Sequence record: SRR31156797_3702 | Strand: one strand, 5' to 3' | Length of the DNA: 45,194 bases | Shown: positions 1 through 45,194 of the stretch, piece by piece | How the letters are laid out: every line of letters begins with the position of its first letter | Position numbering within the stretch: position 1 is the stretch's first letter | Notes under the pieces: model-generated | Databases searched by the model: none | Seen by the model: the letters and a program-made list of their open reading frames with translations, nothing else | Told to the model about the DNA's origin: nothing | Position numbers and translations under genes: made by a program

Positions 1-117
1 AAAATTGAAATGATATCGGATAAACTGGGGCGGATTGTGCTGAGATAAGCACCCCATCACAAATGTAAATTTTCAATAGATGCAAGGATTTGTTTCAAGA
101 AAACCTAAACTGCCCGC

Positions 118-2250
118 TTAAAAATATTGACTGATTAGAGTCATAAATTCATTTATTTTTATTGGTTTCGCAATATAATCATTGCAACCTGCATCCAGGG
201 CATTCTGTCTGTCATCAGACAACCCATATGCTGTTTGGGCTATGATAATAATATCCTTATTGAATTTACGAATTTCACGAGTGGCATCAAGCCCATTCAA
301 TTTCGGGATTTTAACATCCATCAAAACCAGGTCTAAATCAGGGTTGTTTTTAACTGTTTCTACAGCCTCAACCCCATTTTGAACAGTGATAAACTCTTTG
401 GCAATCCGCTTAATAAAAATTTCCATAAACATTAATGAGAGTTCATCATCTTCAACAATCAATACTTTCAGCTTCGGGAGGCTTAACATTTCTGGTGGGG
501 CTATTTGTGATATTTTGGGTTCAGGTTGGGAAATTACATCTTCCTTACCCGGGATTGTAAAACTGAAGACTGAGCCATGTTTCTGCTGACTTTCTTTATT
601 TGAACCCTCACCTGATTCAGTTATTGTTTCCGGATGGCTTTCCACCCAAATCTCTCCACCCAACATATTTACGAACGATTTTGATATAGCCAGGCCTAAT
701 CCAGCACCCTCATAAGCATCAACATCTTCAACATCTGCCTGAATAAACCTTTCAAAAACAGCAGCCTGTCTGTCTTTTGCAATACCTATTCCGGTATCTG
801 TAACAGCAAACAATAGATCCTCCCCTGCCTTCTTACATTCAACTTTTATTGAGCCTTCCTTTGTAAATTTGATGGCATTTTTTATCAGGTTGGTCAAAAT
901 GGCATTTAGCTTATCCTCATCTGTAAACAAGCTGTTTACTTCACCTTGATTTTCAATTTTAAAAATAAGTTCCAATCCTTTCTTCTCACATTCAGGTTTG
1001 AAAAAGCTTTCAAGGTCGTTGAATAATTCCGACAGGTTGGCCATTTTTAATTTCACCTCTGTCAATCCGGCTTCGATTCTTGATATGTCCAGGAGATTAT
1101 TTATAATATCAAGCATCCGGTCACCACTTTTTTGGATTACTTCAATATACTTCAGTTTGTTTTTTTTCGTAATCCGAGGCCCCTTAAGCAAATCTGTAAA
1201 GCCAATGATTCCATTCATTGGTGTACGGATTTCATGGCTCATATTGGCAAGGAAAGCAGATTTAAGCCGATCACTTTCCTCAGCCTTTTCTTTGGCCCTG
1301 ATCAACGATTCCTCGGCCTTTTTGCTTTCTGTAATATCCCGGAATGCCACAACACATCCTGTGGTTGTTTTATCCTCGATTATGGGAAGGCAACTAAATT
1401 CAACCGGAAATTCCTCACCATTTTTCCTGGAAAAGTATTCTTCCCCAAAAGATGGCTTACCTGATAAAAGGGAAATCTGAATGGCGCATTGTTCGACATG
1501 AGAAATACTTCCGTTTTGGCAATGCAGATGGTACAATTCGTGTGGGTTTTTTCCCAGCAATTCATCACTCCTGTAACCCAATAATTGTTTTGCTTTCCTG
1601 TTTACAAACATATGGTTTCCATCCTTGTCAAGGCCCAAAATACCCTCATCGGCAGTATCTAAAATCATGTTGAGCCTGTAATTGAGCATAACATACGACT
1701 TTAGTGCATTCTTTTGTATGGTTATATCAGTTACTGACATAAAACAATTGCGGTTATCATTTGCAATTACTCCTGTAAGGCTGGTATGGATTTGTTCATC
1801 ATCTTTTGGCTTTAGGGTTAATTCAACAGATACTTGTTTTTTCAATCTGAAAACATCGGTGAGAAACTGAACAAATACAGGCTTGTTTTCAGCAACAACA
1901 AATTGGGCAAAATGCATTTTTTTTAACCTGGAGCGATCCACATTAAGCATGCCTGAACCCTTTAGGTTCACTTCAACGATATCACCCAGATTTGTCAGGG
2001 TGAAATATCCTACCGGTGCAAAATCATACAGCTCAGTATATTTTTCTCTGGCTCTTTCGGCTTCTTCCTTGGCAAGAAATAAATCCTCATTTTGAAGCTC
2101 CAGTTCAATCTGGTGAACCTCCAGTTCGTGGATAAGCTTTAAAATATCGGCGTTAGAAAGCCGCGCTTTAGACTTTTGCCCGGTATTTTTGTAGAGCTCT
2201 TCGGCCCTGGCCCGAAGGCTTGCCGTGCTACGTTTGAAATTCTTATCCAT
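118..2250 (-). CDS. PAS-domain hybrid sensor histidine kinase / response regulator
   Basis: N-terminal coiled coil LIHELEVHQIELELQNEDL; two PAS-like domains; H-box FLANMSHEIRTPMNGI; N-box NLIKNAIKFT; G-boxes DTGIGI and GAGLGL; C-terminal receiver (LIVEDD...DLVLMD...YIAKP). Confidence 0.95.
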   Translation of the reverse strand: MDKNFKRSTASLRARAEELYKNTGQKSKARLSNADILKLIHELEVHQIELELQNEDLFLAKEEAERAREKYTELYDFAPVGYFTLTNLGDIVEVNLKGSGMLNVDRSRLKKMHFAQFVVAENKPVFVQFLTDVFRLKKQVSVELTLKPKDDEQIHTSLTGVIANDNRNCFMSVTDITIQKNALKSYVMLNYRLNMILDTADEGILGLDKDGNHMFVNRKAKQLLGYRSDELLGKNPHELYHLHCQNGSISHVEQCAIQISLLSGKPSFGEEYFSRKNGEEFPVEFSCLPIIEDKTTTGCVVAFRDITESKKAEESLIRAKEKAEESDRLKSAFLANMSHEIRTPMNGIIGFTDLLKGPRITKKNKLKYIEVIQKSGDRMLDIINNLLDISRIEAGLTEVKLKMANLSELFNDLESFFKPECEKKGLELIFKIENQGEVNSLFTDEDKLNAILTNLIKNAIKFTKEGSIKVECKKAGEDLLFAVTDTGIGIAKDRQAAVFERFIQADVEDVDAYEGAGLGLAISKSFVNMLGGEIWVESHPETITESGEGSNKESQQKHGSVFSFTIPGKEDVISQPEPKISQIAPPEMLSLPKLKVLIVEDDELSLMFMEIFIKRIAKEFITVQNGVEAVETVKNNPDLDLVLMDVKIPKLNGLDATREIRKFNKDIIIIAQTAYGLSDDRQNALDAGCNDYIAKPIKINEFMTLISQYF

Positions 2251-2349
2251 AGCTTTAAGATTTTTATCCGGTTACCAAATATTAGGAGGCAACTGAAAAT
2301 GTTTGTTCACAAAGTGTCTTTCAATCAGGCATAATTTCACATATATTAT

Positions 2350-4956
2350 TTATTTCCCATGTTCATTTTTAAGCGTTTCGTTGGCTTTTTTCAGTTCTAA
2401 TTCCAATTTCTTTGCTGTGGTTATGTTTATAAATGTGATCACAAGTCCGTCGATACGATCGTCCAGCGTCCGGTAAGGCATTATCCGCACAGTAAACCAC
2501 CTCTGATCGTTGGTTGCAATGGCCGTTTCTACGGTAGATAGTGTTTTGAGTACTTGCGTGGCCTGTTTATCCATATCAGGATACTGCAAATGCGTGACCA
2601 GATCAGTAAATGGCCGGCCAATATCTGTTGGCCTCAGTTTAAATATTCTTGTAGCCGGATGTGTAAACCTTCGGATGTTCATTTCTTTGTCAAGAAACAG
2701 TGTTGCAATTTCAGTGCTGTTGAGCAGGTTTTTCATATCGTCGTTCGAACGGGCAAAATCGTTGACTTTGTTTTGCAGTTCACTGTTTACTGTTTGTAGT
2801 TCTTCGTTGAGGCTTTGCATCTCCTCCTTGGATGTGGTTAGCTCTTCGTTGGTCGATTGCAGTTCCTCATTGGTTGATTGGAGTTCCTCGTTGGTGGACT
2901 TTAGTTCTTCCTGCGATGTTTGCATTTCTTCGCGGGTGGTTTGAAGATCTTCATAAGCTCTTTGAAGCTCCAGTTCCAGTTCCCTTATTTTTCCCTTTGA
3001 AGCAGGTTTGCCGGGTTTTGGATCCTCAATAATTTCTGGAGCTACAGCAGGAACATCCGAAAAAAGTACCATCACCATCCCCTTAAGAGGTTCAGGATTT
3101 TCAATCCTTTGTATTGTAACATCAACAAATTGCTGACCACCATTGGTGCCAACTTTTATGTTGTGTAATATAACCGGTTCGTTTGAAGCCCTGGCTTGTC
3201 GGAATGCTGCCGGAAATACCTGGTTAAGCTCCGGGCGAAGCATGGCATAAATATTCCAGTTAGCTTTGCCGGCAGCAGGCTCAAGGTATTTACCCGTACG
3301 GCCGGTAATATAAACAATATCACCTTCCTGGTTTATAAGTACACTTGCTGGTGCATAATGCTGCAGAATAATCTGATCTGCCATCGATTGGATATTCTCT
3401 ATATTTTGTGGCATTCTATTTTGGGTTGTTTTTCCTTCTTTATGGTAATACGAACTGGGGAAATTTAAAAGGTCATTCGATGATGCCAACTGGTTGCGGG
3501 CAAAAATCTTTAATCTTGGAGCTATATCCGTAAACTCTTTGGTTTGTTTTCCGAGTGTTTCGGCAGTGCCAAGTACTAACAAGCCATTTGGATTGAGGCT
3601 GTAGCTAAAAAGAGATATGAGTTTGTTTTGCAATTCAGGCTCCATGTATATAAACATATTACGGCACAATAGCAAATCCAGTTTGGTAAAGGGCGGGTCT
3701 TTGATAACATTTTGCCTGGCAAAAACCACCATTTCGCGTACGGAACTGTTAATACGATAACCTTCAGCTTCGGGTGTGAAAAAATATTTAAGACGATCTG
3801 CTGAAATATCTGATTTTATATTGGTGGTGAAAATACCTTTCCTTGCTTTGTCGATGGCATCCTGGTCAATATCAGTGGCAAATATTTGCATGGAAAGATT
3901 CTTTTGATTTTCAAATCTTTTGTAAACTTCCCGATAAACGATGGCCAGTGAGTAGGCTTCTTCGCCTGTTGAACATCCCGGCACCCACACCCTTATTGTA
4001 TGTTCGTCGGGCATTTTTTTGAGCAAATCAGGCAACACTTTGTCCTTCAACGCACCCCAAACTTTTTCATCCCTGAAAAAACTGGTTACGCCGATCAGCA
4101 ATTCCTTAAAGAGCAGGTTGACTTCCGCAGGATTTTCCTGTAAAAAACGCACATAGTTTTTTATATGGTCAATCTGGTGTATGCCTTTACGTCTTTCGAT
4201 ACGCCTTAAGATGGTATTCTTTTTATATTGCGAAAAATCATGGCCGGTTTGTTCGCGCAACAACACAAAAATTTTGCTCAGGTTGATCTTACTCTTCGAT
4301 TCAACTTTCAATATACCGGCCTTATCGGGTATATTCTTCAGGAACCTGATCAGTTTTACAGGAAGTTCTTCAACATCGGCAACTATGTCAGCAACCACTG
4401 CATCCAGTGCACTGGTAGGCATGCCATCAAATTTGGCATGTTCAGGATCCTGGACGAGCACCATTCCATGGTGTTCTTTAATCGCTTTCAAACCACTACT
4501 TCCATCGCTACCCATCCCTGACAGGATGATTCCAATGCTTTTTTCATTGCGATCTTTAGCCAGAGAACGAAAGAAATAATCTATTGGCAATCTGGCCCCC
4601 CGGGAGGCTGGCTGATCCAGAAGGAACAATTTTCCATTCAGTATAGACAGGTTCTTGTTGGGGGGTATTACATACACGCAATCAGGCCTTACAGGTGTTG
4701 CATCCTGTGCCTGGGAAACTTTCAATGGTGTTACCCGTTGTAATAGTTCAGGTAAAAATCCCTTTTGATTTGGGTCGAGATGCTGTATTACAATAAATGC
4801 AATTCCCGGGAATTTTGGTAAATTACCAAAAAACAATTCCAGCGATTCGAGCCCTCCTGCTGAAGCGCCAATACCTACAATTGGAAAGTCAGCATTTGTG
4901 GTTTTTACCTGAGTTAATTCTTGCATTTTTTCCTCAGAAATCTTGTCTTTTTCCAT
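2350..4956 (-). CDS. CheB methylesterase / CheR methyltransferase / PAS fusion protein
   Basis: CheB motifs GIGASAGG, IQHL, LSGMGSDG; CheR motifs IGVTSFFRD, WVPGCSTGEEAYS, IFATDID, LLCRN; EELQSTN heptad coiled coil; C-terminal PAS. Confidence 0.95.
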   Translation of the reverse strand: MEKDKISEEKMQELTQVKTTNADFPIVGIGASAGGLESLELFFGNLPKFPGIAFIVIQHLDPNQKGFLPELLQRVTPLKVSQAQDATPVRPDCVYVIPPNKNLSILNGKLFLLDQPASRGARLPIDYFFRSLAKDRNEKSIGIILSGMGSDGSSGLKAIKEHHGMVLVQDPEHAKFDGMPTSALDAVVADIVADVEELPVKLIRFLKNIPDKAGILKVESKSKINLSKIFVLLREQTGHDFSQYKKNTILRRIERRKGIHQIDHIKNYVRFLQENPAEVNLLFKELLIGVTSFFRDEKVWGALKDKVLPDLLKKMPDEHTIRVWVPGCSTGEEAYSLAIVYREVYKRFENQKNLSMQIFATDIDQDAIDKARKGIFTTNIKSDISADRLKYFFTPEAEGYRINSSVREMVVFARQNVIKDPPFTKLDLLLCRNMFIYMEPELQNKLISLFSYSLNPNGLLVLGTAETLGKQTKEFTDIAPRLKIFARNQLASSNDLLNFPSSYYHKEGKTTQNRMPQNIENIQSMADQIILQHYAPASVLINQEGDIVYITGRTGKYLEPAAGKANWNIYAMLRPELNQVFPAAFRQARASNEPVILHNIKVGTNGGQQFVDVTIQRIENPEPLKGMVMVLFSDVPAVAPEIIEDPKPGKPASKGKIRELELELQRAYEDLQTTREEMQTSQEELKSTNEELQSTNEELQSTNEELTTSKEEMQSLNEELQTVNSELQNKVNDFARSNDDMKNLLNSTEIATLFLDKEMNIRRFTHPATRIFKLRPTDIGRPFTDLVTHLQYPDMDKQATQVLKTLSTVETAIATNDQRWFTVRIMPYRTLDDRIDGLVITFINITTAKKLELELKKANETLKNEHGK
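2790..2950 (-). repeat. Intragenic 21-nt (heptad) repeat encoding the EELQSTN coiled coil of the CheB/CheR fusion
   Basis: Translation EEMQTSQ EELKSTN EELQSTN EELQSTN EELTTSK EEMQSLN EELQTVN; boundaries approximate. Confidence 0.85.
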
Positions 4957-5288
4957 TTAAAAAAAACTGTTATAATCTTCAAACAATTAAAATCCTGCTT
5001 TGTACAATGGTGTATAAAACTAAAGCCAGAGTAATTGCTTTTATTGCCGGGTCATATTCCGCACAGATCAAATGGTGAAATCTTTGTAAAGATAAGATAA
5101 GCATCCATGTTTTCAAAATAAAAAAATATCCATGTTCATTTAATGTACAGCCTGACTTGCCCAACGAGGCTGGCGCATCACAATATTGATCCCTCATTAA
5201 TCATGATTTCATTTTCTTTCCACAGATTAATTCTACGTTAACACTGCCCTATTGAAAATCAATTCATTAATACCACAATATTTTGTTA

Positions 5289-5296
5289 TAATTTTG
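5289..5296 (+). promoter_or_regulatory. Bacteroidota-type sigma70 -7 element upstream of pullulanase
   Basis: TAATTTTG matches TAnnTTTG, ~35 nt upstream of the ATG at 5330. Confidence 0.55.
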
Positions 5297-5329
5297 CCAT
5301 CGTAATTGTTACTTAATGATCTGATAATT

Positions 5330-7348
5330 ATGAATATGATTGGAATTTTTTCTTTGATTTCGTTTATCGGGATTATGATTTCATGCAACCAACAACCTGC
5401 CTTTGATGCTGCCGATTACGACAGCTATCCTGTTTACAACGGAGATGATCTGGGTGTAACCTGGACTCCTGAAAAAACCACATTTCGCATTTATGCCCCT
5501 ACGGCCGAAGAAGCTAAGGTTTTAATTTATGATGAGGGACTTGGCGGAAAACCTGTCGCGGAGAAAATTTTTAAACCTGACAGGAATGGCACAATGGTAG
5601 CCGAAATCAATAAAAACTTAAAGGATAAATTCTACACCTACCAGATTAAATTCAATGGCGCATGGCTCGAAGAAACCCCGGGTATTTATGCAAACGCTGT
5701 TGGTGTGAATGGCGTTAGGGGTGCTATTGTTGATATGAATAAAACTGATCCCGAAGGTTGGGAAAATGACAAACAACCCTACCTGGAAAATTACAACGAC
5801 ATCATCGTTTACGAACTCCAGGTTCGTGATATGTCCATTCATCCTGAATCCGGGATCACACACAAGGGAAAATTCATGGGCCTCACCGAAACCGGAACCA
5901 CCAGCCCACAGGGTGAAAAAACCGGGATCGACCACATCGAGGAACTCGGTGTTACCCATGTACATGTTTTGCCGGCCTTCGACTTCCGTTCGATTGATGA
6001 AACCCGACTCGAAGACAATGTTTATAACTGGGGATACGACCCGGAAAATTATAACGTCCCGGAAGGCTCATTTTCTACTGATCCCTATGACCCAAAATCC
6101 CGGATCAGGGAATTTAAGGCCATGGTAAAAGCCTTTCACGATAAGGGTATTCGTGTTGTTCTGGACGTGGTTTATAACCATACCGGTAAAACCGATAACT
6201 CCAATTTTAATTTGATGGTTCCCGGCTATTATTACCGCCACAACCAAGATGGGTCTTTTTCAAACGCCTCAGCCTGTGGTAATGAAACGGCCTCAGAACG
6301 GCCCATGATGCGAAAATACATGATCGAATCGCTCAAACACTGGGTGAATGAATACCACCTCGACGGTTTCCGTTTCGACCTGATGGGCATCCACGACATC
6401 GAAACCATGAACATGATCAGTGAGGAATTGCACAAAACCGATCCTACACTTTTTATTTACGGTGAGGGCTGGACAGCAGGAGGGAGTCCGCTGCCGGAGG
6501 AACAGCAGGCCCTGAAAAAGCATACCTATCGTTTTGACAGCATAGCAGCATTTAGCGATGATATCCGTGACGGGATCAAAGGTTCCTGGAATAACCACGA
6601 ATCCAAAGGTTTTGTGAGCGGAGCCCCTGACCTGGAAGAAACCATCAAATTTGGCGTGGTGGCTTCAACAGAACATCCTCAGGTGGATTACAGCAAGGTG
6701 AATTATTCTGATAAACCCTGGGCCGCGGAGCCTTTCCAAACCATGAATTATGTTTCGTGCCACGATAATCACACGCTTTTCGATAAACTAAAAATCTCTA
6801 ACCATGATGATACAGAGGCTGAACTGATAGCCAAACATAAACTGGCCAATACCATCGTGATGACTTCGCAAGGCGTACCGTTTTTGCATGCCGGTGTGGA
6901 TTTTCTGAGAACCAAACAGGGTATGGAAAATTCATACAACTGGCCCGACAGCATTAATCAGATCGACTGGTCTCGAAAAGCAAAATACCGTGAACAGTTT
7001 GAATACTACCAGGATTTGATCCGTCTGCGCAAAAATCATCCTGCTTTCCGCATGACCAGTGCTGGTAAAATCCGGGAAAACCTCGAATTCCTGGATGTTG
7101 AAATTGCCAATGTTGTGGCTTTCGAACTGAAAAACTTTGCCAATGGCGATGCATGGAAAAATATCATTGTGATTTATAACGCCAGCGATGAAGAGCAAAT
7201 CGTAAATATTCCGTTTGGCAAATGGACAGAAGTCTTCAACGAAAACGGATTGAACAATGCCGGGTACCAGACATTCAAACACGATAGAATTTCTGTGCCT
7301 CCCGTTTCAGCTTTAATCCTTGCTGAAATGGTTCCTGAACAATATTAG
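5330..7348 (+). CDS. pulA: Type I pullulanase (GH13), possibly a lipoprotein
   Basis: YNWGYDP type I pullulanase motif, DVVYNH, DGFRFDLMG, YGEGW, YVSCHDN; hydrophobic N-terminus ending MISC; ATG at 5330 preferred over the TTG at 5306. Confidence 0.93.
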   Translation: MNMIGIFSLISFIGIMISCNQQPAFDAADYDSYPVYNGDDLGVTWTPEKTTFRIYAPTAEEAKVLIYDEGLGGKPVAEKIFKPDRNGTMVAEINKNLKDKFYTYQIKFNGAWLEETPGIYANAVGVNGVRGAIVDMNKTDPEGWENDKQPYLENYNDIIVYELQVRDMSIHPESGITHKGKFMGLTETGTTSPQGEKTGIDHIEELGVTHVHVLPAFDFRSIDETRLEDNVYNWGYDPENYNVPEGSFSTDPYDPKSRIREFKAMVKAFHDKGIRVVLDVVYNHTGKTDNSNFNLMVPGYYYRHNQDGSFSNASACGNETASERPMMRKYMIESLKHWVNEYHLDGFRFDLMGIHDIETMNMISEELHKTDPTLFIYGEGWTAGGSPLPEEQQALKKHTYRFDSIAAFSDDIRDGIKGSWNNHESKGFVSGAPDLEETIKFGVVASTEHPQVDYSKVNYSDKPWAAEPFQTMNYVSCHDNHTLFDKLKISNHDDTEAELIAKHKLANTIVMTSQGVPFLHAGVDFLRTKQGMENSYNWPDSINQIDWSRKAKYREQFEYYQDLIRLRKNHPAFRMTSAGKIRENLEFLDVEIANVVAFELKNFANGDAWKNIIVIYNASDEEQIVNIPFGKWTEVFNENGLNNAGYQTFKHDRISVPPVSALILAEMVPEQY

Positions 7349-7437
7349 ATGAGAAAACTTCACAAATAAGCTTTGCCTGATTAAATGCTGATAGGCAAAT
7401 GATTTTATTTTAATCCGAACAGAGAACAACAACTGAC

Positions 7438-9480
7438 ATGTCCAAAACTTCAAAAGAGTACGAAAAGAAACACCTCAAGCTCGTGGAAATGGATCCATGG
7501 CTCGAACCTGTTGAACACGAAATCCAGGCTCGCATCGACCGTTACAAAACCCGGCTCAACCAAATTGAATCGGATTTTGGCGGCCTTGGCAATTTTGCCG
7601 ATGCCTATAAATATTTTGGCATCCATTACGATAAAGAAGCCAAAGGCTGGTTCTATCGCGAATGGGCACCGGGAGCTTACCAACTATTCTTGATTGGCGA
7701 GTTCAATAGCTGGAACCGTTCCTCACATCCCTTACAGAAAAAGGAATATGGTGTGTGGGAAATCTTCCTGGATGAGGCAACATACAAAGACAGCTTTACA
7801 CATAACTCTAAAATAAAAGTGCTGGTTGACGGACCCAATGGCTGGAAGGAACGTATTCCGGTTTGGGCTAACCGCGTTGTGCAGGACCCGTCAACCAATG
7901 ATTTTGCCGCACAGCTTTGGTTTCCTGAAAAGCAGTTTTCGTGGAAAGGCGACAATTTCAAAGTTGGCAGCCTGGATCAACTTCTGATTTATGAAACCCA
8001 CGTGGGCATGGCCACTGAAAATTACCGTGTGGGCACTTACTGGGAATTTGGAGAATACATTCTTCCGCGAATCAAAGATGCCGGTTACAACGCCATCCAG
8101 GTGATGGCCATCGCTGAACATCCTTACTATGGCTCTTTCGGATATCATGTGGCGAACTTTTTTGCCCCTTCCAGCCGTTTTGGCACTCCGGAAGAACTGA
8201 AGGAAATGATAAAAAAAGCCCACAGTATGGGCATTGCCGTCATCATGGATGTGGTGCATTCGCACACCGTAAAAAACCTCAACGAAGGTATCAACGAGTT
8301 TGACGGAACTGATCACCAGTACACCCATCCCGGCGACCGTGGAAACCACCCGGCCTGGGATTCCAAATTATTTGATTACGGTAAAACCGAAGTGTTGCAA
8401 TTCCTGCTTTCCAACCTCAAATATTGGCTCGAAGAGTTCCATTTTGATGGTTTCAGATTTGATGGCGTAACATCGATGATGTATCACCACCACGGAATGA
8501 CCAGCTTTGACAGCCGTGAAAAATTCTTTACCGATGGTGTGGAATGGGATGCCATCACCTACCTTCAGCTTGCCAATACCCTGATTCATGATGTGAAAAA
8601 CGATGCCGTTTCGATAGCAGAAGACGTGAGCGGAATGCCCGGCCTTTGCCGCCCAATCAAAGAAGGAGGCATCGGGTTCGACTACCGCCTGGCCATGGGT
8701 ATTCCTGATTTCTGGATCAAAACCCTGAAAGAAAAGCAGGACGAATACTGGAACATGGACGAAATCTGGCACACGCTCATCGACAGAATGTACGGTGTGG
8801 GTACCATCGCTTATGCTGAATCGCATGACCAGGCCCTTGTGGGCGACAAAACCATTGCCTTCTGGCTGATGGACAAAGAGATGTATTACCACATGCACAA
8901 GGACGACCTGAACCTGGTGGTTGAACGTGGTATGGCGCTGCATAAAATGATCCGGTTTATCACAATCTCCCTGGGCGGACAGGCATACCTGAACTTTATG
9001 GGTAATGAGTTTGGCCATCCGGAATGGATCGACTTTCCGCGTGAAGGCAATGGCTGGAGCTACCAACATGCCCGCCGCCAGTGGTCGTTGCGCGACAATC
9101 CGGAACTGAAATATCAGTACCTGGCCGAATGGGACAAAGCCATGATGAAGCTTATTGCTGATTACAAAGTACTCACAGCAGGATACGGAGACCTCATCAA
9201 ATCTGACGACTGGAACAAAACACTTGTTTTTGAGAAAGGCGGGCTGACCTTCGTGTTCAATTTTCACATCAACCACTCACTCCCGGATTATGAGTTCAAC
9301 GTACCGGAACCCGGTGAATACAAAGTGATCCTCAATTCGGATTCAGGTGAGTTTGGCGGGCACAATCGTGTGGATGAAAGCGTAATCCATTATTCGCAGG
9401 TGAACAAAGAAACGGGCAACAATTTCATTAAAGTATATATCCCGAATCGGAGCGCGCTGGTGTTTAAGAAGGTGAAGTAA
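7438..9480 (+). CDS. glgB: 1,4-alpha-glucan branching enzyme (GH13, eukaryote/Bacteroidota-type)
   Basis: REWAPGA, IYETHVGMA, EHPYYGSFGYHV, FDGFRFDGVTSM, AEDVSGMP, YAESHDQALVGDKT, NFMGNEFGHPEW. Confidence 0.95.
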   Translation: MSKTSKEYEKKHLKLVEMDPWLEPVEHEIQARIDRYKTRLNQIESDFGGLGNFADAYKYFGIHYDKEAKGWFYREWAPGAYQLFLIGEFNSWNRSSHPLQKKEYGVWEIFLDEATYKDSFTHNSKIKVLVDGPNGWKERIPVWANRVVQDPSTNDFAAQLWFPEKQFSWKGDNFKVGSLDQLLIYETHVGMATENYRVGTYWEFGEYILPRIKDAGYNAIQVMAIAEHPYYGSFGYHVANFFAPSSRFGTPEELKEMIKKAHSMGIAVIMDVVHSHTVKNLNEGINEFDGTDHQYTHPGDRGNHPAWDSKLFDYGKTEVLQFLLSNLKYWLEEFHFDGFRFDGVTSMMYHHHGMTSFDSREKFFTDGVEWDAITYLQLANTLIHDVKNDAVSIAEDVSGMPGLCRPIKEGGIGFDYRLAMGIPDFWIKTLKEKQDEYWNMDEIWHTLIDRMYGVGTIAYAESHDQALVGDKTIAFWLMDKEMYYHMHKDDLNLVVERGMALHKMIRFITISLGGQAYLNFMGNEFGHPEWIDFPREGNGWSYQHARRQWSLRDNPELKYQYLAEWDKAMMKLIADYKVLTAGYGDLIKSDDWNKTLVFEKGGLTFVFNFHINHSLPDYEFNVPEPGEYKVILNSDSGEFGGHNRVDESVIHYSQVNKETGNNFIKVYIPNRSALVFKKVK

Positions 9481-9504
9481 GCATTGGGAAGAAGTATTTT
9501 GGAT

Positions 9505-9543
9505 AAAATGAGCGACTGAATAGAATTAGTCGCTCATTTTTTT
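9505..9543 (+). terminator. Rho-independent terminator after glgB
   Basis: 13-bp inverted repeat AAAATGAGCGACT / AGTCGCTCATTTT ending in a T7 run. Confidence 0.85.
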
Positions 9544-9665
9544 AATGAAGGATTCAACATTTCTAAAAACCAGAAATGAAGGCCATAATGCTGTAAATTT
9601 CGGCAAAGTAAATCGTGGATTTTCATAACACAGGTGAAGATTAATAAAAAGTTATACAATTGTCT

Positions 9666-9673
9666 TATCTTTG
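9666..9673 (+). promoter_or_regulatory. Bacteroidota-type -7 promoter element for TA pair 1
   Basis: TATCTTTG, 27 nt before the ATG at 9701. Confidence 0.65.
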
Positions 9674-9700
9674 ATAAGTTATATTTTAAATTGTTAAATT

Positions 9701-9910
9701 ATGTATTCAGAATCTAATCTAAGTAGACTGCAACTTGAGATTCTCAAATTGTATTCTTTCAATCCTTCAGATGAGGATCTTGAAGAAATTAAGAAAATGC
9801 TGGGTGAATACTTTGCAAGTAAACTGACCAAAAATGTTTCAAAAAAAGCAGCAGATATAAATCTGACAAACGAGGATCTTGAAAGCATGCTTAACGATGA
9901 AAATCAATAG
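9701..9910 (+). CDS. Putative antitoxin (small protein upstream of PIN toxin)
   Basis: 69 aa, LSRLQLEILKLYS motif, acidic C-terminus, 2 nt upstream of a PIN gene. Confidence 0.7.
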   Translation: MYSESNLSRLQLEILKLYSFNPSDEDLEEIKKMLGEYFASKLTKNVSKKAADINLTNEDLESMLNDENQ

Positions 9911-9912
9911 GT

Positions 9913-10323
9913 ATGCTTAAGATCGTATTAGATACAAATGTGCTTTTGGTTTCATTAGTAAGGCATTTAAAGTATTATTGGGTTTTCGAAAACATAATAA
10001 AAGGGAAATATGAATTGATCGTCAGCAATGAAATCCTGACGGAGTATCTGGAAGTAATCGTTGAAAGATATGGATTGACCGAAACTGAATCTAAGCTTGA
10101 TTTTCTTTTACTATTTCCGAATGTCAGGTTGGAGAATCCATATTACAAATGGCAGTTAATTGAGGCCGATAAGGATGATAATAAGTTTGTCGATTGCGCG
10201 ATTGCCTCAAATGCTGATTATATAGTTACCAATGATAAACACTTCAACGTTTTGAAAAACATTCACTTTCCAAAAGTCAATGTTATTTCCGTACTTGAAT
10301 TTAAGGATTTGTTAAAACACTGA
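9913..10323 (+). CDS. PIN-domain toxin (VapC-like / PIN_3 family)
   Basis: IVLDTNVL, EILTEYLEV, DKDDNKFVDCA, YIVTNDKHF: acidic PIN active-site residues. Confidence 0.9.
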   Translation: MLKIVLDTNVLLVSLVRHLKYYWVFENIIKGKYELIVSNEILTEYLEVIVERYGLTETESKLDFLLLFPNVRLENPYYKWQLIEADKDDNKFVDCAIASNADYIVTNDKHFNVLKNIHFPKVNVISVLEFKDLLKH

Positions 10324-10369
10324 TATTAAATTGTTTTGCAATGCAAAATATCGCGAAAGCTAACGGATA

Positions 10370-11131
10370 TTAAAATCGAAGAGACAAACAACTCAACCCG
10401 CCATCCAACTTCCTGAATTCTGTCATTTCAAGTTCCAAAACCTGATATCCTTTTTCAATCAATTTCTGTTTTAGTTTTGGATTTCCCGATGGGATCAGAA
10501 CTGTTCCGTTGATCCAAACGCAGTTTGCTGCATAGCTTTCATCCTCATCCACAACGATTTTATCGTATTCAGAAAATGCATGCATTTTGGCCATTGCCGG
10601 GATTACTGCAATGGTGTTGTTTTCAAGATAAGCGCAGCCGGTTTTAAGATGGAGCAAATCCTGCAAATGAACAGTTGATCCGGTGTGTCCATATTTTTCA
10701 AGGATCGTGATAAGCTGTCTTGCACCATACTGGTTTGTTCGTGCTGAAAGCCCGATAAAGAAATGATTGCCGGCCATCATGATATCCCCGGCTTCCACTG
10801 TTCCAGGTCTGTGGATGGATTCTACATTATCATAGTGTTCTGCAAGAATTGGCTTCACCAGTTGCTCTTCACCCAAACGACGTTCTGCTCCGGGACGTGT
10901 AATGATGGCACATTTGGGTGTCAACAGCGCTACATCCTCCATAAAAACCGAATCCGGAAACTGTTCAACGGCATCAAGGACTTCAACTTCCAAATCACAA
11001 CTTTTCAAAGCGCGGATGTAGGCTTCATGCTGTTGGCACATCAGGTGAAAATCAACTTTTCCCAATGCTGCCGTTGTGATCCCGTGAACCACCGAGCTGC
11101 CGGGTTTTCTTACGATTGCTTTTGTGAACAT
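10370..11131 (-). CDS. Dimethylarginine dimethylaminohydrolase (amidinotransferase superfamily)
   Basis: FPDSVFMED, EAGD, LHLKTG, YAANC, C-terminal DGGLSCLS with the catalytic Cys; ATG at 11131 (MFTKAIVRKP) preferred as start. Confidence 0.88.
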   Translation of the reverse strand: MFTKAIVRKPGSSVVHGITTAALGKVDFHLMCQQHEAYIRALKSCDLEVEVLDAVEQFPDSVFMEDVALLTPKCAIITRPGAERRLGEEQLVKPILAEHYDNVESIHRPGTVEAGDIMMAGNHFFIGLSARTNQYGARQLITILEKYGHTGSTVHLQDLLHLKTGCAYLENNTIAVIPAMAKMHAFSEYDKIVVDEDESYAANCVWINGTVLIPSGNPKLKQKLIEKGYQVLELEMTEFRKLDGGLSCLSLRF

Positions 11132-11274
11132 GATCTGAGATAATTTACTCAAAGGATTAAGATAAAGCTGTAAACTTAAATTATTTATTCAATGCCTAAC
11201 GTTTTATGTACAATTTCTAAACGCTCTTCTTTTCAAAATTGATTAAATTCGCATTCTTTCAGAATTCAGTTATC

Positions 11275-11708
11275 ATGAAAATTTATCTCGATAATTGTAC
11301 TTTTAATCGACCGTTTGACGACCAATCGTTTATCAGAATAAAGATCGAATCAGAGGCGAAACTTTTTATCCAAAAAAAGATAAAAACAAAGAGCTGATAC
11401 TTATTTGGTCATACATTCTTGACTTTGAAAATGATCAAAATCCATTTTCTGAAAGACAATTGGCAATAGACGGAAGGAAACGGCTTGCAGCGATAGATAT
11501 TAAAGAGACACCGAATTTGTTGATTGAAGCAAATGAAATATTAGCAAAAGGTTTGAAGCCAAAGGATGCACTTCACATTGCATCGGCATTAATTGGAGAA
11601 GCAGATTATTTTATTACTACCGATGATGGAATATTAAAGAAAACAAACCGTTTTCAAAGTATACAAATCTTAAATCCAACTGACTTCATTAAAATACTGG
11701 AGCCATGA
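11275..11708 (+). pseudogene. PIN-domain protein split by a -1 frameshift
   Basis: 11275-11397 encodes MKIYLDNCTFNRPFDDQ...IQKKIKTKS*. The -1 frame continues NKELILIWSYILDFENDQNPF...KPKDALHIASA...YFITTDD to the stop at 11708. The break lies in the A-runs at 11372-11390. Confidence 0.85.
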
Positions 11709-11905
11709 TATACACTGATTCTGAAATAAAAACAATGGGTTTAAAGGCATTAATTGCAAAATTAGGCATGGTGGAGGCTGAAAGGTTCATTAGTCTGATA
11801 AACCGTGAACCGTTTGACTATACAAAATGGCAGCGAACACTGTGGGAAAATAAAACGATCGAAGATATTAGCTCTCACGCAATGAAGAGTCGTGCGGAAA
11901 AATAA
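11705..11905 (+). CDS. Small protein downstream of PIN gene, putative antitoxin
   Basis: 66 aa, GMVEAERFISLINREPFDYTKWQ; ATGA overlap with the PIN stop. Confidence 0.7.
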   Translation: MIYTDSEIKTMGLKALIAKLGMVEAERFISLINREPFDYTKWQRTLWENKTIEDISSHAMKSRAEK

Positions 11906-11944
11906 ATCTGGCAGGACATGCAATATGGCTCAGATCTGTAATCC

Positions 11945-11978
11945 AAAAAATACCTCGGGACTTCGTGAGAACCGAGGT
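11945..11978 (-). terminator. Probable terminator for the oxidoreductase gene
   Basis: ACCTCGG...CCGAGGT stem with adjacent A6 (T6 on the minus strand), between convergent genes. Confidence 0.55.
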
Positions 11979-12007
11979 GAGCAAATTAAACGGGTTTTTT
12001 AATTCTT

Positions 12008-15000
12008 CTACTTAAAAGCCTTCTCCAACAATCCATCACCTTTAAGGGTGAGCCGGTCGAAATAGGCCGGAACGTCTTTACCAACCAGCCTATCCACATA
12101 AAGTTTGGCGAGATATTGACCGAGCATAAAGCCTTGTCCGCGCAATCCAATAAAGAGTCCGGCATCTGGATCAACGATCATGCGGGGTTCCACATAATAG
12201 CCGGCCCACACAGCCTGAAAACCTACGGATGAAAGTTCAGGTAACCAATCCACAAACACTTCGGATACAATCTCGAGGAAATCCTTGGAGTTTATCTTCA
12301 GGTTTTTGTCGGTTTCACCGGGTTCGATTTGTGGAGAAGCACAGCCGATAATCTGCCCGGTTTCGCCGAGCTGCTGACCATAAACAGCTGAAAATCCTTT
12401 GTACTTCCTACGGTCGATCATCATGGGCAACGGAATGCCGTTTACACCCATAAAAGGCAATCTTCGCGTGATAAATGCCTGGTGTTTTACGGGGTAAATT
12501 CCAGTTTCCAGACCAAGTTTTTTTGCAAATTTGTCACCCTGCGGGCCCAATGCATTGATAAAATAATCGGTTATATACTCGATATATGATTTATCATGGG
12601 TTTTAACCAGAACGATATACTTACTATTTTCCTGCCTTATGTCAATCAGTTCGCAATCTTCTTCAATACTACCTCCCTGATCGATGCCCAGTTGGCGGAT
12701 CAGATCCACAACCTTACCTGGAGTGGCCTGCCAGCAATTATGGGTGATCAGTGCCGATTGGTAAGTTTTGAGGTTGTCATTAAAGAATGGCGATACCCTG
12801 CCCTTGAAATCCTTTGGTTCGATCATTTCTGCATCCGACCAGGCCATAGATGCTTCGAGCGCCTTATACATCTGGTCATCATGAGCAAATGTTACATAAT
12901 CGATAGGCCGGAAATCGATATTATTGATGTTTTGGAGTTCTTTAAAAATCTCCAGATTCTCTGTGGCAATTTCTGAAAGTTCCGGTAAACTAAAATTCGG
13001 ACGGCCACCGGCGATATTACGCCATGAGGCACCCCTTCCAAAATTTATCATCACCGGTTTCATGCCTTCTTCAGCAAGATAGCGGAACAAAGCACTACCA
13101 CCAATTCCTCCACCGGCAACCAACGATTTCACCTCAATCTGTTTTGGTCTGCTGTCGTTGATATGTGTTACAATTCGCTCATGCTTTGTCTTGGGATACA
13201 GTTCGCCGAGTGAAACCTGGTTGGACAATGGTCCACGTGGAGTAGGCTCTCCAACCACCGAAATGCCTGTTCCGGCCAAAGTCTGGCGCAAACGCTTAAT
13301 GCAACGCTTACCACGGCAGGCACCCATTCCAAGGCGTGTTGTGTGCTTCACCTCATCCACCGAGATAAACTTACGATCGCCTACCACATCCAGAATTTCC
13401 TCCAACTTCACATCATCACAATGGCAGATGAACTGTTCGGTTGCCAGGTCTGTTTTATTATCCTTGAGCTCAACAGAAGCAGGATAGCGCTCTTTGATGA
13501 TAAAGCCGCGAACTTGAGTAAGTGATTCACCATGAACATCCAGAGATTTCACCCGAGCAACATGCGTTTTGTTGGGCTTCCGAAGAATTTTTTCAATCAC
13601 ACCTTCGCCCAGTTTCCGGCCATCATTATCCACAAGAAATACCTCAGCTTTTTCATCGGCGTCATATTCGATGGGCAGGAAGAGCCTGTCCTTTTTCAGG
13701 TTGTAACCAAAAATGGCAAGACCCGGACACTGATAAACACATTGCATACAGCCAATACATTTGTCGAAGTCGATATGTGGAACAGTGCTTGTGGATGTCT
13801 TGTGAATGGCATCATGCGGACAGGCAAACTCACATGGATTGCAGGCAAAACCATAGAGACAGTCGATGATGACAAAAGGCTTTTCCTTCATCCTTTCAGG
13901 TATGGGTTCAAAAGGTTTTTCAACCACACGAACCGGGTGTTGCTGCGAGTCGATATATTCTTTTGAAACCGCCAGGAATGCGTCATAATTATAACGTGCA
14001 CCAATATCTTCCAGTATCTCAAAAGCCACCTGCTTTCCACGAAGTACCGCGCTGGTTCCTTCGCCAATGCGAATGGCATCGCCTGCTCCATAAACATGGC
14101 GTCCAAAAATTTCCTTACCCTTAATTAAAAGCTGATCATCAGGAACAAGACCTGTACAAATATTAATGGCATCAATACCATCGATCACCTGCTCGGTTCC
14201 GGGGATTGGCCTGAAGTTTTCGCAATCGGCAACCACCGCACCCACAATTCCTGTGTTATCTTTATTAGGGATAGCTTTCAGCAGAATTTTTGATGTCATG
14301 ATGGGGATGCCCAGCCTGCGCACTCTGTTGGCCTGCACCGGGAAACCACCTTCGTGAGGCAAGGCCTCTACGATAGCTTTAACATTTGCACCGGCCTGCA
14401 TCAACTGGTAGGAAGTGAGGTAACCGATGTTTCCGGCACCAACCGTGAGAATGTTTTTACCCAACAGGGTCAACTCATTGTTCATCATTTTTTGCACAAC
14501 AGCTGCAGTAAAAACACCTGGCAGATCGTCGTTTTCAAAAGCCGGAAGGAATGGAACCGCTCCTGAAGCTACTACCAGAAAGTCGGCATCAATATAATAA
14601 ATCTCTTCAGTGCTGATATTTTTCACTGCCAGTCGCTTTCCTTCCAAAATATCCCAGACGGTCGAATCCAGGAATATTCCGGTGTGATCTTCTCCTGCGA
14701 GTGTTTCAGCAATATCAAATCCACGCATTCCGCCAAATTTTTTCTCCTTTTCGAAAAAGAAAAACTGGTGCGTTTGCATTAGAAATTGTCCGCCAATTTT
14801 ATCATTATTATCTACCACAATGTTGTGGATGTTGTTTTTATTGAGCTCTTCGCGACAAGCCAGTCCTGCAGGCCCGGCCCCAACAATAACAACCTGGGTT
14901 TTAAAAACTTTAACAGGCTCATCCTGATCCACATGCTCGCGAACCGGTGTGTAATCCTTCGGAATCTCCCGAACTTCATTGATGCTATCAACTTTTGTGA

Positions 15001-15241
15001 TACAAATGCGTTTGATCCTGCCATCGACAAGCATTTCACAGGCGCCGCATTTTCCAATTCCACACTCAAGCGAACGGTTACGATTGCGTAAACTATGGCT
15101 GTGTACAGGAAATCCAGCCTGGTGTAATGCGGCTGCAATGGTAAATCCCTTCTCACCCTCAATGGCCTTGCCATTGTATGTAAACTGAACTTTTTCGACC
15201 CTGGGAACCTCAAGGATCGGGTGTGATTTTATCTTGTGCAT
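12008..15241 (-). CDS. Multidomain FAD/Fe-S amine or amino-acid oxidoreductase fusion (sarcosine oxidase / proline dehydrogenase / HcnABC-like subunits in one chain)
   Basis: 2Fe-2S CGIGKCGAC; Rossmann GAGPAG and GAGNIG; 4Fe-4S CNPCEFACP and CIGCMQCVYQCP; BFD-like CHC...GACRGKRC; DAO-like GGGIGG...GQGFMLG. Confidence 0.85.
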   Translation of the reverse strand: MHKIKSHPILEVPRVEKVQFTYNGKAIEGEKGFTIAAALHQAGFPVHSHSLRNRNRSLECGIGKCGACEMLVDGRIKRICITKVDSINEVREIPKDYTPVREHVDQDEPVKVFKTQVVIVGAGPAGLACREELNKNNIHNIVVDNNDKIGGQFLMQTHQFFFFEKEKKFGGMRGFDIAETLAGEDHTGIFLDSTVWDILEGKRLAVKNISTEEIYYIDADFLVVASGAVPFLPAFENDDLPGVFTAAVVQKMMNNELTLLGKNILTVGAGNIGYLTSYQLMQAGANVKAIVEALPHEGGFPVQANRVRRLGIPIMTSKILLKAIPNKDNTGIVGAVVADCENFRPIPGTEQVIDGIDAINICTGLVPDDQLLIKGKEIFGRHVYGAGDAIRIGEGTSAVLRGKQVAFEILEDIGARYNYDAFLAVSKEYIDSQQHPVRVVEKPFEPIPERMKEKPFVIIDCLYGFACNPCEFACPHDAIHKTSTSTVPHIDFDKCIGCMQCVYQCPGLAIFGYNLKKDRLFLPIEYDADEKAEVFLVDNDGRKLGEGVIEKILRKPNKTHVARVKSLDVHGESLTQVRGFIIKERYPASVELKDNKTDLATEQFICHCDDVKLEEILDVVGDRKFISVDEVKHTTRLGMGACRGKRCIKRLRQTLAGTGISVVGEPTPRGPLSNQVSLGELYPKTKHERIVTHINDSRPKQIEVKSLVAGGGIGGSALFRYLAEEGMKPVMINFGRGASWRNIAGGRPNFSLPELSEIATENLEIFKELQNINNIDFRPIDYVTFAHDDQMYKALEASMAWSDAEMIEPKDFKGRVSPFFNDNLKTYQSALITHNCWQATPGKVVDLIRQLGIDQGGSIEEDCELIDIRQENSKYIVLVKTHDKSYIEYITDYFINALGPQGDKFAKKLGLETGIYPVKHQAFITRRLPFMGVNGIPLPMMIDRRKYKGFSAVYGQQLGETGQIIGCASPQIEPGETDKNLKINSKDFLEIVSEVFVDWLPELSSVGFQAVWAGYYVEPRMIVDPDAGLFIGLRGQGFMLGQYLAKLYVDRLVGKDVPAYFDRLTLKGDGLLEKAFK

Positions 15242-15291
15242 CCTAAAGTGCTTTTATGTGCATTAACAAAAAATTGTTATTGAAATAACAG

Positions 15292-15299
15292 CAAAACTA
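15292..15299 (-). promoter_or_regulatory. Bacteroidota-type -7 promoter element
   Basis: Reverse complement TAGTTTTG ~50 nt upstream of the oxidoreductase start, with TTTG motifs further upstream. Confidence 0.55.
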
Positions 15300-15484
15300 T
15301 GGGTTTTAAAGTTGCGCAAAACAAAATGCAAAAATTTATAACCAGTATAAATTCAGGCTGTTAGAAATAGTAAGCAGGTTTCAATGGCAAGGTCTCATAA
15401 TCCGGCTGGACTAGAAAAGCAATGCATAGAAATGACTGCGAGTTGAGGAATAAAATCAGGGGATGTATGGGACGCTTAAAAACA

Positions 15485-15509
15485 AAAAACGCCCTCAAAA
15501 TGGGGCGTT
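15485..15509 (-). terminator. Probable terminator for the 83-aa gene
   Basis: AACGCCC...GGGCGTT stem with an A-run on its left (T-run on the minus strand). Confidence 0.6.
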
Positions 15510-15549
15510 AACCTTTAACAGGTGTTTTTAGTGTGTTTTTAAAGCACGC

Positions 15550-15801
15550 TTATGCAAGTGCTTTTTCCAGCTGGGTTAAAATTTTCTTGTTAACTTTTCT
15601 GGGGTTCGATGCCTTAAATTTGGTGAGTTCTTTTAAAGCCTTTTTGCCAAACTCTGCCAAACCTTCAGGGTTCCTATCAAAATCATAGCTGCCGATGCAG
15701 TAATCAAGTTTCTCTTTCAGGTCGGCAAATTTCGGTTCATTCAGCTTTTCTATGGCCTGTGAAGCCGCCTCACATGCAATTCTTAATTTGTCGTTACTCA
15801 T
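15550..15801 (-). CDS. Hypothetical protein (83 aa)
   Basis: ATG start, plausible helical protein, its own promoter motif and terminator. Confidence 0.7.
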   Translation of the reverse strand: MSNDKLRIACEAASQAIEKLNEPKFADLKEKLDYCIGSYDFDRNPEGLAEFGKKALKELTKFKASNPRKVNKKILTQLEKALA

Positions 15802-15834
15802 AGTTCTCTCATTTAATGATTAAAATTCAGCGCG

Positions 15835-15842
15835 CAAAAGTA
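15835..15842 (-). promoter_or_regulatory. Bacteroidota-type -7 promoter element
   Basis: Reverse complement TACTTTTG 33 nt upstream of the start at 15801. Confidence 0.6.
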
Positions 15843-16760
15843 TTACTATTTCGTTATATGCAACTTTTTTTCCATTAAGATAACTTTAATTTTTAAGCAC
15901 ATAGAACCAATCCTCCAAAATATATGCAGCAGATATTTCATCCCGGATCTGATATATTGACTATAACAGGTTGAAATAGATTACACCTTAACCTTAAATT
16001 AACATTACTTGCCTTCGCTGCAACACTTTACAAATACAGCAATTAGAAAAAAATGGCGCACCTTTGGGGTACTTGCATATAACTTACTGTTCGCATATTT
16101 TCTGATCTCCTGATCATCCGTACTCCTGACGACCATTCCAGGCTTAGAATCATGATCATTTGGAAAACTGCTAACATGGATGTTTAAGAATGCTTTGCCT
16201 CTGCATTTAATTTGGTTGTTATCGTCATTGGCTTAAAATCTGATTCTGTTGCAGCCAAAAGCTTTTATAGGCTTACAGGTTTATCTCTTGTGCCTGGATT
16301 ATTCTGGTGATTCATGGCAAGGATAATCACGGGAGGCTGGCAATTTACAATCCGTAATGAAACGTTTCATCCCAACATTAGTGCCCGGGTTTTCGGATCT
16401 ATTCCTTTGTTGAGCAGCATTACCTTTCCCTGGTCCTATTTGGTTATGGTTATCACAGTATTTACAAGCCAAAAAGGCTGACTTTTATCTAACAACCTCC
16501 TTATTAAATAACAAGTATTAAAAATCCTTAATAAGCGACTCACCTGTGAAGCTATACTTCTACATCAGTCAAATTATATCTCCCACCACCCCAGTACTTT
16601 CAACTGTAAAAATCTACATATTATAATGTGATAAATAATTTAAATAACTGTTAAAGTGGTTGTTAAACTTGATTTATGGGGGTAGGATACAGTAACTTTA
16701 TGCAGTCATTATAAGGAGTAGAACTACCGCTTAAAACCGGTTATTAAAAACAACAATAAA

Positions 16761-17333
16761 TTGATCCACTTAGCCCTTGAGCAAATTATAGCTGAGTTAA
16801 ACAGCTATTTATCTGTAAAAATATCGGAATCCGAACGGGTTATAGCCAATAATCTGCTTACCCAGGATGGCAGCCTGCAAAGTGGTATTGATGATAAAGT
16901 TATAGTATCGCTTGTAAACACCGAAGAAGAGCGTATAGCTCAAGACCCGAATATCTACCACAAGCAACCCGACGGATCGCTTAAAATTCAAAAACCTGAA
17001 ATCAAATTAAACCTGTATATTCTGTTTATCCCATATTTTCCGTCGGATTATAATGAATCACTGAAGATGATCTCGTTGGTGATTAGTTTCTTTCAAAAGA
17101 AAAACAAGTTTACACCGGCCAACACTCCGGATCTTGACCCAAAACTTAAAAACATTACAGTTGAAATGGTAACCATGAATATGGAACAAATTAATCACTT
17201 GTGGGCATCACTGGGAGCAAAATATACCCCATCGGTGCTTTACAAAATGAGGCTTGTTTCCATTGCAGATGATGAAATCGAAGGCACTGGCGAACCGATC
17301 CGGGAAATTTACATCAATGAAAACAACACATAA
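16761..17333 (+). CDS. eCIS cap / tail terminator (DUF4255, Afp16/Pvc16-like)
   Basis: IVSLVNTEEE, LNLYILF, YNESLKMISLVISFFQ, NHLWASLGAKYTPSVLYKMR; TTG start. Confidence 0.88.
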   Translation: MIHLALEQIIAELNSYLSVKISESERVIANNLLTQDGSLQSGIDDKVIVSLVNTEEERIAQDPNIYHKQPDGSLKIQKPEIKLNLYILFIPYFPSDYNESLKMISLVISFFQKKNKFTPANTPDLDPKLKNITVEMVTMNMEQINHLWASLGAKYTPSVLYKMRLVSIADDEIEGTGEPIREIYINENNT

Positions 17334-18419
17334 ATGATCATCAAATATGACATATTATTTGAAGTTGATTTAAGGCACAATTATTATACAAATGGCCTTT
17401 CACAGGATTTTATCATCCAGCCAACTGCGGAATGCAATGAACAACTTACCAGGTATGGATTGATTTTCAGAACATCGGCATTTGGATTTAAAGTGTTTGC
17501 TCCTGTGGTTCCTGAAACTGATCCGCCACAGCTTTTACGTCCGTTTGATGATGCATCGTTGAAGTTTACATTTGTAGTGGCTACAGCAAACAATAAAATC
17601 GAAACACTTACAACCTTGCCGGGATTTAAGCCGGCAGACCAAATATATTATTTCAGCAACCTGTATAATGATGTTGACGGAGATATCCGTTACCTGGGTG
17701 ACCATATCGGAGGATCACGAATCACCAACCCTGTAACGGCTATCAAAACGCCAATTCTCAACTACCGTTTTGACAATCCCGTAAGTGAAGCAGAATTTAC
17801 GCTTACGGATATGTTTGGAATAAACTATACACCAGAGTATTCGGCATTTAATTACGATGAGCAAACCTCCGGATTCCAGCATAACCTGGGAAAGGTACCC
17901 GGAATGAAAAGTGGCAGATACCTGATGTCAGACAATCATGGTGGAGCATTGCCATTTTATTTTGACAAAGATTTATACGGTAAAGACACTTTTGGTGTCA
18001 TCGAAATTTTTACCAACACCTTAGGTTTTACTGATCCCGAAAACGACCTTGTCCCTGCAGACTACAGGTTTGTGGAAAACGATAACATTACCGGCCAGGG
18101 TAGATACAGCATTGGACTTACAGCCGCAGAGCGTAAATGGATGTATATCTGCAGGAAAAATCCTGCCAACGCAGGAAATGGATTTGAAGTGAATAATCTT
18201 ACCGTTGACGGTCCGGTTGCTTTTAACCCTGCCGGAGGCGATGATATTGAAGAACGACAGATACTATCAGATGATCCTATTATACTTTCAGAAACTCCTG
18301 CCGAAGTTGAACTCAGGCATAGCGGCATAAAAATCCTTGACCTTCCTGTTCCATCTGTTGCGAGCAGGTTGGCACAACAAAATGATGAACCTTATTACCA
18401 GATGTATATATATGTTTAA
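17334..18419 (+). CDS. eCIS-associated protein, putative cap adaptor
   Basis: Abuts the DUF4255 gene and precedes the sheath; N-terminal LFEVDLRHNYY...PTAEC...GLIFR; role inferred from position. Confidence 0.5.
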   Translation: MIIKYDILFEVDLRHNYYTNGLSQDFIIQPTAECNEQLTRYGLIFRTSAFGFKVFAPVVPETDPPQLLRPFDDASLKFTFVVATANNKIETLTTLPGFKPADQIYYFSNLYNDVDGDIRYLGDHIGGSRITNPVTAIKTPILNYRFDNPVSEAEFTLTDMFGINYTPEYSAFNYDEQTSGFQHNLGKVPGMKSGRYLMSDNHGGALPFYFDKDLYGKDTFGVIEIFTNTLGFTDPENDLVPADYRFVENDNITGQGRYSIGLTAAERKWMYICRKNPANAGNGFEVNNLTVDGPVAFNPAGGDDIEERQILSDDPIILSETPAEVELRHSGIKILDLPVPSVASRLAQQNDEPYYQMYIYV

Positions 18420-18435
18420 TTAAATATTTCAGATT

Positions 18436-20415
18436 ATGAGTTACAAAACACCGGGTGTTTACGTAAAAGAAGTATCCATATTTCCTCCCTCGGTTGCCGA
18501 GGTGGAAACGGCTATCCCGGCCTTTATAGGATACACCGAAAAAGCGGAGAAAAGAGGGGAACAGCTTAGAAATGTTCCTACGAAAGTTACTTCTCTGCTT
18601 GAGTACACCACTTACTTCGGCGGCGGATACGAGGTATCTTCCGTGGATGTCCAGGTGGATGAAAGCAACAATTATGCTGTCTCCGGGGTCTCTGTCGACA
18701 CCAGATTTTACATGTACGATGCCCTTCGCACATTTTTCGACAATGGCGGCGGGCCGTGCTATATTGTTTCGGTAGGATTGTATGCAGGTGGCACGGTTGA
18801 AATGGGAGATGAAACCGACCCGGCTAACAATCCGGGGCTTCGTGTTGGATTGCACAAATTGAAAGACTATGACGAACCTACCATGATCCTGTTCCCTGAT
18901 GCACCACTTCTTGACCCGGTCAGCAATTTGTATTCTTTGCAAAAACTGGCCCTGGAACAATGCAACCGTCTACAGGACAGAGTTGGTGTGTTTGACCTGA
19001 GTGAAGCTGATGGCTGGTCTGAGGGTATTGAAGCATTCCGGAATAACGTCGGGATCAACAACCTGAAGTATGGCGCTGCCTACACGCCATGGCTCTACAC
19101 AAGCTATGCAAGGGACATCAGCTTCGAAATTTTTAAGGATAACGTGATAGACAGTGGAGACAATCCGCTGGATCTTGCTTTGCTAACATCAGACAGTTCG
19201 CTGAATGACCTGGTCAAAACGGCCAACACAACCGTGGCTGATACCGGAACCATTCAAACTACCGTTGACGGACTGCTGGGCGGTTATCCCACCATTGCCG
19301 ATCATTACAAGGAATTGAAAAATGCTTACCTGGGAACTGAAGCCGATCCCGAATTCAATGCTTTGCTTGGTTTCCTGAGGTCGGTGGCTGTTGCGCTTCC
19401 GGATTGGGCATCTTCACTTTCTGGCAAAAACCTGCTGAACGACCTTGCATCCTATGCCGACCAGGTTTTAAAAGAAGCCGTGCATGCGGTGATCGGATTT
19501 GAAAAGAATCCTGCCATACAGGCGGTTTCAGGAAAAGGCGACGGCGACACCGATACCGATTATACCGGATATGAGTTGCCATTGCCATGGCTGGCCGAAT
19601 ATGACGGAGATGATGATGACCAGGTGCTGGACGACATCGTTTCTGATGGTGAAGATTACAGCAACCTCACCACGTTGGCTATTCCTGCCATCCAAGGCAT
19701 TTTTGACAGCATAGCTTTGTTTATGCAACAAATTGCAGATGCTGGAGATACCCATGCCGAAAACGCCCAGAAAATCCTTTACGAAAACCATTCGATTATT
19801 GGCAATATCGTTAAGAACGTAGAAAAAGAGCTTTCGAAAATTCCACCAAGTGGTGCCATGGCGGGTGTTTATGCCAAAGTGGACAATGACCGTGGCGTGT
19901 GGAAGGCTCCCGCCAATGTGAGCGTGAACTCCGTTTCGGGCGTTACCGAATTTATTGATGATTACGAACAGGAAAGCCTGAACGTGGATGTGAATGCCGG
20001 AAAATCCATCAATGCCATCCGCCCTTTCACCGGAAAAGGAATTTTGGTTTGGGGTGCCCGCACCCTGGCCGGAAACGACAACGAATGGCGCTACATTCCG
20101 GTGCGTCGCTTCTTTAACATGGTGGAAGAATCCGTAAAGAAATCAACCGGCTGGGCCGTTTTTGAACCCAACGATGCCAATACCTGGAACAAAGTGCGTG
20201 GCATGATTGAAGGTTACCTATACCAAAAGTGGCAGGAAGGCGCCCTTCAGGGTGCAAAGCCTGACGAAGCATTCTTTGTGAAAGTAGGCCTGGGGCTTAC
20301 CATGACCCAGCAGGATATCCTGGAAGGTCGCATGATCGTGGAAATAGGAATGGCTGTGGTAAGGCCTGCCGAATTCATCATCCTCAAGTTTTCACACAAG
20401 ATGATCGAATCTTAA
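18436..20415 (+). CDS. Contractile tail sheath protein
   Basis: YKTPGVYVKE, ETAIPAFIGYT, FFDNGGG, PPSGAMAGVYA..D..RGVWKAPAN, VWGARTLAGNDNEWRY, VRPAEFI. Confidence 0.96.
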   Translation: MSYKTPGVYVKEVSIFPPSVAEVETAIPAFIGYTEKAEKRGEQLRNVPTKVTSLLEYTTYFGGGYEVSSVDVQVDESNNYAVSGVSVDTRFYMYDALRTFFDNGGGPCYIVSVGLYAGGTVEMGDETDPANNPGLRVGLHKLKDYDEPTMILFPDAPLLDPVSNLYSLQKLALEQCNRLQDRVGVFDLSEADGWSEGIEAFRNNVGINNLKYGAAYTPWLYTSYARDISFEIFKDNVIDSGDNPLDLALLTSDSSLNDLVKTANTTVADTGTIQTTVDGLLGGYPTIADHYKELKNAYLGTEADPEFNALLGFLRSVAVALPDWASSLSGKNLLNDLASYADQVLKEAVHAVIGFEKNPAIQAVSGKGDGDTDTDYTGYELPLPWLAEYDGDDDDQVLDDIVSDGEDYSNLTTLAIPAIQGIFDSIALFMQQIADAGDTHAENAQKILYENHSIIGNIVKNVEKELSKIPPSGAMAGVYAKVDNDRGVWKAPANVSVNSVSGVTEFIDDYEQESLNVDVNAGKSINAIRPFTGKGILVWGARTLAGNDNEWRYIPVRRFFNMVEESVKKSTGWAVFEPNDANTWNKVRGMIEGYLYQKWQEGALQGAKPDEAFFVKVGLGLTMTQQDILEGRMIVEIGMAVVRPAEFIILKFSHKMIES

Positions 20416-20463
20416 AATTTCAACAGTTCAGTTAAAAGGTAAATAACATAAACAATTAATATT

Positions 20464-20892
20464 ATGGCTTATCCAATGACAGTATTTCACTTCCTGGTTG
20501 AGTGGGGAGGCACCCAGATCGGCTTTTCGGAAGTGACAGGATTAAACATCGAGGTTCAGCCCATCGAATATCGCCACGGCCTCAGCCCCGAATATTCGGT
20601 GATGAAAATGCCCGGCATGAAAAAGTACGGCAACATCACCCTCAAACGTGGGGTGTTTAAAGGCGACAATGAGTTTTACGACTGGTACAACCAGATCAAA
20701 CTCAACCAGCCCGAAAGGCGCGATCTCACCATCAGCCTGCTCGACGAAGAACACAATCCCGTGATGGTGTGGAAAGTGGTAAATGCATGGCCCACCAAAA
20801 TTACTTCGCCCGACCTGAAGGCTACAGGCAACGAGGTGGCCATCGAGCAGGTCGAGATCGTACATGAAGGTATTCGAATCGATAACGAGTAG
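20464..20892 (+). CDS. Tail tube protein (T4 gp19-like, Afp1-like)
   Basis: FSEVTGL, IEYRHG, KMPG, NITLKRG, AWPTK, NEVAIE. Confidence 0.95.
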   Translation: MAYPMTVFHFLVEWGGTQIGFSEVTGLNIEVQPIEYRHGLSPEYSVMKMPGMKKYGNITLKRGVFKGDNEFYDWYNQIKLNQPERRDLTISLLDEEHNPVMVWKVVNAWPTKITSPDLKATGNEVAIEQVEIVHEGIRIDNE

Positions 20893-20939
20893 CCCGGAAA
20901 ATTTATCAGTTTCATCAATTCTAAAAACCGGCAACAGCC

Positions 20940-21383
20940 ATGCCTGAAGATGCGCATAAAATACCTGTAGGGTTTCATTTTGCTGTGGATTTCGGACTGG
21001 GCATTTCACTGGGCGATCATTTTTTCCAGGAAGTGTCAGGGATTAGTGCGGAAGTCACTACGGAAGAGTTCCGCGAAGGCGGAGCGGATGTTAGTTACAA
21101 ACTGCCCACCGGCGTGAAATACAACAACCTGGTGCTAAAACGCGGGTTGGTAAACGACTCAAAAGTGCTCGACTGGTGCAGGGATGCAGTGGAAAATTTC
21201 AGCTTCAGCCCCTCGGAAATCACCGTGGTGCTGCTTAACGAAAACCACCTCCCATTGGCCATCTGGCAGTTTATGGGAGCCTATCCGGTAAAATGGTCGG
21301 TTACCGATTTTAAGGCAGAAGAAAATGCGCTGGTTATCGAAACGATGGAACTGGCTTATCAACGCATGCGAAAACTATTTTAA
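20940..21383 (+). CDS. Second tail tube protein (Afp5-like)
   Basis: PVGFHF, FQEVSGI, NLVLKRGL, AYPVKWSVTDF, IETMELAY. Confidence 0.92.
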   Translation: MPEDAHKIPVGFHFAVDFGLGISLGDHFFQEVSGISAEVTTEEFREGGADVSYKLPTGVKYNNLVLKRGLVNDSKVLDWCRDAVENFSFSPSEITVVLLNENHLPLAIWQFMGAYPVKWSVTDFKAEENALVIETMELAYQRMRKLF

Positions 21384-21385
21384 TC

Positions 21386-21547
21386 ATGCCCATTGAGATC
21401 AGAGAACTTGTGATAAAAGTTGAAGTTGGCAAGGAACGGGGTAATGCGCCCGCACAAGCAGGAGCCACAGGTGGCGACAAACAGCAAATCGTGCAGGAGT
21501 GCGTGGACCAGGTGATGGAAATGTTAAAAGAAAAAAAGGAGCGATAA
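21386..21547 (+). CDS. Small eCIS protein (DUF5908 / Afp6-like plug), not in the ORF track
   Basis: Manual translation MPIEIRELVIKVEV...IVQECVDQVMEMLKEKKER* (53 aa); fills the gap between tube 2 and the next ATG at 21548. Confidence 0.85.
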   Translation: MPIEIRELVIKVEVGKERGNAPAQAGATGGDKQQIVQECVDQVMEMLKEKKER

Positions 21548-22216
21548 ATGGCCGGACCATTGAAAAAACTGACCATTGAAGCACACCGTGAACCGGATTA
21601 TTCCGGCAGTGCTGCTGAGACTTTCACCGCGATGTTCAACCCAACGTCCTATACCCAGAAATATGAACTGGAATACCAGGACGAGCAGGGAGCCGGCACA
21701 ACGGGGAGCCCGCAGGTTTTCGGAAAAATCAAACCGCAGGATTACACCTTTGAGCTGGTATTCGACGGAACCGGGGCAATTACCGACACCAAGGATGTCC
21801 ATGAGGAGGTTGAGCATTTCCTGAAAGTCACCGGTAAGCATGATGGTGAAATCCACCGCCCGTTCTATCTCAAAATTTCGTGGAGTAAACTTACGGTAAA
21901 GTGTGTGCTCAAGTCTGCCGACATCACCTATAACCTTTTCAAGTCGAACGGTGATCCGCTCAGGGCAAAAGTCAAAGCCGTTTTTTCTGAGAACATCGAA
22001 GAAACGCTGCGTGTGGCCAAAGAACGGAAAAGCTCGCCCGATCTCACCCATGTAAAGCAGGTGCAGGATCAAACCACTCTGCCTTTGATGGCACATCGCA
22101 TCTATAAAAATCCGGCCTACTATTTTCAACTGGCTCAGGCCAACAAACTAAAACATTTCAGGAACCTGGAAACCGGGACAAACCTCACATTTCCTCCGGT
22201 TAAAAATGCCGAATAA
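21548..22216 (+). CDS. CIS tube initiator with C-terminal LysM-like domain (Afp7-like)
   Basis: LKKLTI, MFNPTSY, FDGTG, GDPLRAKV, SPDLTH...TLPLMAHRIY...LAQANKL. Confidence 0.88.
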   Translation: MAGPLKKLTIEAHREPDYSGSAAETFTAMFNPTSYTQKYELEYQDEQGAGTTGSPQVFGKIKPQDYTFELVFDGTGAITDTKDVHEEVEHFLKVTGKHDGEIHRPFYLKISWSKLTVKCVLKSADITYNLFKSNGDPLRAKVKAVFSENIEETLRVAKERKSSPDLTHVKQVQDQTTLPLMAHRIYKNPAYYFQLAQANKLKHFRNLETGTNLTFPPVKNAE

Positions 22217-22218
22217 CC

Positions 22219-23967
22219 ATGCCCGAAAACAGACGCATACCAACTTTGCAATCCACTGACCTGCCCGGGTTTAAGATTTTCTCAGAAGGGAACCAGGTGA
22301 GTGCGGAATACCAGGTTTTGTCGATCGTGGTTACAAAAGAGGTGAACAGGATCAGTACAGCCCGGATTTCGTTTAAAGACGGTTCGCCGGCTGAGGAGGA
22401 TTTCCCGATCAGCAATTCCGATGAATTTATTCCCGGTAAGGCCATCGATATTCAGGCCGGATACCATGGAGAGGAAGAAGTGATCTTTAAAGGGATTGTG
22501 GTGAAAAACAATCTGAAAGCCCGAAAAAACAAACCTTCGGTTTTTGAGGTGATATGCTCGGATATGGCCGTGAAAATGACGGTTGGGAGAAAAAATAAAT
22601 ATTTCTACGAATCCACCGACAGCGATATTATCAACGAAATTGCGTCTGAAATGAGCATCCAAACGGATGTTGAAGACACCACAGTCACATATCAAAGTAT
22701 GGTCCAATATTATGCAACCGACTGGGATTTCATCATTTCACGTGCTGAAGCCAATGGCAAGCTGGTTTTCACAGATGACAATACACTCATCGTGAAAAAG
22801 GCCGACCTTTCAGCATCACCTGAATTGAGCCTGCTATACGGTGGTAACATCATCGCTTTCGAAACGGAGATGGATTCCCGTGATCAGTTTGCCGGTGTAA
22901 AAGCCACCTCGTGGGACAAGGCCAACCAGGAACCGCTGGAAATAGAATCGGGTGCTTTTGCAGGAGACCTGCCCGGTAACATTGACCCGGAGACACTTTC
23001 GGAGGTCGTCGGGCTGGACAGCTTTAAACTGGACCATGGCGGAAGCATTGCAGATGCCGAACTCCAGGAATGGGCCGATGCGCAGAATCAAAAAAGTAAA
23101 ATCTCAAAGATCAAAGGCCGGATCCAGATTCAGGGTTTCTCAGGCGTAAAGCCCGGGCAGATGGTTGAAATGGGTGGCATGGGCGACCGTTTCAACGGAA
23201 ATGCTTTTGTTTCGGCTGTTCGTCACGAGATCAATGCCTCCAACTGGATCACCCATATCGGGCTGGGCATCAATCGAAAATGGTTTGCCGAGGAAGTTGA
23301 CGACATCATCGATGTGAAAGCATCGTCAATGCTACCGGCCATTAATGGATTGCAGATCGGAATTGTAACAGCGCTGGAAGGCGATCCTGACGGAGAATTC
23401 CGTGTGCAGGTGCGTATGCCGCTCATCGACCGGTCGGAAGGCGTTTGGGCACGTGAAGCCCTTTTGGATGCAGGTGACAACCGGGGATCATTTTTCAGGC
23501 CTGAAATCGGTGATGAAGTGGTGCTTGGATTTTTGAACGACGATCCACGTAACCCGGTAATACTGGGTATGCTGCACAGCAGCGCCAAACCGTCGCCGGT
23601 AGAACCCGCAGATGACAATCACGAAAAAGGATTTGTTACACGCAGCGAAATGAAGTTGCTGTTCGACGATGACAAAAAATCCATCACCATCGAAACGCCA
23701 AATGGAAACACCATCCTCATCAGCGACGACGACGGGATGATTGAGGTAACCGACGAAAACAACAACAAAATGACCATGGACAGCAATGGCGTTCTGGTGG
23801 AGTCGGCCAGCGATATCGTGATCAAAGCAACCGGAGACGTAGATATCGAAGGCACCAATGTGAATATCAAAGCAAACGCCCAGATGAAAGCCGAAGGCAG
23901 CGCAGGCACTGAGGTTTCATCAGGCGGTATGACAGAAGTTAAAGGGTCACTCGTAAAAATAAATTAG
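22219..23967 (+). CDS. vgrG: VgrG-like spike protein (Afp8-like)
   Basis: gp27-like N-terminus (VQYYATDWDFIISRAEANG), gp5 OB-fold GSFFRPEIGDEVVLGFLNDDPR, C-terminal beta-helix repeats ending GSLVKIN. Confidence 0.93.
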   Translation: MPENRRIPTLQSTDLPGFKIFSEGNQVSAEYQVLSIVVTKEVNRISTARISFKDGSPAEEDFPISNSDEFIPGKAIDIQAGYHGEEEVIFKGIVVKNNLKARKNKPSVFEVICSDMAVKMTVGRKNKYFYESTDSDIINEIASEMSIQTDVEDTTVTYQSMVQYYATDWDFIISRAEANGKLVFTDDNTLIVKKADLSASPELSLLYGGNIIAFETEMDSRDQFAGVKATSWDKANQEPLEIESGAFAGDLPGNIDPETLSEVVGLDSFKLDHGGSIADAELQEWADAQNQKSKISKIKGRIQIQGFSGVKPGQMVEMGGMGDRFNGNAFVSAVRHEINASNWITHIGLGINRKWFAEEVDDIIDVKASSMLPAINGLQIGIVTALEGDPDGEFRVQVRMPLIDRSEGVWAREALLDAGDNRGSFFRPEIGDEVVLGFLNDDPRNPVILGMLHSSAKPSPVEPADDNHEKGFVTRSEMKLLFDDDKKSITIETPNGNTILISDDDGMIEVTDENNNKMTMDSNGVLVESASDIVIKATGDVDIEGTNVNIKANAQMKAEGSAGTEVSSGGMTEVKGSLVKIN

Positions 23968-23969
23968 AT

Positions 23970-24248
23970 ATGCCGGCAGCAGCACGAATAACTGATACAT
24001 CCACACATGGTGGCACCATTGTAGGGCCTGGCGACCCGACCGTATTGATCGGTGGAATGCCGGCGGCAGTAGCCGGCGACAATCACATTTGTTCCCTGCC
24101 ACCAAATGTGCATCAGCCTACTGTGAGCCCTTTCCCCATGGGAAGCACTACGGTACTTATCGGCGGAAAACCGGCCATCAGGGTTGGCGATGTGTGCATC
24201 TGCGGCGCATCACCGGCCGTTGGGGAACCCACAGTTTTAATTGGATAA
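23970..24248 (+). CDS. PAAR-repeat spike tip protein
   Basis: MPAAARITD..HGG, TVLIGGMPAA, GSTTVLIGGKPAIRVGD, His/Cys residues as likely Zn ligands. Confidence 0.93.
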   Translation: MPAAARITDTSTHGGTIVGPGDPTVLIGGMPAAVAGDNHICSLPPNVHQPTVSPFPMGSTTVLIGGKPAIRVGDVCICGASPAVGEPTVLIG

Positions 24249-24250
24249 TT

Positions 24251-24661
24251 ATGGAACAGGAACATCAATTCATAGGTACAGGATGGGGTTTCCCCCCGAC
24301 ATTCAGAAAGACTGACCAGTCTGTGCAAATGGCTTCCGGAAGGGAAGACATCGAGCAGAGCCTGGAGATTTTGCTCAGCACCCGGGTCGGCGAACGGATC
24401 ATGCAGCCCAAATACGGCTGCAACCTCGACCGCCTGATTTTTGAGCCGCTGGACTCAACATTGGTGACCTTTGTGAAAGACCTGGTTGAAACGGCAATTC
24501 TGTATTTCGAGCCACGTATCCTGGTGAATAAAATTGCTGTGGAACCAGTGCAAAACGAAGGCAAACTGGAGATCAACATCGATTATACCATCGCGGTCAC
24601 CAACACGCGATACAACTATGTTTTTCCATTTTATAAAACCGAAGGAACCGAGGTATCATAA
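24251..24661 (+). CDS. GPW/gp25-family baseplate protein (Afp9-like)
   Basis: FIGTGWGFPP, DIEQSLEILLSTRVGERIMQPKYGC, FEPRI, NYVFPFY; true start is the ATG at 24251 just after the PAAR stop. Confidence 0.92.
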   Translation: MEQEHQFIGTGWGFPPTFRKTDQSVQMASGREDIEQSLEILLSTRVGERIMQPKYGCNLDRLIFEPLDSTLVTFVKDLVETAILYFEPRILVNKIAVEPVQNEGKLEINIDYTIAVTNTRYNYVFPFYKTEGTEVS

Positions 24662-27600
24662 TGAGCGAAAAGTGTTATAAGTTGAATCCGCTACAGCGGG
24701 ATGGAACCAATCAGAATCAGCGCATGGTGCAGGCGTTGCACCCTGCGTATGTTTCGGTGGATGAGCGCGAAATCGACGATCTGCTCATGTATGCCCGGCG
24801 GCTTGCCGAAAACATCAGGCATTACAACAATGCCAACGAACGAAACGGCGACTGGCTGGCTTTCATCGAAAACGACATCTCCACGCTGGTTTCCATCATC
24901 CTGAACAAAGACCTCGATGTGTTGAAATCATTATTTGATGACGCTTATCAGTTAACTACCTCATCAACCATTGACCAAAAGATTGATGGTATAGGTAATG
25001 AATTCAGGATATTATTCAGCATTTTTATTGAAGTAGATGCTTGGTATAAAAATTCGGTGACAGGCCTGGAGTTGGAAAAAGCACTTCAGGTTAAGATCAG
25101 GTCTGCTTTTAACGAAGCTTTGCGGAACGTGATTTCATTGTGCAGGATTTTTAAGGAAGGTACTGCACTCGATCCCTGCCTGATGGATACATCCTCTCTC
25201 GACGATATCTGGAACACCGAAAATATTGAAGACACCAGCCTGGTGGACGACCCGGCAGATTTGGCCGGCAGCGCTGAAGCCCTGAATATAATGGCCGGCG
25301 AACTGAAGCTGACCTTTGAAAAAGTATTTGGAGAACTGGAGGAATTGCAGGAAGCAGCTCCCGGCTATCTGGCCGAAACTCTGGAAAGCTACCCCGAACA
25401 CCAGCCTTACATGGCGCTGTTCCTGACCTTCCTGAGCCTTTTCATGCACGCCCGAGACCACATTAACACAATCACACGCAGGCACCTCAATTTTTATTAC
25501 CAGGATGTACTCCGGATTGAAAGCGCACCGGAAATTCCGGATCGTGTGCACATGATTTTCGAATTGGCCAGGGCTTTTCAAAGTCACCTGGTAGAAAAGG
25601 GAACCGCCCTCAAGGATGGAAAAGACCTCAATGGAGCAGAAATCTTTTTTTCCACCGACAACGAGTTGGTGGTCAATAAGGCGAAGATAGGTCCGGAAAC
25701 AGCCTTCAAATCCATTTTTATCGATAAGGCATATGATGCTGAAAATCCGGATCGCGATACGCCTTTTGAGATCAAAAATATTTATGCCGCTCCCATTGCA
25801 AACTCGCTTGATGGCCGTGGTGCCGACCTGGAAGATGAAGACGGCAAATGGCAGACGCTCGGGAACCACGAAATGCCCTATGCCAGCATCGGCTTTGCCA
25901 TCAGTTCGCCCATTCTTTTGCTGAATGAAGGCAGCCGGTCCATCACCTTCTCTTTTGACTTTGATGATCCGGATCAGGAAATTTTTGGCAAGGGTGTTTA
26001 TCACGAACAACTTGTTGCTTGCGAACTGAAGAATAATATGTCTGTGGAATTCAGTGGAGCGGAAGCATGGATTCCCGGAAAGATCATCGAAACGGAAGTT
26101 GAAAACCTTTCGGGAACAAAAGGCAGGTACACCTTTAAAGTTGAACTGGCACCGGAATCTCCACCGGTTGTGGATTACGATGATGAAGTACTGCTGGCCG
26201 GCTTTTCAGCCAAATTCCCTGTGGCCCGGTTTATCCTGAACAATGAAGGACTGGATGTGATATATCTCCCCGGATCCTTTGAACCGCTGGAGGAATTTGA
26301 CGAATTTACCAAAGTGAGCGACTGGCTTGCGGCACGGGCAATAAAGCTCCTCAACAACATGAGTTCCGCAGAGGAACTGGCAGGCATTGAACCACAGGAT
26401 GGCCCGGTGGTTGACAACCCTTTCACGGGATATGGCGACCAGATTGATGATTACGACATCGGGATCACTGTTGCCAAGCGCATCATCAACAAAAGAAATG
26501 GCTATGCCGGCAACAAATTTTCAAACCTGCGACAACTAAGAGGGATCAGTGGTTTTGGGGTTGACAAGTTGAACGACCTGCTCTATTCCGTAGATTGCCC
26601 CGACGTACAAAATATTCTGGACGAAAGCCCTGAATTTAATTCGGATGAAACCTATGCGCTGAATAATACGGTTTTCTACAACGAAGAATTATATAAATCG
26701 CTGATCGGTGACAACAAGGGTTTCAGGCCGGATGTAAATCCCGATCAGTGGATGCACATCGAAAAGTCATACCCCTATAAATATTTCAGGCCGCTCACAT
26801 TTGAAAAACTAAATATTAAAGTTGAAGTTACCGGTGTAAAGGACATCATCGTGGAAAACGATACCGGCCGGCTGGATTCGGCAAAACCATTCATGCCTTT
26901 CGGCCCAGTGCCCAAAGTAGGGAGCAGTTTTTACATCGGCAGCCGGGAAATCTTCAAGAAATATCTGGCCGGTCCTGATGCTTCGGAGGTGGATATTCAT
27001 GTTACCTGGACCAACCTGCCGGAGGATGGTTTTAATGATCATTACGCCAATTACCAGTACAAATCAGGCGGCAGTTTCGTTAAATATTTTGATGGCACCA
27101 ACGACGATTTCACTGCAAACATTGAGGTGCTGCACAAAAGCCGGTGGCATAACTTTGCTTCCAATCAAAAGCTTTTCAACTCCAGTGGCGACAATGTGTT
27201 GCCTGATAAGACATTTGAATTAAACGACCTGATCTCTGACAGGAATCCAACTTTAAAGGATTTTGAAGCCTACGGCCATGGCTACGAAAGAGGCTTCATA
27301 CGGTTTAAGCTAAACCGGGATTTTCTCCATAAATATTACGCCGAGGCCATGACCACATCAGCGCTAAATCCGGATAATATTGGCACTCCCCGTGAGCCTC
27401 ACACACCTGTTATCTCAGAAATCTCCCTGGATTACACCTCCTCCAGAGAAATCGATTTTACCCAACTGGATAAAAAAGACTTTGACGACCGTATCGAAAA
27501 GATGTTTCACATCCGCCCATTTGGCATCAATGAGTTTTTTGCCATTGATGATGATCCGGACGAAGAAATTTACACATCCCAAATGCTGGTTCCCGGATTT

Positions 27601-28857
27601 TTGATCACCGAGAAAAATGAAGAAACCGGCGAATTCATCACTGATCTGAACGGGAATCCCAGAAAAACGGACAGCGAGGGAACACTCTATATTGGCATTG
27701 ATGACCTGATGCCGGAACAAAACCTGTCGATCCTTTTCCAGGTGGCTGAAGGCAGCGAAAATCCCGGGAAAGAAAAACAGGAAGTCCGCTGGCATTATTT
27801 GTCTTGCAACATCTGGAAGGAGTTTGAACTCACGCAGATCATTTCCGACGATACCAATGGGCTCCTTCGCTCCGGCATCATCAAATTTTCGATGCCAAAA
27901 ACCATGACCAATGAAAACACTGTTTTGCCTCAGGGCAAACATTGGATCAGGGCCACGGTGGCAAGGAGTAGCGATGCCATTTGCAAAACCATCGCCATTA
28001 TGCCACAGGCTGTTTTAGCCACTTTTGTCAAGAGTGAGGAAAACGACCTGAACCGGCTCATCGAGCCCCTTGCGGAAGAATCGGTAACGAAAATGAAACC
28101 CGGCCATGCCGCCATTAAAAAGATATTGCAGCCCTTTGCCTCTTTCGGAGGCCAGGTAGCCGAACTTTCAGGCGATCCGGAAAATGCCGGCAAGGAAAAT
28201 AATGCCTACTACACCCGTGTAAGCGAACGACTGCGCCACAAACAACGCGGCATCACCATTTTTGATTACGAACGCCTGGTATTGCAGCAGTTTCCTGAAG
28301 TTTACAAGGTTAAATGCATCAACCACACCAGCGGGGAAAGTGAGCATCATCCCGGCTATGTGACGGTGGTGGCTATTCCGGACCTGCGCAACAAAAATGC
28401 TGTGGATCCGCTGGAACCACGTCTCAGCCTCAACAAACTGGAAGAGATAAAAAAATTCCTCAATCCGCATATCTCTGATTTCGTAACCCTGGATGTAAAA
28501 AATCCGGATTACGAAAAAGTACAGGTTTCTTTCAACGTACAGTTTTTGCCCGGCAAAGACAAGGGCTTTTACACCAGCCGGCTGCAGGAAGACATCCGCA
28601 AATTCCTTACGCCCTGGCTTTACGATGAAGGCAAGGACCTGATCCTGGGTGGCAGCGTACACCGCTCGGCGGTACTGAATTATATCGAAGAAACGGATTA
28701 CGTGGATTTCCTCACCGACTTCAAAATGTTTCACACCAACAGGATGGGCATTAAAAAAGAAGTGGAGGAAGCCAAAGCATCCACATCATCATCAACGCTG
28801 GTTTCGAGCAGCGAACACATTATAAATTTTGATATCGAAGTAGCATGCCTGAAATAG
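24661..28857 (+). CDS. Baseplate J/gp6-like protein (Afp11-like), 1398 aa, with inserted HhH and CBM-like modules
   Basis: RDGTNQ..R, QPYMALFLTFL, RRHLNFYY, PFMPFGPVP, QPFASFGG, RVSERLRHKQR...DYERLVLQQFP. Confidence 0.9.
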   Translation: MSEKCYKLNPLQRDGTNQNQRMVQALHPAYVSVDEREIDDLLMYARRLAENIRHYNNANERNGDWLAFIENDISTLVSIILNKDLDVLKSLFDDAYQLTTSSTIDQKIDGIGNEFRILFSIFIEVDAWYKNSVTGLELEKALQVKIRSAFNEALRNVISLCRIFKEGTALDPCLMDTSSLDDIWNTENIEDTSLVDDPADLAGSAEALNIMAGELKLTFEKVFGELEELQEAAPGYLAETLESYPEHQPYMALFLTFLSLFMHARDHINTITRRHLNFYYQDVLRIESAPEIPDRVHMIFELARAFQSHLVEKGTALKDGKDLNGAEIFFSTDNELVVNKAKIGPETAFKSIFIDKAYDAENPDRDTPFEIKNIYAAPIANSLDGRGADLEDEDGKWQTLGNHEMPYASIGFAISSPILLLNEGSRSITFSFDFDDPDQEIFGKGVYHEQLVACELKNNMSVEFSGAEAWIPGKIIETEVENLSGTKGRYTFKVELAPESPPVVDYDDEVLLAGFSAKFPVARFILNNEGLDVIYLPGSFEPLEEFDEFTKVSDWLAARAIKLLNNMSSAEELAGIEPQDGPVVDNPFTGYGDQIDDYDIGITVAKRIINKRNGYAGNKFSNLRQLRGISGFGVDKLNDLLYSVDCPDVQNILDESPEFNSDETYALNNTVFYNEELYKSLIGDNKGFRPDVNPDQWMHIEKSYPYKYFRPLTFEKLNIKVEVTGVKDIIVENDTGRLDSAKPFMPFGPVPKVGSSFYIGSREIFKKYLAGPDASEVDIHVTWTNLPEDGFNDHYANYQYKSGGSFVKYFDGTNDDFTANIEVLHKSRWHNFASNQKLFNSSGDNVLPDKTFELNDLISDRNPTLKDFEAYGHGYERGFIRFKLNRDFLHKYYAEAMTTSALNPDNIGTPREPHTPVISEISLDYTSSREIDFTQLDKKDFDDRIEKMFHIRPFGINEFFAIDDDPDEEIYTSQMLVPGFLITEKNEETGEFITDLNGNPRKTDSEGTLYIGIDDLMPEQNLSILFQVAEGSENPGKEKQEVRWHYLSCNIWKEFELTQIISDDTNGLLRSGIIKFSMPKTMTNENTVLPQGKHWIRATVARSSDAICKTIAIMPQAVLATFVKSEENDLNRLIEPLAEESVTKMKPGHAAIKKILQPFASFGGQVAELSGDPENAGKENNAYYTRVSERLRHKQRGITIFDYERLVLQQFPEVYKVKCINHTSGESEHHPGYVTVVAIPDLRNKNAVDPLEPRLSLNKLEEIKKFLNPHISDFVTLDVKNPDYEKVQVSFNVQFLPGKDKGFYTSRLQEDIRKFLTPWLYDEGKDLILGGSVHRSAVLNYIEETDYVDFLTDFKMFHTNRMGIKKEVEEAKASTSSSTLVSSSEHIINFDIEVACLK

Positions 28858-31800
28858 ATCATCTCATAAAGAATCTGAAGCTCAAACCCAGCCAGGATTG
28901 GGCTTTGCTGCGCAGCGAAGGGATCACCCACATCGAAAAGCTGGCCAGCAGGCTGTGGACGGATTATAACGTCCATGATCCGGGGATTACCATCCTGGAA
29001 TTGCTTTGCTATGCCATTACCGATCTCGGCTACCGCACCGATTTTGAGATTAAAGATTTGCTGACCAGGCTCGTGAATGGCAGCGATCCGGATACCGGGG
29101 ATTTTTATACCGCGGCAAAAATCCTGCCTTCTTCAGCTGTTAGCTTCGATGACCTCCGCAAACTTTTGATCGACATCACCGGTGTCCGCAATGCCTGGGT
29201 GTCGAAAAATACCGAAATCAGCTATTGTCTCGACACGGCTGATCATTTACTGAAAGACACCTGCACAAAAAGCACAGATGAACAACTGGCCCCACTCAAC
29301 GGGCTTTATGATGTTTTGATCCAGACGGAAGACAACATCACCGACGAGCCACGCTACAGCTATGCGGCAAAAAAAGATAATGCCGGCGATGGCGGTTATG
29401 TGACTGCCGGAACCAAAGGCATCGAATTTAAAGTGTTATACACGTTCACATTGCAATTGGTTTATGTTTATGCCCAAAATCCGGGAATGGTTAACGTGAG
29501 ATTGTTGCGGAAAAATGAATCCGGTGTTTACCAGGCTGTTGAATCTGTAAGCCAGGATATTCCAAATGCCGATGAAAAAACAGCAATTATCACCGGCTTT
29601 GCACTTGACCCGGGCGAGTACCGTCTGGATGCCAATGGCTCGGCAACGCCGCTTTTCAGTAACAACAATTACGATTATTCAAGGGTTTTTCCCAACCTGC
29701 TTCACCTGCAAAATGGCTACAGCGGATCGGCAAAAAACGCCAAATATTACTTTTTCTATGATTGGAAAGTCTCATTCGTGGTTTCACCTTTCGACAAGGA
29801 GTTACTGGATTCCGGGGAATTGTTCGAAGGGATTGCCGGGCTGTCAATAAAAGACACCGGCATCAGCGGAGGTTTCATTTTGCCCGGTGGCAAGGGACTA
29901 CAGTTCAATGTTTATTCAACGCTTTACCTCAGCACCATTACTGTATTCCCCGAAAGTTCCGGCAACATCCAGGTTACCATTTCGGATGGCAACGGGAATG
30001 AAATTTATGCACATGCATTTGATGTTGAACCGGCACCCGATGAGGGGTTTATACTCTACCTGGACACAAAACTGGATCCAGGAAGTGGATATGAAATCAA
30101 AGCCGATGGATCGGTTAAGCTTTATCGTGATACCGGAGTTACCAATTTTCAGGCTGAACCCAATCCTGTACTGGAGATCAAAAAAGGAATTCCTACAGCA
30201 GATTATTACTTTTTCTTTTATCACTGGGAATTTGAGTACTACCACCCGGTGCCATTTACATCACGCCTCACACTGGAGGAAGTTATGCTTGCTGTTGAGG
30301 ACACCATCTACAAACACCGCAACCTTTGCGAAGACCTGATGCACATCCGTGATCTCGAACGGGAATTCATAGGTGTTTGCGCAGACATAGAAGTGGGTGA
30401 TGATGCCAATATTCAGCAGGTAATGGCCGATATATTCTTTGAACTGGAGTTTTATGTTTCGCCACCGGTGATCTTTTACACCATCGAAGAATTGCAAAAA
30501 CGAGGCTACACCACCGATGAAATTTTTGAAGGGCCCTCACTGCAGCACGGATTTATTGATGATGCTGAATTTCAAAAAATCCAGCGAACCTGCTTCCTGC
30601 GTACTTCGGATATTATCCAGATCATCATGGATGTGCCGGGTGTGAAAGCCGTAAAGAATATTTCATTGCTAAGCTATACAGAAGTTACGCCGGAAAACCC
30701 CATAAAACCGGGCGATCAGGTTGTTACCATCGATGGAACACAATTTATTGTCCGCGAAGAAGACTGGATTCTGGAGCTGGCCAACCCGGCAAAAATGGCA
30801 CCGGATTTCGATCCTGAGAAATCAAAAATCGTATTTTATAAAGACGGCCTGCCCTATCTGCCAAACATCAACAAAGCACTTGACCTTTACAACGAACGCC
30901 GTTCGCTGATGTCATCCCGTAAACTCATCGGCATTCAGCGGGATTTCCCCGTGCCTGTGGGCGAGTTTATGGATGTTGAAAAACACTTCCCAATCCAAAA
31001 CGACCTGCCGGCCACCTATATGGTCGGATCGCATCGTGTGCCTGATTCAGAGACTGATTTACGGCGGGCACAATCTCGTCAGCTCAAGGGATACCTGATG
31101 TTTTTTGAACAGATACTTGCCAACTATTTCTCCCAACTGAGCCATATCCGGGAGTTGTTCAACTGGAAAAATAATGAAATCAAAACCTACTTTACCCAGA
31201 TTGTGAAAGACATTCCGGGTATCGAAGACATATACAGCTGGGATGAATCCATCACCGACCCGGGAATGGCCGAACAGGTATTGGAAAAGCTCAACGAAAT
31301 TATTGAGTCACCCAAAGTTGCCGAAGAACGCAAGAATCGCTTTTTGGATCATCTCATGGGCCGGTTTGCCGAAGATTTTACCGAATACAGCCTTTTGATG
31401 TATTCGGTGTATAAAAAATCTGCTGCAAAAAAACTCATCAGTGACAAGCGCGATTTCCTCAACGATTATCCTTTGTTGAGCCGGGATCGCGGACTCGGAT
31501 TTGACTACCGCTACCCCTTTGCAAGCGAAAATATTACCGGCCTGCAGCGCAGAGTGAGCCGACTGATGGGGTTCGATGATGTGAGCCGCCGCAACCTGGC
31601 AGGAAGTAGTCTCAGGATCGACAGGCTGGAATCTGACGAAGGAGAAAACTGCCCGAAAGACAGCTGGCGCTTTGAATACGTAGATGCAGAGGATCAGGTG
31701 CTCTTCCAAAGTGTTTGTTGCAAAAGCCGCGACAATATTTGCATTTTACTGGATGCTGCCATCCTGATTGGTGCCTGCCCCGACAATTACCGGTTTGCTG

Positions 31801-32474
31801 AAATCGGTGGCAAATGGCAATTGCTTAATGCCTGTGAGGATGAAGAGGTAATCGGGACCATGGTGGTTGATGGAGATAATGCACTGGCAGAAGTCCAGGC
31901 CTATTTTGCAAAACTGGCAGGCAACGAGGGCTTCCACGTGATTGAGCATATCCTGCTTCGCAAACGGATTGAAGAAGACGACTTCATGCCGGTTCAGCTC
32001 AACGATCCGGGCACGGACTGTGAGGACGCCTGTGTGGAGGTAAAAGACCCATACTCTTTCAGGGCAACCGTGTTTTTACCTGCCTGGCCAAAACGATTCC
32101 AGAACATACGCTTCAGGCGCCTGATTGAACGCACTTTGCGAATGGAAGCGCCGGCACATGTTTATCTGAAAATATGCTGGCTCAGTCACTGCGACATGCT
32201 ATCATTCGAAAAAATATACAACGAATGGCTGGCTGTCTTCAGCAGGGTGGGTGTTGAATACAAGGGAAAACCCGACATCAGCCTTTCCGTTTTTACACCT
32301 GGCAGCGACGCGTATGAATTACTTGCGGAACACAACGAAAAATTGTCGGAACTGATCGGAAAACTGCATGGCGTGGACAATGTTCAGCCACTTGCAGCAC
32401 TGCACGACTGTCTGAACCCGGACAGTGAGAACCCACAAATTACACTCAATCAAATGAGTTTAGGATCACAGTAA
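28845..32474 (+). CDS. Second baseplate wedge protein (Afp12-like), 1209 aa
   Basis: WTDYNVHDPGITILE.LCYAITDLGYR, RNLCED, QLKGYLMFFEQILANY, NRFLDHLMGRFAE, EGFHVIEHILLR, DPYSF, EAPAH. Confidence 0.88.
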   Translation: MPEIDHLIKNLKLKPSQDWALLRSEGITHIEKLASRLWTDYNVHDPGITILELLCYAITDLGYRTDFEIKDLLTRLVNGSDPDTGDFYTAAKILPSSAVSFDDLRKLLIDITGVRNAWVSKNTEISYCLDTADHLLKDTCTKSTDEQLAPLNGLYDVLIQTEDNITDEPRYSYAAKKDNAGDGGYVTAGTKGIEFKVLYTFTLQLVYVYAQNPGMVNVRLLRKNESGVYQAVESVSQDIPNADEKTAIITGFALDPGEYRLDANGSATPLFSNNNYDYSRVFPNLLHLQNGYSGSAKNAKYYFFYDWKVSFVVSPFDKELLDSGELFEGIAGLSIKDTGISGGFILPGGKGLQFNVYSTLYLSTITVFPESSGNIQVTISDGNGNEIYAHAFDVEPAPDEGFILYLDTKLDPGSGYEIKADGSVKLYRDTGVTNFQAEPNPVLEIKKGIPTADYYFFFYHWEFEYYHPVPFTSRLTLEEVMLAVEDTIYKHRNLCEDLMHIRDLEREFIGVCADIEVGDDANIQQVMADIFFELEFYVSPPVIFYTIEELQKRGYTTDEIFEGPSLQHGFIDDAEFQKIQRTCFLRTSDIIQIIMDVPGVKAVKNISLLSYTEVTPENPIKPGDQVVTIDGTQFIVREEDWILELANPAKMAPDFDPEKSKIVFYKDGLPYLPNINKALDLYNERRSLMSSRKLIGIQRDFPVPVGEFMDVEKHFPIQNDLPATYMVGSHRVPDSETDLRRAQSRQLKGYLMFFEQILANYFSQLSHIRELFNWKNNEIKTYFTQIVKDIPGIEDIYSWDESITDPGMAEQVLEKLNEIIESPKVAEERKNRFLDHLMGRFAEDFTEYSLLMYSVYKKSAAKKLISDKRDFLNDYPLLSRDRGLGFDYRYPFASENITGLQRRVSRLMGFDDVSRRNLAGSSLRIDRLESDEGENCPKDSWRFEYVDAEDQVLFQSVCCKSRDNICILLDAAILIGACPDNYRFAEIGGKWQLLNACEDEEVIGTMVVDGDNALAEVQAYFAKLAGNEGFHVIEHILLRKRIEEDDFMPVQLNDPGTDCEDACVEVKDPYSFRATVFLPAWPKRFQNIRFRRLIERTLRMEAPAHVYLKICWLSHCDMLSFEKIYNEWLAVFSRVGVEYKGKPDISLSVFTPGSDAYELLAEHNEKLSELIGKLHGVDNVQPLAALHDCLNPDSENPQITLNQMSLGSQ

Positions 32475-32497
32475 CTAACAAGCAAATCACAAGCATT

Positions 32498-35400
32498 ATG
32501 GATACGCAGCATTTTTTTCCAGACTTTAAGCCCAACCAGGTTCTAACCAGTACCCAGCTCAACCAGTTGCGCCAGTACCTTGTTGATCAAACAAGGTTAA
32601 GCAGGGTGCGCCTCACTGGAACCGGCATCATTTGCGGCCTCTACGGAAACACCAACACTGGCGAAACGATAAAGATAACCGGGGGTTACGGGATTACCAC
32701 GGATGGATACATCATCGAAATACCAGATACAATCTATCCGAAATTCAGGAATTATTTCGATCCGGATACCGTTGATCCTGAAAACGACGATGACGATCCA
32801 TACCCGGAATATGAACCATGGAGAACCATTGCCATTCCCTGGCAACAGATTCCCATCCTGGAGCTGATGAGCGAGGAGGTACTGAACGATCCTGATTTTG
32901 TGGAACAGGAAGACAACCCTACACAGGACCTGAGTGCTGAGATACTGGATGGAAAAGTGCTGGTGTTGTATCTCGAAATGTTTGATGACCCCCTCAAATC
33001 ATGTATCGTAACCGATTGCAACAACAAAGGTGAAAATGTTGTACTCACCGTTCGGGCATTGCTCATTGATAAAGCATTTCTGGATGAAGTTCAGCCCTGC
33101 GGCGAGAAAGATGAACTGATCCATTTCCCGAAATTAAATGCCTGGCTTCAAACAAAAGGAAAAAACCTGTCAGATGTAGAAAATAGCGGAGAGCTCAATA
33201 AAGCATATCAAAATTTGGCTTTAAAAGCCGTTGATCAGATCAACGATAAAGTTACGAAAGCCTATAACAAATATAAGTCGATCTTAAACCTCGAACCCCA
33301 GTTCACCGAAATGGTGGCCGGCCTGTCGGATACATTGGATAATGTGACCGGCGGCAGTTTTAATCAGTATCATTTTGATTTCGTACGAAACCTGGCAAGG
33401 TCATTCAATGAATTTGCCGATACGATTTGTCCGCTCGTGAAAACGTGCATGGCTGATGGTGCTTCCCCCCGGCACCTGATGCTTCGCGATTTTATACACG
33501 ATGAGGCCGGCATGGGTGATTCGGGGAAATACCGGCATTATTTTATGCCATCCCCGGCCAGAAACGTATTACACGAAGACCTGGAAAAAGCCCAAAAGCA
33601 ATTCGCGCGAATTTTGCACCTGGCATATAATTCTGATTTTGGTTCGGCTGATGCGATAAAAATTACGCCCGGTAAAACGCCTGCTCATCCACCTGGCGAA
33701 AATGCGATACCCCATTATTACAAGCTGGGTGCGGTGGAAAAATGGTGGCAACCCGATGGTTGCTGTGAACTCCATCCGCCGCTTTCCTATCATAAAAATA
33801 AAATGGCCCAATCGCCGGATTCCATTATGCCGCTTGATACTCAGGCTCATCCGCTGCATCTCGATCCCGGCAGGTTCAACTTTTATAATATCGAAGGCAT
33901 AATGGGTAAGCAGCTTGGTGATGCCATTCAAAAACTGGAAAAAATCAAAAAGGATTTCAACCTGGAGTTCGATTTGCTGGGCCTGAGTTTCGATCAGTTT
34001 GAGGGTGGTGGTGTTTACCAGGGCCTGGAGCCGATGATCGAATTGCTGAAAGAGATCGAAACCCTCAGACAAACGCTGGAAATTGCAATCATAGATGGTG
34101 TGGAAGAAAACCAGGAACTGATCATGGAATTGCTTGAAGAAATCGCTGCCAAAGAAACAGCGGTTCTTGAACTGAACACAACATGGATTGAGCAGCGCAG
34201 GGCGATATCGGCAAACTGCAATATTTCGCACCTTCAGGCCGACTACCTGCAACTGCGCAGTGAGCTGATTTGCACTTATCAGAGCATATTGCAATCGCTG
34301 GATAAAATTCCGGAAATACCTCCTCCACAGGCCGGGGACGGTTGTGTTGACTTCGATGAGCTTGAACCTGAAACAATGTTCGATGGTGACGACTTCCCTC
34401 CCGGAAGCGAAATATTCAGCGAAAGCAACATCCCCGTAACATTGCATGAATATTTCTGGACCAACGGAGGCATAGGATACAACTGGGCTATGGTTCAGCC
34501 GGCAACCGCCGATTTCGGTGAAGGCAATATTATGTGGACCAACAACGTGAACCTGGGCTTTGATTTTACCAATCTTGAAACGGCACCTAACAAGGTTTCC
34601 TTCCTTTATAAAAATGATGGCGGATCAGAGAACATCCAGGTGAATGGCGGTGAGCGTGAAATCGTAAGGATCAGGAATGCCGAAGGAGAAATTGCCCCGG
34701 GCGTATTTCTCGAAGTAAATGTGATTAGTGAAGATGCCGGCATTTTCATGGCCATTCTTACCGGGCCTGTTCAGGACCTGAAAGTCGGCGGTCAGGAATT
34801 TTCTATCGATCAGGTATGTGCAACGGCCGATGAAGCGAGTGTTCCCTCCTATCCATTAAAAATTGTAAATCTCAAACGGCAATCGCTGGAAAGGTCTGTT
34901 TTTAAATTGGTGATTAAGCGCAACAACGCAAAATCCCCGGAAGAAAAAGGAAAATACAGCATCAGAATTGAACGACTCAATAAGGAAAAATCAAACCTCG
35001 AAAATATCAGTAAAATCTCCGGTTCGGTGAACAGGCTGATCAATGATGTGATGGTGAACAGCCATATCTCAGGTATGAAAAGACGTACCGGTGGAAATGG
35101 TTTGAGCCCGATGGCTGCTGCCGGCGCCAACCCCACCCAGGACCTGGCCTATGGCTTTTTCATGGCTGTACTCGATCTGCGTTCCCGTATTTCCCTGCTG
35201 CTCGATATCCTGCCAAAAGATGTCCGCGGATTCAACTACCTGCTTTACAGCAACACCGTAAAAGAGATACTGGAACAGATTGTAAGAGTCCGCATGTTTG
35301 TGAATTACCTGTTGGATGTTTTGGTGGCAGGGAGCGGAACAATAGCACCGCTGATGCGATTCCTGGCAGGGCCGTTATTGTCATCCATGACAAAGAACCT

Positions 35401-37219
35401 GGCCCAGCTCATGGATTTTATGAATGCCTATTTCAAAATCCGGTACAACTGTTTCCCGGCTCAACTGGCTACCATTTATTTCCATTTGGAACATTTGATG
35501 AATCTGCACCTGGCCAACTTCGGCAAATTCGCTCATAAGCATCCGGGAATGGAGCACATTGCAGGCGTTCCAAAAGGTGGGACATTTATCCTGGTGGGTG
35601 AAAAAGCACAGATAAATCAATTGGTGCGTGCTGATTTTGCATTAAACGGAATGGCTGAGTGTTGTTGTGAAATCGATCCCGAAGACATTTGTCTGCCGCC
35701 CATCGCACGCATCGACAACAGGCTGGCCGAAGCTGAAATTGACCCGCAAACCGGGGCACTGCTACCAATAGATATTACTATTGACATAATGGGCAACGAC
35801 CTGAACCTGAACAAACCCGGAACAGCCTTTGAACTCAGCCTGAAATCAGAAGTATCCAGAATGGGTGCTTCCCTGAGCATTATTGATGACGATGATGGCA
35901 GGAAGTTGATTAGATATGTACTTCAGGAACCCCAATTGGGAATCGATGAATTCGCCTACGAAATAACTGAAAATACAGAGCGTTGCCAGCTATCCGACAA
36001 CGGAAAGGTGATCCTGATGGTTCGCCAAAAATCAAATGTACCCATGTATGCAGGTGGTGACCTCGCTGTTACACACCAAAATACACCCGTGATTGTGGAT
36101 GTAGCGTTGAATGATGTATTGAATCCGCAAATGCTGGATTCCGGTTATTCACTCACAGCTAACGCCACTACGCCAAATGGAAACATTGTGGAAGTGATCA
36201 CCATTGAAGACCGCCGGGCTGCACTTCATTTTATACCCATAGAAGGATTTACCGGCCGCGACCAGTTTGCTTATACCATCAACTTTGCCAACACCAGAGC
36301 GTCAGGCATTGTAACAGCTTTGGTCATTCCATGCTGCGATGGTCAGGGTCAGGGTCAGGGATCAGCGCCGGCAATGATTAGCGGAAGCGTTTTCGAACGC
36401 ACCGTTGAAGGGCTGGAAGGTGCCCTGTCAGGTGGTACCGCATCCCTGATGCAAAGTGGAAACACCCTCAAAAACACGGTAATCAACAAAGGACAATATA
36501 CTTTCAGGAATGTTTCTTCGGGAACTTATGACATTCAATTGGCGCGGGTGAATGCAGCCACAGGTGAACCCACCCACGAGACCAAAGTCCTCAATAATAT
36601 TGTGGCTAATGAGGGTCAAACCACTACACTCGAACTGGTTTTTCTGGATGAAATCCCCAGGGGAAACAGCCCCGGCTTTTCCTTCCCGCGTGATCTCAAC
36701 CAACTGGAACCGCTTATCGCAAACCTGGAGAACAACGCTGGTTTTAAAAAAGCTGAAGCACAAAAAGTAGTGCTTGATACATTGCCGCCAAGAATGGCCG
36801 CCCGAACGGATATTGTAAACGAAATAAAAAATGGCGGACTTGTAGCCGATGGCGAACTGCTTGAAAAAACCGGAGATCTGGTTTCAGGTAAGTTGCTGTC
36901 AGAAGGCGGCAGCACCATGCGCACGTACAAGCAGACTATGACCAAACTGATCAGTAACCATGCATCATCCAGGGGTGCTGAAAAAACAGCATACCGCGCA
37001 CTGATTGATTCAACGGTTACGTCGATGCTGGATGAAATTGCCGTTTCGGATATTTCGCATTTATCCCAGGGCAAACAAAAGCACGTCACCGACGTCATCG
37101 CGCAGTTGAAGGAAGCCGGCATTTCAACCAACAGCATCCGCAAAATGTGGAAAAGCGGAACATTGAAGGACGATCTGAAGATATCCGCAGTAACCAAAAT
37201 GAATAAGTTTTTAACATAG
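32498..37219 (+). CDS. Large tail-fibre-like protein (Afp13 position), 1573 aa, with Ig-like modules
   Basis: N-terminal FKPNQVLTSTQLNQL..YL..Q.RLSR..L.G.GIICGL, typical of the Afp13-position protein; HPGMEHIAGVPKGGTFILV; C-terminal Big_9-like and carboxypeptidase-regulatory-like segments. Confidence 0.7.
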   Translation: MDTQHFFPDFKPNQVLTSTQLNQLRQYLVDQTRLSRVRLTGTGIICGLYGNTNTGETIKITGGYGITTDGYIIEIPDTIYPKFRNYFDPDTVDPENDDDDPYPEYEPWRTIAIPWQQIPILELMSEEVLNDPDFVEQEDNPTQDLSAEILDGKVLVLYLEMFDDPLKSCIVTDCNNKGENVVLTVRALLIDKAFLDEVQPCGEKDELIHFPKLNAWLQTKGKNLSDVENSGELNKAYQNLALKAVDQINDKVTKAYNKYKSILNLEPQFTEMVAGLSDTLDNVTGGSFNQYHFDFVRNLARSFNEFADTICPLVKTCMADGASPRHLMLRDFIHDEAGMGDSGKYRHYFMPSPARNVLHEDLEKAQKQFARILHLAYNSDFGSADAIKITPGKTPAHPPGENAIPHYYKLGAVEKWWQPDGCCELHPPLSYHKNKMAQSPDSIMPLDTQAHPLHLDPGRFNFYNIEGIMGKQLGDAIQKLEKIKKDFNLEFDLLGLSFDQFEGGGVYQGLEPMIELLKEIETLRQTLEIAIIDGVEENQELIMELLEEIAAKETAVLELNTTWIEQRRAISANCNISHLQADYLQLRSELICTYQSILQSLDKIPEIPPPQAGDGCVDFDELEPETMFDGDDFPPGSEIFSESNIPVTLHEYFWTNGGIGYNWAMVQPATADFGEGNIMWTNNVNLGFDFTNLETAPNKVSFLYKNDGGSENIQVNGGEREIVRIRNAEGEIAPGVFLEVNVISEDAGIFMAILTGPVQDLKVGGQEFSIDQVCATADEASVPSYPLKIVNLKRQSLERSVFKLVIKRNNAKSPEEKGKYSIRIERLNKEKSNLENISKISGSVNRLINDVMVNSHISGMKRRTGGNGLSPMAAAGANPTQDLAYGFFMAVLDLRSRISLLLDILPKDVRGFNYLLYSNTVKEILEQIVRVRMFVNYLLDVLVAGSGTIAPLMRFLAGPLLSSMTKNLAQLMDFMNAYFKIRYNCFPAQLATIYFHLEHLMNLHLANFGKFAHKHPGMEHIAGVPKGGTFILVGEKAQINQLVRADFALNGMAECCCEIDPEDICLPPIARIDNRLAEAEIDPQTGALLPIDITIDIMGNDLNLNKPGTAFELSLKSEVSRMGASLSIIDDDDGRKLIRYVLQEPQLGIDEFAYEITENTERCQLSDNGKVILMVRQKSNVPMYAGGDLAVTHQNTPVIVDVALNDVLNPQMLDSGYSLTANATTPNGNIVEVITIEDRRAALHFIPIEGFTGRDQFAYTINFANTRASGIVTALVIPCCDGQGQGQGSAPAMISGSVFERTVEGLEGALSGGTASLMQSGNTLKNTVINKGQYTFRNVSSGTYDIQLARVNAATGEPTHETKVLNNIVANEGQTTTLELVFLDEIPRGNSPGFSFPRDLNQLEPLIANLENNAGFKKAEAQKVVLDTLPPRMAARTDIVNEIKNGGLVADGELLEKTGDLVSGKLLSEGGSTMRTYKQTMTKLISNHASSRGAEKTAYRALIDSTVTSMLDEIAVSDISHLSQGKQKHVTDVIAQLKEAGISTNSIRKMWKSGTLKDDLKISAVTKMNKFLT

Positions 37220-37220
37220 A

Positions 37221-37260
37221 AACCTGATAATTTTTCAGGTTGATAAAGGTGTTTTATCAA
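37221..37260 (+). other. Two overlapping short hairpins after the fibre gene (possible terminator or processing signal)
   Basis: AACCTGA/TCAGGTT (37221-37241) and TTGATAAA/TTTATCAA (37240-37260). Confidence 0.4.
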
Positions 37261-37287
37261 TTTGATGCATGAGCTAATTCCAAATAT

Positions 37288-37385
37288 CTCTGTGGACCTT
37301 TGTGTCTTCTCTGTGTAACTTTGCGCTATAGCCTAAAATTGCTGTTACACTAAGACACACAAAGCAGTCACAAAGTTTCGCAAAG
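37288..37385. repeat. Intergenic palindromic element of phased heptamers (REP/MITE-like)
   Basis: Left arm CTCTGTG, CTTTGTG, CTCTGTG, CTTTGCG at 37288/37298/37309/37319; right arm CACTAAG, CACAAAG, CACAAAG, CGCAAAG at 37348/37358/37369/37379. Confidence 0.8.
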
Positions 37386-37465
37386 GGGTTTTTACTCGAT
37401 TTATAATTTTCTATTTTTTTTGACAGCCTCATTTCACCATTAATATTTGAATTAAACAAGAAAAA

Positions 37466-39010
37466 ATGGCAGGCCATATCATCCATAAACAGACTTTTAA
37501 TATTGGTGTCGCCACCGATGACCAGGCGCACGACACCGGGAATATGGTCAGGGATGCGTATGTGAAAAAGGTTCTTCCTGCGCTTGATCATGTTTTTTCA
37601 GCATTATCTCCTGATGACCAGGTTTACAGGTTTGATCGCATTGAGATTGATTTGGGGATCCTGCCTGTTGAAAATCTGGATGCAGAGCTGCCGGACAGGA
37701 TGACCAAACTAATTGAGGAAGCAGTTACAGAAAGCATTGAGCACTCCTCATTCAATCTGCCGGAAAGCGGCAAAATGAAAGTGATCCCGGTGAGTGCTTC
37801 ATTGTTCGATGCTTTTGTTTATTATCTCAAACACGGCATACTGCCCTGGTGGTTTTCTGAACAGGATACAAAGCCGGATGAACTTTTTGCTGAAATTCCG
37901 GGAACCCTACACGAACAACAAATTAAAAAACTGGAACATACCTTCAAACTGGAGAAGGCAAGAACCCGGCTGGCTCAGCAATTTTCGGATGATTTTGTTT
38001 CGGGCATCCTCGGGGCCATGCAAACTACAGGAACCAATTGGCCCGAAACTGAAGAGGGTCAGGAACCTGTTTTATTCTCAGAATTTTTATCCGGAATGGT
38101 CAACACCCTTGAAAAACTCCAGATACCAATGAAAATCACGGCGGATTTCAGGGTGGAGATGATGCGGGAAATGCTGGATCATAAGTTGGCCCTTTCGCAT
38201 TTTCCGCTGGAATTTGATCCCAAAAAAACGGACAAAGCGCTCCGGGATTTCATCGCGAAAAGTGTGGGCATCCTGATAAAAACGCTGGCCCTACACGGGG
38301 TTGAAGCTAAGGATATCATCTCCCTTCTAAATCGAATTCGTGAGCTGCTGTCAGAAAAATCAATTCCCGGTTTTTGGTTCAGCCGGCAAAACTTCACCCT
38401 AAAAAAAATCAAGGAGATTATAAAAAAATCAGGAAAACTACCTGCACCAAATACTACATCAGAAGAAACGGATGCAGTTTATACAGATGAAGAAATACCC
38501 TATGCCGACGATACCGGGATTTACATCAAAAATGCAGGGGCAGTTTTACTTTGGCCATTTTTAAAAAATTATTTCGATAAGGTGGGGCTCCTTGCCGGCG
38601 ATAAATTTAAATCATCCGCGGAGCAAAACAGGGCTGCTGTGCTCCTGCAGTATGCCATTACCGGCGATGATGAATTCGCAGAATATGTACTGCCACTGAA
38701 TAAAATCATGTGTGGGATGCCGGTGGATGAACCCGTGAACACAGACCTAAAAATCCCGACTAAAGAAAAAAAAGAAACCGAAGCGATGATACAATCGGCT
38801 ATCCAAACCTGGAAAACCATTGGCAAAGTGAGTGTGGAGGGGTTTCGCGAATCTTTCCTGAAGCGGGAAGGCAGGCTAAAATTAACCTCAAACGGTTGGA
38901 GCCTGAAAGTGGAACGAAAAACCATCGATATCCTGCTGGACAAACTTCCGTGGATGATCAGCATGGTGAAACTCAAATGGATGAAACAAATGATTTATGT
39001 GGATTGGTAG
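37466..39010 (+). CDS. Contractile injection system tape measure protein (Afp14-like)
   Basis: HIIHKQ...RIEIDLG, YLKHGILPWW, IYIKNAGAVLLWPFL, LNKIMCG, FLKREGRL, DILLDKLPW...W. Confidence 0.92.
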   Translation: MAGHIIHKQTFNIGVATDDQAHDTGNMVRDAYVKKVLPALDHVFSALSPDDQVYRFDRIEIDLGILPVENLDAELPDRMTKLIEEAVTESIEHSSFNLPESGKMKVIPVSASLFDAFVYYLKHGILPWWFSEQDTKPDELFAEIPGTLHEQQIKKLEHTFKLEKARTRLAQQFSDDFVSGILGAMQTTGTNWPETEEGQEPVLFSEFLSGMVNTLEKLQIPMKITADFRVEMMREMLDHKLALSHFPLEFDPKKTDKALRDFIAKSVGILIKTLALHGVEAKDIISLLNRIRELLSEKSIPGFWFSRQNFTLKKIKEIIKKSGKLPAPNTTSEETDAVYTDEEIPYADDTGIYIKNAGAVLLWPFLKNYFDKVGLLAGDKFKSSAEQNRAAVLLQYAITGDDEFAEYVLPLNKIMCGMPVDEPVNTDLKIPTKEKKETEAMIQSAIQTWKTIGKVSVEGFRESFLKREGRLKLTSNGWSLKVERKTIDILLDKLPWMISMVKLKWMKQMIYVDW

Positions 39011-39016
39011 GATTTT

Positions 39017-40375
39017 ATGACGAATAACAAAAAACATACAGCAAATAATACGCCTGATATTGTGAAGGAGTTATCGTGGCTTGAAGATGTGCTGCGAACC
39101 CGGATTGCTTTGCACTTTGGCGAAGAGTGTGAATGCAGCCGGATTGAGGAGCTGGAGGCACCAAAACTTGTTAAACAGAATTCGGTGTATGCCAACCTGG
39201 TAAACCATTACAGGCTAAATCAGCCTGAGCGTATCACCCTGCTAATCACTTTGGCACCCCACCTGAAACCCCAGGCACTGGATATTTTTTTCAGGACAAA
39301 CGAAAAAACAAACCGGGGATTTACTGAATTTGGCGGAATCAGGGGAACAATGCACGGCGGCTTCCTGCCAACTGCCGAAACCGTTCTGTTCACGCTGGCC
39401 GGAAACGACATTGAACTCCGGATGAAGCATCAGCAACTTTTTAGCTCTGATCATATTTTTGCCAAACACAACATCCTGAAGATTGATGCACCCCCTGACA
39501 ATGAACCCATTTGGAGCGGTAGCCTGCAGCTCTCCGAAGAACTGATCGACCTGATCACCCTGGGGCAGATACGTAAGCCGGATTTCACCCGGAGTTTTCC
39601 CGCAAAGCGCATTTCCACCGAAATAACCTGGGATGAACTGGTACTCAACCATGAAACCATGGACCAGGTGCAGGAACTCATCACGTGGATTGCCCATGAA
39701 AAAACACTCATGGCCGACTGGGAACTGAGCCGCATTTTGAAACCCGGATACAAATGCTTGTTTCACGGCCCTTCGGGCACCGGGAAAACGCTCACGGCCA
39801 GCCTCATCGGGAAGCAGGTCGGGAAGGATGTTTACCGGATCGACCTGTCATCGGTGGTTTCGAAGTACATCGGGGAAACCGAAAAAAACCTGGAAAAAAT
39901 TTTCAACAAAGCGTCCCAATTGGATTGTATCCTGTTCTTTGATGAAGCCGATGCGTTGTTCGGGAAGCGTACCAACATCAGCGATGCCCACGACCGGTAT
40001 GCCAACCAGGAGGTGTCGTACCTGTTGCAGCGTGTGGAAGATTTCCCCGGGCTGGTTATCCTGGCCTCCAATTTTAAGAGTAACATGGACGATGCTTTTC
40101 TGCGAAGGTTTCAATCCATCATCCACTTCCCCATGCCGGAAGCAAAGGAAAGAAAACGCTTGTGGGAGCAATCTTTTTCCAAAAAAACAAAACTGGAAAA
40201 AGGCATGGATTTCTCGGAAATATCCAAAAAATACAAACTGGCCGGGGGGTCAATTATCAATGTCGTCAGGTATGCCTCCCTGATGTCGGTATCGAGAAAG
40301 TCCAATGTGATTAAACAAAGTGATGTTGTAAAAGGAATACGCCGCGAATTTCAAAAGGAAGGAAAGACGATCTGA
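39017..40375 (+). CDS. eCIS AAA+ ATPase (Afp15/Pvc15-like)
   Basis: Walker A GPSGTGKT, SKYIGETEKNL, Walker B LFFDEADALFGKR, DRYANQEVSYLLQR, DDAFLRRF. Confidence 0.95.
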   Translation: MTNNKKHTANNTPDIVKELSWLEDVLRTRIALHFGEECECSRIEELEAPKLVKQNSVYANLVNHYRLNQPERITLLITLAPHLKPQALDIFFRTNEKTNRGFTEFGGIRGTMHGGFLPTAETVLFTLAGNDIELRMKHQQLFSSDHIFAKHNILKIDAPPDNEPIWSGSLQLSEELIDLITLGQIRKPDFTRSFPAKRISTEITWDELVLNHETMDQVQELITWIAHEKTLMADWELSRILKPGYKCLFHGPSGTGKTLTASLIGKQVGKDVYRIDLSSVVSKYIGETEKNLEKIFNKASQLDCILFFDEADALFGKRTNISDAHDRYANQEVSYLLQRVEDFPGLVILASNFKSNMDDAFLRRFQSIIHFPMPEAKERKRLWEQSFSKKTKLEKGMDFSEISKKYKLAGGSIINVVRYASLMSVSRKSNVIKQSDVVKGIRREFQKEGKTI

Positions 40376-41181
40376 TGGGAAAAACCAGAAAATACAGAAG
40401 CTCCAACAGCTCATCCTGTAAACGAAAAATCGGCAACAATGCTGTGGTTGAAGAGTTGAAATACCGGAGCGTTGCTTCCGCACAGCAGGCAGCCATTCAA
40501 GAGAAGGATGGAAAAGCCAAGGAAAGCATCCGGATGCCACATTTGCGCAGTACCGCCGGCAGCATTTCGAATATGGGCAATTGTACCTGGGGCATCACAT
40601 CACCAGACAAACTTGGTGTTAAGACGCAGGTAGTGAAAGGCGGCAATAACTGGAAACTGGACGTAACGAACGTGAACTCCGTGATTAGAAGCCACAGCAG
40701 GTTGCTGTCCGGACAAAAAGAACCTGTCCCCGGAAATAACACCACCAAAACCAACTGGAAGGACCAGGTGAACGAGCTGAACAGATTGGGGTCCTGTGCA
40801 GGAAAGTGGTACATGATCAGAGCTGTGCGTGCCCACGAAAACATGCACGTAAAAGAGTGGAAAGACAATTTTGAAACCGATTGGGCAACACAACGCACAA
40901 ACATTGAAACACTTACTATTCCAGCGTCCGGTAATACCGAAAATTCAGATAAGGCACATAAAGCTCTCAGGGCCATGCCGGCTTTCAACAGTGCGAGAGA
41001 GACAACCAATGCCAGTGGCAACTATCCCACATTCTGGGGACTGGCAGATCCCAATGCGCAAACCAATGCTGCAGAGCAAAAGATCGTGGACCCGCGCATC
41101 GAATGGATTTGCAAATATGCCAAATGGAACAAGTGGAACCCGGCATCCAACGCAGTTTGTACGAACAAGAAAATAACATAA
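40375..41181 (+). CDS. Hypothetical protein with HExxH motif; candidate eCIS cargo
   Basis: TGATG coupling to the ATPase stop; basic Ser-rich N-terminus; AHENMH at 40831-40848. Confidence 0.6.
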   Translation: MGKTRKYRSSNSSSCKRKIGNNAVVEELKYRSVASAQQAAIQEKDGKAKESIRMPHLRSTAGSISNMGNCTWGITSPDKLGVKTQVVKGGNNWKLDVTNVNSVIRSHSRLLSGQKEPVPGNNTTKTNWKDQVNELNRLGSCAGKWYMIRAVRAHENMHVKEWKDNFETDWATQRTNIETLTIPASGNTENSDKAHKALRAMPAFNSARETTNASGNYPTFWGLADPNAQTNAAEQKIVDPRIEWICKYAKWNKWNPASNAVCTNKKIT

Positions 41182-41188
41182 CCATCAT

Positions 41189-43501
41189 ATGACTTCTAAA
41201 ACTTCGGAAACCAAAAGTATCAGCAGGCCAGTATCATCTGTTCCTGTTCAGGCCAAACTGAATGTAAATAAGCCCGGCGACCGCTACGAGGTGGAAGCAG
41301 ACCGGGCTGCAGCTTCGGTGATGAGCCACATAGAAGGAAAATCGAAAAACACGGATGCGGGACCGGCCAGCCTTGATATTTCCCGATTGCAAAATGGAGG
41401 TGGCCAAAATCAGCAGCAACGGTGTGGTGAAGAGGAAGAGATGCAAATGAAGATACAACGCCAGGCTGGGGAAGAGGAGGAGGAAATGCAGATGAAAGTC
41501 CAGCGTCAACCTGAGGAGGAGGAAGAGGAATTACAAATGAAAGTGCAACGACAAAGCGAGGAGGACGAAGAAGAGGAGGTTATACAGCCAAAAGTGCAAC
41601 GACAGGCGGAGGAAGAGGAAGAAGAGATGCAGATGAAGGTGCAGCGCTGTGGTGAGGAAGAAGAAGCCATACAATCAAAGGAAGATGGTTCGGGATCTTC
41701 AAACAACGGAACAACTCCGCAGGTGGAGAGACGGATAAACCAACGAAAAGGAGTAGGATCAACCCTCGATAGCAATGTAAAAGGAGAAATGGAAAGTGGA
41801 TTTGGAGCCGACTTCAGCAGTGTACGGGTTCACAACGATGCGGAAGCTTCCAAAATATCGTCAGATTTAAATGCACAGGCTTTCGCCACCGGAAACGATA
41901 TATATTTTAATGAAGGAAAATACCAGCCCGATACCTCATCGGGAAAATCCCTGCTGGCACACGAACTCACACATGTGGTACAGCAGAATGGGGGCTCTAA
42001 CGAAATCGCCCGAAAATCGGCGGCCGGAGAACTTGTGGTGGAAAAACCCGTGCACGACACTGCCGGAAACTCACCGCAGTACAAACACATTTCAGGACAA
42101 ACTGAAACTGAAATTCAGCGCGAAGTGGGAGACGTACCAGATGCCGGGCCAACAGGAGATACTGCCGATGCAGGCCCGTCTGATAGTGGTGGAGATTCGG
42201 GTGAAACCTCACCCTCAGATGATGGCGGTCCTCCACCCGACCCTGCTTCCCCCACTCTGAACATTACACCGGGAAATACCCTGACCCGCGGCGAAACCCT
42301 CAAGGCAACCATCATGTTTCAGCCCAACGGCGATGAAACCTACAATGTTACAGCATGGCAATTTTCAACTGCCGATCATGGAAACATCAGCCGGCCACAG
42401 GGAGAAAGTGAGTTCCAAAACAAGTGGGATGGTAAAATGGCGGTTTCAGGAACTCTGACAGTTACTTTCAGGATTACGCCGGAAGGCGGCACTGAAGGGC
42501 CCGAACAAACGCTTGTTGAAGAAATCACCGTAGAAGACCGCACCGGAGATGATTGGGAGTCGGAGGTGGATGAACAACCCGAAACGCCATATAGCAGCTC
42601 TCCTTCACCACCAACCAGATTTCCTCACCTGGGCCATCACAGTGCAAACGTTACCAATCCCGATCCCGATCTGGAAACAATCGATGGAGGCCCCAACAAA
42701 GATCTCCGTTTTGTAAATACACTCGCTGCAGGAACCTATACATCACAAGGACAGATACATCCTGACCTGCTCAACAACACCAGTGATTTTTACACCTTCC
42801 ACCTGAATGCCGGAATTCTGTATATCGTTGAAGGAAACACCCGAACTGAAGTCCCCAGAGCAGAATACAGTGACCTTGAAATAGGCGAAGACAGTATAAG
42901 TTTTGATGTTCCTGATTGGGAGGCATTTTACAAAAGTCATGATATTGCCCGTGTGGTTGCTTATACCGAGGATGAAGAGAATACTTTTGTTGTGCCTGAA
43001 ACAGCATGGGAACTGGATGCCAATGAAGAGGATGCCGGGGCAAACATTACAGATGAAACCGTGGTGAGAAACGGCCTGGGTATCGGACAGGATGAGGGCT
43101 ATGGTTTCAGGTTGGAGTTTCCCAAAAGCTTTGAAGCCACCAAACTGATGCAGGCTCCCGACATTCTCACCGGCACCCGTAGTCACGAATATGCTCATGG
43201 AACACATAGCCACCGGGCAAATTTCCTGAAAATGATGCGTGCATTGGATCCGGAAAAGAAAATTGAAAATAAGGTGTCTTCCTCCCAGAGTACAGTAAAT
43301 TTCAGCAGATTACTGCGTGACTGGCGTGACGAAATCCTGGAACCCAATCATGAAATTGTGGACGAGGCAACATCCGAAGAGCAGGAAGAATTTACAGCAG
43401 TAAGCGGCGAAACCATGGCAGGCATAAACACAGACCCGGATACAGGTGCAAACCTGGGGGCCGTATGGAATATTTCTTCCAACCAGGCCATGGGCAACTA
43501 A
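41189..43501 (+). CDS. DUF4157 (eCIS core domain) protein with acidic repeats and uncharacterised C-terminal domain
   Basis: QAKLNVNKPGDRYEVEADRAA; FGADFSSVRVH...AQAFATGNDIYF..GKYQP....GKSLLAHELTHVVQQ. Confidence 0.9.
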   Translation: MTSKTSETKSISRPVSSVPVQAKLNVNKPGDRYEVEADRAAASVMSHIEGKSKNTDAGPASLDISRLQNGGGQNQQQRCGEEEEMQMKIQRQAGEEEEEMQMKVQRQPEEEEEELQMKVQRQSEEDEEEEVIQPKVQRQAEEEEEEMQMKVQRCGEEEEAIQSKEDGSGSSNNGTTPQVERRINQRKGVGSTLDSNVKGEMESGFGADFSSVRVHNDAEASKISSDLNAQAFATGNDIYFNEGKYQPDTSSGKSLLAHELTHVVQQNGGSNEIARKSAAGELVVEKPVHDTAGNSPQYKHISGQTETEIQREVGDVPDAGPTGDTADAGPSDSGGDSGETSPSDDGGPPPDPASPTLNITPGNTLTRGETLKATIMFQPNGDETYNVTAWQFSTADHGNISRPQGESEFQNKWDGKMAVSGTLTVTFRITPEGGTEGPEQTLVEEITVEDRTGDDWESEVDEQPETPYSSSPSPPTRFPHLGHHSANVTNPDPDLETIDGGPNKDLRFVNTLAAGTYTSQGQIHPDLLNNTSDFYTFHLNAGILYIVEGNTRTEVPRAEYSDLEIGEDSISFDVPDWEAFYKSHDIARVVAYTEDEENTFVVPETAWELDANEEDAGANITDETVVRNGLGIGQDEGYGFRLEFPKSFEATKLMQAPDILTGTRSHEYAHGTHSHRANFLKMMRALDPEKKIENKVSSSQSTVNFSRLLRDWRDEILEPNHEIVDEATSEEQEEFTAVSGETMAGINTDPDTGANLGAVWNISSNQAMGN
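41417..41679 (+). repeat. Six degenerate intragenic repeats (QRxxEEEEEMQMK; 39-51 nt)
   Basis: QRCGEEEEMQMKI / QRQAGEEEEEMQMKV / QRQPEEEEEELQMKV / QRQSEEDEEEEVIQPKV / QRQAEEEEEEMQMKV / QRCGEEEEAIQSK. Confidence 0.9.
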
Positions 43502-43613
43502 GTTTTGTTGCTAAAATCAACTCATGTTAGCATAAAGGAAATTACTAATGGATAAAAATATATTTTCGGCTGGTCCTTCACACCCCAACAGGACTTGAGT
43601 AAGTGAGATATAT

Positions 43614-45116
43614 ATGAAAGTATCAGCATCAAAAAGAGGTGGGAAGCGTACTGCAGGAAAAGCGGCAGCCCATGGTAAGGAGGGAGGGGACGGATCACGG
43701 AAAACCCTGATCTCAACTGCAGAAAATACGGAGGCCGAAAACAAGGGTGCATGTAAAGATACCAACTTCCCGCCCGGCGAAATATGGTTTGCCCATCCCG
43801 GCCTTTCATATATTCGTGCCGGCGAATCGCTGATGGGCTATGGTGCCAGGGGCAACGGCGTTTCATTGGTTCAGCAGGCCATTGTTGCCTGGGGCTGCGA
43901 TGAGGGAATCCACAACCTGCTGCCTGAATTTGGAGTAGACGGCATTTTTGCAAGCGAAACCCTTTCGGCCGTTAAGACATTCCAGAATGGGCACTTTATA
44001 AAAACAGACGGTATTGTTGGCCCCATTACAATGGGAAAACTCGACGCATTAATCGGTGGTGGCCAGCTTATTTGTCCTTCGGGGACGGCTCCGGCCTCTT
44101 TTGTTGCAGCCTCGGGAACCCAAACATCACGATCGGCAGCCTGCACACCCCCAGGAACTGTTCCACTGGGCAAAGGTTGTCCGTGTGGGTGCCCTTTACC
44201 CACACCATCCGGAGCCAACCCATCGGTGGGCGATATCTGCGAGGTGCAAAAAAATGCCACCTCAGTTGATGACAGCAACAGGCTCTTTTGTCCTTCCGAT
44301 GGCGACCCCGTAAAAATCCTGGCCAAAGAACCGGCCAATTTCGTTAAGGTGGAAATGCTGAAGCACAAAAACAAGGAAGTTCATATCAACCAGGACTTTT
44401 TAAAAAATTGTACCAAACCATCCATCCAGCCTGAAACCATTCTCCCGTCACCGGACGGTTCGGGAAAAAACCGTGTGGAAGTCGGCGTTGGGGAAAAGGT
44501 CAATTTCAGGGCCGGCTTAAAAGGCGACTGGTCGGTAACAAAAGGTACTCCGATAACACAAAATAACGTTGATCCTTTTGTATGGACGGCGCCAAACAGA
44601 GCTGATAACGTTACGGTTAAATTCAAGATAGGAAGTTTCACAGACACTGTCGTTATGGATGTAACCGAGCCTGATAAAATCACCGCAGACAAACTGAGTG
44701 AAATCAATCCGCCCGCAGGAAAAGTAGGTGCAGGGATGAAGTTGCGCTTCAATTACCACCCCAAAAATGTGTCGTTCGGGAATGTGGAGTCGAAGGAAGT
44801 ATCCGGGCCGGCATCGCATATTAAAGGCTACTACGAACAATTCTCAAAAAAAAGCCTGGCACACAATTCGGGCGACAACTTTTTTGATATCAGGAAAGAC
44901 AATAAGGATTCAGTGGTGGATACGGCCAGTGAATTCCGGAGCACAAAGCCATTTAAGTTTGGAACTTATGCCTGGGTTATTCCCAATAATTTCAAGGTGA
45001 AATCTGAAACGGGAGATGGCAAAAAATTCACTGATGTAACCCAGTTTTTCCACATGGTAAACAACACCGGAAAAATGCGTGTGCTTAAGGCAAGCGAAGA
45101 AGTTGAGAACCCTTAA
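43614..45116 (+). CDS. Peptidoglycan-binding domain protein with uncharacterised C-terminal domain; candidate cargo or release factor
   Basis: GARGNGVSLVQQAI...GVDGIFASETLSAVKTFQ....IKTDGIVGPITMGKL is PG_binding_1-like; Cys/Pro-rich linker; beta-rich C-terminus. Confidence 0.75.
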   Translation: MKVSASKRGGKRTAGKAAAHGKEGGDGSRKTLISTAENTEAENKGACKDTNFPPGEIWFAHPGLSYIRAGESLMGYGARGNGVSLVQQAIVAWGCDEGIHNLLPEFGVDGIFASETLSAVKTFQNGHFIKTDGIVGPITMGKLDALIGGGQLICPSGTAPASFVAASGTQTSRSAACTPPGTVPLGKGCPCGCPLPTPSGANPSVGDICEVQKNATSVDDSNRLFCPSDGDPVKILAKEPANFVKVEMLKHKNKEVHINQDFLKNCTKPSIQPETILPSPDGSGKNRVEVGVGEKVNFRAGLKGDWSVTKGTPITQNNVDPFVWTAPNRADNVTVKFKIGSFTDTVVMDVTEPDKITADKLSEINPPAGKVGAGMKLRFNYHPKNVSFGNVESKEVSGPASHIKGYYEQFSKKSLAHNSGDNFFDIRKDNKDSVVDTASEFRSTKPFKFGTYAWVIPNNFKVKSETGDGKKFTDVTQFFHMVNNTGKMRVLKASEEVENP

Positions 45117-45194
45117 CAACCCGGTAAGTTTTTCACAAACGCCTGTTTTTTAAAACAACCCTCCTAACTCAAGTTCCTAAAAAAAACTGAAAGG

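What the first reader, a model, noticed from the sequence alone, without database searches (positions are those of the whole stretch)
16761..45116. Apparently complete 28-kb Bacteroidota eCIS locus with an elaborated baseplate and its own cargo cassette
Seen: 18 co-oriented, mostly abutting or overlapping genes with no visible frameshifts, covering every headless contractile-tail component plus the AAA+ ATPase and a DUF4157 gene. Established: this gene set defines Afp/PVC/MAC/AlgoCIS/BIS-type injection systems. It differs from prophage (no head or packaging genes) and from T6SS-i/iii (no membrane complex or ClpV). Inference: a functional single-sheath injection machine whose target-recognition modules and payloads I cannot match to characterised systems, so its target (eukaryote, bacterium or self) is open.
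Basis: partly seen in the sequence, partly recalled or inferred. Interest (0 to 1): 0.9.

Follow-up and report, generated by a model that had tools for sequence, protein, structure and literature searches.

The report
AlgoCIS-type injection system gene cluster
An intact 18-gene cluster for a phage-tail-like protein-injecting particle of the already described AlgoCIS/Anabaena type, in an uncultured Bacteroidales-like bacterium, with three uncharacterised payload genes whose domain families are often joined to cell-wall-binding modules elsewhere.

Summary
Window 16761-45116 (+) carries 18 co-oriented, intact genes of a contractile injection system (CIS): cap, cap adaptor, one sheath, two tubes, plug, tube initiator, spike, PAAR, gp25, Cis11, Cis12, Cis19-type fibre, CIS tape measure, AAA+ ATPase and three 3' cargo-like genes.

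The "elaborated baseplate" is not unmatched. The closest solved relatives of most structural parts compared with the PDB are AlgoCIS (Algoriphagus) and the Anabaena thylakoid-anchored CIS. The features described for clade Ib are present by sequence: Cis16B-type cap adaptor, DUF5908 plug, cage-bearing Cis11 and the Alg19/Cis19 fibre N-terminus. Local differences are a ~190-aa insert in the Cis11 cage region and a longer Cis12.

A Lentimicrobiaceae MAG has the same gene order (sheath 78% identical) but lacks two of the three cargo genes. All three cargo C-terminal domains recur behind DUF4157 in other genomes. One is a zincin-like HExxH family with no fold match. One is PG_binding_1 + SH3-like + Ig-like + beta-sandwich.

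Best reading: a free, AlgoCIS-like particle loaded by its AAA+ ATPase, probably aimed at diderm bacteria. Extracellular release, target and expression are not shown. Verdict: new member of a known kind, moderate interest.

The parts
16761..17333 (+). Cap / tail terminator (Cis16A/Alg16A type, 190 aa)
   Evidence: Pfam Pvc16_N 1.5e-33. PDB: All3327 of the Anabaena cap complex 7b5i 8.9e-25; AlgoCIS cap protein 7adz 2.5e-19.
17334..18419 (+). Cap adaptor (Cis16B type, 361 aa)
   Evidence: No Pfam match even at E<=10. Single sequence hits All3326 of 7b5i at 1.1e-4. A 4-sequence profile (A5) hits it at 3.1e-15 over 2-273 / 2-324. 7B5I is the cap complex of Cis16A, Cis16B, Cis1 and Cis2 (PMC8894136, passages). 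AlgoCIS Alg16B was not hit at E<=1.
18436..20415 (+). Single contractile sheath (659 aa)
   Evidence: Phage_sheath_1C 4.6e-14. PDB ranking: AlgoCIS sheath 7adz 1.1e-130, Anabaena All3325 2.1e-117, 9r9h 1.3e-105, Afp3 8.4e-67, Pvc3 2.7e-66, T4 gp18 about 5e-7.
20464..20892 (+). Inner tube protein (Afp1 type, 142 aa)
   Evidence: Phage_T4_gp19 6.5e-51. 96% identical to the G001 homologue.
20940..21383 (+). Second tube-family protein (Afp5 type, 147 aa)
   Evidence: Phage_T4_gp19 5.9e-40.
21386..21547 (+). Spike plug (Afp6/Alg6 type, 53 aa)
   Evidence: DUF5908 1.9e-20 over the whole protein. Role of Alg6 taken from PMC8894135 passages.
21548..22216 (+). Tube initiator (Afp7 type, 222 aa)
   Evidence: CIS_tube 1.7e-50, residues 5-156.
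22219..23967 (+). Central spike (VgrG/Afp8 type, 582 aa)
   Evidence: Phage_base_V 4.9e-21; Phage_GPD 2.6e-06.
23970..24248 (+). PAAR spike tip (92 aa)
   Evidence: PAAR_motif 3.9e-20.
24251..24661 (+). gp25-like sheath initiator (136 aa from ATG 24251; the ORF is open from 24089)
   Evidence: GPW_gp25 8.8e-26. First Met of the frame is at 24251.
24661..28857 (+). Cis11/Alg11 baseplate wedge (gp6-like) with spike-cage region, 1398 aa; residues ~507-700 are a lineage-specific insert
   Evidence: PDB: All3317 1.1e-154, Alg11 (7aeb_G) 1.3e-139, Pvc11 1.4e-35, Afp11 1.8e-25. Aligned stretches to Alg11: 1-84/1-89, 235-527/96-392, 706-971/402-638, 1007-1388/647-1030. To All3317: 8-506, 700-900, 1004-1395.
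28845..32474 (+). Cis12/Alg12 baseplate wedge (gp6/gp7-like), 1209 aa
   Evidence: PDB: All3315 6.4e-129, Alg12 1e-117, SalCis12 6.9e-37, Pvc12 1.7e-25, Afp12 1.3e-22.
32498..37219 (+). Cis19/Alg19-type tail fibre, 1573 aa: conserved N-terminal ~500 aa, divergent remainder with one Ig-like domain
   Evidence: PDB: 9wt0 chain a (1443 aa, deposited with Alg12) 9.5e-36 over 8-500 / 13-489; All3314 (= Cis19) 1.1e-29. Big_9 at 1185-1262. 58% identical to the G001 homologue.
37220..37465 (+). Largest intergenic gap of the cluster (246 nt), with a short inverted repeat just after the fibre stop
   Evidence: Sequence printed; a TAACTTTG match lies at 37316. No function is claimed.
37466..39010 (+). 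CIS tape measure protein (514 aa)
   Evidence: CIS_TMP 2.4e-115 over the whole length. No tblastn match in 50,697 phage records.
39017..40375 (+). AAA+ ATPase (Afp15/Alg15 type, 452 aa)
   Evidence: AAA 4e-29, residues 247-372. GPSGTGKT and FFDEAD stretches are visible in the translation; calling them Walker A and B is my reading.
40375..41181 (+). Cargo candidate 1 (268 aa): basic disordered leader (1-48) + zincin-like HExxH domain of a Pfam-less family
   Evidence: 24 homologues, 3 with PF13699. H154, E155, H158, D225 and E234 invariant in A1. AF2 mean pLDDT 76, residues 1-48 below 50. No fold match: Foldseek 0 hits at E<=0.001, VIA best Z 4.0. Family of 422 representative clusters. Of 102 scanned, 15 carry eCIS_core, 7 PG_binding_1 and 1 PG_binding_3.
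41189..43501 (+). Cargo candidate 2 (770 aa): leader, five acidic 14-15-aa repeats, DUF4157/eCIS_core (193-269, HELTH), Pro/Asp/Gly-rich linker, conserved 410-aa C-terminal domain with a His-rich motif (HEYAHGTHSH)
   Evidence: eCIS_core 1.8e-31. Repeats. C-terminal domain has 36 homologues, 33 with PF13699. Invariant residues in that domain include H666, E667 and H675 (A3 positions 307, 308, 316). Orthologue in G001, 53% identical. No PDB, Pfam or Atlas match for the C-terminal domain.
43614..45116 (+). Cargo or accessory candidate 3 (500 aa): basic leader, PG_binding_1 (79-143), Cys-rich linker, SH3-like (about 200-268), Ig-like (268-353), beta-sandwich (354-500)
   Evidence: PG_binding_1 1.2e-08. 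AF2: residues 195-500 mostly pLDDT above 90. VIA: SH3/KOW/SH3b-type matches Z 6.6-8.0 and Ig-like matches Z 7-8.6. 76 homologues, 45 with PF13699, 3 with OmpA PF00691.

Best explanation
The cluster encodes a complete-looking contractile injection particle of the clade Ib (AlgoCIS / Anabaena CIS) architecture. By homology to those solved machines, it would be built as follows. A tube of gp19-family subunits is measured by the CIS tape measure, wrapped by one sheath protein, and closed by a two-layer cap (Cis16A-type cap plus Cis16B-type adaptor). It stands on a baseplate of gp25, Cis11 and Cis12, whose Cis11 extensions form a cage around a VgrG/PAAR spike plugged by a DUF5908 protein. Trimeric Cis19/Alg19-type fibres hang from Cis12. 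The AAA+ ATPase would thread cargo with disordered N-terminal leaders into the tube lumen. The three 3' genes are that cargo: a leader-only zincin-like protein, a DUF4157 protein with a His-rich C-terminal domain, and a peptidoglycan-binding multi-domain protein. No protein has a membrane-spanning segment, so I read it as a free particle released by lysis that binds a target through the variable fibre C-terminus. Its most likely target is a diderm bacterium, with cargo delivered into the periplasm where peptidoglycan-binding modules make sense. Shown here: gene content, intactness, homology to solved parts, and the domain make-up of the cargo families. Inferred: assembly, loading, release, target and effect.
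For: Identity of parts: Pfam; PDB sequence searches. AlgoCIS or Anabaena chains rank first for cap, adaptor, sheath, Cis11, Cis12 and fibre, and Afp/PVC score far lower for the sheath, Cis11 and Cis12 (they were not matched by the cap, adaptor or fibre). Intactness and conservation: same gene order in G001 from cap to DUF4157 gene, 39-96% identity, long proteins in single full-length segments. Not a phage. Flanks of two relatives hold no head or packaging genes. No membrane anchor: no 19-residue window with Kyte-Doolittle mean above 1.6 in any of the 18 proteins, and no gene between Cis11 and Cis12, which overlap by 13 nt. Cargo status: all three lie at the 3' end after the ATPase. N-termini are modelled as disordered or are low-complexity repeats. 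Their C-terminal domains recur behind PF13699 in 3 of 24, 33 of 36 and 45 of 76 homologues. For the g16-type family, 15 of 102 representatives carry eCIS_core. Loading model: AlgoCIS cargo needs a disordered N-terminal domain and the AAA+ Alg15, while DUF4157 is dispensable (bioRxiv 10.64898/2026.05.27.728243, passages). Bacterial target: PG_binding_1 and an SH3-like domain in the last gene. PG_binding_1 or PG_binding_3 occurs in 8 of 102 g16-type family members. OmpA-type domains occur in 3 of 76 g18-type homologues. AlgoCIS binds Echinicola pacifica by Alg19 and its tube ends in the periplasm (bioRxiv 10.1101/2025.10.08.681156, section 7 read). Some eCIS toxins are antibacterial, and one peptidoglycan hydrolase is more toxic in the periplasm (PMC8213781, passages). 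Weak hint of expression: contigs of four metatranscriptome libraries (X3, X4, X7, X11) cover 26-29 of 30 bins of 16761-36760 at about 93% identity, with pieces up to 6412 nt.
Against: No particle, release, target or toxicity was tested. The closest relatives by E-value for cap, adaptor, Cis11 and Cis12 are the Anabaena parts, and that system is not extracellular (PMC8894136). No lysis gene lies in the window, and the 3' flank is missing. None of the three cargo C-terminal domains has a recognised catalytic fold. The g18 model is made only of binding-type folds, so it may not be a toxin. The g16 zincin reading rests on a motif and conservation, not on a fold match. Peptidoglycan-binding modules would equally suit lysis of the producer. 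The RNA-library contigs are from relatives about 7% divergent, and the tool warns that DNA can be present in such libraries; no silent control stretch was laid. AlgoCIS Alg16B was not detected by the adaptor profile. Clade Ib placement rests on ranking of PDB hits, not on a tree.
Confidence: 0.6

Rival explanations
1. The same machine works from inside the cell. It could be anchored to a membrane like the Amoebophilus T6SS-iv or the Anabaena thylakoid-anchored CIS, or free in the cytoplasm and firing on stress-induced death like Streptomyces CIS. It would not be a released particle.
For: Anabaena chains are the best PDB matches for cap, adaptor, Cis11 and Cis12. Clade Ib contains eCIS and T6SS-like modes among close relatives (PMC8894135 passages). 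No lysis cassette is seen in the window.
Against: The Anabaena anchor is Cis13 with a transmembrane helix plus a Cis12 extension. Here there is no Cis13 gene and no TM-like segment in any protein. A long Alg19-type fibre with a divergent C-terminus is present. A relative's locus has an Amidase_2 gene directly after the g18 homologue, which would suit release.
Confidence: 0.2
2. It is a released eCIS aimed at eukaryotes (protists or invertebrates), like MACs, Afp and PVC. The peptidoglycan-binding protein would serve only for the producer's lysis.
For: The earliest characterised eCIS mediate interactions with invertebrate hosts (PMC8213781 abstract). The cargo C-terminal domains have no assigned activity. 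An Amidase_2 gene follows the g18 homologue in L020, so g18 might belong to a lysis module.
Against: g18-type C-terminal domains sit behind DUF4157 in 45 of 76 homologues, as expected of cargo rather than lysis proteins. The g16-type family is also joined to peptidoglycan-binding domains. The closest characterised released system, AlgoCIS, binds and punctures a bacterium.
Confidence: 0.18
3. It is a defective prophage tail or an R-type tailocin that kills by membrane depolarisation without cargo.
For: The tail-like gene set has distant phage homologues: 315 phage records match the last ~190 residues of the sheath at 39% identity or less among the rows listed, and under 60% in all.
Against: CIS-specific families are present (CIS_TMP, CIS_tube, Pvc16_N, DUF5908, eCIS_core), along with an Afp15-type ATPase. 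The tape measure has no phage match. No phage record covers 80% of the sheath. No head genes lie in the window's 5' flank or in the flanks of two relatives.
Confidence: 0.02

Closest known systems
AlgoCIS of Algoriphagus machipongonensis (clade Ib eCIS; PDB 7adz, 7aeb and others; PMC8894135)
   Same: Single large sheath (best PDB hit, 1.1e-130). Short Pvc16_N cap followed by an extra gene. DUF5908 plug. Cis11 with the region aligned to Alg11 residues 96-392 and 402-638, which spans its cage domain IV (278-643). Alg12 homologue. Fibre N-terminal ~500 aa matching 9wt0 chain a. AAA+ ATPase. DUF4157 cargo with a disordered N-terminus and two HExxH motifs (paper passages).
   Different: By bit score the sheath is only about 40% identical: 440 bits, against 465-530 bits for 43-47% identical sheaths. 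This is an estimate. Cis11 is 348 aa longer, with an unaligned insert at about 507-700. Cis12 is 276 aa longer. The fibre beyond residue 500 is unmatched. Alg16B is not detected by sequence. Two of the three cargo genes lack DUF4157. Homology of the cargo C-terminal domains to Cgo1 and Cgo2 could not be tested because those sequences were not at hand.
Anabaena sp. PCC 7120 thylakoid-anchored CIS (PDB 7b5h, 7b5i; PMC8894136)
   Same: Best or second-best PDB matches for every large structural part: All3327 cap 8.9e-25, All3326 adaptor 3.1e-15 (profile), All3325 sheath 2.1e-117, All3317 Cis11 1.1e-154, All3315 Cis12 6.4e-129, All3314 Cis19 1.1e-29.
   Different: No Cis13 gene and no transmembrane helix. 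The host is not a cyanobacterium, so a thylakoid anchor is not expected.
Afp (Serratia) and PVC (Photorhabdus), the founding eCIS
   Same: Same core gene set and order logic: tube, sheath, Afp5-12, tape measure, ATPase and cap, with toxins at the 3' end.
   Different: One sheath gene instead of three. Two-protein cap. Much larger Afp11 and Afp12 homologues (E-values only 1e-22 to 1e-35). An Alg19-type instead of an Afp13-type fibre. DUF4157-type cargo.
Bacteroidales injection systems (BIS) of gut Bacteroides/Parabacteroides (PMC7394362)
   Same: Bacteroidales host. An 18-gene cluster bounded by a DUF4255 (Pvc16_N) gene and an ATPase, with a DUF4157 gene (paper passages).
   Different: The first BIS architecture described there has two sheath genes; here there is one. 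No sequence comparison with BIS proteins was made here. The nearest relatives here are MAGs titled Bacteroidales and Lentimicrobiaceae.
MACs (Pseudoalteromonas) and Amoebophilus T6SS-iv
   Same: Reported to share the plug and cage features of clade Ib (PMC8894135 passages).
   Different: Not compared by sequence here. MACs form arrays and act on eukaryotes. T6SS-iv is membrane-anchored. Neither property can be read from this sequence.

Membership tests
eCIS / Afp-PVC-like contractile injection systems | Contractile sheath plus gp19-family inner tube | tested here: met
   Phage_sheath_1C 4.6e-14 and Phage_T4_gp19 6.5e-51 and 5.9e-40. The sheath hits AlgoCIS, Anabaena, Afp and PVC sheaths at 1e-130 to 1e-40.
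eCIS / Afp-PVC-like contractile injection systems | Baseplate and spike set: Afp7 tube initiator, VgrG-like spike, PAAR, gp25, gp6-like Afp11, Afp12 | tested here: met
   CIS_tube, Phage_base_V/GPD, PAAR_motif and GPW_gp25. Afp11/Pvc11 and Afp12/Pvc12 homology at 1e-22 to 1e-35.
eCIS / Afp-PVC-like contractile injection systems | CIS-type tape measure, Afp15-type AAA+ ATPase, Pvc16_N (DUF4255) cap | tested here: met
   CIS_TMP 2.4e-115, AAA 4e-29, Pvc16_N 1.5e-33.
eCIS / Afp-PVC-like contractile injection systems | DUF4157 (eCIS_core) gene associated with 3' toxin genes | tested here: met
   eCIS_core 1.8e-31 in the 770-aa gene. It is flanked by two genes whose domains are fused to eCIS_core elsewhere.
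eCIS / Afp-PVC-like contractile injection systems | No capsid, portal or terminase genes next to the tail genes | tested here: inconclusive
   None in the 16.7 kb upstream or within the cluster. The window ends 78 nt after the last gene. Relatives G001 and L020 show none downstream.
eCIS / Afp-PVC-like contractile injection systems | Particles released from the cell and acting extracellularly | not testable with these tools
   Needs microscopy and fractionation. Sequence only shows the absence of TM-like segments.
Clade Ib CIS (AlgoCIS / Anabaena CIS architecture) | Second cap protein (cap adaptor, Alg16B/Cis16B) encoded next to a short cap | tested here: met
   The profile of the 361-aa gene and 3 homologues hits All3326 of cap complex 7b5i at 3.1e-15. 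The 190-aa cap hits All3327 and the AlgoCIS cap. Alg16B itself was not hit at E<=1.
Clade Ib CIS (AlgoCIS / Anabaena CIS architecture) | Plug protein (Alg6/Cis6) | tested here: met
   DUF5908 1.9e-20. Afp and PVC also have an Afp6 homologue, so this feature is shared, not exclusive.
Clade Ib CIS (AlgoCIS / Anabaena CIS architecture) | Cis11/Alg11 carrying the spike-cage domain | tested here: met
   Query 235-527 and 706-971 align to Alg11 96-392 and 402-638. The cage domain IV is residues 278-643 in the paper. This is by sequence only; the cage itself was not modelled.
Clade Ib CIS (AlgoCIS / Anabaena CIS architecture) | Alg19/Cis19-type fibre or crown protein | tested here: met
   N-terminal 500 aa match 9wt0 chain a (9.5e-36) and All3314 (1.1e-29). 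That 9wt0 chain a is Alg19 is my inference from its co-deposition with Alg12.
Clade Ib CIS (AlgoCIS / Anabaena CIS architecture) | Placement of the sheath inside clade Ib in a sheath phylogeny (dbeCIS scheme) | not tested
   Only the ranking of PDB hits was used.
Thylakoid-anchored CIS (tCIS) | Cis13 fibre-like protein with a C-terminal transmembrane helix | tested here: not met
   No gene lies between Cis11 and Cis12, which overlap by 13 nt. No TM-like window in any of the 18 proteins.
T6SS-iv (Amoebophilus type) | Anchoring of the baseplate to the inner membrane and contact-dependent firing | not testable with these tools
   No sequence criterion is given in the papers read.
BIS, first architecture (B. 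cellulosilyticus type) | Two sheath genes | tested here: not met
   Only one of the 18 genes scanned matched a sheath family. The feature is as described in PMC7394362.
Prophage tail / R-type tailocin | Phage-type tape measure and sheath with close phage relatives; head or lysis genes nearby | tested here: not met
   The tape measure has no match in 50,697 phage records. Sheath matches cover at most 30% of the query at 39% identity or less among the 8 rows listed; none of the 315 records covers 80% or reaches 60% identity.

The most novel reading that the evidence does not exclude
This is an antibacterial, periplasm-delivering eCIS whose payloads are directed at the cell wall. One payload is a Pfam-less zincin-like family: the g16 type, with 422 representative clusters and HExxH plus conserved Asp and Glu. 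In other genomes it is tethered to PG_binding domains and to DUF4157. Another is a PG_binding_1 + SH3-like + Ig-like protein. The leader-only forms of two cargo genes would be natural examples of a short basic leader replacing the whole leader-DUF4157 module for AAA+-dependent loading. The ~190-aa insert in the Cis11 cage would be a lineage-specific receptor or trigger module.
Probability: 0.3. Interest if true: 0.55.

Novelty: new member of a known kind. Interest (0 to 1): 0.35.

Why it matters
It extends the structurally solved AlgoCIS/Anabaena architecture to a Bacteroidales (Lentimicrobiaceae-like) lineage. Near relatives of that lineage (about 93% identical) appear in contigs of metatranscriptome libraries labelled marine and hypersaline lake.

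It also offers a natural test of recent cargo-loading results: the disordered leader is needed and DUF4157 is dispensable. Here the same locus carries one DUF4157 cargo and two leader-only cargoes, whose domains are DUF4157-fused in other genomes.

The two cargo domain families tied to peptidoglycan-binding modules are candidates for new cell-wall-active proteins. They also give a concrete, testable guess at the target class (diderm bacteria), which is unknown for most eCIS.

None of this changes the concept of what such loci are.

Tried and rejected
- **Whole genome:** none is held for the window, so the 3' flank and the rest of the genome could not be read.
- **Rfam:** at gathering thresholds over the window, 0 matches.
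- **Promoters and terminators:** the sigma-70 and terminator scan of 15200-17000 gave 5 promoter-like sites against 6.6 expected, so nothing usable. The pattern TANNTTTG (a Bacteroidetes -7-like consensus, recalled, not from a call) has 30 matches against 35.8 expected and none just upstream of 16761. No promoter is claimed.
- **Family libraries:** NCBIfam and PHROGs gave only weak partial baseplate hits for Cis11/Cis12 and endolysin-family hits confined to the PG-binding segment of g18. Pfam at E<=1 on seven sub-regions (Cis11 inserts, Cis12 ends, fibre remainder, g17 C-terminal domain) gave nothing above curated cut-offs.
- **PDB profile searches:** the g17 C-terminal (A3) and g18 (A2) alignments found nothing meaningful.
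- **Fold searches:** for the g16 model, Foldseek gave 0 matches at E<=0.001 with TM about 0.1, and VIA-wide gave a best Z of 4.0. This does not show a new fold. For g18, Foldseek gave only generic tandem-Ig matches with TM 0.2 or less. The 354-500 beta-sandwich got no specific match, but was not folded alone.
- **ESM Atlas:** best score 0.84 for the g18 C-terminus and no usable hit for the g17 C-terminal domain.
- **Metagenome scans:** the scan with g18 alone found nothing. The second scan, with alignment A4, found one locus, L020.
- **G001 genome:** g16 and g18 were not found with these queries (and at E<=1e-5). The genome may be incomplete.
- **Shared neighbourhood:** upstream window genes were not found on the G001 contig pieces, L001 or L003.
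- **RNA-library contigs:** little or no cover of bins 34103-35436 in three of four runs. This shows nothing by itself.
- **Earlier findings of this scan:** nothing by place, sequence or words.
- **Not run:** Supplementary tables of the papers were closed; they may list this lineage or these cargo domains.

Full report
**Observation.** The six-frame ORF list shows an unbroken run of + strand genes from 16761 to 45116. Pfam names 14 of the 18:
- Pvc16_N cap (16761-17333)
- sheath (18436-20415)
- two gp19-family tubes (20464-20892, 20940-21383)
- a 53-aa DUF5908 protein (21386-21547)
- CIS_tube (21548-22216)
- a VgrG-like spike (22219-23967)
- PAAR (23970-24248)
- gp25 (ORF from 24089; first ATG at 24251)
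- CIS tape measure (37466-39010)
- AAA ATPase (39017-40375)
- an eCIS_core/DUF4157 protein (41189-43501)
- a PG_binding_1 protein (43614-45116)
- a Big_9 domain in the 1573-aa protein (32498-37219)

Four genes had no Pfam family: 17334-18419, 24661-28857, 28845-32474 and 40375-41181. Junctions are tight: 15 of 17 lie between -13 and +48 nt, and the exceptions are 246 nt before the tape measure and 112 nt before the last gene.

The 16.7 kb upstream encode ordinary chromosomal functions and no phage head or packaging families. The window stops 78 nt after the last gene, and no whole genome is held, so the 3' boundary is unknown.

**What the unnamed large genes are.** Sequence searches against all PDB chains settle this.
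- The 1398-aa protein matches Anabaena All3317 (1.1e-154) and AlgoCIS Alg11 (1.3e-139), and far more weakly Pvc11 and Afp11.
- The 1209-aa protein matches All3315 (6.4e-129) and Alg12 (1e-117).
- The first 500 residues of the 1573-aa protein match chain a of 9wt0 (9.5e-36), a 1443-aa protein deposited with Alg12, and All3314 (1.1e-29). All3314 is Cis19 according to the Anabaena paper (PMC8894136, passages). That 9wt0 chain a is Alg19 is my inference.
- The 361-aa gene after the cap hits All3326 of entry 7b5i weakly on its own (1.1e-4). As a profile of four homologues it hits clearly (3.1e-15, 2-273 against 2-324).
- The 190-aa cap hits All3327 of the same entry and the AlgoCIS cap. Entry 7B5I is the cap complex of Cis16A, Cis16B, Cis1 and Cis2. 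So the 361-aa gene is a Cis16B-type cap adaptor.
- The sheath ranks AlgoCIS (1.1e-130) above Anabaena (2.1e-117), 9r9h (1.3e-105), Afp/PVC (about 1e-66) and T4 gp18 (about 5e-7).

The features that the AlgoCIS paper describes as special to its clade Ib structure are a cap adaptor, a plug, a spike cage formed by an Alg11 extension, and Alg19 fibres (PMC8894135, passages). All have sequence counterparts here. The region of Alg11 that includes its cage domain (residues 278-643 in the paper) aligns to residues 235-527 and 706-971 of the window protein. The "elaborated baseplate" is thus the known clade Ib baseplate.

**What is particular to this lineage.**
- About 190 residues (roughly 507-700) inside the cage region align to neither Alg11 nor All3317.
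- A segment at 85-234 is shared with All3317 but not Alg11.
- Cis12 is 276 residues longer than Alg12. Its best aligned stretch starts about 300 residues later than in both solved chains.
- The fibre beyond residue 500 has only one Ig-like Pfam hit.

**Relatives and intactness.** The nearest loci in one-genome-per-species collections are MAGs titled Bacteroidales and Lentimicrobiaceae, with sheath 76-78% identical. The Lentimicrobiaceae contig (G001 C13) has the same order from cap to the DUF4157 gene. Identities are cap 64%, adaptor 54%, sheath 78%, tube 96%, second tube 81%, plug 60%, initiator 86%, spike 73%, PAAR 88%, gp25 74%, Cis11 66%, Cis12 69%, fibre 58%, tape measure 39%, ATPase 74% and DUF4157 protein 53%. 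The long proteins align in single full-length segments. That argues for intact genes under selection in both genomes.

In G001 the cluster ends with the DUF4157 gene, facing a convergent 2107-aa Ig-rich protein with a T9SS sorting domain. A helix-turn-helix gene and a DNA methylase follow, with no head genes. The 268-aa and 500-aa genes of the window were not found in G001 with these queries.

In a sample of 301 genomes of G001's order, 26 have a sheath relative at E<=1e-20. After G001, the next best is 54% identical. Against 50,697 phage records the sheath matches only over its last ~190 residues, at 39% identity or less among the rows listed. The tape measure has no match at all.

**The cargo cassette: gene 16.** Gene 16 (268 aa) has a basic N-terminus modelled as disordered (residues 1-48, pLDDT below 50) and a confident core. 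Its 24 word-indexed homologues include seven short forms with the same basic leader. Longer forms carry N-terminal extensions, three of them with PF13699. H154, E155, H158, D225 and E234 are invariant.

An exhaustive profile search found 422 representative clusters. In most of them the domain sits at the extreme C-terminus of proteins of 100 to 2437 residues. HExxH occurs in 144 of the 145 newly listed representatives, though in members that also carry DUF4157 the motif may be that domain's own. In the wider alignment the motif's second His is invariant, and the first His, the Glu, a downstream Asp and a downstream Glu are nearly invariant. Of 102 members scanned, 15 carry eCIS_core, 7 PG_binding_1 and 1 PG_binding_3. 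Others are Ig- or lectin-rich giants. The model has no convincing structural neighbour. I read it as a zinc-dependent hydrolase domain of polymorphic-toxin style, plausibly acting on the cell wall. The motif and the partners are shown; the activity is inferred.

**The cargo cassette: gene 17.** Gene 17 (770 aa) has, in order:
- a leader with a stretch also seen at the start of two DUF4157-bearing g18 homologues (P0027, P0030)
- five acidic 14-15-aa repeats
- DUF4157 with HELTH
- a Pro/Asp/Gly-rich linker
- a 410-aa C-terminal domain with invariant His and Glu residues in an HEYAHGTHSH stretch

Of 36 homologues of that domain, 33 carry PF13699. It has no Pfam, PDB or Atlas match. AlgoCIS Cgo1 is likewise described with a disordered N-terminus, DUF4157 and two HExxH motifs.

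**The cargo cassette: gene 18.** Gene 18 (500 aa) has a basic leader, PG_binding_1 and a Cys-rich linker. Behind these the AlphaFold model is very confident for residues 195-500. It shows an SH3-like domain, whose matches include SH3b-type modules of cell-wall hydrolases at Z 6.6-8.0. An Ig-like domain (Z 7-8.6) and a beta-sandwich without a specific match follow. No catalytic fold was recognised. Of 76 homologues, 45 carry PF13699, 3 carry an OmpA-type domain, and one 710-aa protein is DUF4157 + PG_binding_1 + the same C-terminus at 60% identity.

Judging by equal longest-contig lengths, g16 and g17 homologues seem to share contigs in four cases, and g17 and g18 homologues in one. This is a hint, not a verified linkage.

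In the one related metagenome locus recovered (L020), the g18 homologue follows a 1402-aa DUF4157 protein with an endonuclease-like C-terminus. An Amidase_2 gene follows it directly, and again there are no head genes.

**Mechanism.** From the solved relatives and recent AlgoCIS work, the most likely working is as follows. The particle assembles in the cytoplasm on the baseplate, and the tape measure sets its length. The AAA+ ATPase loads cargo bearing disordered N-terminal leaders into the tube, with DUF4157 dispensable for loading (bioRxiv 10.64898/2026.05.27.728243, passages). The cap and adaptor close the tube and sheath. Fibres bind a target, the baseplate opens, the sheath contracts and the tube is driven through the envelope.

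For AlgoCIS, the fibres bind Echinicola pacifica and the fired tube ends in the periplasm (bioRxiv 10.1101/2025.10.08.681156, section 7). The peptidoglycan-binding and SH3-like modules in gene 18, and the peptidoglycan-binding partners of the gene 16 family, fit delivery into a bacterial periplasm. They would also fit lysis of the producer for release, which the Amidase_2 neighbour in L020 keeps open. No protein of the cluster has a TM-like segment, and the Anabaena anchor protein Cis13 has no counterpart. I therefore prefer a free, released particle. Clade Ib, however, contains released and cell-bound systems among close relatives, and sequence cannot decide.

**Expression.** One DNA run holds all sampled words of 16761-26760 and may be the source. 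Contigs from four metatranscriptome libraries (labelled marine and hypersaline lake) cover 26-29 of 30 bins of 16761-36760 at about 93% identity. Pieces reach 6412, 4220 and 3649 nt and span several genes. This shows that close relatives are present in RNA libraries. The tool warns that DNA may be carried over, and no silent control was laid, so it is only a weak hint of transcription.

**Comparison and verdict.** The locus meets the tested gene-content criteria of an Afp/PVC-like CIS and the sequence-testable features of the clade Ib architecture. It fails the tCIS criterion (Cis13 with a TM helix) and the two-sheath BIS architecture. It is far from identical to any characterised system: the sheath scores 440 bits against AlgoCIS, roughly 40% identity by comparison with the scores. 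Its cargo domains are uncharacterised.

That makes it a new member of a known kind, and its particulars are variations on a published theme:
- a cage insert
- a longer Cis12
- a divergent fibre
- a cargo trio with two leader-only forms and cell-wall-binding modules

eCIS loci were reported in 1,249 genomes (PMC8213781 abstract), and related sheaths occur in 26 of 301 sampled genomes of this order. Interest is moderate. The most useful lead is the cargo: two Pfam-less families linked to DUF4157 and to peptidoglycan-binding modules, testable by periplasmic expression.

Noticed in passing
window 37220-37465: The only long gap inside the structural part (246 nt) follows the fibre gene. It begins with a short inverted repeat (AACCTGA ... 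TCAGGTT) and holds a TAACTTTG match at 37316. In G001 the fibre and tape-measure genes overlap instead. It might mark a second transcription unit for tape measure, ATPase and cargo.
   Followed up: partly
window 15802-16760: About 960 bp upstream of the cap gene hold no ORF of 60 aa or more and no Rfam match. No convincing promoter pattern was found.
   Followed up: partly
window 1-45194 (composition): G+C is 0.45-0.50 across the cluster from about 18 kb on, against 0.38-0.44 in most of the upstream flank. The flanking genes differ from those of the G001 locus. This is compatible with a mobile or rearranged island but was not tested.
   Followed up: no
L020 6057-6821 and 94-4302: In a related metagenome contig, an Amidase_2 gene directly follows the g18 homologue. 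The preceding 1402-aa DUF4157 protein ends in an Endonuclea_NS_2-like region (E 1.3e-4, below the curated cut-off).
   Followed up: partly
proteins P0275, P0152, P0161, P0158: The g16-type HExxH domain also ends giant proteins (716-2437 aa) rich in Ig, Big_2, lectin-like and CarboxypepD_reg domains that carry no DUF4157. So the domain is not restricted to CIS cargo.
   Followed up: partly
window 20901 and 36356: Contigs of all four RNA libraries carry one extra T after 20901, which lies between the two tube genes. Two of them lack 6 nt at 36356, in frame within the fibre gene. These are strain differences of the ~93% identical relatives.
   Followed up: no
window 9913-10323 and 11460-11708: A PIN_3 domain gene and, 1.1 kb further, a short ORF matching only the C-terminal half of a PIN profile. 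These are possibly toxin-antitoxin remnants.
   Followed up: no
window 2350-4956 (- strand): An 868-aa fusion of CheB methylesterase, CheR methyltransferase and a PAS_10 domain lies next to a hybrid PAS histidine kinase/receiver (118-2250).
   Followed up: no
L006 2904-9227 (G001 contig C13): A 2107-aa Ig-rich protein with a T9SS C-terminal sorting domain lies convergent to the end of the CIS cluster in the Lentimicrobiaceae MAG.
   Followed up: no

Follow-up and report, generated by a model that had tools for sequence, protein, structure and literature searches.

The baseplate proteins of contractile injection systems (CIS) that most closely resemble the protein analysed here carry a spike-cage domain. 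In Alg11 of AlgoCIS (7aeb), this cage is domain IV (residues 278-643). It bears carbohydrate-binding modules, two in number, and the authors hypothesise that it mediates attachment (PMC8894135). The conclusions of that paper call a site on the cage an evolutionary hotspot. According to the same paper, a cage site serves in MACs for the binding of short fibres and in T6SSiv for anchoring to the inner membrane. A cage domain is also present in All3317/Cis11 of the thylakoid-anchored CIS of Anabaena (7b5h). In the parts of their report covered here, the authors leave its function open, proposing either compartmentalisation of effectors or a receptor role, and write that cage function "remains unknown". 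Target recognition by cage-bearing (clade Ib) CIS and the function of the cage itself are open questions. We found no paper on helix-hairpin-helix (HhH) motifs in CIS baseplates, and none on an HhH variant with a conserved loop in the context of injection systems.

An insertion in the spike-cage domain of an Afp11-type protein

The stretch of DNA analysed (the window, 45,194 nucleotides) contains a complete extracellular contractile injection system (eCIS) locus. Pfam matches identified cap, sheath, tubes, spike, PAAR, baseplate, a fibre-like protein, tape measure and AAA ATPase, as well as eCIS_core and PG_binding proteins. Judging by the Pfam matches of the neighbours, the gene order is that of a CIS operon: spike, PAAR, gp25, the gene under study and then its wedge partner. 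The relevant features are as follows.

16761..45116, + strand: eCIS locus (Pfam matches)
24242..24661, + strand: gp25-like sheath initiator, upstream neighbour (GPW_gp25, E 3.9e-26)
24661..28857, + strand: Afp11/Cis11/Alg11-type baseplate wedge protein with spike-cage domain, 1398 aa (PDB sequence matches)
28845..32474, + strand: 1209-aa ORF in the Afp12/Cis12 position (no Pfam match; assigned from gene order only)

Among PDB sequences, the 1398-aa protein matched All3317 best (7b5h_AH, E 1.1e-154), followed by Alg11 (7aeb_G, E 1.3e-139); Pvc11 and Afp11 were also matched. Alg11 belongs to the same family and has the same neighbourhood, with gp25 upstream and a large wedge partner downstream. 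At the sequence level, similarity to the solved Cis11/Alg11 proteins runs over the full length and takes in the cage region too. NCBIfam TIGR02243 gave 25.3 bits, in the C-terminal part only and below its equivalog cut-off of 155.8 bits; this model was evidently built from shorter relatives.

Residues ~528-700 have no counterpart in the alignments with Alg11 or All3317. In Alg11, residues 96-392 and 402-638 aligned with query residues 235-527 and 706-971, so that query 527 lies opposite chain residue 392 and query 706 opposite 402: Alg11 has 10 residues where the present protein has about 179. In All3317, query 506 lies opposite residue 493 and query 700 opposite 529, leaving 36 residues; All3317 gave no match to the HhH profile. 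From these two gaps, the present protein has about 160-180 extra residues, inserted within the equivalent of Alg11 domain IV. Neither an HhH nor a CBM5/12 module is described in Alg11. The insertion and its surroundings comprise the following elements.

26110..26253, + strand: cage beta segment, aa 484-531, directly ahead of the insertion (segment profile)
26242..26760, + strand: whole insertion, aa ~528-700, relative to Alg11 and All3317 (alignment gaps)
26242..26337, + strand: linker and extra N-terminal helix of the module, aa 528-559 (predicted-model helix)
26338..26589, + strand: variant (HhH)2 domain core, aa 560-643 (HHH_3 matches of relatives, fold matches)
26389..26454, + strand: conserved acidic 22-aa loop replacing the hairpin 1 turn, aa 577-598 (charge, conservation, alignments)
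26551..26559, + strand: canonical G-F-G turn of hairpin 2, aa 631-633, followed by invariant D-K (alignments)
26590..26760, + strand: CBM5/12-fold module, aa 644-700 (Pfam match below cut-off, model fold matches)

A preliminary description had reported a ComEA-like tandem HhH domain in mid-protein and regarded it as an insertion. The segment that it quoted is indeed encoded at 26341-26590 (+) and corresponds to residues 561-643. Sequence comparison and structural models indicate that this segment is the core of a larger, two-module cassette of roughly 173 residues, carried by the spike-cage domain of a clade-Ib Cis11/Alg11-type protein. An assembly artefact or frameshift was rejected, as the ORF runs through the insertion without a break and independent contigs encode proteins of the same architecture. 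Recent acquisition of foreign DNA was also rejected: the GC content of the insertion equals that of the whole gene (0.470 and 0.469, respectively), and the cassette is kept in homologues down to 56% identity.

Fold and conservation of the two modules

HHH_3 (PF12836) was the only Pfam match of module 1, with E 0.16 (12.5 bits) when the whole protein was scanned and E 0.0051 (17.3 bits) when a 123-aa piece was used. Both scores lie under the gathering cut-off of 27 bits, and the match covers profile positions 22-58 of 65. HHH_3 was matched at E <= 0.01 by 36 of the 45 aligned relatives (best 2.2e-07). Some relatives scored above the cut-off, including P0019 (50.5 bits) and P0033 (29.5 bits). 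The HhH pattern reported in the preliminary description was clearly borne out at the level of the family, with this protein itself below threshold. The segment is conserved across 17 homologues and so does not reflect chance similarity; N565, P587, G590, G592, Y598, D599, I600, G601, G633, D635, K636, N638 and D639 are invariant in all of them.

The AlphaFold2 model had pLDDT values of 88-98 across most of model residues 21-130, outside the loop. Its best structural matches (VIA) were (HhH)2 domains. The N-terminal domain of TEFM (5ol9) was the closest solved fold (Z 8.8, rmsd 2.2 over 77/81 residues), followed by the C-terminal domain of KIF22 (2edu, Z 7.2). Both are eukaryotic and share 18-20% identity with the model, a similarity of fold only, and both lack the loop. 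Tex and ComEA followed (Z 5.7 each, ComEA at 26% identity), then the ComEA-related 2duy (Z 4.7, 30% identity) and PolC and Pol III alpha (4.4-4.5). The two top matches had Foldseek probabilities of 0.91 and 0.82. Structure prediction therefore agrees with the tandem HhH fold first proposed: two consecutive HhH motifs are predicted to pack as one globular (HhH)2 domain.

This domain is a divergent one. HhH motifs normally turn on Gly-hydrophobic-Gly in both hairpins. Here, hairpin 2 has the canonical G-F-G, with G633, D635 and K636 invariant in 17 sequences and G631 and G633 nearly invariant in 45, whereas hairpin 1 has D-I-G with an invariant Asp. Directly ahead of it lies the 22-aa loop, which is rich in Asp, Gly and Pro and ends in the motif GYGDQIDDY. 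In structural alignments with ComEA and TEFM, 90-101 model residues spanned 62-77 chain residues. The domain thus shares with ComEA-type (HhH)2 domains the five-helix tandem fold, the canonical hairpin 2 and the N-cap Asn of helix 1, but differs from them in its acidic loop, D-I-G in place of G-I-G, net acidity and an extra N-terminal helix (residues 35-47 of the 191-aa AlphaFold model, block pLDDT 87-95). The Pfam HHH_3 scan of a genome encoding the variant (G002) found six HhH places and missed the Afp11 copy, which indicates how far the variant has diverged. A four-sequence profile of the domain matched no PDB chain at E <= 1; hence no solved CIS baseplate protein carries this domain. A 163-aa piece found nothing among PDB sequences beyond one insignificant designed Kelch protein, and the ESM Atlas search gave no usable match.

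The computed net charge is -2 for the HhH core, -6 for the loop and +4 (pI 9.9) for the core minus the loop; that of the whole insertion is -17 (pI 4.2). Acidity is found across the family, with a median of -4 both in the 45 aligned members and in 86 domain hits. As a control, the second half of the variant (median -0.5, n=86) was compared with ordinary HhH repeats (median -1, n=37). This control did not discriminate between them, and the net-charge argument against DNA binding was dropped for the second half of the domain; only the argument from hairpin 1 was kept.

Module 2 was matched by CBM_5_12. In all five tails analysed this was the sole Pfam match and covered the full profile, with E from 0.036 (window) to 2.2e-5. 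The scores (14.5 bits for the window tail, 24.8 for the best relative) were all under the gathering cut-off of 26.2. The model of this module (pLDDT 84-87 at residues 21-60) resembled chitin-binding domains in Foldseek, albeit with weak E values of 0.014-0.05: 1ed7 gave TMt 0.75 (rmsd 1.8, 44 columns) and 2d49 TMt 0.69. Against chitinase modules, Z was 5.9-6.2. The same fold was matched in ChiA1, ChiC, SmChiB, a Vibrio deacetylase and the fibre modules of Pa193, 7-7-1 and phiAB6. Module 2 is thus predicted to adopt the small three-stranded beta fold of chitin-binding domains, a fold that it has in common with CBM5/12 modules and with phage tail-fibre and tailspike modules. In CBM5/12 modules, exposed aromatic residues stack on the polysaccharide. 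Such a surface pair was not evident in module 2, at least in the single sequence alignment obtained, a weak and non-significant one with the chitin-binding domain 2rts (E 0.49), where the non-aromatic R-V-G lies opposite the K-Y-W of the chitinase. Binding to chitin itself is doubtful for this reason. In the relative P0028, the CBM is repeated in tandem, with two to three copies.

The two modules are conserved very differently. Across eight close homologues, the loop is the best-conserved stretch of the protein, with 82-100% identity compared to 62-90% for the remaining protein, and the CBM tail is the least conserved (39-77%). Such a pattern would be expected of a fixed functional site beside a fast-evolving binding module.

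Distribution of the HhH variant and its domain companions

In a sample of 401 Bacteroidota genomes, 5 of the 61 genomes bearing Afp11 had the HhH variant in it. This minority trait, together with the gaps relative to Alg11 and All3317, confirms that the segment is an insertion and not something that all Afp11 homologues share. Among Afp11 relatives, the variant is found at two different sites. According to the segment profile, the cage beta segment lies before the HhH domain in 12 of 32 HhH-bearing Afp11-like proteins, as in the present protein; in the other subfamily (20 of 32) it comes directly after the insertion. A CBM tail was present in 12/12 Afp11-like proteins in which the HhH domain follows the beta segment. 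A two-module cassette present in a minority, at two alternative sites, offers a direct experimental handle on binding by the cage.

Outside Afp11, the variant was found mostly N-terminally, in unrelated proteins, and also in TcA-like proteins. Among the 150 representatives listed, 62 had the whole HhH domain inside the first 40 residues. These N-terminal-type proteins have no signal-peptide-like leader, and their C-termini are highly varied. When ten were scanned, five had galactose/glyoxal-oxidase Kelch propellers and one had LysM. The protein P0106 had tachylectin and VRP1 matches beside the variant. In the TcA-like protein P0018, the variant is internal (391-460), directly ahead of ABC_toxin_N and neuraminidase-like matches. 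TcA is a different machine from CIS, related to it through the common HhH module only. TcA subunits of Tc toxins have inserted receptor-binding domains and, by analogy, the variant may be an accessory domain for binding that has been added to a delivery machine.

Further copies were sought in three genomes whose Afp11 carries the HhH domain. Besides Afp11 itself, the search returned a weak match (E 1.9e-6) in a 2604-aa frame of one genome (G003), and no N-terminal-type protein. Nor was a second copy found beside the Afp11 gene in the window or in ten further loci (L001-L010). A scan of viral contigs gave no match, and neither did a tblastn search of plasmids with P0022, a protein of the N-terminal type.

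Possible roles of the cassette

The analysis shows how the two modules fold, where the insertion lies, which parts are conserved and how the variant is distributed. Taken together with the predicted models, which describe module 1 as a divergent (HhH)2 domain with an acidic-loop hairpin 1 and a canonical hairpin 2, and module 2 as a small CBM5/12-fold domain, these results lead us to propose tentatively, with a probability of about 0.45, that the cassette is an accessory device for surface binding or attachment. Several observations argue for this reading. The insertion sits in the very domain that holds carbohydrate-binding modules and is linked to attachment in Alg11. The fold of module 2 also occurs in phage tail fibres and tailspikes. 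The variant recurs at two sites that flank one and the same cage beta segment, and its companions elsewhere are Kelch, LysM, tachylectin/VRP1 and TcA-like domains. The contrast between the strongly conserved loop and the variable CBM tail also fits. On the other hand, the partners that resemble galactose oxidase may act as enzymes and not as lectins, which counts against attachment, as do the below-cut-off Pfam scores and weak Foldseek E values of module 2 and the doubt about chitin. If the cage forms a hexamer around the spike, the distal tip of the particle would carry a ring of six cassettes, which could supplement the tail fibres. The CBM5/12 module would then make contact with a surface of polysaccharide type; the HhH variant might use its conserved loop as a binding site of its own for a putative ligand.

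The preliminary description had suggested a DNA tether. In this hypothesis, the (HhH)2 domain would bind duplex DNA of any sequence, in the manner of ComEA, and hold particles on the extracellular DNA of biofilm matrix or of cells that have lysed, or on the nucleoid ahead of their release. The fold matches to the DNA-binding (HhH)2 domains of KIF22, Tex, ComEA, 2duy, PolC and Pol III alpha are consistent with this idea, as are the canonical hairpin 2 with its conserved Lys, the positive charge of the domain once the loop is removed, and the outcome of the charge control. Nevertheless, hairpin 1 lacks G-h-G and follows a conserved acidic loop, the domain as a whole is acidic throughout the family and lies within a strongly acidic insertion, and the best fold match is TEFM instead of ComEA, all of which weaken the DNA-binding reading. 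The N-terminal domain of TEFM is not known to bind nucleic acids. The divergence seen in the HHH_3 scan of G002 and the pairing with a carbohydrate-binding fold instead of nucleic-acid domains also speak against a tether. We therefore consider it unlikely: the CBM5/12-fold neighbour and the spike-cage position point to surface attachment, and attachment to a target is more likely than DNA binding as the role of the cassette. Altogether, the earlier interpretation is partly supported.

A role in docking or assembly appears about as improbable as the tether. The variant would then be a protein-protein adaptor, holding an accessory fibre, a membrane anchor or a neighbouring particle on the cage, and elsewhere acting as an N-terminal tag that joins variable C-terminal domains to a common partner. 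The N-terminal, leaderless proteins with varied C-termini have the usual architecture of an attachment or trafficking tag, and the fibres and membrane anchoring described for a cage site in MACs and T6SSiv provide precedents. Moreover, eCIS fibres use N-terminal baseplate-anchor domains, according to the portion of PMC12923769 covered here. However, the searches of three HhH-bearing genomes, the window and the ten loci, which recovered neither an N-terminal-type protein nor a second copy beside the Afp11 gene, argue against an adaptor of this kind.

We give somewhat less weight still to the possibility that the acidic-loop variant is a transferable ligand-binding unit of several toxin-delivery machines, acting here as a "landing pad" for nucleic acid or another polyanion, possibly cation-bridged through the loop. 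Its contexts include CIS spike cages, TcA-like shells and N-terminal tags on oxidase, lectin and LysM proteins. If it were correct, the receptor that a CIS uses first would be extracellular DNA or some matrix polymer.

Least probable is a structural decoration that stabilises or enlarges the cage without an external ligand, for instance as a cation-binding strut formed by the acidic loop: the composition of the loop and the lineage-specific cage extensions without assigned function in SalCis11 and the Anabaena protein (in the parts of the sources covered) would fit, but one would not expect to find a strut N-terminally in 62 unrelated protein clusters (of 150 listed) or at two different insertion sites, and a CBM-fold partner that evolves quickly would be of no use to it.

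At E <= 1e-10, at least 86 representative clusters make up the domain family that the HhH variant and its conserved loop define, a family linking CIS baseplates, TcA-like proteins and N-terminal-type proteins. The cluster members of ten of its proteins included two with named sources, a Nitrospinales MAG and a Geminicoccaceae MAG, and a word-index search with the N-terminus of P0023 returned three proteins.

The Afp11-type protein and its eCIS locus

The translation of positions 26341-26590 yields the peptide that had been flagged in a baseplate protein as a ComEA-like helix-hairpin-helix (HhH) domain; it corresponds to aa 561-643 of the 1398-aa protein encoded by ORF 24661-28857 (+). Pfam matches of the neighbouring genes place this ORF within a complete extracellular contractile injection system (eCIS) locus.

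Components of the eCIS locus, assigned from Pfam matches unless otherwise indicated.
16761-17330, Pvc16_N cap
18436-20412, sheath
Within the locus, two gp19-type tube proteins and one CIS_tube protein
22219-23964, VgrG-like spike
23970-24245, PAAR protein
24242-24658, gp25, directly before the Afp11-type gene
28845-32474, 1209-aa ORF, presumed Afp12-type wedge partner, no Pfam match at all
32498-37219, 1573-aa ORF, sole Pfam match a Big_9 Ig-like domain
3' of the Big_9 ORF, CIS tape measure, then AAA ATPase
40375-41178, 268-aa ORF, no Pfam match
41189-43498, 770-aa protein with eCIS_core (DUF4157) domain, 3' of the ATPase
43614-45113, 500-aa protein with PG_binding_1 domain, 3' of the ATPase

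The Big_9 protein may be the tail fibre, and the eCIS_core and PG_binding_1 proteins are candidate cargo or accessory proteins. Among solved structures, the 1398-aa protein is most similar to All3317 (Cis11) from the Anabaena CIS (7b5h, E 1.1e-154) and to AlgoCIS Alg11 (7aeb, E 1.3e-139); proteins from Salmonella salamae (9rce) and Photorhabdus (9qgl), Pvc11 and Afp11 are more distant. Genome collections yielded relatives from Bacteroidota MAGs (Lentimicrobiaceae, Cyclobacteriaceae, Bacteroidales).

A variant (HhH)2 domain in the spike cage

Family evidence and the predicted fold together settle the flagged segment as an (HhH)2 domain. HHH_3 is the sole Pfam match on the protein, scoring 17.3 bits against a cut-off of 27 and over the second half of the profile only, but 36 of 45 aligned relatives match it at E <= 0.01. 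An AlphaFold2 model of residues 520-710, built from the 45-sequence alignment, had block pLDDT values of 88-98 over model residues 21-130, except for the loop-spanning blocks 51-80 (81, 77, 54). Foldseek ranked KIF22 first (probability 0.91, E 0.32), then TEFM (0.82). In a VIA search, which is independent of Foldseek, the N-terminal domain of TEFM came out on top, with Z 8.8 over 77 of 81 residues (rmsd 2.2), followed by KIF22 (7.2), Fft3 (6.4), Tex and ComEA (both 5.7), the ComEA-related 2duy (4.7), and PolC and Pol III alpha (4.4-4.5). VIA's own scale rates such Z values as middling, but its highest-ranking matches were consistently (HhH)2 domains and covered the whole domain. The model thus agrees with the fold originally proposed, ComEA included.

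The variant nevertheless departs from ComEA in hairpin 1, which lacks the tight G-h-G turn. There, the first helix is separated from D-I-G by a loop of 22 residues (aa 577-598) with GYGDQIDDY at its end. In the structural alignments, 62-77 chain residues corresponded to a span of 90-101 residues in the model, a difference that fits such a loop, which also explains why Pfam sees profile positions 22-58 only. The net charge is -6 for the loop, +4 for the remaining core, -2 for the whole core and -17 for the whole insertion. Among eight close homologues, no stretch of the protein is better conserved than the loop (82-100% identity, versus 62-90% for its flanks). Across 45 more distant members, L561, N565, D585, P587, I600, G601, A605, I608, G631, G633, D635, K636, D639 and L640 are near-invariant. 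DNA binding, the role first suggested for this domain, appears unlikely: the canonical hairpin 2 (G-F-G) and the basic charge outside the loop would allow it, and a charge control did not tell the variant apart from ordinary HhH repeats, but the invariant Asp and the acidic loop make hairpin 1 look unlike a phosphate-binding turn.

HMMER alignments paired residues 527 and 706 of the protein with Alg11 residues 392 and 402, and residues 506 and 700 with All3317 residues 493 and 529. Therefore, approximately 160-180 residues have no counterpart in Alg11 or All3317. Moreover, among 401 Bacteroidota genomes, an Afp11-type C-terminal match was found in 61 and the HhH variant in only 5, all of them among the 61 and all in Afp11-sized frames. 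As the preliminary description had supposed, the HhH segment is thus an insertion and not a universal part of Afp11 proteins. The insertion point falls within the equivalent of Alg11 domain IV (residues 278-643), which forms the hexameric 'spike cage' and holds two carbohydrate-binding modules; for this domain, a role in attachment was hypothesised (PMC8894135). Cis11-type cage extensions are already known from the literature (including PMC8894135). The HhH-domain profile gave no match at E <= 1 against solved chains.

The position of the module relative to the cage beta segment (aa 484-531), which here precedes the insertion, was also determined in 32 HhH-bearing Afp11-like proteins by means of a profile for that segment. 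The window-like order, segment, HhH and CBM tail, was found in 12; in the other 20 the HhH preceded the segment (19 without a CBM tail, one with tails after the segment). The module is therefore placed on either side of the same ~45-residue cage element.

A literature search found no HhH module on a CIS baseplate, no link of HHH_3 with contractile injection or of helix-hairpin-helix with contractile injection or 'spike cage', and no helix-hairpin-helix with a Tc toxin receptor-binding domain. The portion covered of a catalogue of eCIS receptor binding treats fibres, without the terms 'HhH', 'helix-hairpin' or 'DNA-binding' (PMC12923769).

The CBM5/12-fold tail

The final 57 residues of the insertion (aa 644-700), overlooked in the preliminary description, are a CBM5/12-fold module. 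CBM_5_12 was the sole Pfam match in all five tails tested, with the full profile covered and E values from 0.036 (window) to 2.2e-5, all under the 26.2-bit cut-off. A separate tail model (14 sequences, pLDDT 84-87 over residues 21-60) matched the chitin-binding domains 1ed7 (TMt 0.75) and 2d49 (TMt 0.69) with a probability of 1.00 and E of only 0.03-0.05. In VIA, it matched chitinase modules (Z 5.9-6.2) and also phage baseplates, tail fibres and tailspikes (Pa193 5.7, 7-7-1 5.3, phiAB6 5.0). Two other Anabaena CIS chains, 7b5h_AE (100-aa baseplate chain) and 7b5i_AB (cap-complex chain), match as well, so several CIS components seem to share this small fold.

The tail was found again in 13 other proteins, one of which (P0028) has two clear copies and a marginal one. 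No other part of the 1398-aa protein evolves as fast as its tail (39-77% identity among the eight close homologues). Retained chitin binding is doubtful, judging from sequence; the sole alignment to a chitin-binding domain, itself non-significant, shows no aromatics opposite the K-Y-W of the chitinase.

The wider family and possible roles of the cassette

Searching 1.84 billion representatives with the 84-residue core profile gave 293 matches at E <= 1e-3, 86 of them at E <= 1e-10.

Classes among the 150 listed of the 293 matches.
62, whole domain in the first 40 residues of otherwise unrelated proteins
19, Afp11-like (script-assigned; P0072, ~1860 aa, is probably misfiled)
5, domain internal to other proteins
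64, partial matches (fragments, a ~262-aa family, ordinary secreted multi-HhH proteins)

In matches P0019-P0165 (for example P0022, P0023, P0030 and P0035), the variant is mainly N-terminal, starting at ~15-30 in diverse proteins of 100-1250 aa, many of which are fusions with Kelch propellers of the galactose/glyoxal-oxidase type. Inspection of the N-terminal-type proteins revealed no signal-peptide-like leader. A Pfam scan of ten identified galactose/glyoxal-oxidase-type Kelch propellers with a GO-like E-set domain in five, two domain copies with LysM in one, and nothing else recognisable in four. No N-terminal-type protein was found in three searched genomes with an HhH-bearing Afp11, nor a second copy of the variant in the window or ten related loci. 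Pfam scans detected ABC_toxin_N, neuraminidase-like and TcB-binding domains in P0018, a TcA-like protein whose copy of the variant lies at 391-460, and showed that P0106 combines an internal variant with VRP1 and tachylectin matches. P0114, TcA-like as judged from its N-terminal sequence only, also has an internal variant.

The ~262-270-aa family has a shorter-loop version. Eight proteins of ~1600-2050 aa (P0070, P0072, P0079, P0094, P0096, P0109, P0150, P0156) carry several HhH copies and an N-terminal motif, L-P-x-R-L-E-T-R-F then R-I-Y-P-D; no Pfam family beyond HhH-clan and T2SSK matches was detected in them. In G003, a genome with an HhH-bearing Afp11, a 2594-aa ORF (L019, G003:C136, 3987-11768) has a weak HhH-profile match (E 1.9e-6) and no Pfam family. 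After this ORF come a PG_binding_1 and a phospholipase-D protein, echoing the PG_binding_1 gene that ends the window's locus.

We tentatively interpret the cassette as an accessory means of attachment, arranged six-fold around the spike tip (probability roughly 0.45), because it lies in a domain for which target contact had already been proposed, is paired with a carbohydrate-binding fold also used by phage fibres, recurs at two sites, joins a slow-evolving loop to a fast-evolving CBM, and has carbohydrate-related companions elsewhere. The putative functional site of the variant would be the acidic loop. The N-terminal-tag architecture of the family, and the role in fibre and membrane attachment reported for a cage site (PMC8894135), would also suit protein docking by the variant, but no candidate partner emerged and we regard this role as improbable. 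A purely structural cassette is hard to square with the domain's wide reuse and is very unlikely.

The remainder of the window holds the following features.
118-4956 (-), hybrid PAS histidine kinase with receiver domain, adjoining a CheB-CheR fusion protein with PAS_10
5306-9480, two neighbouring 680-aa GH13 enzymes (pullulanase-type; CBM48 and alpha-amylase C-terminal domain), only distantly related (30% identity over 123 residues)
12008-15241 (-), 1077-aa multidomain FAD / Fe-S oxidoreductase (Fer2_4, Pyr_redox_2, 4Fe-4S, BFD-like, DAO)
15242-16760, 1.5-kb AT-richer gap with short ORFs only, between this oxidoreductase and the eCIS operon

Follow-up and report, generated by a model that had tools for sequence, protein, structure and literature searches.

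eCIS particles are under development as devices for programmable protein delivery; for most of their natural cargos no activity is known. The AlgoCIS proteins Cgo1 and Cgo2 follow the plan NTD-DUF4157-CTD (N-terminal domain, DUF4157, C-terminal domain); they lie within the lumen of the tube, and the NTD is needed for their loading (PMC8894135; bioRxiv 10.64898/2026.05.27.728243). In eCIS-associated toxins (EATs) such as EAT11 (a deaminase) and EAT14 (transglutaminase-like) DUF4157 is N-terminal to the payload, which often follows a long linker, and the genes are described at or near the 3′ end of the eCIS operon, often without an immunity gene (PMC8213781; PMC11297309). VgrG2b, a T6SS gluzincin of P. 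aeruginosa, has a DUF4157-annotated HExxH region delivered by a contractile machine; there the HExxH domain is the toxin, located C-terminally on a spike protein and accompanied by a cognate immunity gene (PMC6899460).

The gene described here encodes a new payload family within this known architecture. It was found in a window of 45,194 nt (the whole stretch of DNA analysed), close to the 3′ end of an eCIS operon (16761-45116) that is complete. The ORF 41189..43501 (+ strand) has an ATG start and a 770-aa product; the near-identical N-termini of relatives P0003 and P0005 (alignment A1) speak for this start. The features of the operon and of the protein are as follows.

16761..39010, + strand, eCIS structural genes (Pfam and NCBIfam matches)
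39017..40375, + strand, AAA+ ATPase of the eCIS operon (Pfam AAA, E=4e-29)
41189..41419, + strand, N-terminal leader, aa 1-77 (alignment A1)
41246-41323, + strand, leader motif VQAKLNVNKPGDRYEVEADRAAASVM, aa 20-45, common to DUF4157-bearing relatives
41420..41683, + strand, acidic tandem repeats, aa 78-165, five units of ~15 aa
41765..41995, + strand, DUF4157 / eCIS_core (PF13699), aa 193-269 (Pfam E=1.8e-31)
41957-41974, + strand, AHELTH of DUF4157
41960-41974, + strand, HELTH, aa 258-262
41996..42250, + strand, linker, aa 270-354 (from composition)
42251..42538, + strand, CTD part 1, Ig-like beta-sandwich, aa 355-450 (AlphaFold2: eight strands, pLDDT 92-98)
42539..43150, + strand, CTD part 2, beta-rich middle, aa 451-654 (AlphaFold2 secondary structure)
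43151..43501, + strand, CTD part 3, alpha/beta end module, aa 655-770 and stop (conservation, AlphaFold2)
43181..43213, + strand, His cluster SHEYAHGTHSH, aa 665-675
43614-45116, + strand, downstream gene, 500 aa, PG_binding_1 at the N-terminus (Pfam)

The structural set comprises a cap (Pvc16_N), a sheath, two gp19-type tube proteins, CIS_tube and spike/hub, together with gp25, three large baseplate-type proteins and a tape measure. The genes for cap, sheath, tube, spike, gp25, baseplate, tape measure and AAA are all on the same strand (16761-40375), and ORF 41189-43501 comes two genes after the AAA ATPase. By analogy with the role described in bioRxiv 10.64898/2026.05.27.728243, this ATPase is presumably the cargo-loading ATPase; a homologous ATPase is encoded directly upstream of the CTD-family gene in loci L002, L006, L007 and L009. 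The N-terminus of the 1573-aa protein matches PDB chains 9wt0_a and 7b5h_AA (All3314), which is uninformative on the target.

Judged by the published descriptions, the product resembles Cgo1 and Cgo2 in its low-complexity, putatively disordered N-terminal region, in the DUF4157 at its centre and in the variable, folded CTD, and all are encoded in eCIS operons of Bacteroidota that include an AAA+ ATPase gene. Among the DUF4157-bearing relatives found, however, none has the length of Cgo1 (498 aa) or of Cgo2 (1228 aa), and whereas loading and location in the lumen were shown for those two proteins, we infer them for the product of 41189-43501. The position of DUF4157 ahead of the payload, the place of the gene in the operon and the missing immunity gene are as in EATs; the EAT payloads fall into recognisable toxin families and their toxicity was demonstrated, whereas the CTD (aa 355-770) matches no family. 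Such an unannotated C-terminus is the common case, because 983 of the 1130 predicted DUF4157 EATs lack any further annotated domain (PMC11297309). With VgrG2b the protein shares the DUF4157-type HExxH region and, putatively, delivery by a contractile machine; in contrast to VgrG2b, DUF4157 is central here, a larger unrelated domain follows it and no immunity gene was seen.

The protein is likely a cargo of a phage-tail-like injection machine, given its DUF4157, the acidic repeat leader, the position in the eCIS operon and the Cgo1/Cgo2-like plan. Our preferred explanation, to which we give roughly even chances, is that it is a cargo of the eCIS encoded immediately upstream and that its payload is a candidate metal-dependent hydrolase in which the end module is catalytic.

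As read from the sequence, the leader does not begin with a hydrophobic, signal-peptide-like stretch. Its consensus in alignment A1 is QxKLxxxxPxDxxExEADRxAxxV. In every unit of the acidic repeats a stretch of Glu precedes MQMKVQRQ; with Tandem Repeats Finder the period is 45 nt over 41432-41571 (2.3-2.7 copies, 75-78% matches), and the copy number varies among relatives. The whole NTD (aa 1-192) is of low complexity, with 19% Glu and 12% Gln, and the repeats (aa 78-165) are presumed to be disordered. The PF13699 match is strong, scoring 108.5 bits where the cut-off is 22 and spanning positions 2-78 of the 79-position profile, and the linker contains 14% Gly, 12% Ser, 12% Pro and 12% Asp. These data agree with the preliminary description, made from the sequence alone, of a DUF4157 with AHELTH followed by a Gly/Pro/Asp linker; its statement that DUF4157 is an eCIS marker N-terminal to variable toxin domains accords with PMC8213781, and the locus holds a full eCIS operon.

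The CTD (416 aa) is acidic, with 74 Asp and Glu against 28 Lys and Arg and a pI of 4.36, and the His cluster lies exactly where it had been reported. No Pfam match was found for the CTD, even at E<=10, and no NCBIfam match; neither the CTD nor the whole protein matched PADLOC or PHROGs. Sequence searches of the PDB with the CTD, with a 60-sequence profile and with the full protein (the last at E<=1) gave 0 matches each, and a search of the ESM Atlas gave no usable match. When all 60 family members were scanned with Pfam at E<=10, only eCIS_core (38/60) and scattered single-member noise appeared. The CTD is a conserved His-rich domain without a match in the libraries searched; the proposed profile search of aa 355-770 thus matched no known family, and the earlier view of the C-terminus as undescribed holds for Pfam, NCBIfam, PADLOC, PHROGs and PDB sequences, with Foldseek returning Ig-like sub-domains only.

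Structure prediction, also proposed earlier, gave a model of the whole CTD with a pLDDT of 96.4 (AlphaFold2), in which an Ig-like sandwich comes first, a beta-rich middle follows and an alpha/beta module forms the end. We treat the three as parts of a single conserved payload unit. Part 1 (aa 355-450) resembles single Ig-like domains (Foldseek prob 1.00, TMt 0.44-0.53), among them 5imk_A and 5imm_A (TMt 0.53, prob 1.00) and 4brv_A (TMt 0.44). Part 2, whose boundaries were drawn from predicted secondary structure only, had no PDB or BFVD match as a unit (top TMq 0.18 and 0.21). The end module remained well predicted when aa 622-770 were modelled alone (pLDDT 93.7); the isolated module had 0 matches in the PDB at E<=0.001, the best being at E=1.9. 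With the whole CTD as query against PDB and BFVD, Foldseek returned only Ig-like or sandwich sub-domain matches (TMq <= 0.21).

Several other assignments were tried and rejected. A diverged DUF4157 copy as the origin of the end module, as well as a repeat of the Ig part in the middle part, are out by hhalign (probabilities 0.1-0.9%; 0.8% over 9 columns for the end module against the protein's own DUF4157). HNH/EndoVII-type toxins (SHH, GHH, AHH), HEPN, PD-(D/E)xK (PoNe), 2H phosphoesterase, HD, aspzincin, metzincin and type-3 copper sites are unsupported by Pfam, predicted secondary structure and Foldseek.

The fold matches bear on an unlikely, though by no means negligible, alternative, namely that the CTD has a binding or structural function and no catalytic one (a glycan- or protein-binding sandwich array, or a tube filler or plug) and that activity resides in the DUF4157 zincin. 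The sole matches are to Ig-like and carbohydrate-binding sandwiches (CBM 2c26, SGBP-B 6e57, GhpA), to a phage N4 capsid chain (9e99_J) and to phage Ig-like and tail proteins, and the N-terminal half of the CTD recurs beside PKD domains in P0080, P0082 and P0091. Each of these matches, however, spans one sandwich only and not the whole CTD, while the helical end module is the most conserved part and its invariant His, Glu, Ser and Asn are more typical of an active or metal site. Conservation of the CTD also argues against a binding role: judged in L007, it is at least as conserved as the adjoining structural genes (48% identity for the CTD, 41% for the C-terminal part of the sheath, 30% for the tube protein and 41% for the AAA ATPase). 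As to activity in DUF4157, a domain of this type is itself a HEXXH-dependent periplasmic toxin in VgrG2b (PMC6899460), and HELTH is present here; the full protein nevertheless had no PDB sequence match at E<=1, the solved C-terminal domain of VgrG2b included. Two counterpoints to an enzymatic CTD should be recorded: the Foldseek matches suggest no enzyme class, and beta-sandwich-like structure, as found in binding proteins, makes up two of the three CTD parts.

As a single sequence, the His motif is only mildly unusual: among 20000 shuffles of the CTD that preserved its composition, 640 contained HExxH and 235 had at least four His within 10 residues. It is conservation, not rarity in one sequence, that sets the motif above chance. 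In alignment A2, H666, E667, S674, H675, N678 and H721 are invariant (60/60), D725 (57/60) and E726 (58/60) nearly so, and core positions of the end module are conserved in 57-60 of 60 sequences; the His/Glu core pattern holds down to 24% identity, and the conserved core also aligns with distant relatives. In the middle region R451, G482, G501, N503 and F534 are invariant and H484 is kept in 59/60. In the model H666-E667 close one helix and S674-H675-R-x-N678 open the next, followed by H721-x-x-V-D725-E726 and W760. The preliminary description had taken loss of conservation in the His cluster as the outcome that would speak against it; H666, E667, S674 and H675 are kept throughout, whereas H670, the second His of HExxH, is present in 41/60 and H673 in 48/60.

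That the CTD represents another classical HExxH zinc metallopeptidase (zincin), in addition to DUF4157, is in our judgement very unlikely. HEYAH (aa 666-670) has the first His and the Glu invariant, the His-Glu dyad lies at the C-terminal end of a helix with more conserved His nearby, as in zincins, and the HExxHxxHxH of the close subfamily loosely recalls the metzincin motif HExxHxxGxxH; the CTD of Cgo1, where a second metalloprotease-like motif was reported as here, is also a predicted metalloprotease (PMC8894135). Yet in 19/60 sequences Gly, Asp or Trp takes the place of H670, and since the predicted helix ends at aa 669 H670 falls just past the helix and not on the same face. No zincin fold or profile match was obtained either: at E<=10 Pfam returned Peptidase_M48 in 3/60 members (best E=0.022) and Peptidase_M4 in 1/60 (E=0.1) and no peptidase for the window's own CTD, the comparison with the protein's own DUF4157 gave the low probability quoted above, and no zincin was among the matches listed for the end module (54 at E<=10). 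The motif cannot be upheld as a conserved ‘second HExxH’.

The candidate metal site would instead consist of H666, H675 and H721, with E667, D725 and E726 nearby. The payload is probably a metal-dependent enzyme, as judged from residue conservation; the likeness to a catalytic site is drawn from the His/Glu/Ser/Asn conservation down to 24% identity together with the confidently predicted fold. The invariant polar residues could equally keep the fold or form a binding surface. Growth inhibition by Cgo1 was reported to need the metalloprotease motifs of neither DUF4157 nor CTD (PMC8894135), and this counts against an enzymatic CTD here.

If the preferred explanation, an eCIS cargo with a metal-dependent hydrolase as payload, is correct, the operon's AAA+ ATPase would assist in recognition of the leader, and the protein would be passed into the lumen of the tube; contraction would then expel the cargo into or onto the target cell, where the payload would act. 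The end module would be the catalytic part, with the metal bound through H666, H675 and H721 and with H670 and H673 as added ligands in the close subfamily. E667 and D725/E726 may serve as acid/base or as further ligands in what would be a metal-dependent hydrolase of a new type, and the Ig-like and middle parts may position the substrate. Judged from its context only, the CTD is a putative toxin domain.

The CTD family is rare: an exhaustive search of 1.84 billion cluster representatives returned 64, of which 24 had E<=1e-30. A word-indexed search yielded 35 relatives that cover the CTD (97-100% of it, except the truncated P0007 with 64%), and PF13699 was present in 32 of these. In all 78 proteins matched by the end module at E<=1e-3 the best stretch ends at most 10 residues from the C-terminus. 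Relatives without DUF4157 (P0036, P0037, P0049 and P0050) still have N-terminal extensions ahead of the same CTD, which fits a domain attachable to different leaders. Both leader and DUF4157 are absent from 14 distant relatives of alignment A2; the CTD is therefore not restricted to eCIS cargo. Leaderless distant relatives include P0056, P0060 and P0074.

Ten genomic loci of relatives were found using alignment A1. Their MAG labels (Bacteroidetes, Lentimicrobiaceae, Kapaibacterium, Acidobacteriota, two Chloroflexota, two Burkholderiales/beta-proteobacterium, Gaiellaceae and Verrucomicrobiae) represent about six phyla. In 8/10 loci eCIS genes adjoin the homolog, and neighbours common to several loci are eCIS structural or ATPase genes only: AAA, Pvc16_N cap, CIS_tube, a GPD-like hub protein, spike and an ORF of ~100 aa of no known family between CIS_tube and the hub gene. 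The homolog in L010 is surrounded by housekeeping genes, and eCIS genes are absent within 9-10 kb of it; like the 14 distant relatives, it is a counterpoint to the eCIS cargo reading.

Gene order also bears on a role in the producing cell, as an assembly, maturation or release factor with DUF4157 processing the protein or other cargo, which we consider highly improbable. In L003 and L005-L009 the homolog is inside the operon, ahead of CIS_tube, hub and spike, as a core gene might be, and in L006-L009 an AAA ATPase gene is also upstream of it; DUF4157 is listed as an eCIS core domain with a possible role in loading or maturation (PMC8213781), and the peptidoglycan-binding domain of the next gene could serve lysis. 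But the CTD family, with its 64 representatives, is rare while DUF4157 occurs in eCIS loci of 13 phyla (PMC8213781), so the CTD is an optional module and not a core part. Moreover, other DUF4157 genes with different C-termini adjoin the homolog in L003 and L008, as expected of exchangeable cargo.

No immunity gene conserved with the CTD was found downstream in the window or across the 10 loci. The gap of 112 nt between ORF 41189-43501 and the next + strand gene at 43614 has no small + strand ORF of at least 50 aa in the ORF list, and in L001, L002 and L010 the downstream genes are unrelated. The earlier remark that no immunity-like gene follows is borne out here and in the relatives. Its extension to a eukaryotic target is not: the missing gene is no pointer to such a target because many eCIS toxins that kill E. 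coli are also described without immunity genes (PMC8213781).

At present the protein is one more unannotated DUF4157 cargo. Its CTD family is tractable, given the very confident predicted structure, the short list of invariant candidate-catalytic residues and the spread across phyla, and defining the activity of the CTD would add a new effector class.

The linker contains a conserved EIQRE (IQR at aa 309-311, nt 42113-42121), after which comes a tract rich in Gly, Ser, Pro and Asp, and the Arg of IQR is kept in at least 90% of alignment A1. A bolder combination, in our estimation a long shot, is that the end module would be a new metalloenzyme fold and a new effector class spread horizontally through eCIS of at least six phyla, with [ILVM]-Q-R as a DUF4157 self-cut site that frees the payload. 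If true, the self-cut would give DUF4157 its long-sought function, that of a self-processing release protease. The existence of versions with and without DUF4157, and of an [ILVM]QR with a fixed place before the payload, makes the family a good system for the role of DUF4157. The last [ILVM]QR lies 12-53 aa upstream of the CTD start in 33 of 45 close relatives; the motif is also repeated within the leader.

The target gene belongs to a complete operon for an extracellular contractile injection system (eCIS), in which it sits close to the 3′ end. The cluster runs on the + strand as follows.

Genes of the eCIS cluster (position, strand, product)
start 16761, +, cap (Pvc16_N)
start 17334, +, product of no known function, 361 aa
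start 18436, +, sheath
starts 20464 and 20940, +, two gp19-type tube proteins
start 21548, +, CIS_tube
start 22219, +, spike/hub
start 24089, +, gp25
starts 24661, 28845 and 32498, +, three very large baseplate-type proteins
start 37466, +, tape measure (CIS_TMP, E=2.4e-115)
start 39017, +, AAA+ ATPase
40375-41181, +, 268-aa protein, product not assigned
start 41189, +, target
43614-45116, +, 500-aa protein with N-terminal PG_binding_1, last gene of the cluster

Unrelated genes are found 5′ of 16761 (glycogen-type enzymes, a large Fe-S flavoprotein, chemotaxis and two-component fusions). A CheB-CheR-PAS fusion protein (868 aa, 2350-4956, −) and a multi-domain Fe-S/FAD oxidoreductase (1077 aa, 12008-15241, −) are outside the eCIS locus and have no bearing on the finding. 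The short cap (Pvc16_N only, 190 aa) followed by the 361-aa protein of no known family (16761-18419, +) resembles, by description, the short cap and separate cap adaptor of AlgoCIS (PMC8894135). The 1398-, 1209- and 1573-aa proteins (24661-37219, +) gave weak matches only, of baseplate-J type (TIGR02243) or to Big_9; PDB chains 9wt0_a (PKD domain-containing protein, E=9.5e-36) and 7b5h_AA (All3314, E=1.1e-29) are matched by the 1573-aa protein at its N-terminus. No tail fibre gene was identified within the eCIS locus of the window.

The target (41189-43501, +) encodes 770 aa from an ATG start backed by near-identical N-terminal residues in close relatives; the coordinates assigned to it in the preliminary description were all correct. 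The protein is composed of an acidic low-complexity leader, DUF4157 (now PF13699, eCIS_core; aa 193-269, E=1.8e-31 in Pfam, AHELTH at nt 41957-41974), a linker rich in Gly, Ser, Pro and Asp (aa 270-354) and a folded C-terminal domain (CTD, aa 355-770). Cgo1 and Cgo2 of AlgoCIS have the same plan; they are reported to occupy the tube lumen and to be lost upon contraction, and their loading, described as requiring the disordered N-terminal region with DUF4157 dispensable, is thought to involve the AAA+ ATPase of the operon (PMC8894135; bioRxiv 10.64898/2026.05.27.728243). Geller et al. count DUF4157 among the eCIS core domains and place it N-terminal to toxin domains, often with long linkers between (PMC8213781), and Danov et al. 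report no other annotated domain in 983 of 1130 predicted DUF4157 toxins (PMC11297309). Given this shared plan and the DUF4157 literature, the target is probably an eCIS cargo, and we read the CTD as its payload. The delivery architecture is already known, and an unannotated C-terminus is the usual case for DUF4157 proteins. The apparent novelty is the payload family, which is rare and spans several phyla. Its invariant polar residues are few and form a compact group, its model has very high confidence, and no relative by sequence or by fold turned up in the libraries searched. No description of this family was found in the portions covered of the eCIS, DUF4157 and VgrG2b literature.

The acidic leader (window 41432-41571) is built of 45-nt tandem repeats encoding a Glu run and MQMKVQRQ, and its copy number varies widely in relatives (P0003, P0005, P0008, P0010, P0012); P0005 has ten [ILVM]QR copies ahead of its CTD. 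The target has six copies of [ILVM]-Q-R, all N-terminal to the CTD: five in the acidic repeats (aa 89, 104, 119, 136 and 151) and one in EIQRE (aa 309; window 42113-42121). In the 60-sequence alignment of relatives (A2), at least one copy precedes the CTD in 41 of 45 close relatives, and the last copy is 12-53 residues before the CTD start in 33 of them, including five proteins that have no Pfam DUF4157 match (P0028, P0036, P0037, P0049 and P0050). Copies inside the 416-aa CTD occur in only 3/45, and none was seen before the CTD in the 14 distant relatives that are leaderless or otherwise fused. The Arg of the motif is at least 90% conserved in A1, another alignment of the target with its relatives. 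Speculatively, [ILVM]-Q-R might serve for docking or processing; if it is where DUF4157 cuts, the role of DUF4157 would be explained.

The CTD is acidic (D+E 74 vs K+R 28; pI 4.36) and had no match in Pfam, NCBIfam, PADLOC or PHROG. A word-indexed search with aa 355-770 found 35 proteins with 39-88% identity and 97-100% CTD coverage, except for the truncated P0007 (64%); PF13699 is present in 32 of the 35. When 1.84 billion cluster representatives were scanned exhaustively with phmmer, 64 proteins scored E<=1e-3; of these, 42 reached E<=1e-10 and 24 reached E<=1e-30. Pfam was run on 41 relatives (38 new ones from the phmmer scan plus P0028, P0036 and P0037): eight have eCIS_core, three have PKD domains and align to roughly the first 185 CTD residues only (P0080, P0082, P0091), one has a sub-threshold ceramidase C-terminal match and the remaining 29 match no Pfam family. 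Distant members form two groups, with either the whole CTD in leaderless proteins that begin directly at the Ig-like part (P0056, P0074, P0057, P0065) or only the last ~115 CTD residues behind unrelated N-terminal regions (e.g. P0060, P0061, P0064, P0073). With this end module (~aa 655-770) as query, 78 proteins were found at E<=1e-3 among the relatives gathered, and in all 78 the best-matching stretch stops no more than 10 residues short of the C-terminus.

The end module carries SHEYAHGTHSH, located exactly at nt 43181-43213, which the preliminary description had taken for a second HExxH. Judged on one sequence, SHEYAHGTHSH is no more than mildly unusual (among 20000 shuffled CTDs, HExxH appeared in 640 and at least four His within ten residues in 235), and its significance therefore comes from conservation. 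In A2, with sequences down to 24% identity to the query, H666, E667, S674, H675, N678, A685, P688, E693, H721 and W760 are present in 60/60 (full-protein numbering), as are R451, G482, G501, N503 and F534; H484 is found in 59, E726 in 58, D725 in 57 and H673 in 48 sequences. The family signature is T-[RQ]-x-H-E-[YFH] ... S-H-[RK]-x-N ... R-A-L-[DE]-P ... H-x-[IV]-V-D-E ... W-[ND]. The His cluster is conserved and hence real; however, the conserved unit is HE + SH + H + DE and not HExxH, as H670, the second His of HExxH, is kept in 41/60 and is otherwise Gly, Asp or Trp.

The AlphaFold2 model of the CTD, built from the 60-sequence alignment, has mean pLDDT 96.4 and pTM 0.87, with 407 of 416 residues at pLDDT >=90. 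Its secondary structure delimits three parts.

Parts of the CTD in the AlphaFold2 model
CTD 1-96 (aa 355-450), eight-stranded sandwich
CTD ~100-300 (aa ~454-654), beta-rich region with a few short helices
CTD ~300-416 (aa ~654-770), alpha/beta module

In the model one helix ends at H666-E667, the next opens with H675, H721 is ahead of a short strand and another helix begins at D725-E726. On the conservation pattern by itself, the preferred reading of the payload is a metal-dependent hydrolytic enzyme, with slightly under even chances. H666, H675 and H721 would build the putative metal site, supplemented in the close subfamily by H670 and H673; E667 and D725/E726 would be catalytic or ligand carboxylates, and the Ig-like and middle parts may help substrate binding. 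Reading the CTD as a classical zincin is opposed by the loss of H670 in part of the family, by the predicted helix geometry and by the absence of a fold or profile match in the searches. Whole-CTD Foldseek against PDB returned only Ig-like, CBM and surface-glycan-binding-protein sandwiches (maximal query TM-score 0.18), with single Ig domains fitting the model well (e.g. 5imm_A, TMt 0.53); against BFVD only Ig-like, PKD and tail proteins were found (TMq <= 0.21). These sandwich folds speak for a rival reading, in which the CTD has a non-catalytic role in binding or structure and any activity belongs to DUF4157, as does the report that the DUF4157-type domain of VgrG2b is itself an HEXXH-dependent periplasmic toxin (PMC6899460). 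On its own (aa 622-770), the end module was modelled at pLDDT 93.7 and had no Foldseek match in PDB at E<=0.001 (best E=1.9, probability 0.02). PDB sequence and profile searches gave no match, and ESM Atlas no usable one. A separate idea, that the end module is a diverged copy of the target's own DUF4157, was rejected (profile-profile probability 0.8% over 9 columns).

Ten loci with a CTD-family homolog (L001-L010) were taken from species-representative genomes, all MAGs, labelled Bacteroidetes, Lentimicrobiaceae, Kapaibacterium, Acidobacteriota, Chloroflexota, Promineifilaceae, Burkholderiales, beta-proteobacterium, Gaiellaceae and Verrucomicrobiae. By BLASTP with the eCIS proteins of the window, eCIS genes adjoin the homolog in eight (L002-L009); in L001 a contig edge is just 5′ of it, and in L010 an orphan homolog, still with DUF4157, is among housekeeping genes. 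The L010 homolog (9071-11245 in a 4.2-Mb Verrucomicrobiae chromosome) is flanked by genes for radical SAM, undecaprenyl diphosphate synthase, adenylosuccinate synthetase and squalene/phytoene synthase, with eCIS genes absent within 9-10 kb. An AAA ATPase gene is immediately 5′ of the homolog in L002, L006, L007 and L009; in L008 one DUF4157 gene separates the two. The closest full locus is L002 (identity to the window 74% for AAA, 58% for the 1573-aa protein and 39% for the tape measure), where the homolog comes directly after the ATPase and is last in the operon. Second DUF4157 genes with a different C-terminus adjoin the homolog in L003 (1737-2831) and L008 (7156-8745), which suggests multi-cargo loci; one of the two has a weak match to DUF6782, a putative metallopeptidase. 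The homolog is mid-operon in six loci, as would suit a producer-side assembly or release factor, a role against which the rarity of the family and the exchangeability of the adjoining DUF4157 genes argue. In L009 (beta-proteobacterial MAG) two overlapping ORFs, 9212-10792 and 10728-11237, make up the CTD-family gene (9212-11237), the split being due to a frameshift or else to an error in assembly. The AAA gene immediately 5′ is fragmented too.

When all ORFs located up to 3 kb from the homologs were compared with one another, nearly every neighbour shared between loci proved to be an eCIS structural or ATPase gene (AAA, Pvc16_N cap, CIS_tube, GPD-like hub protein, spike); the sole other one is a ~100-aa ORF of no known family between the CIS_tube and hub genes. 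No small immunity-like gene is conserved beside the family among these ORFs in the ten loci. The lack of such a gene after the target, earlier taken to fit a non-self target, was confirmed, but it fails to discriminate between targets because, according to Geller et al., many E. coli-killing eCIS toxins likewise have no immunity genes; they suggest late expression or DUF4157-mediated inactivation, among others, as alternatives (PMC8213781).

None of the ten related loci has an equivalent of the 268-aa or the 500-aa neighbour of the target. The 268-aa ORF separates the AAA ATPase gene from the target. Its start overlaps the stop of the ATPase gene, its N-terminus is basic and rich in Ser, and it contains a further HExxH (HENMH, aa 154-158, nt 40834-40848). 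It had no match in Pfam, NCBIfam or PHROG, none in PDB at E<=0.1 and a PADLOC match at chance level only (E=0.031); it may be a second cargo. In the 500-aa protein PG_binding_1 spans aa 79-143 (E=1.2e-8), endolysin PHROG matches are confined to this part and ~350 C-terminal aa are unrecognised. Possible roles are those of an effector directed at peptidoglycan and of a lysis/release factor. As to what the target protein acts on, this PG_binding_1 neighbour hints at peptidoglycan, either that of a bacterial target cell or, in lysis, that of the producer.
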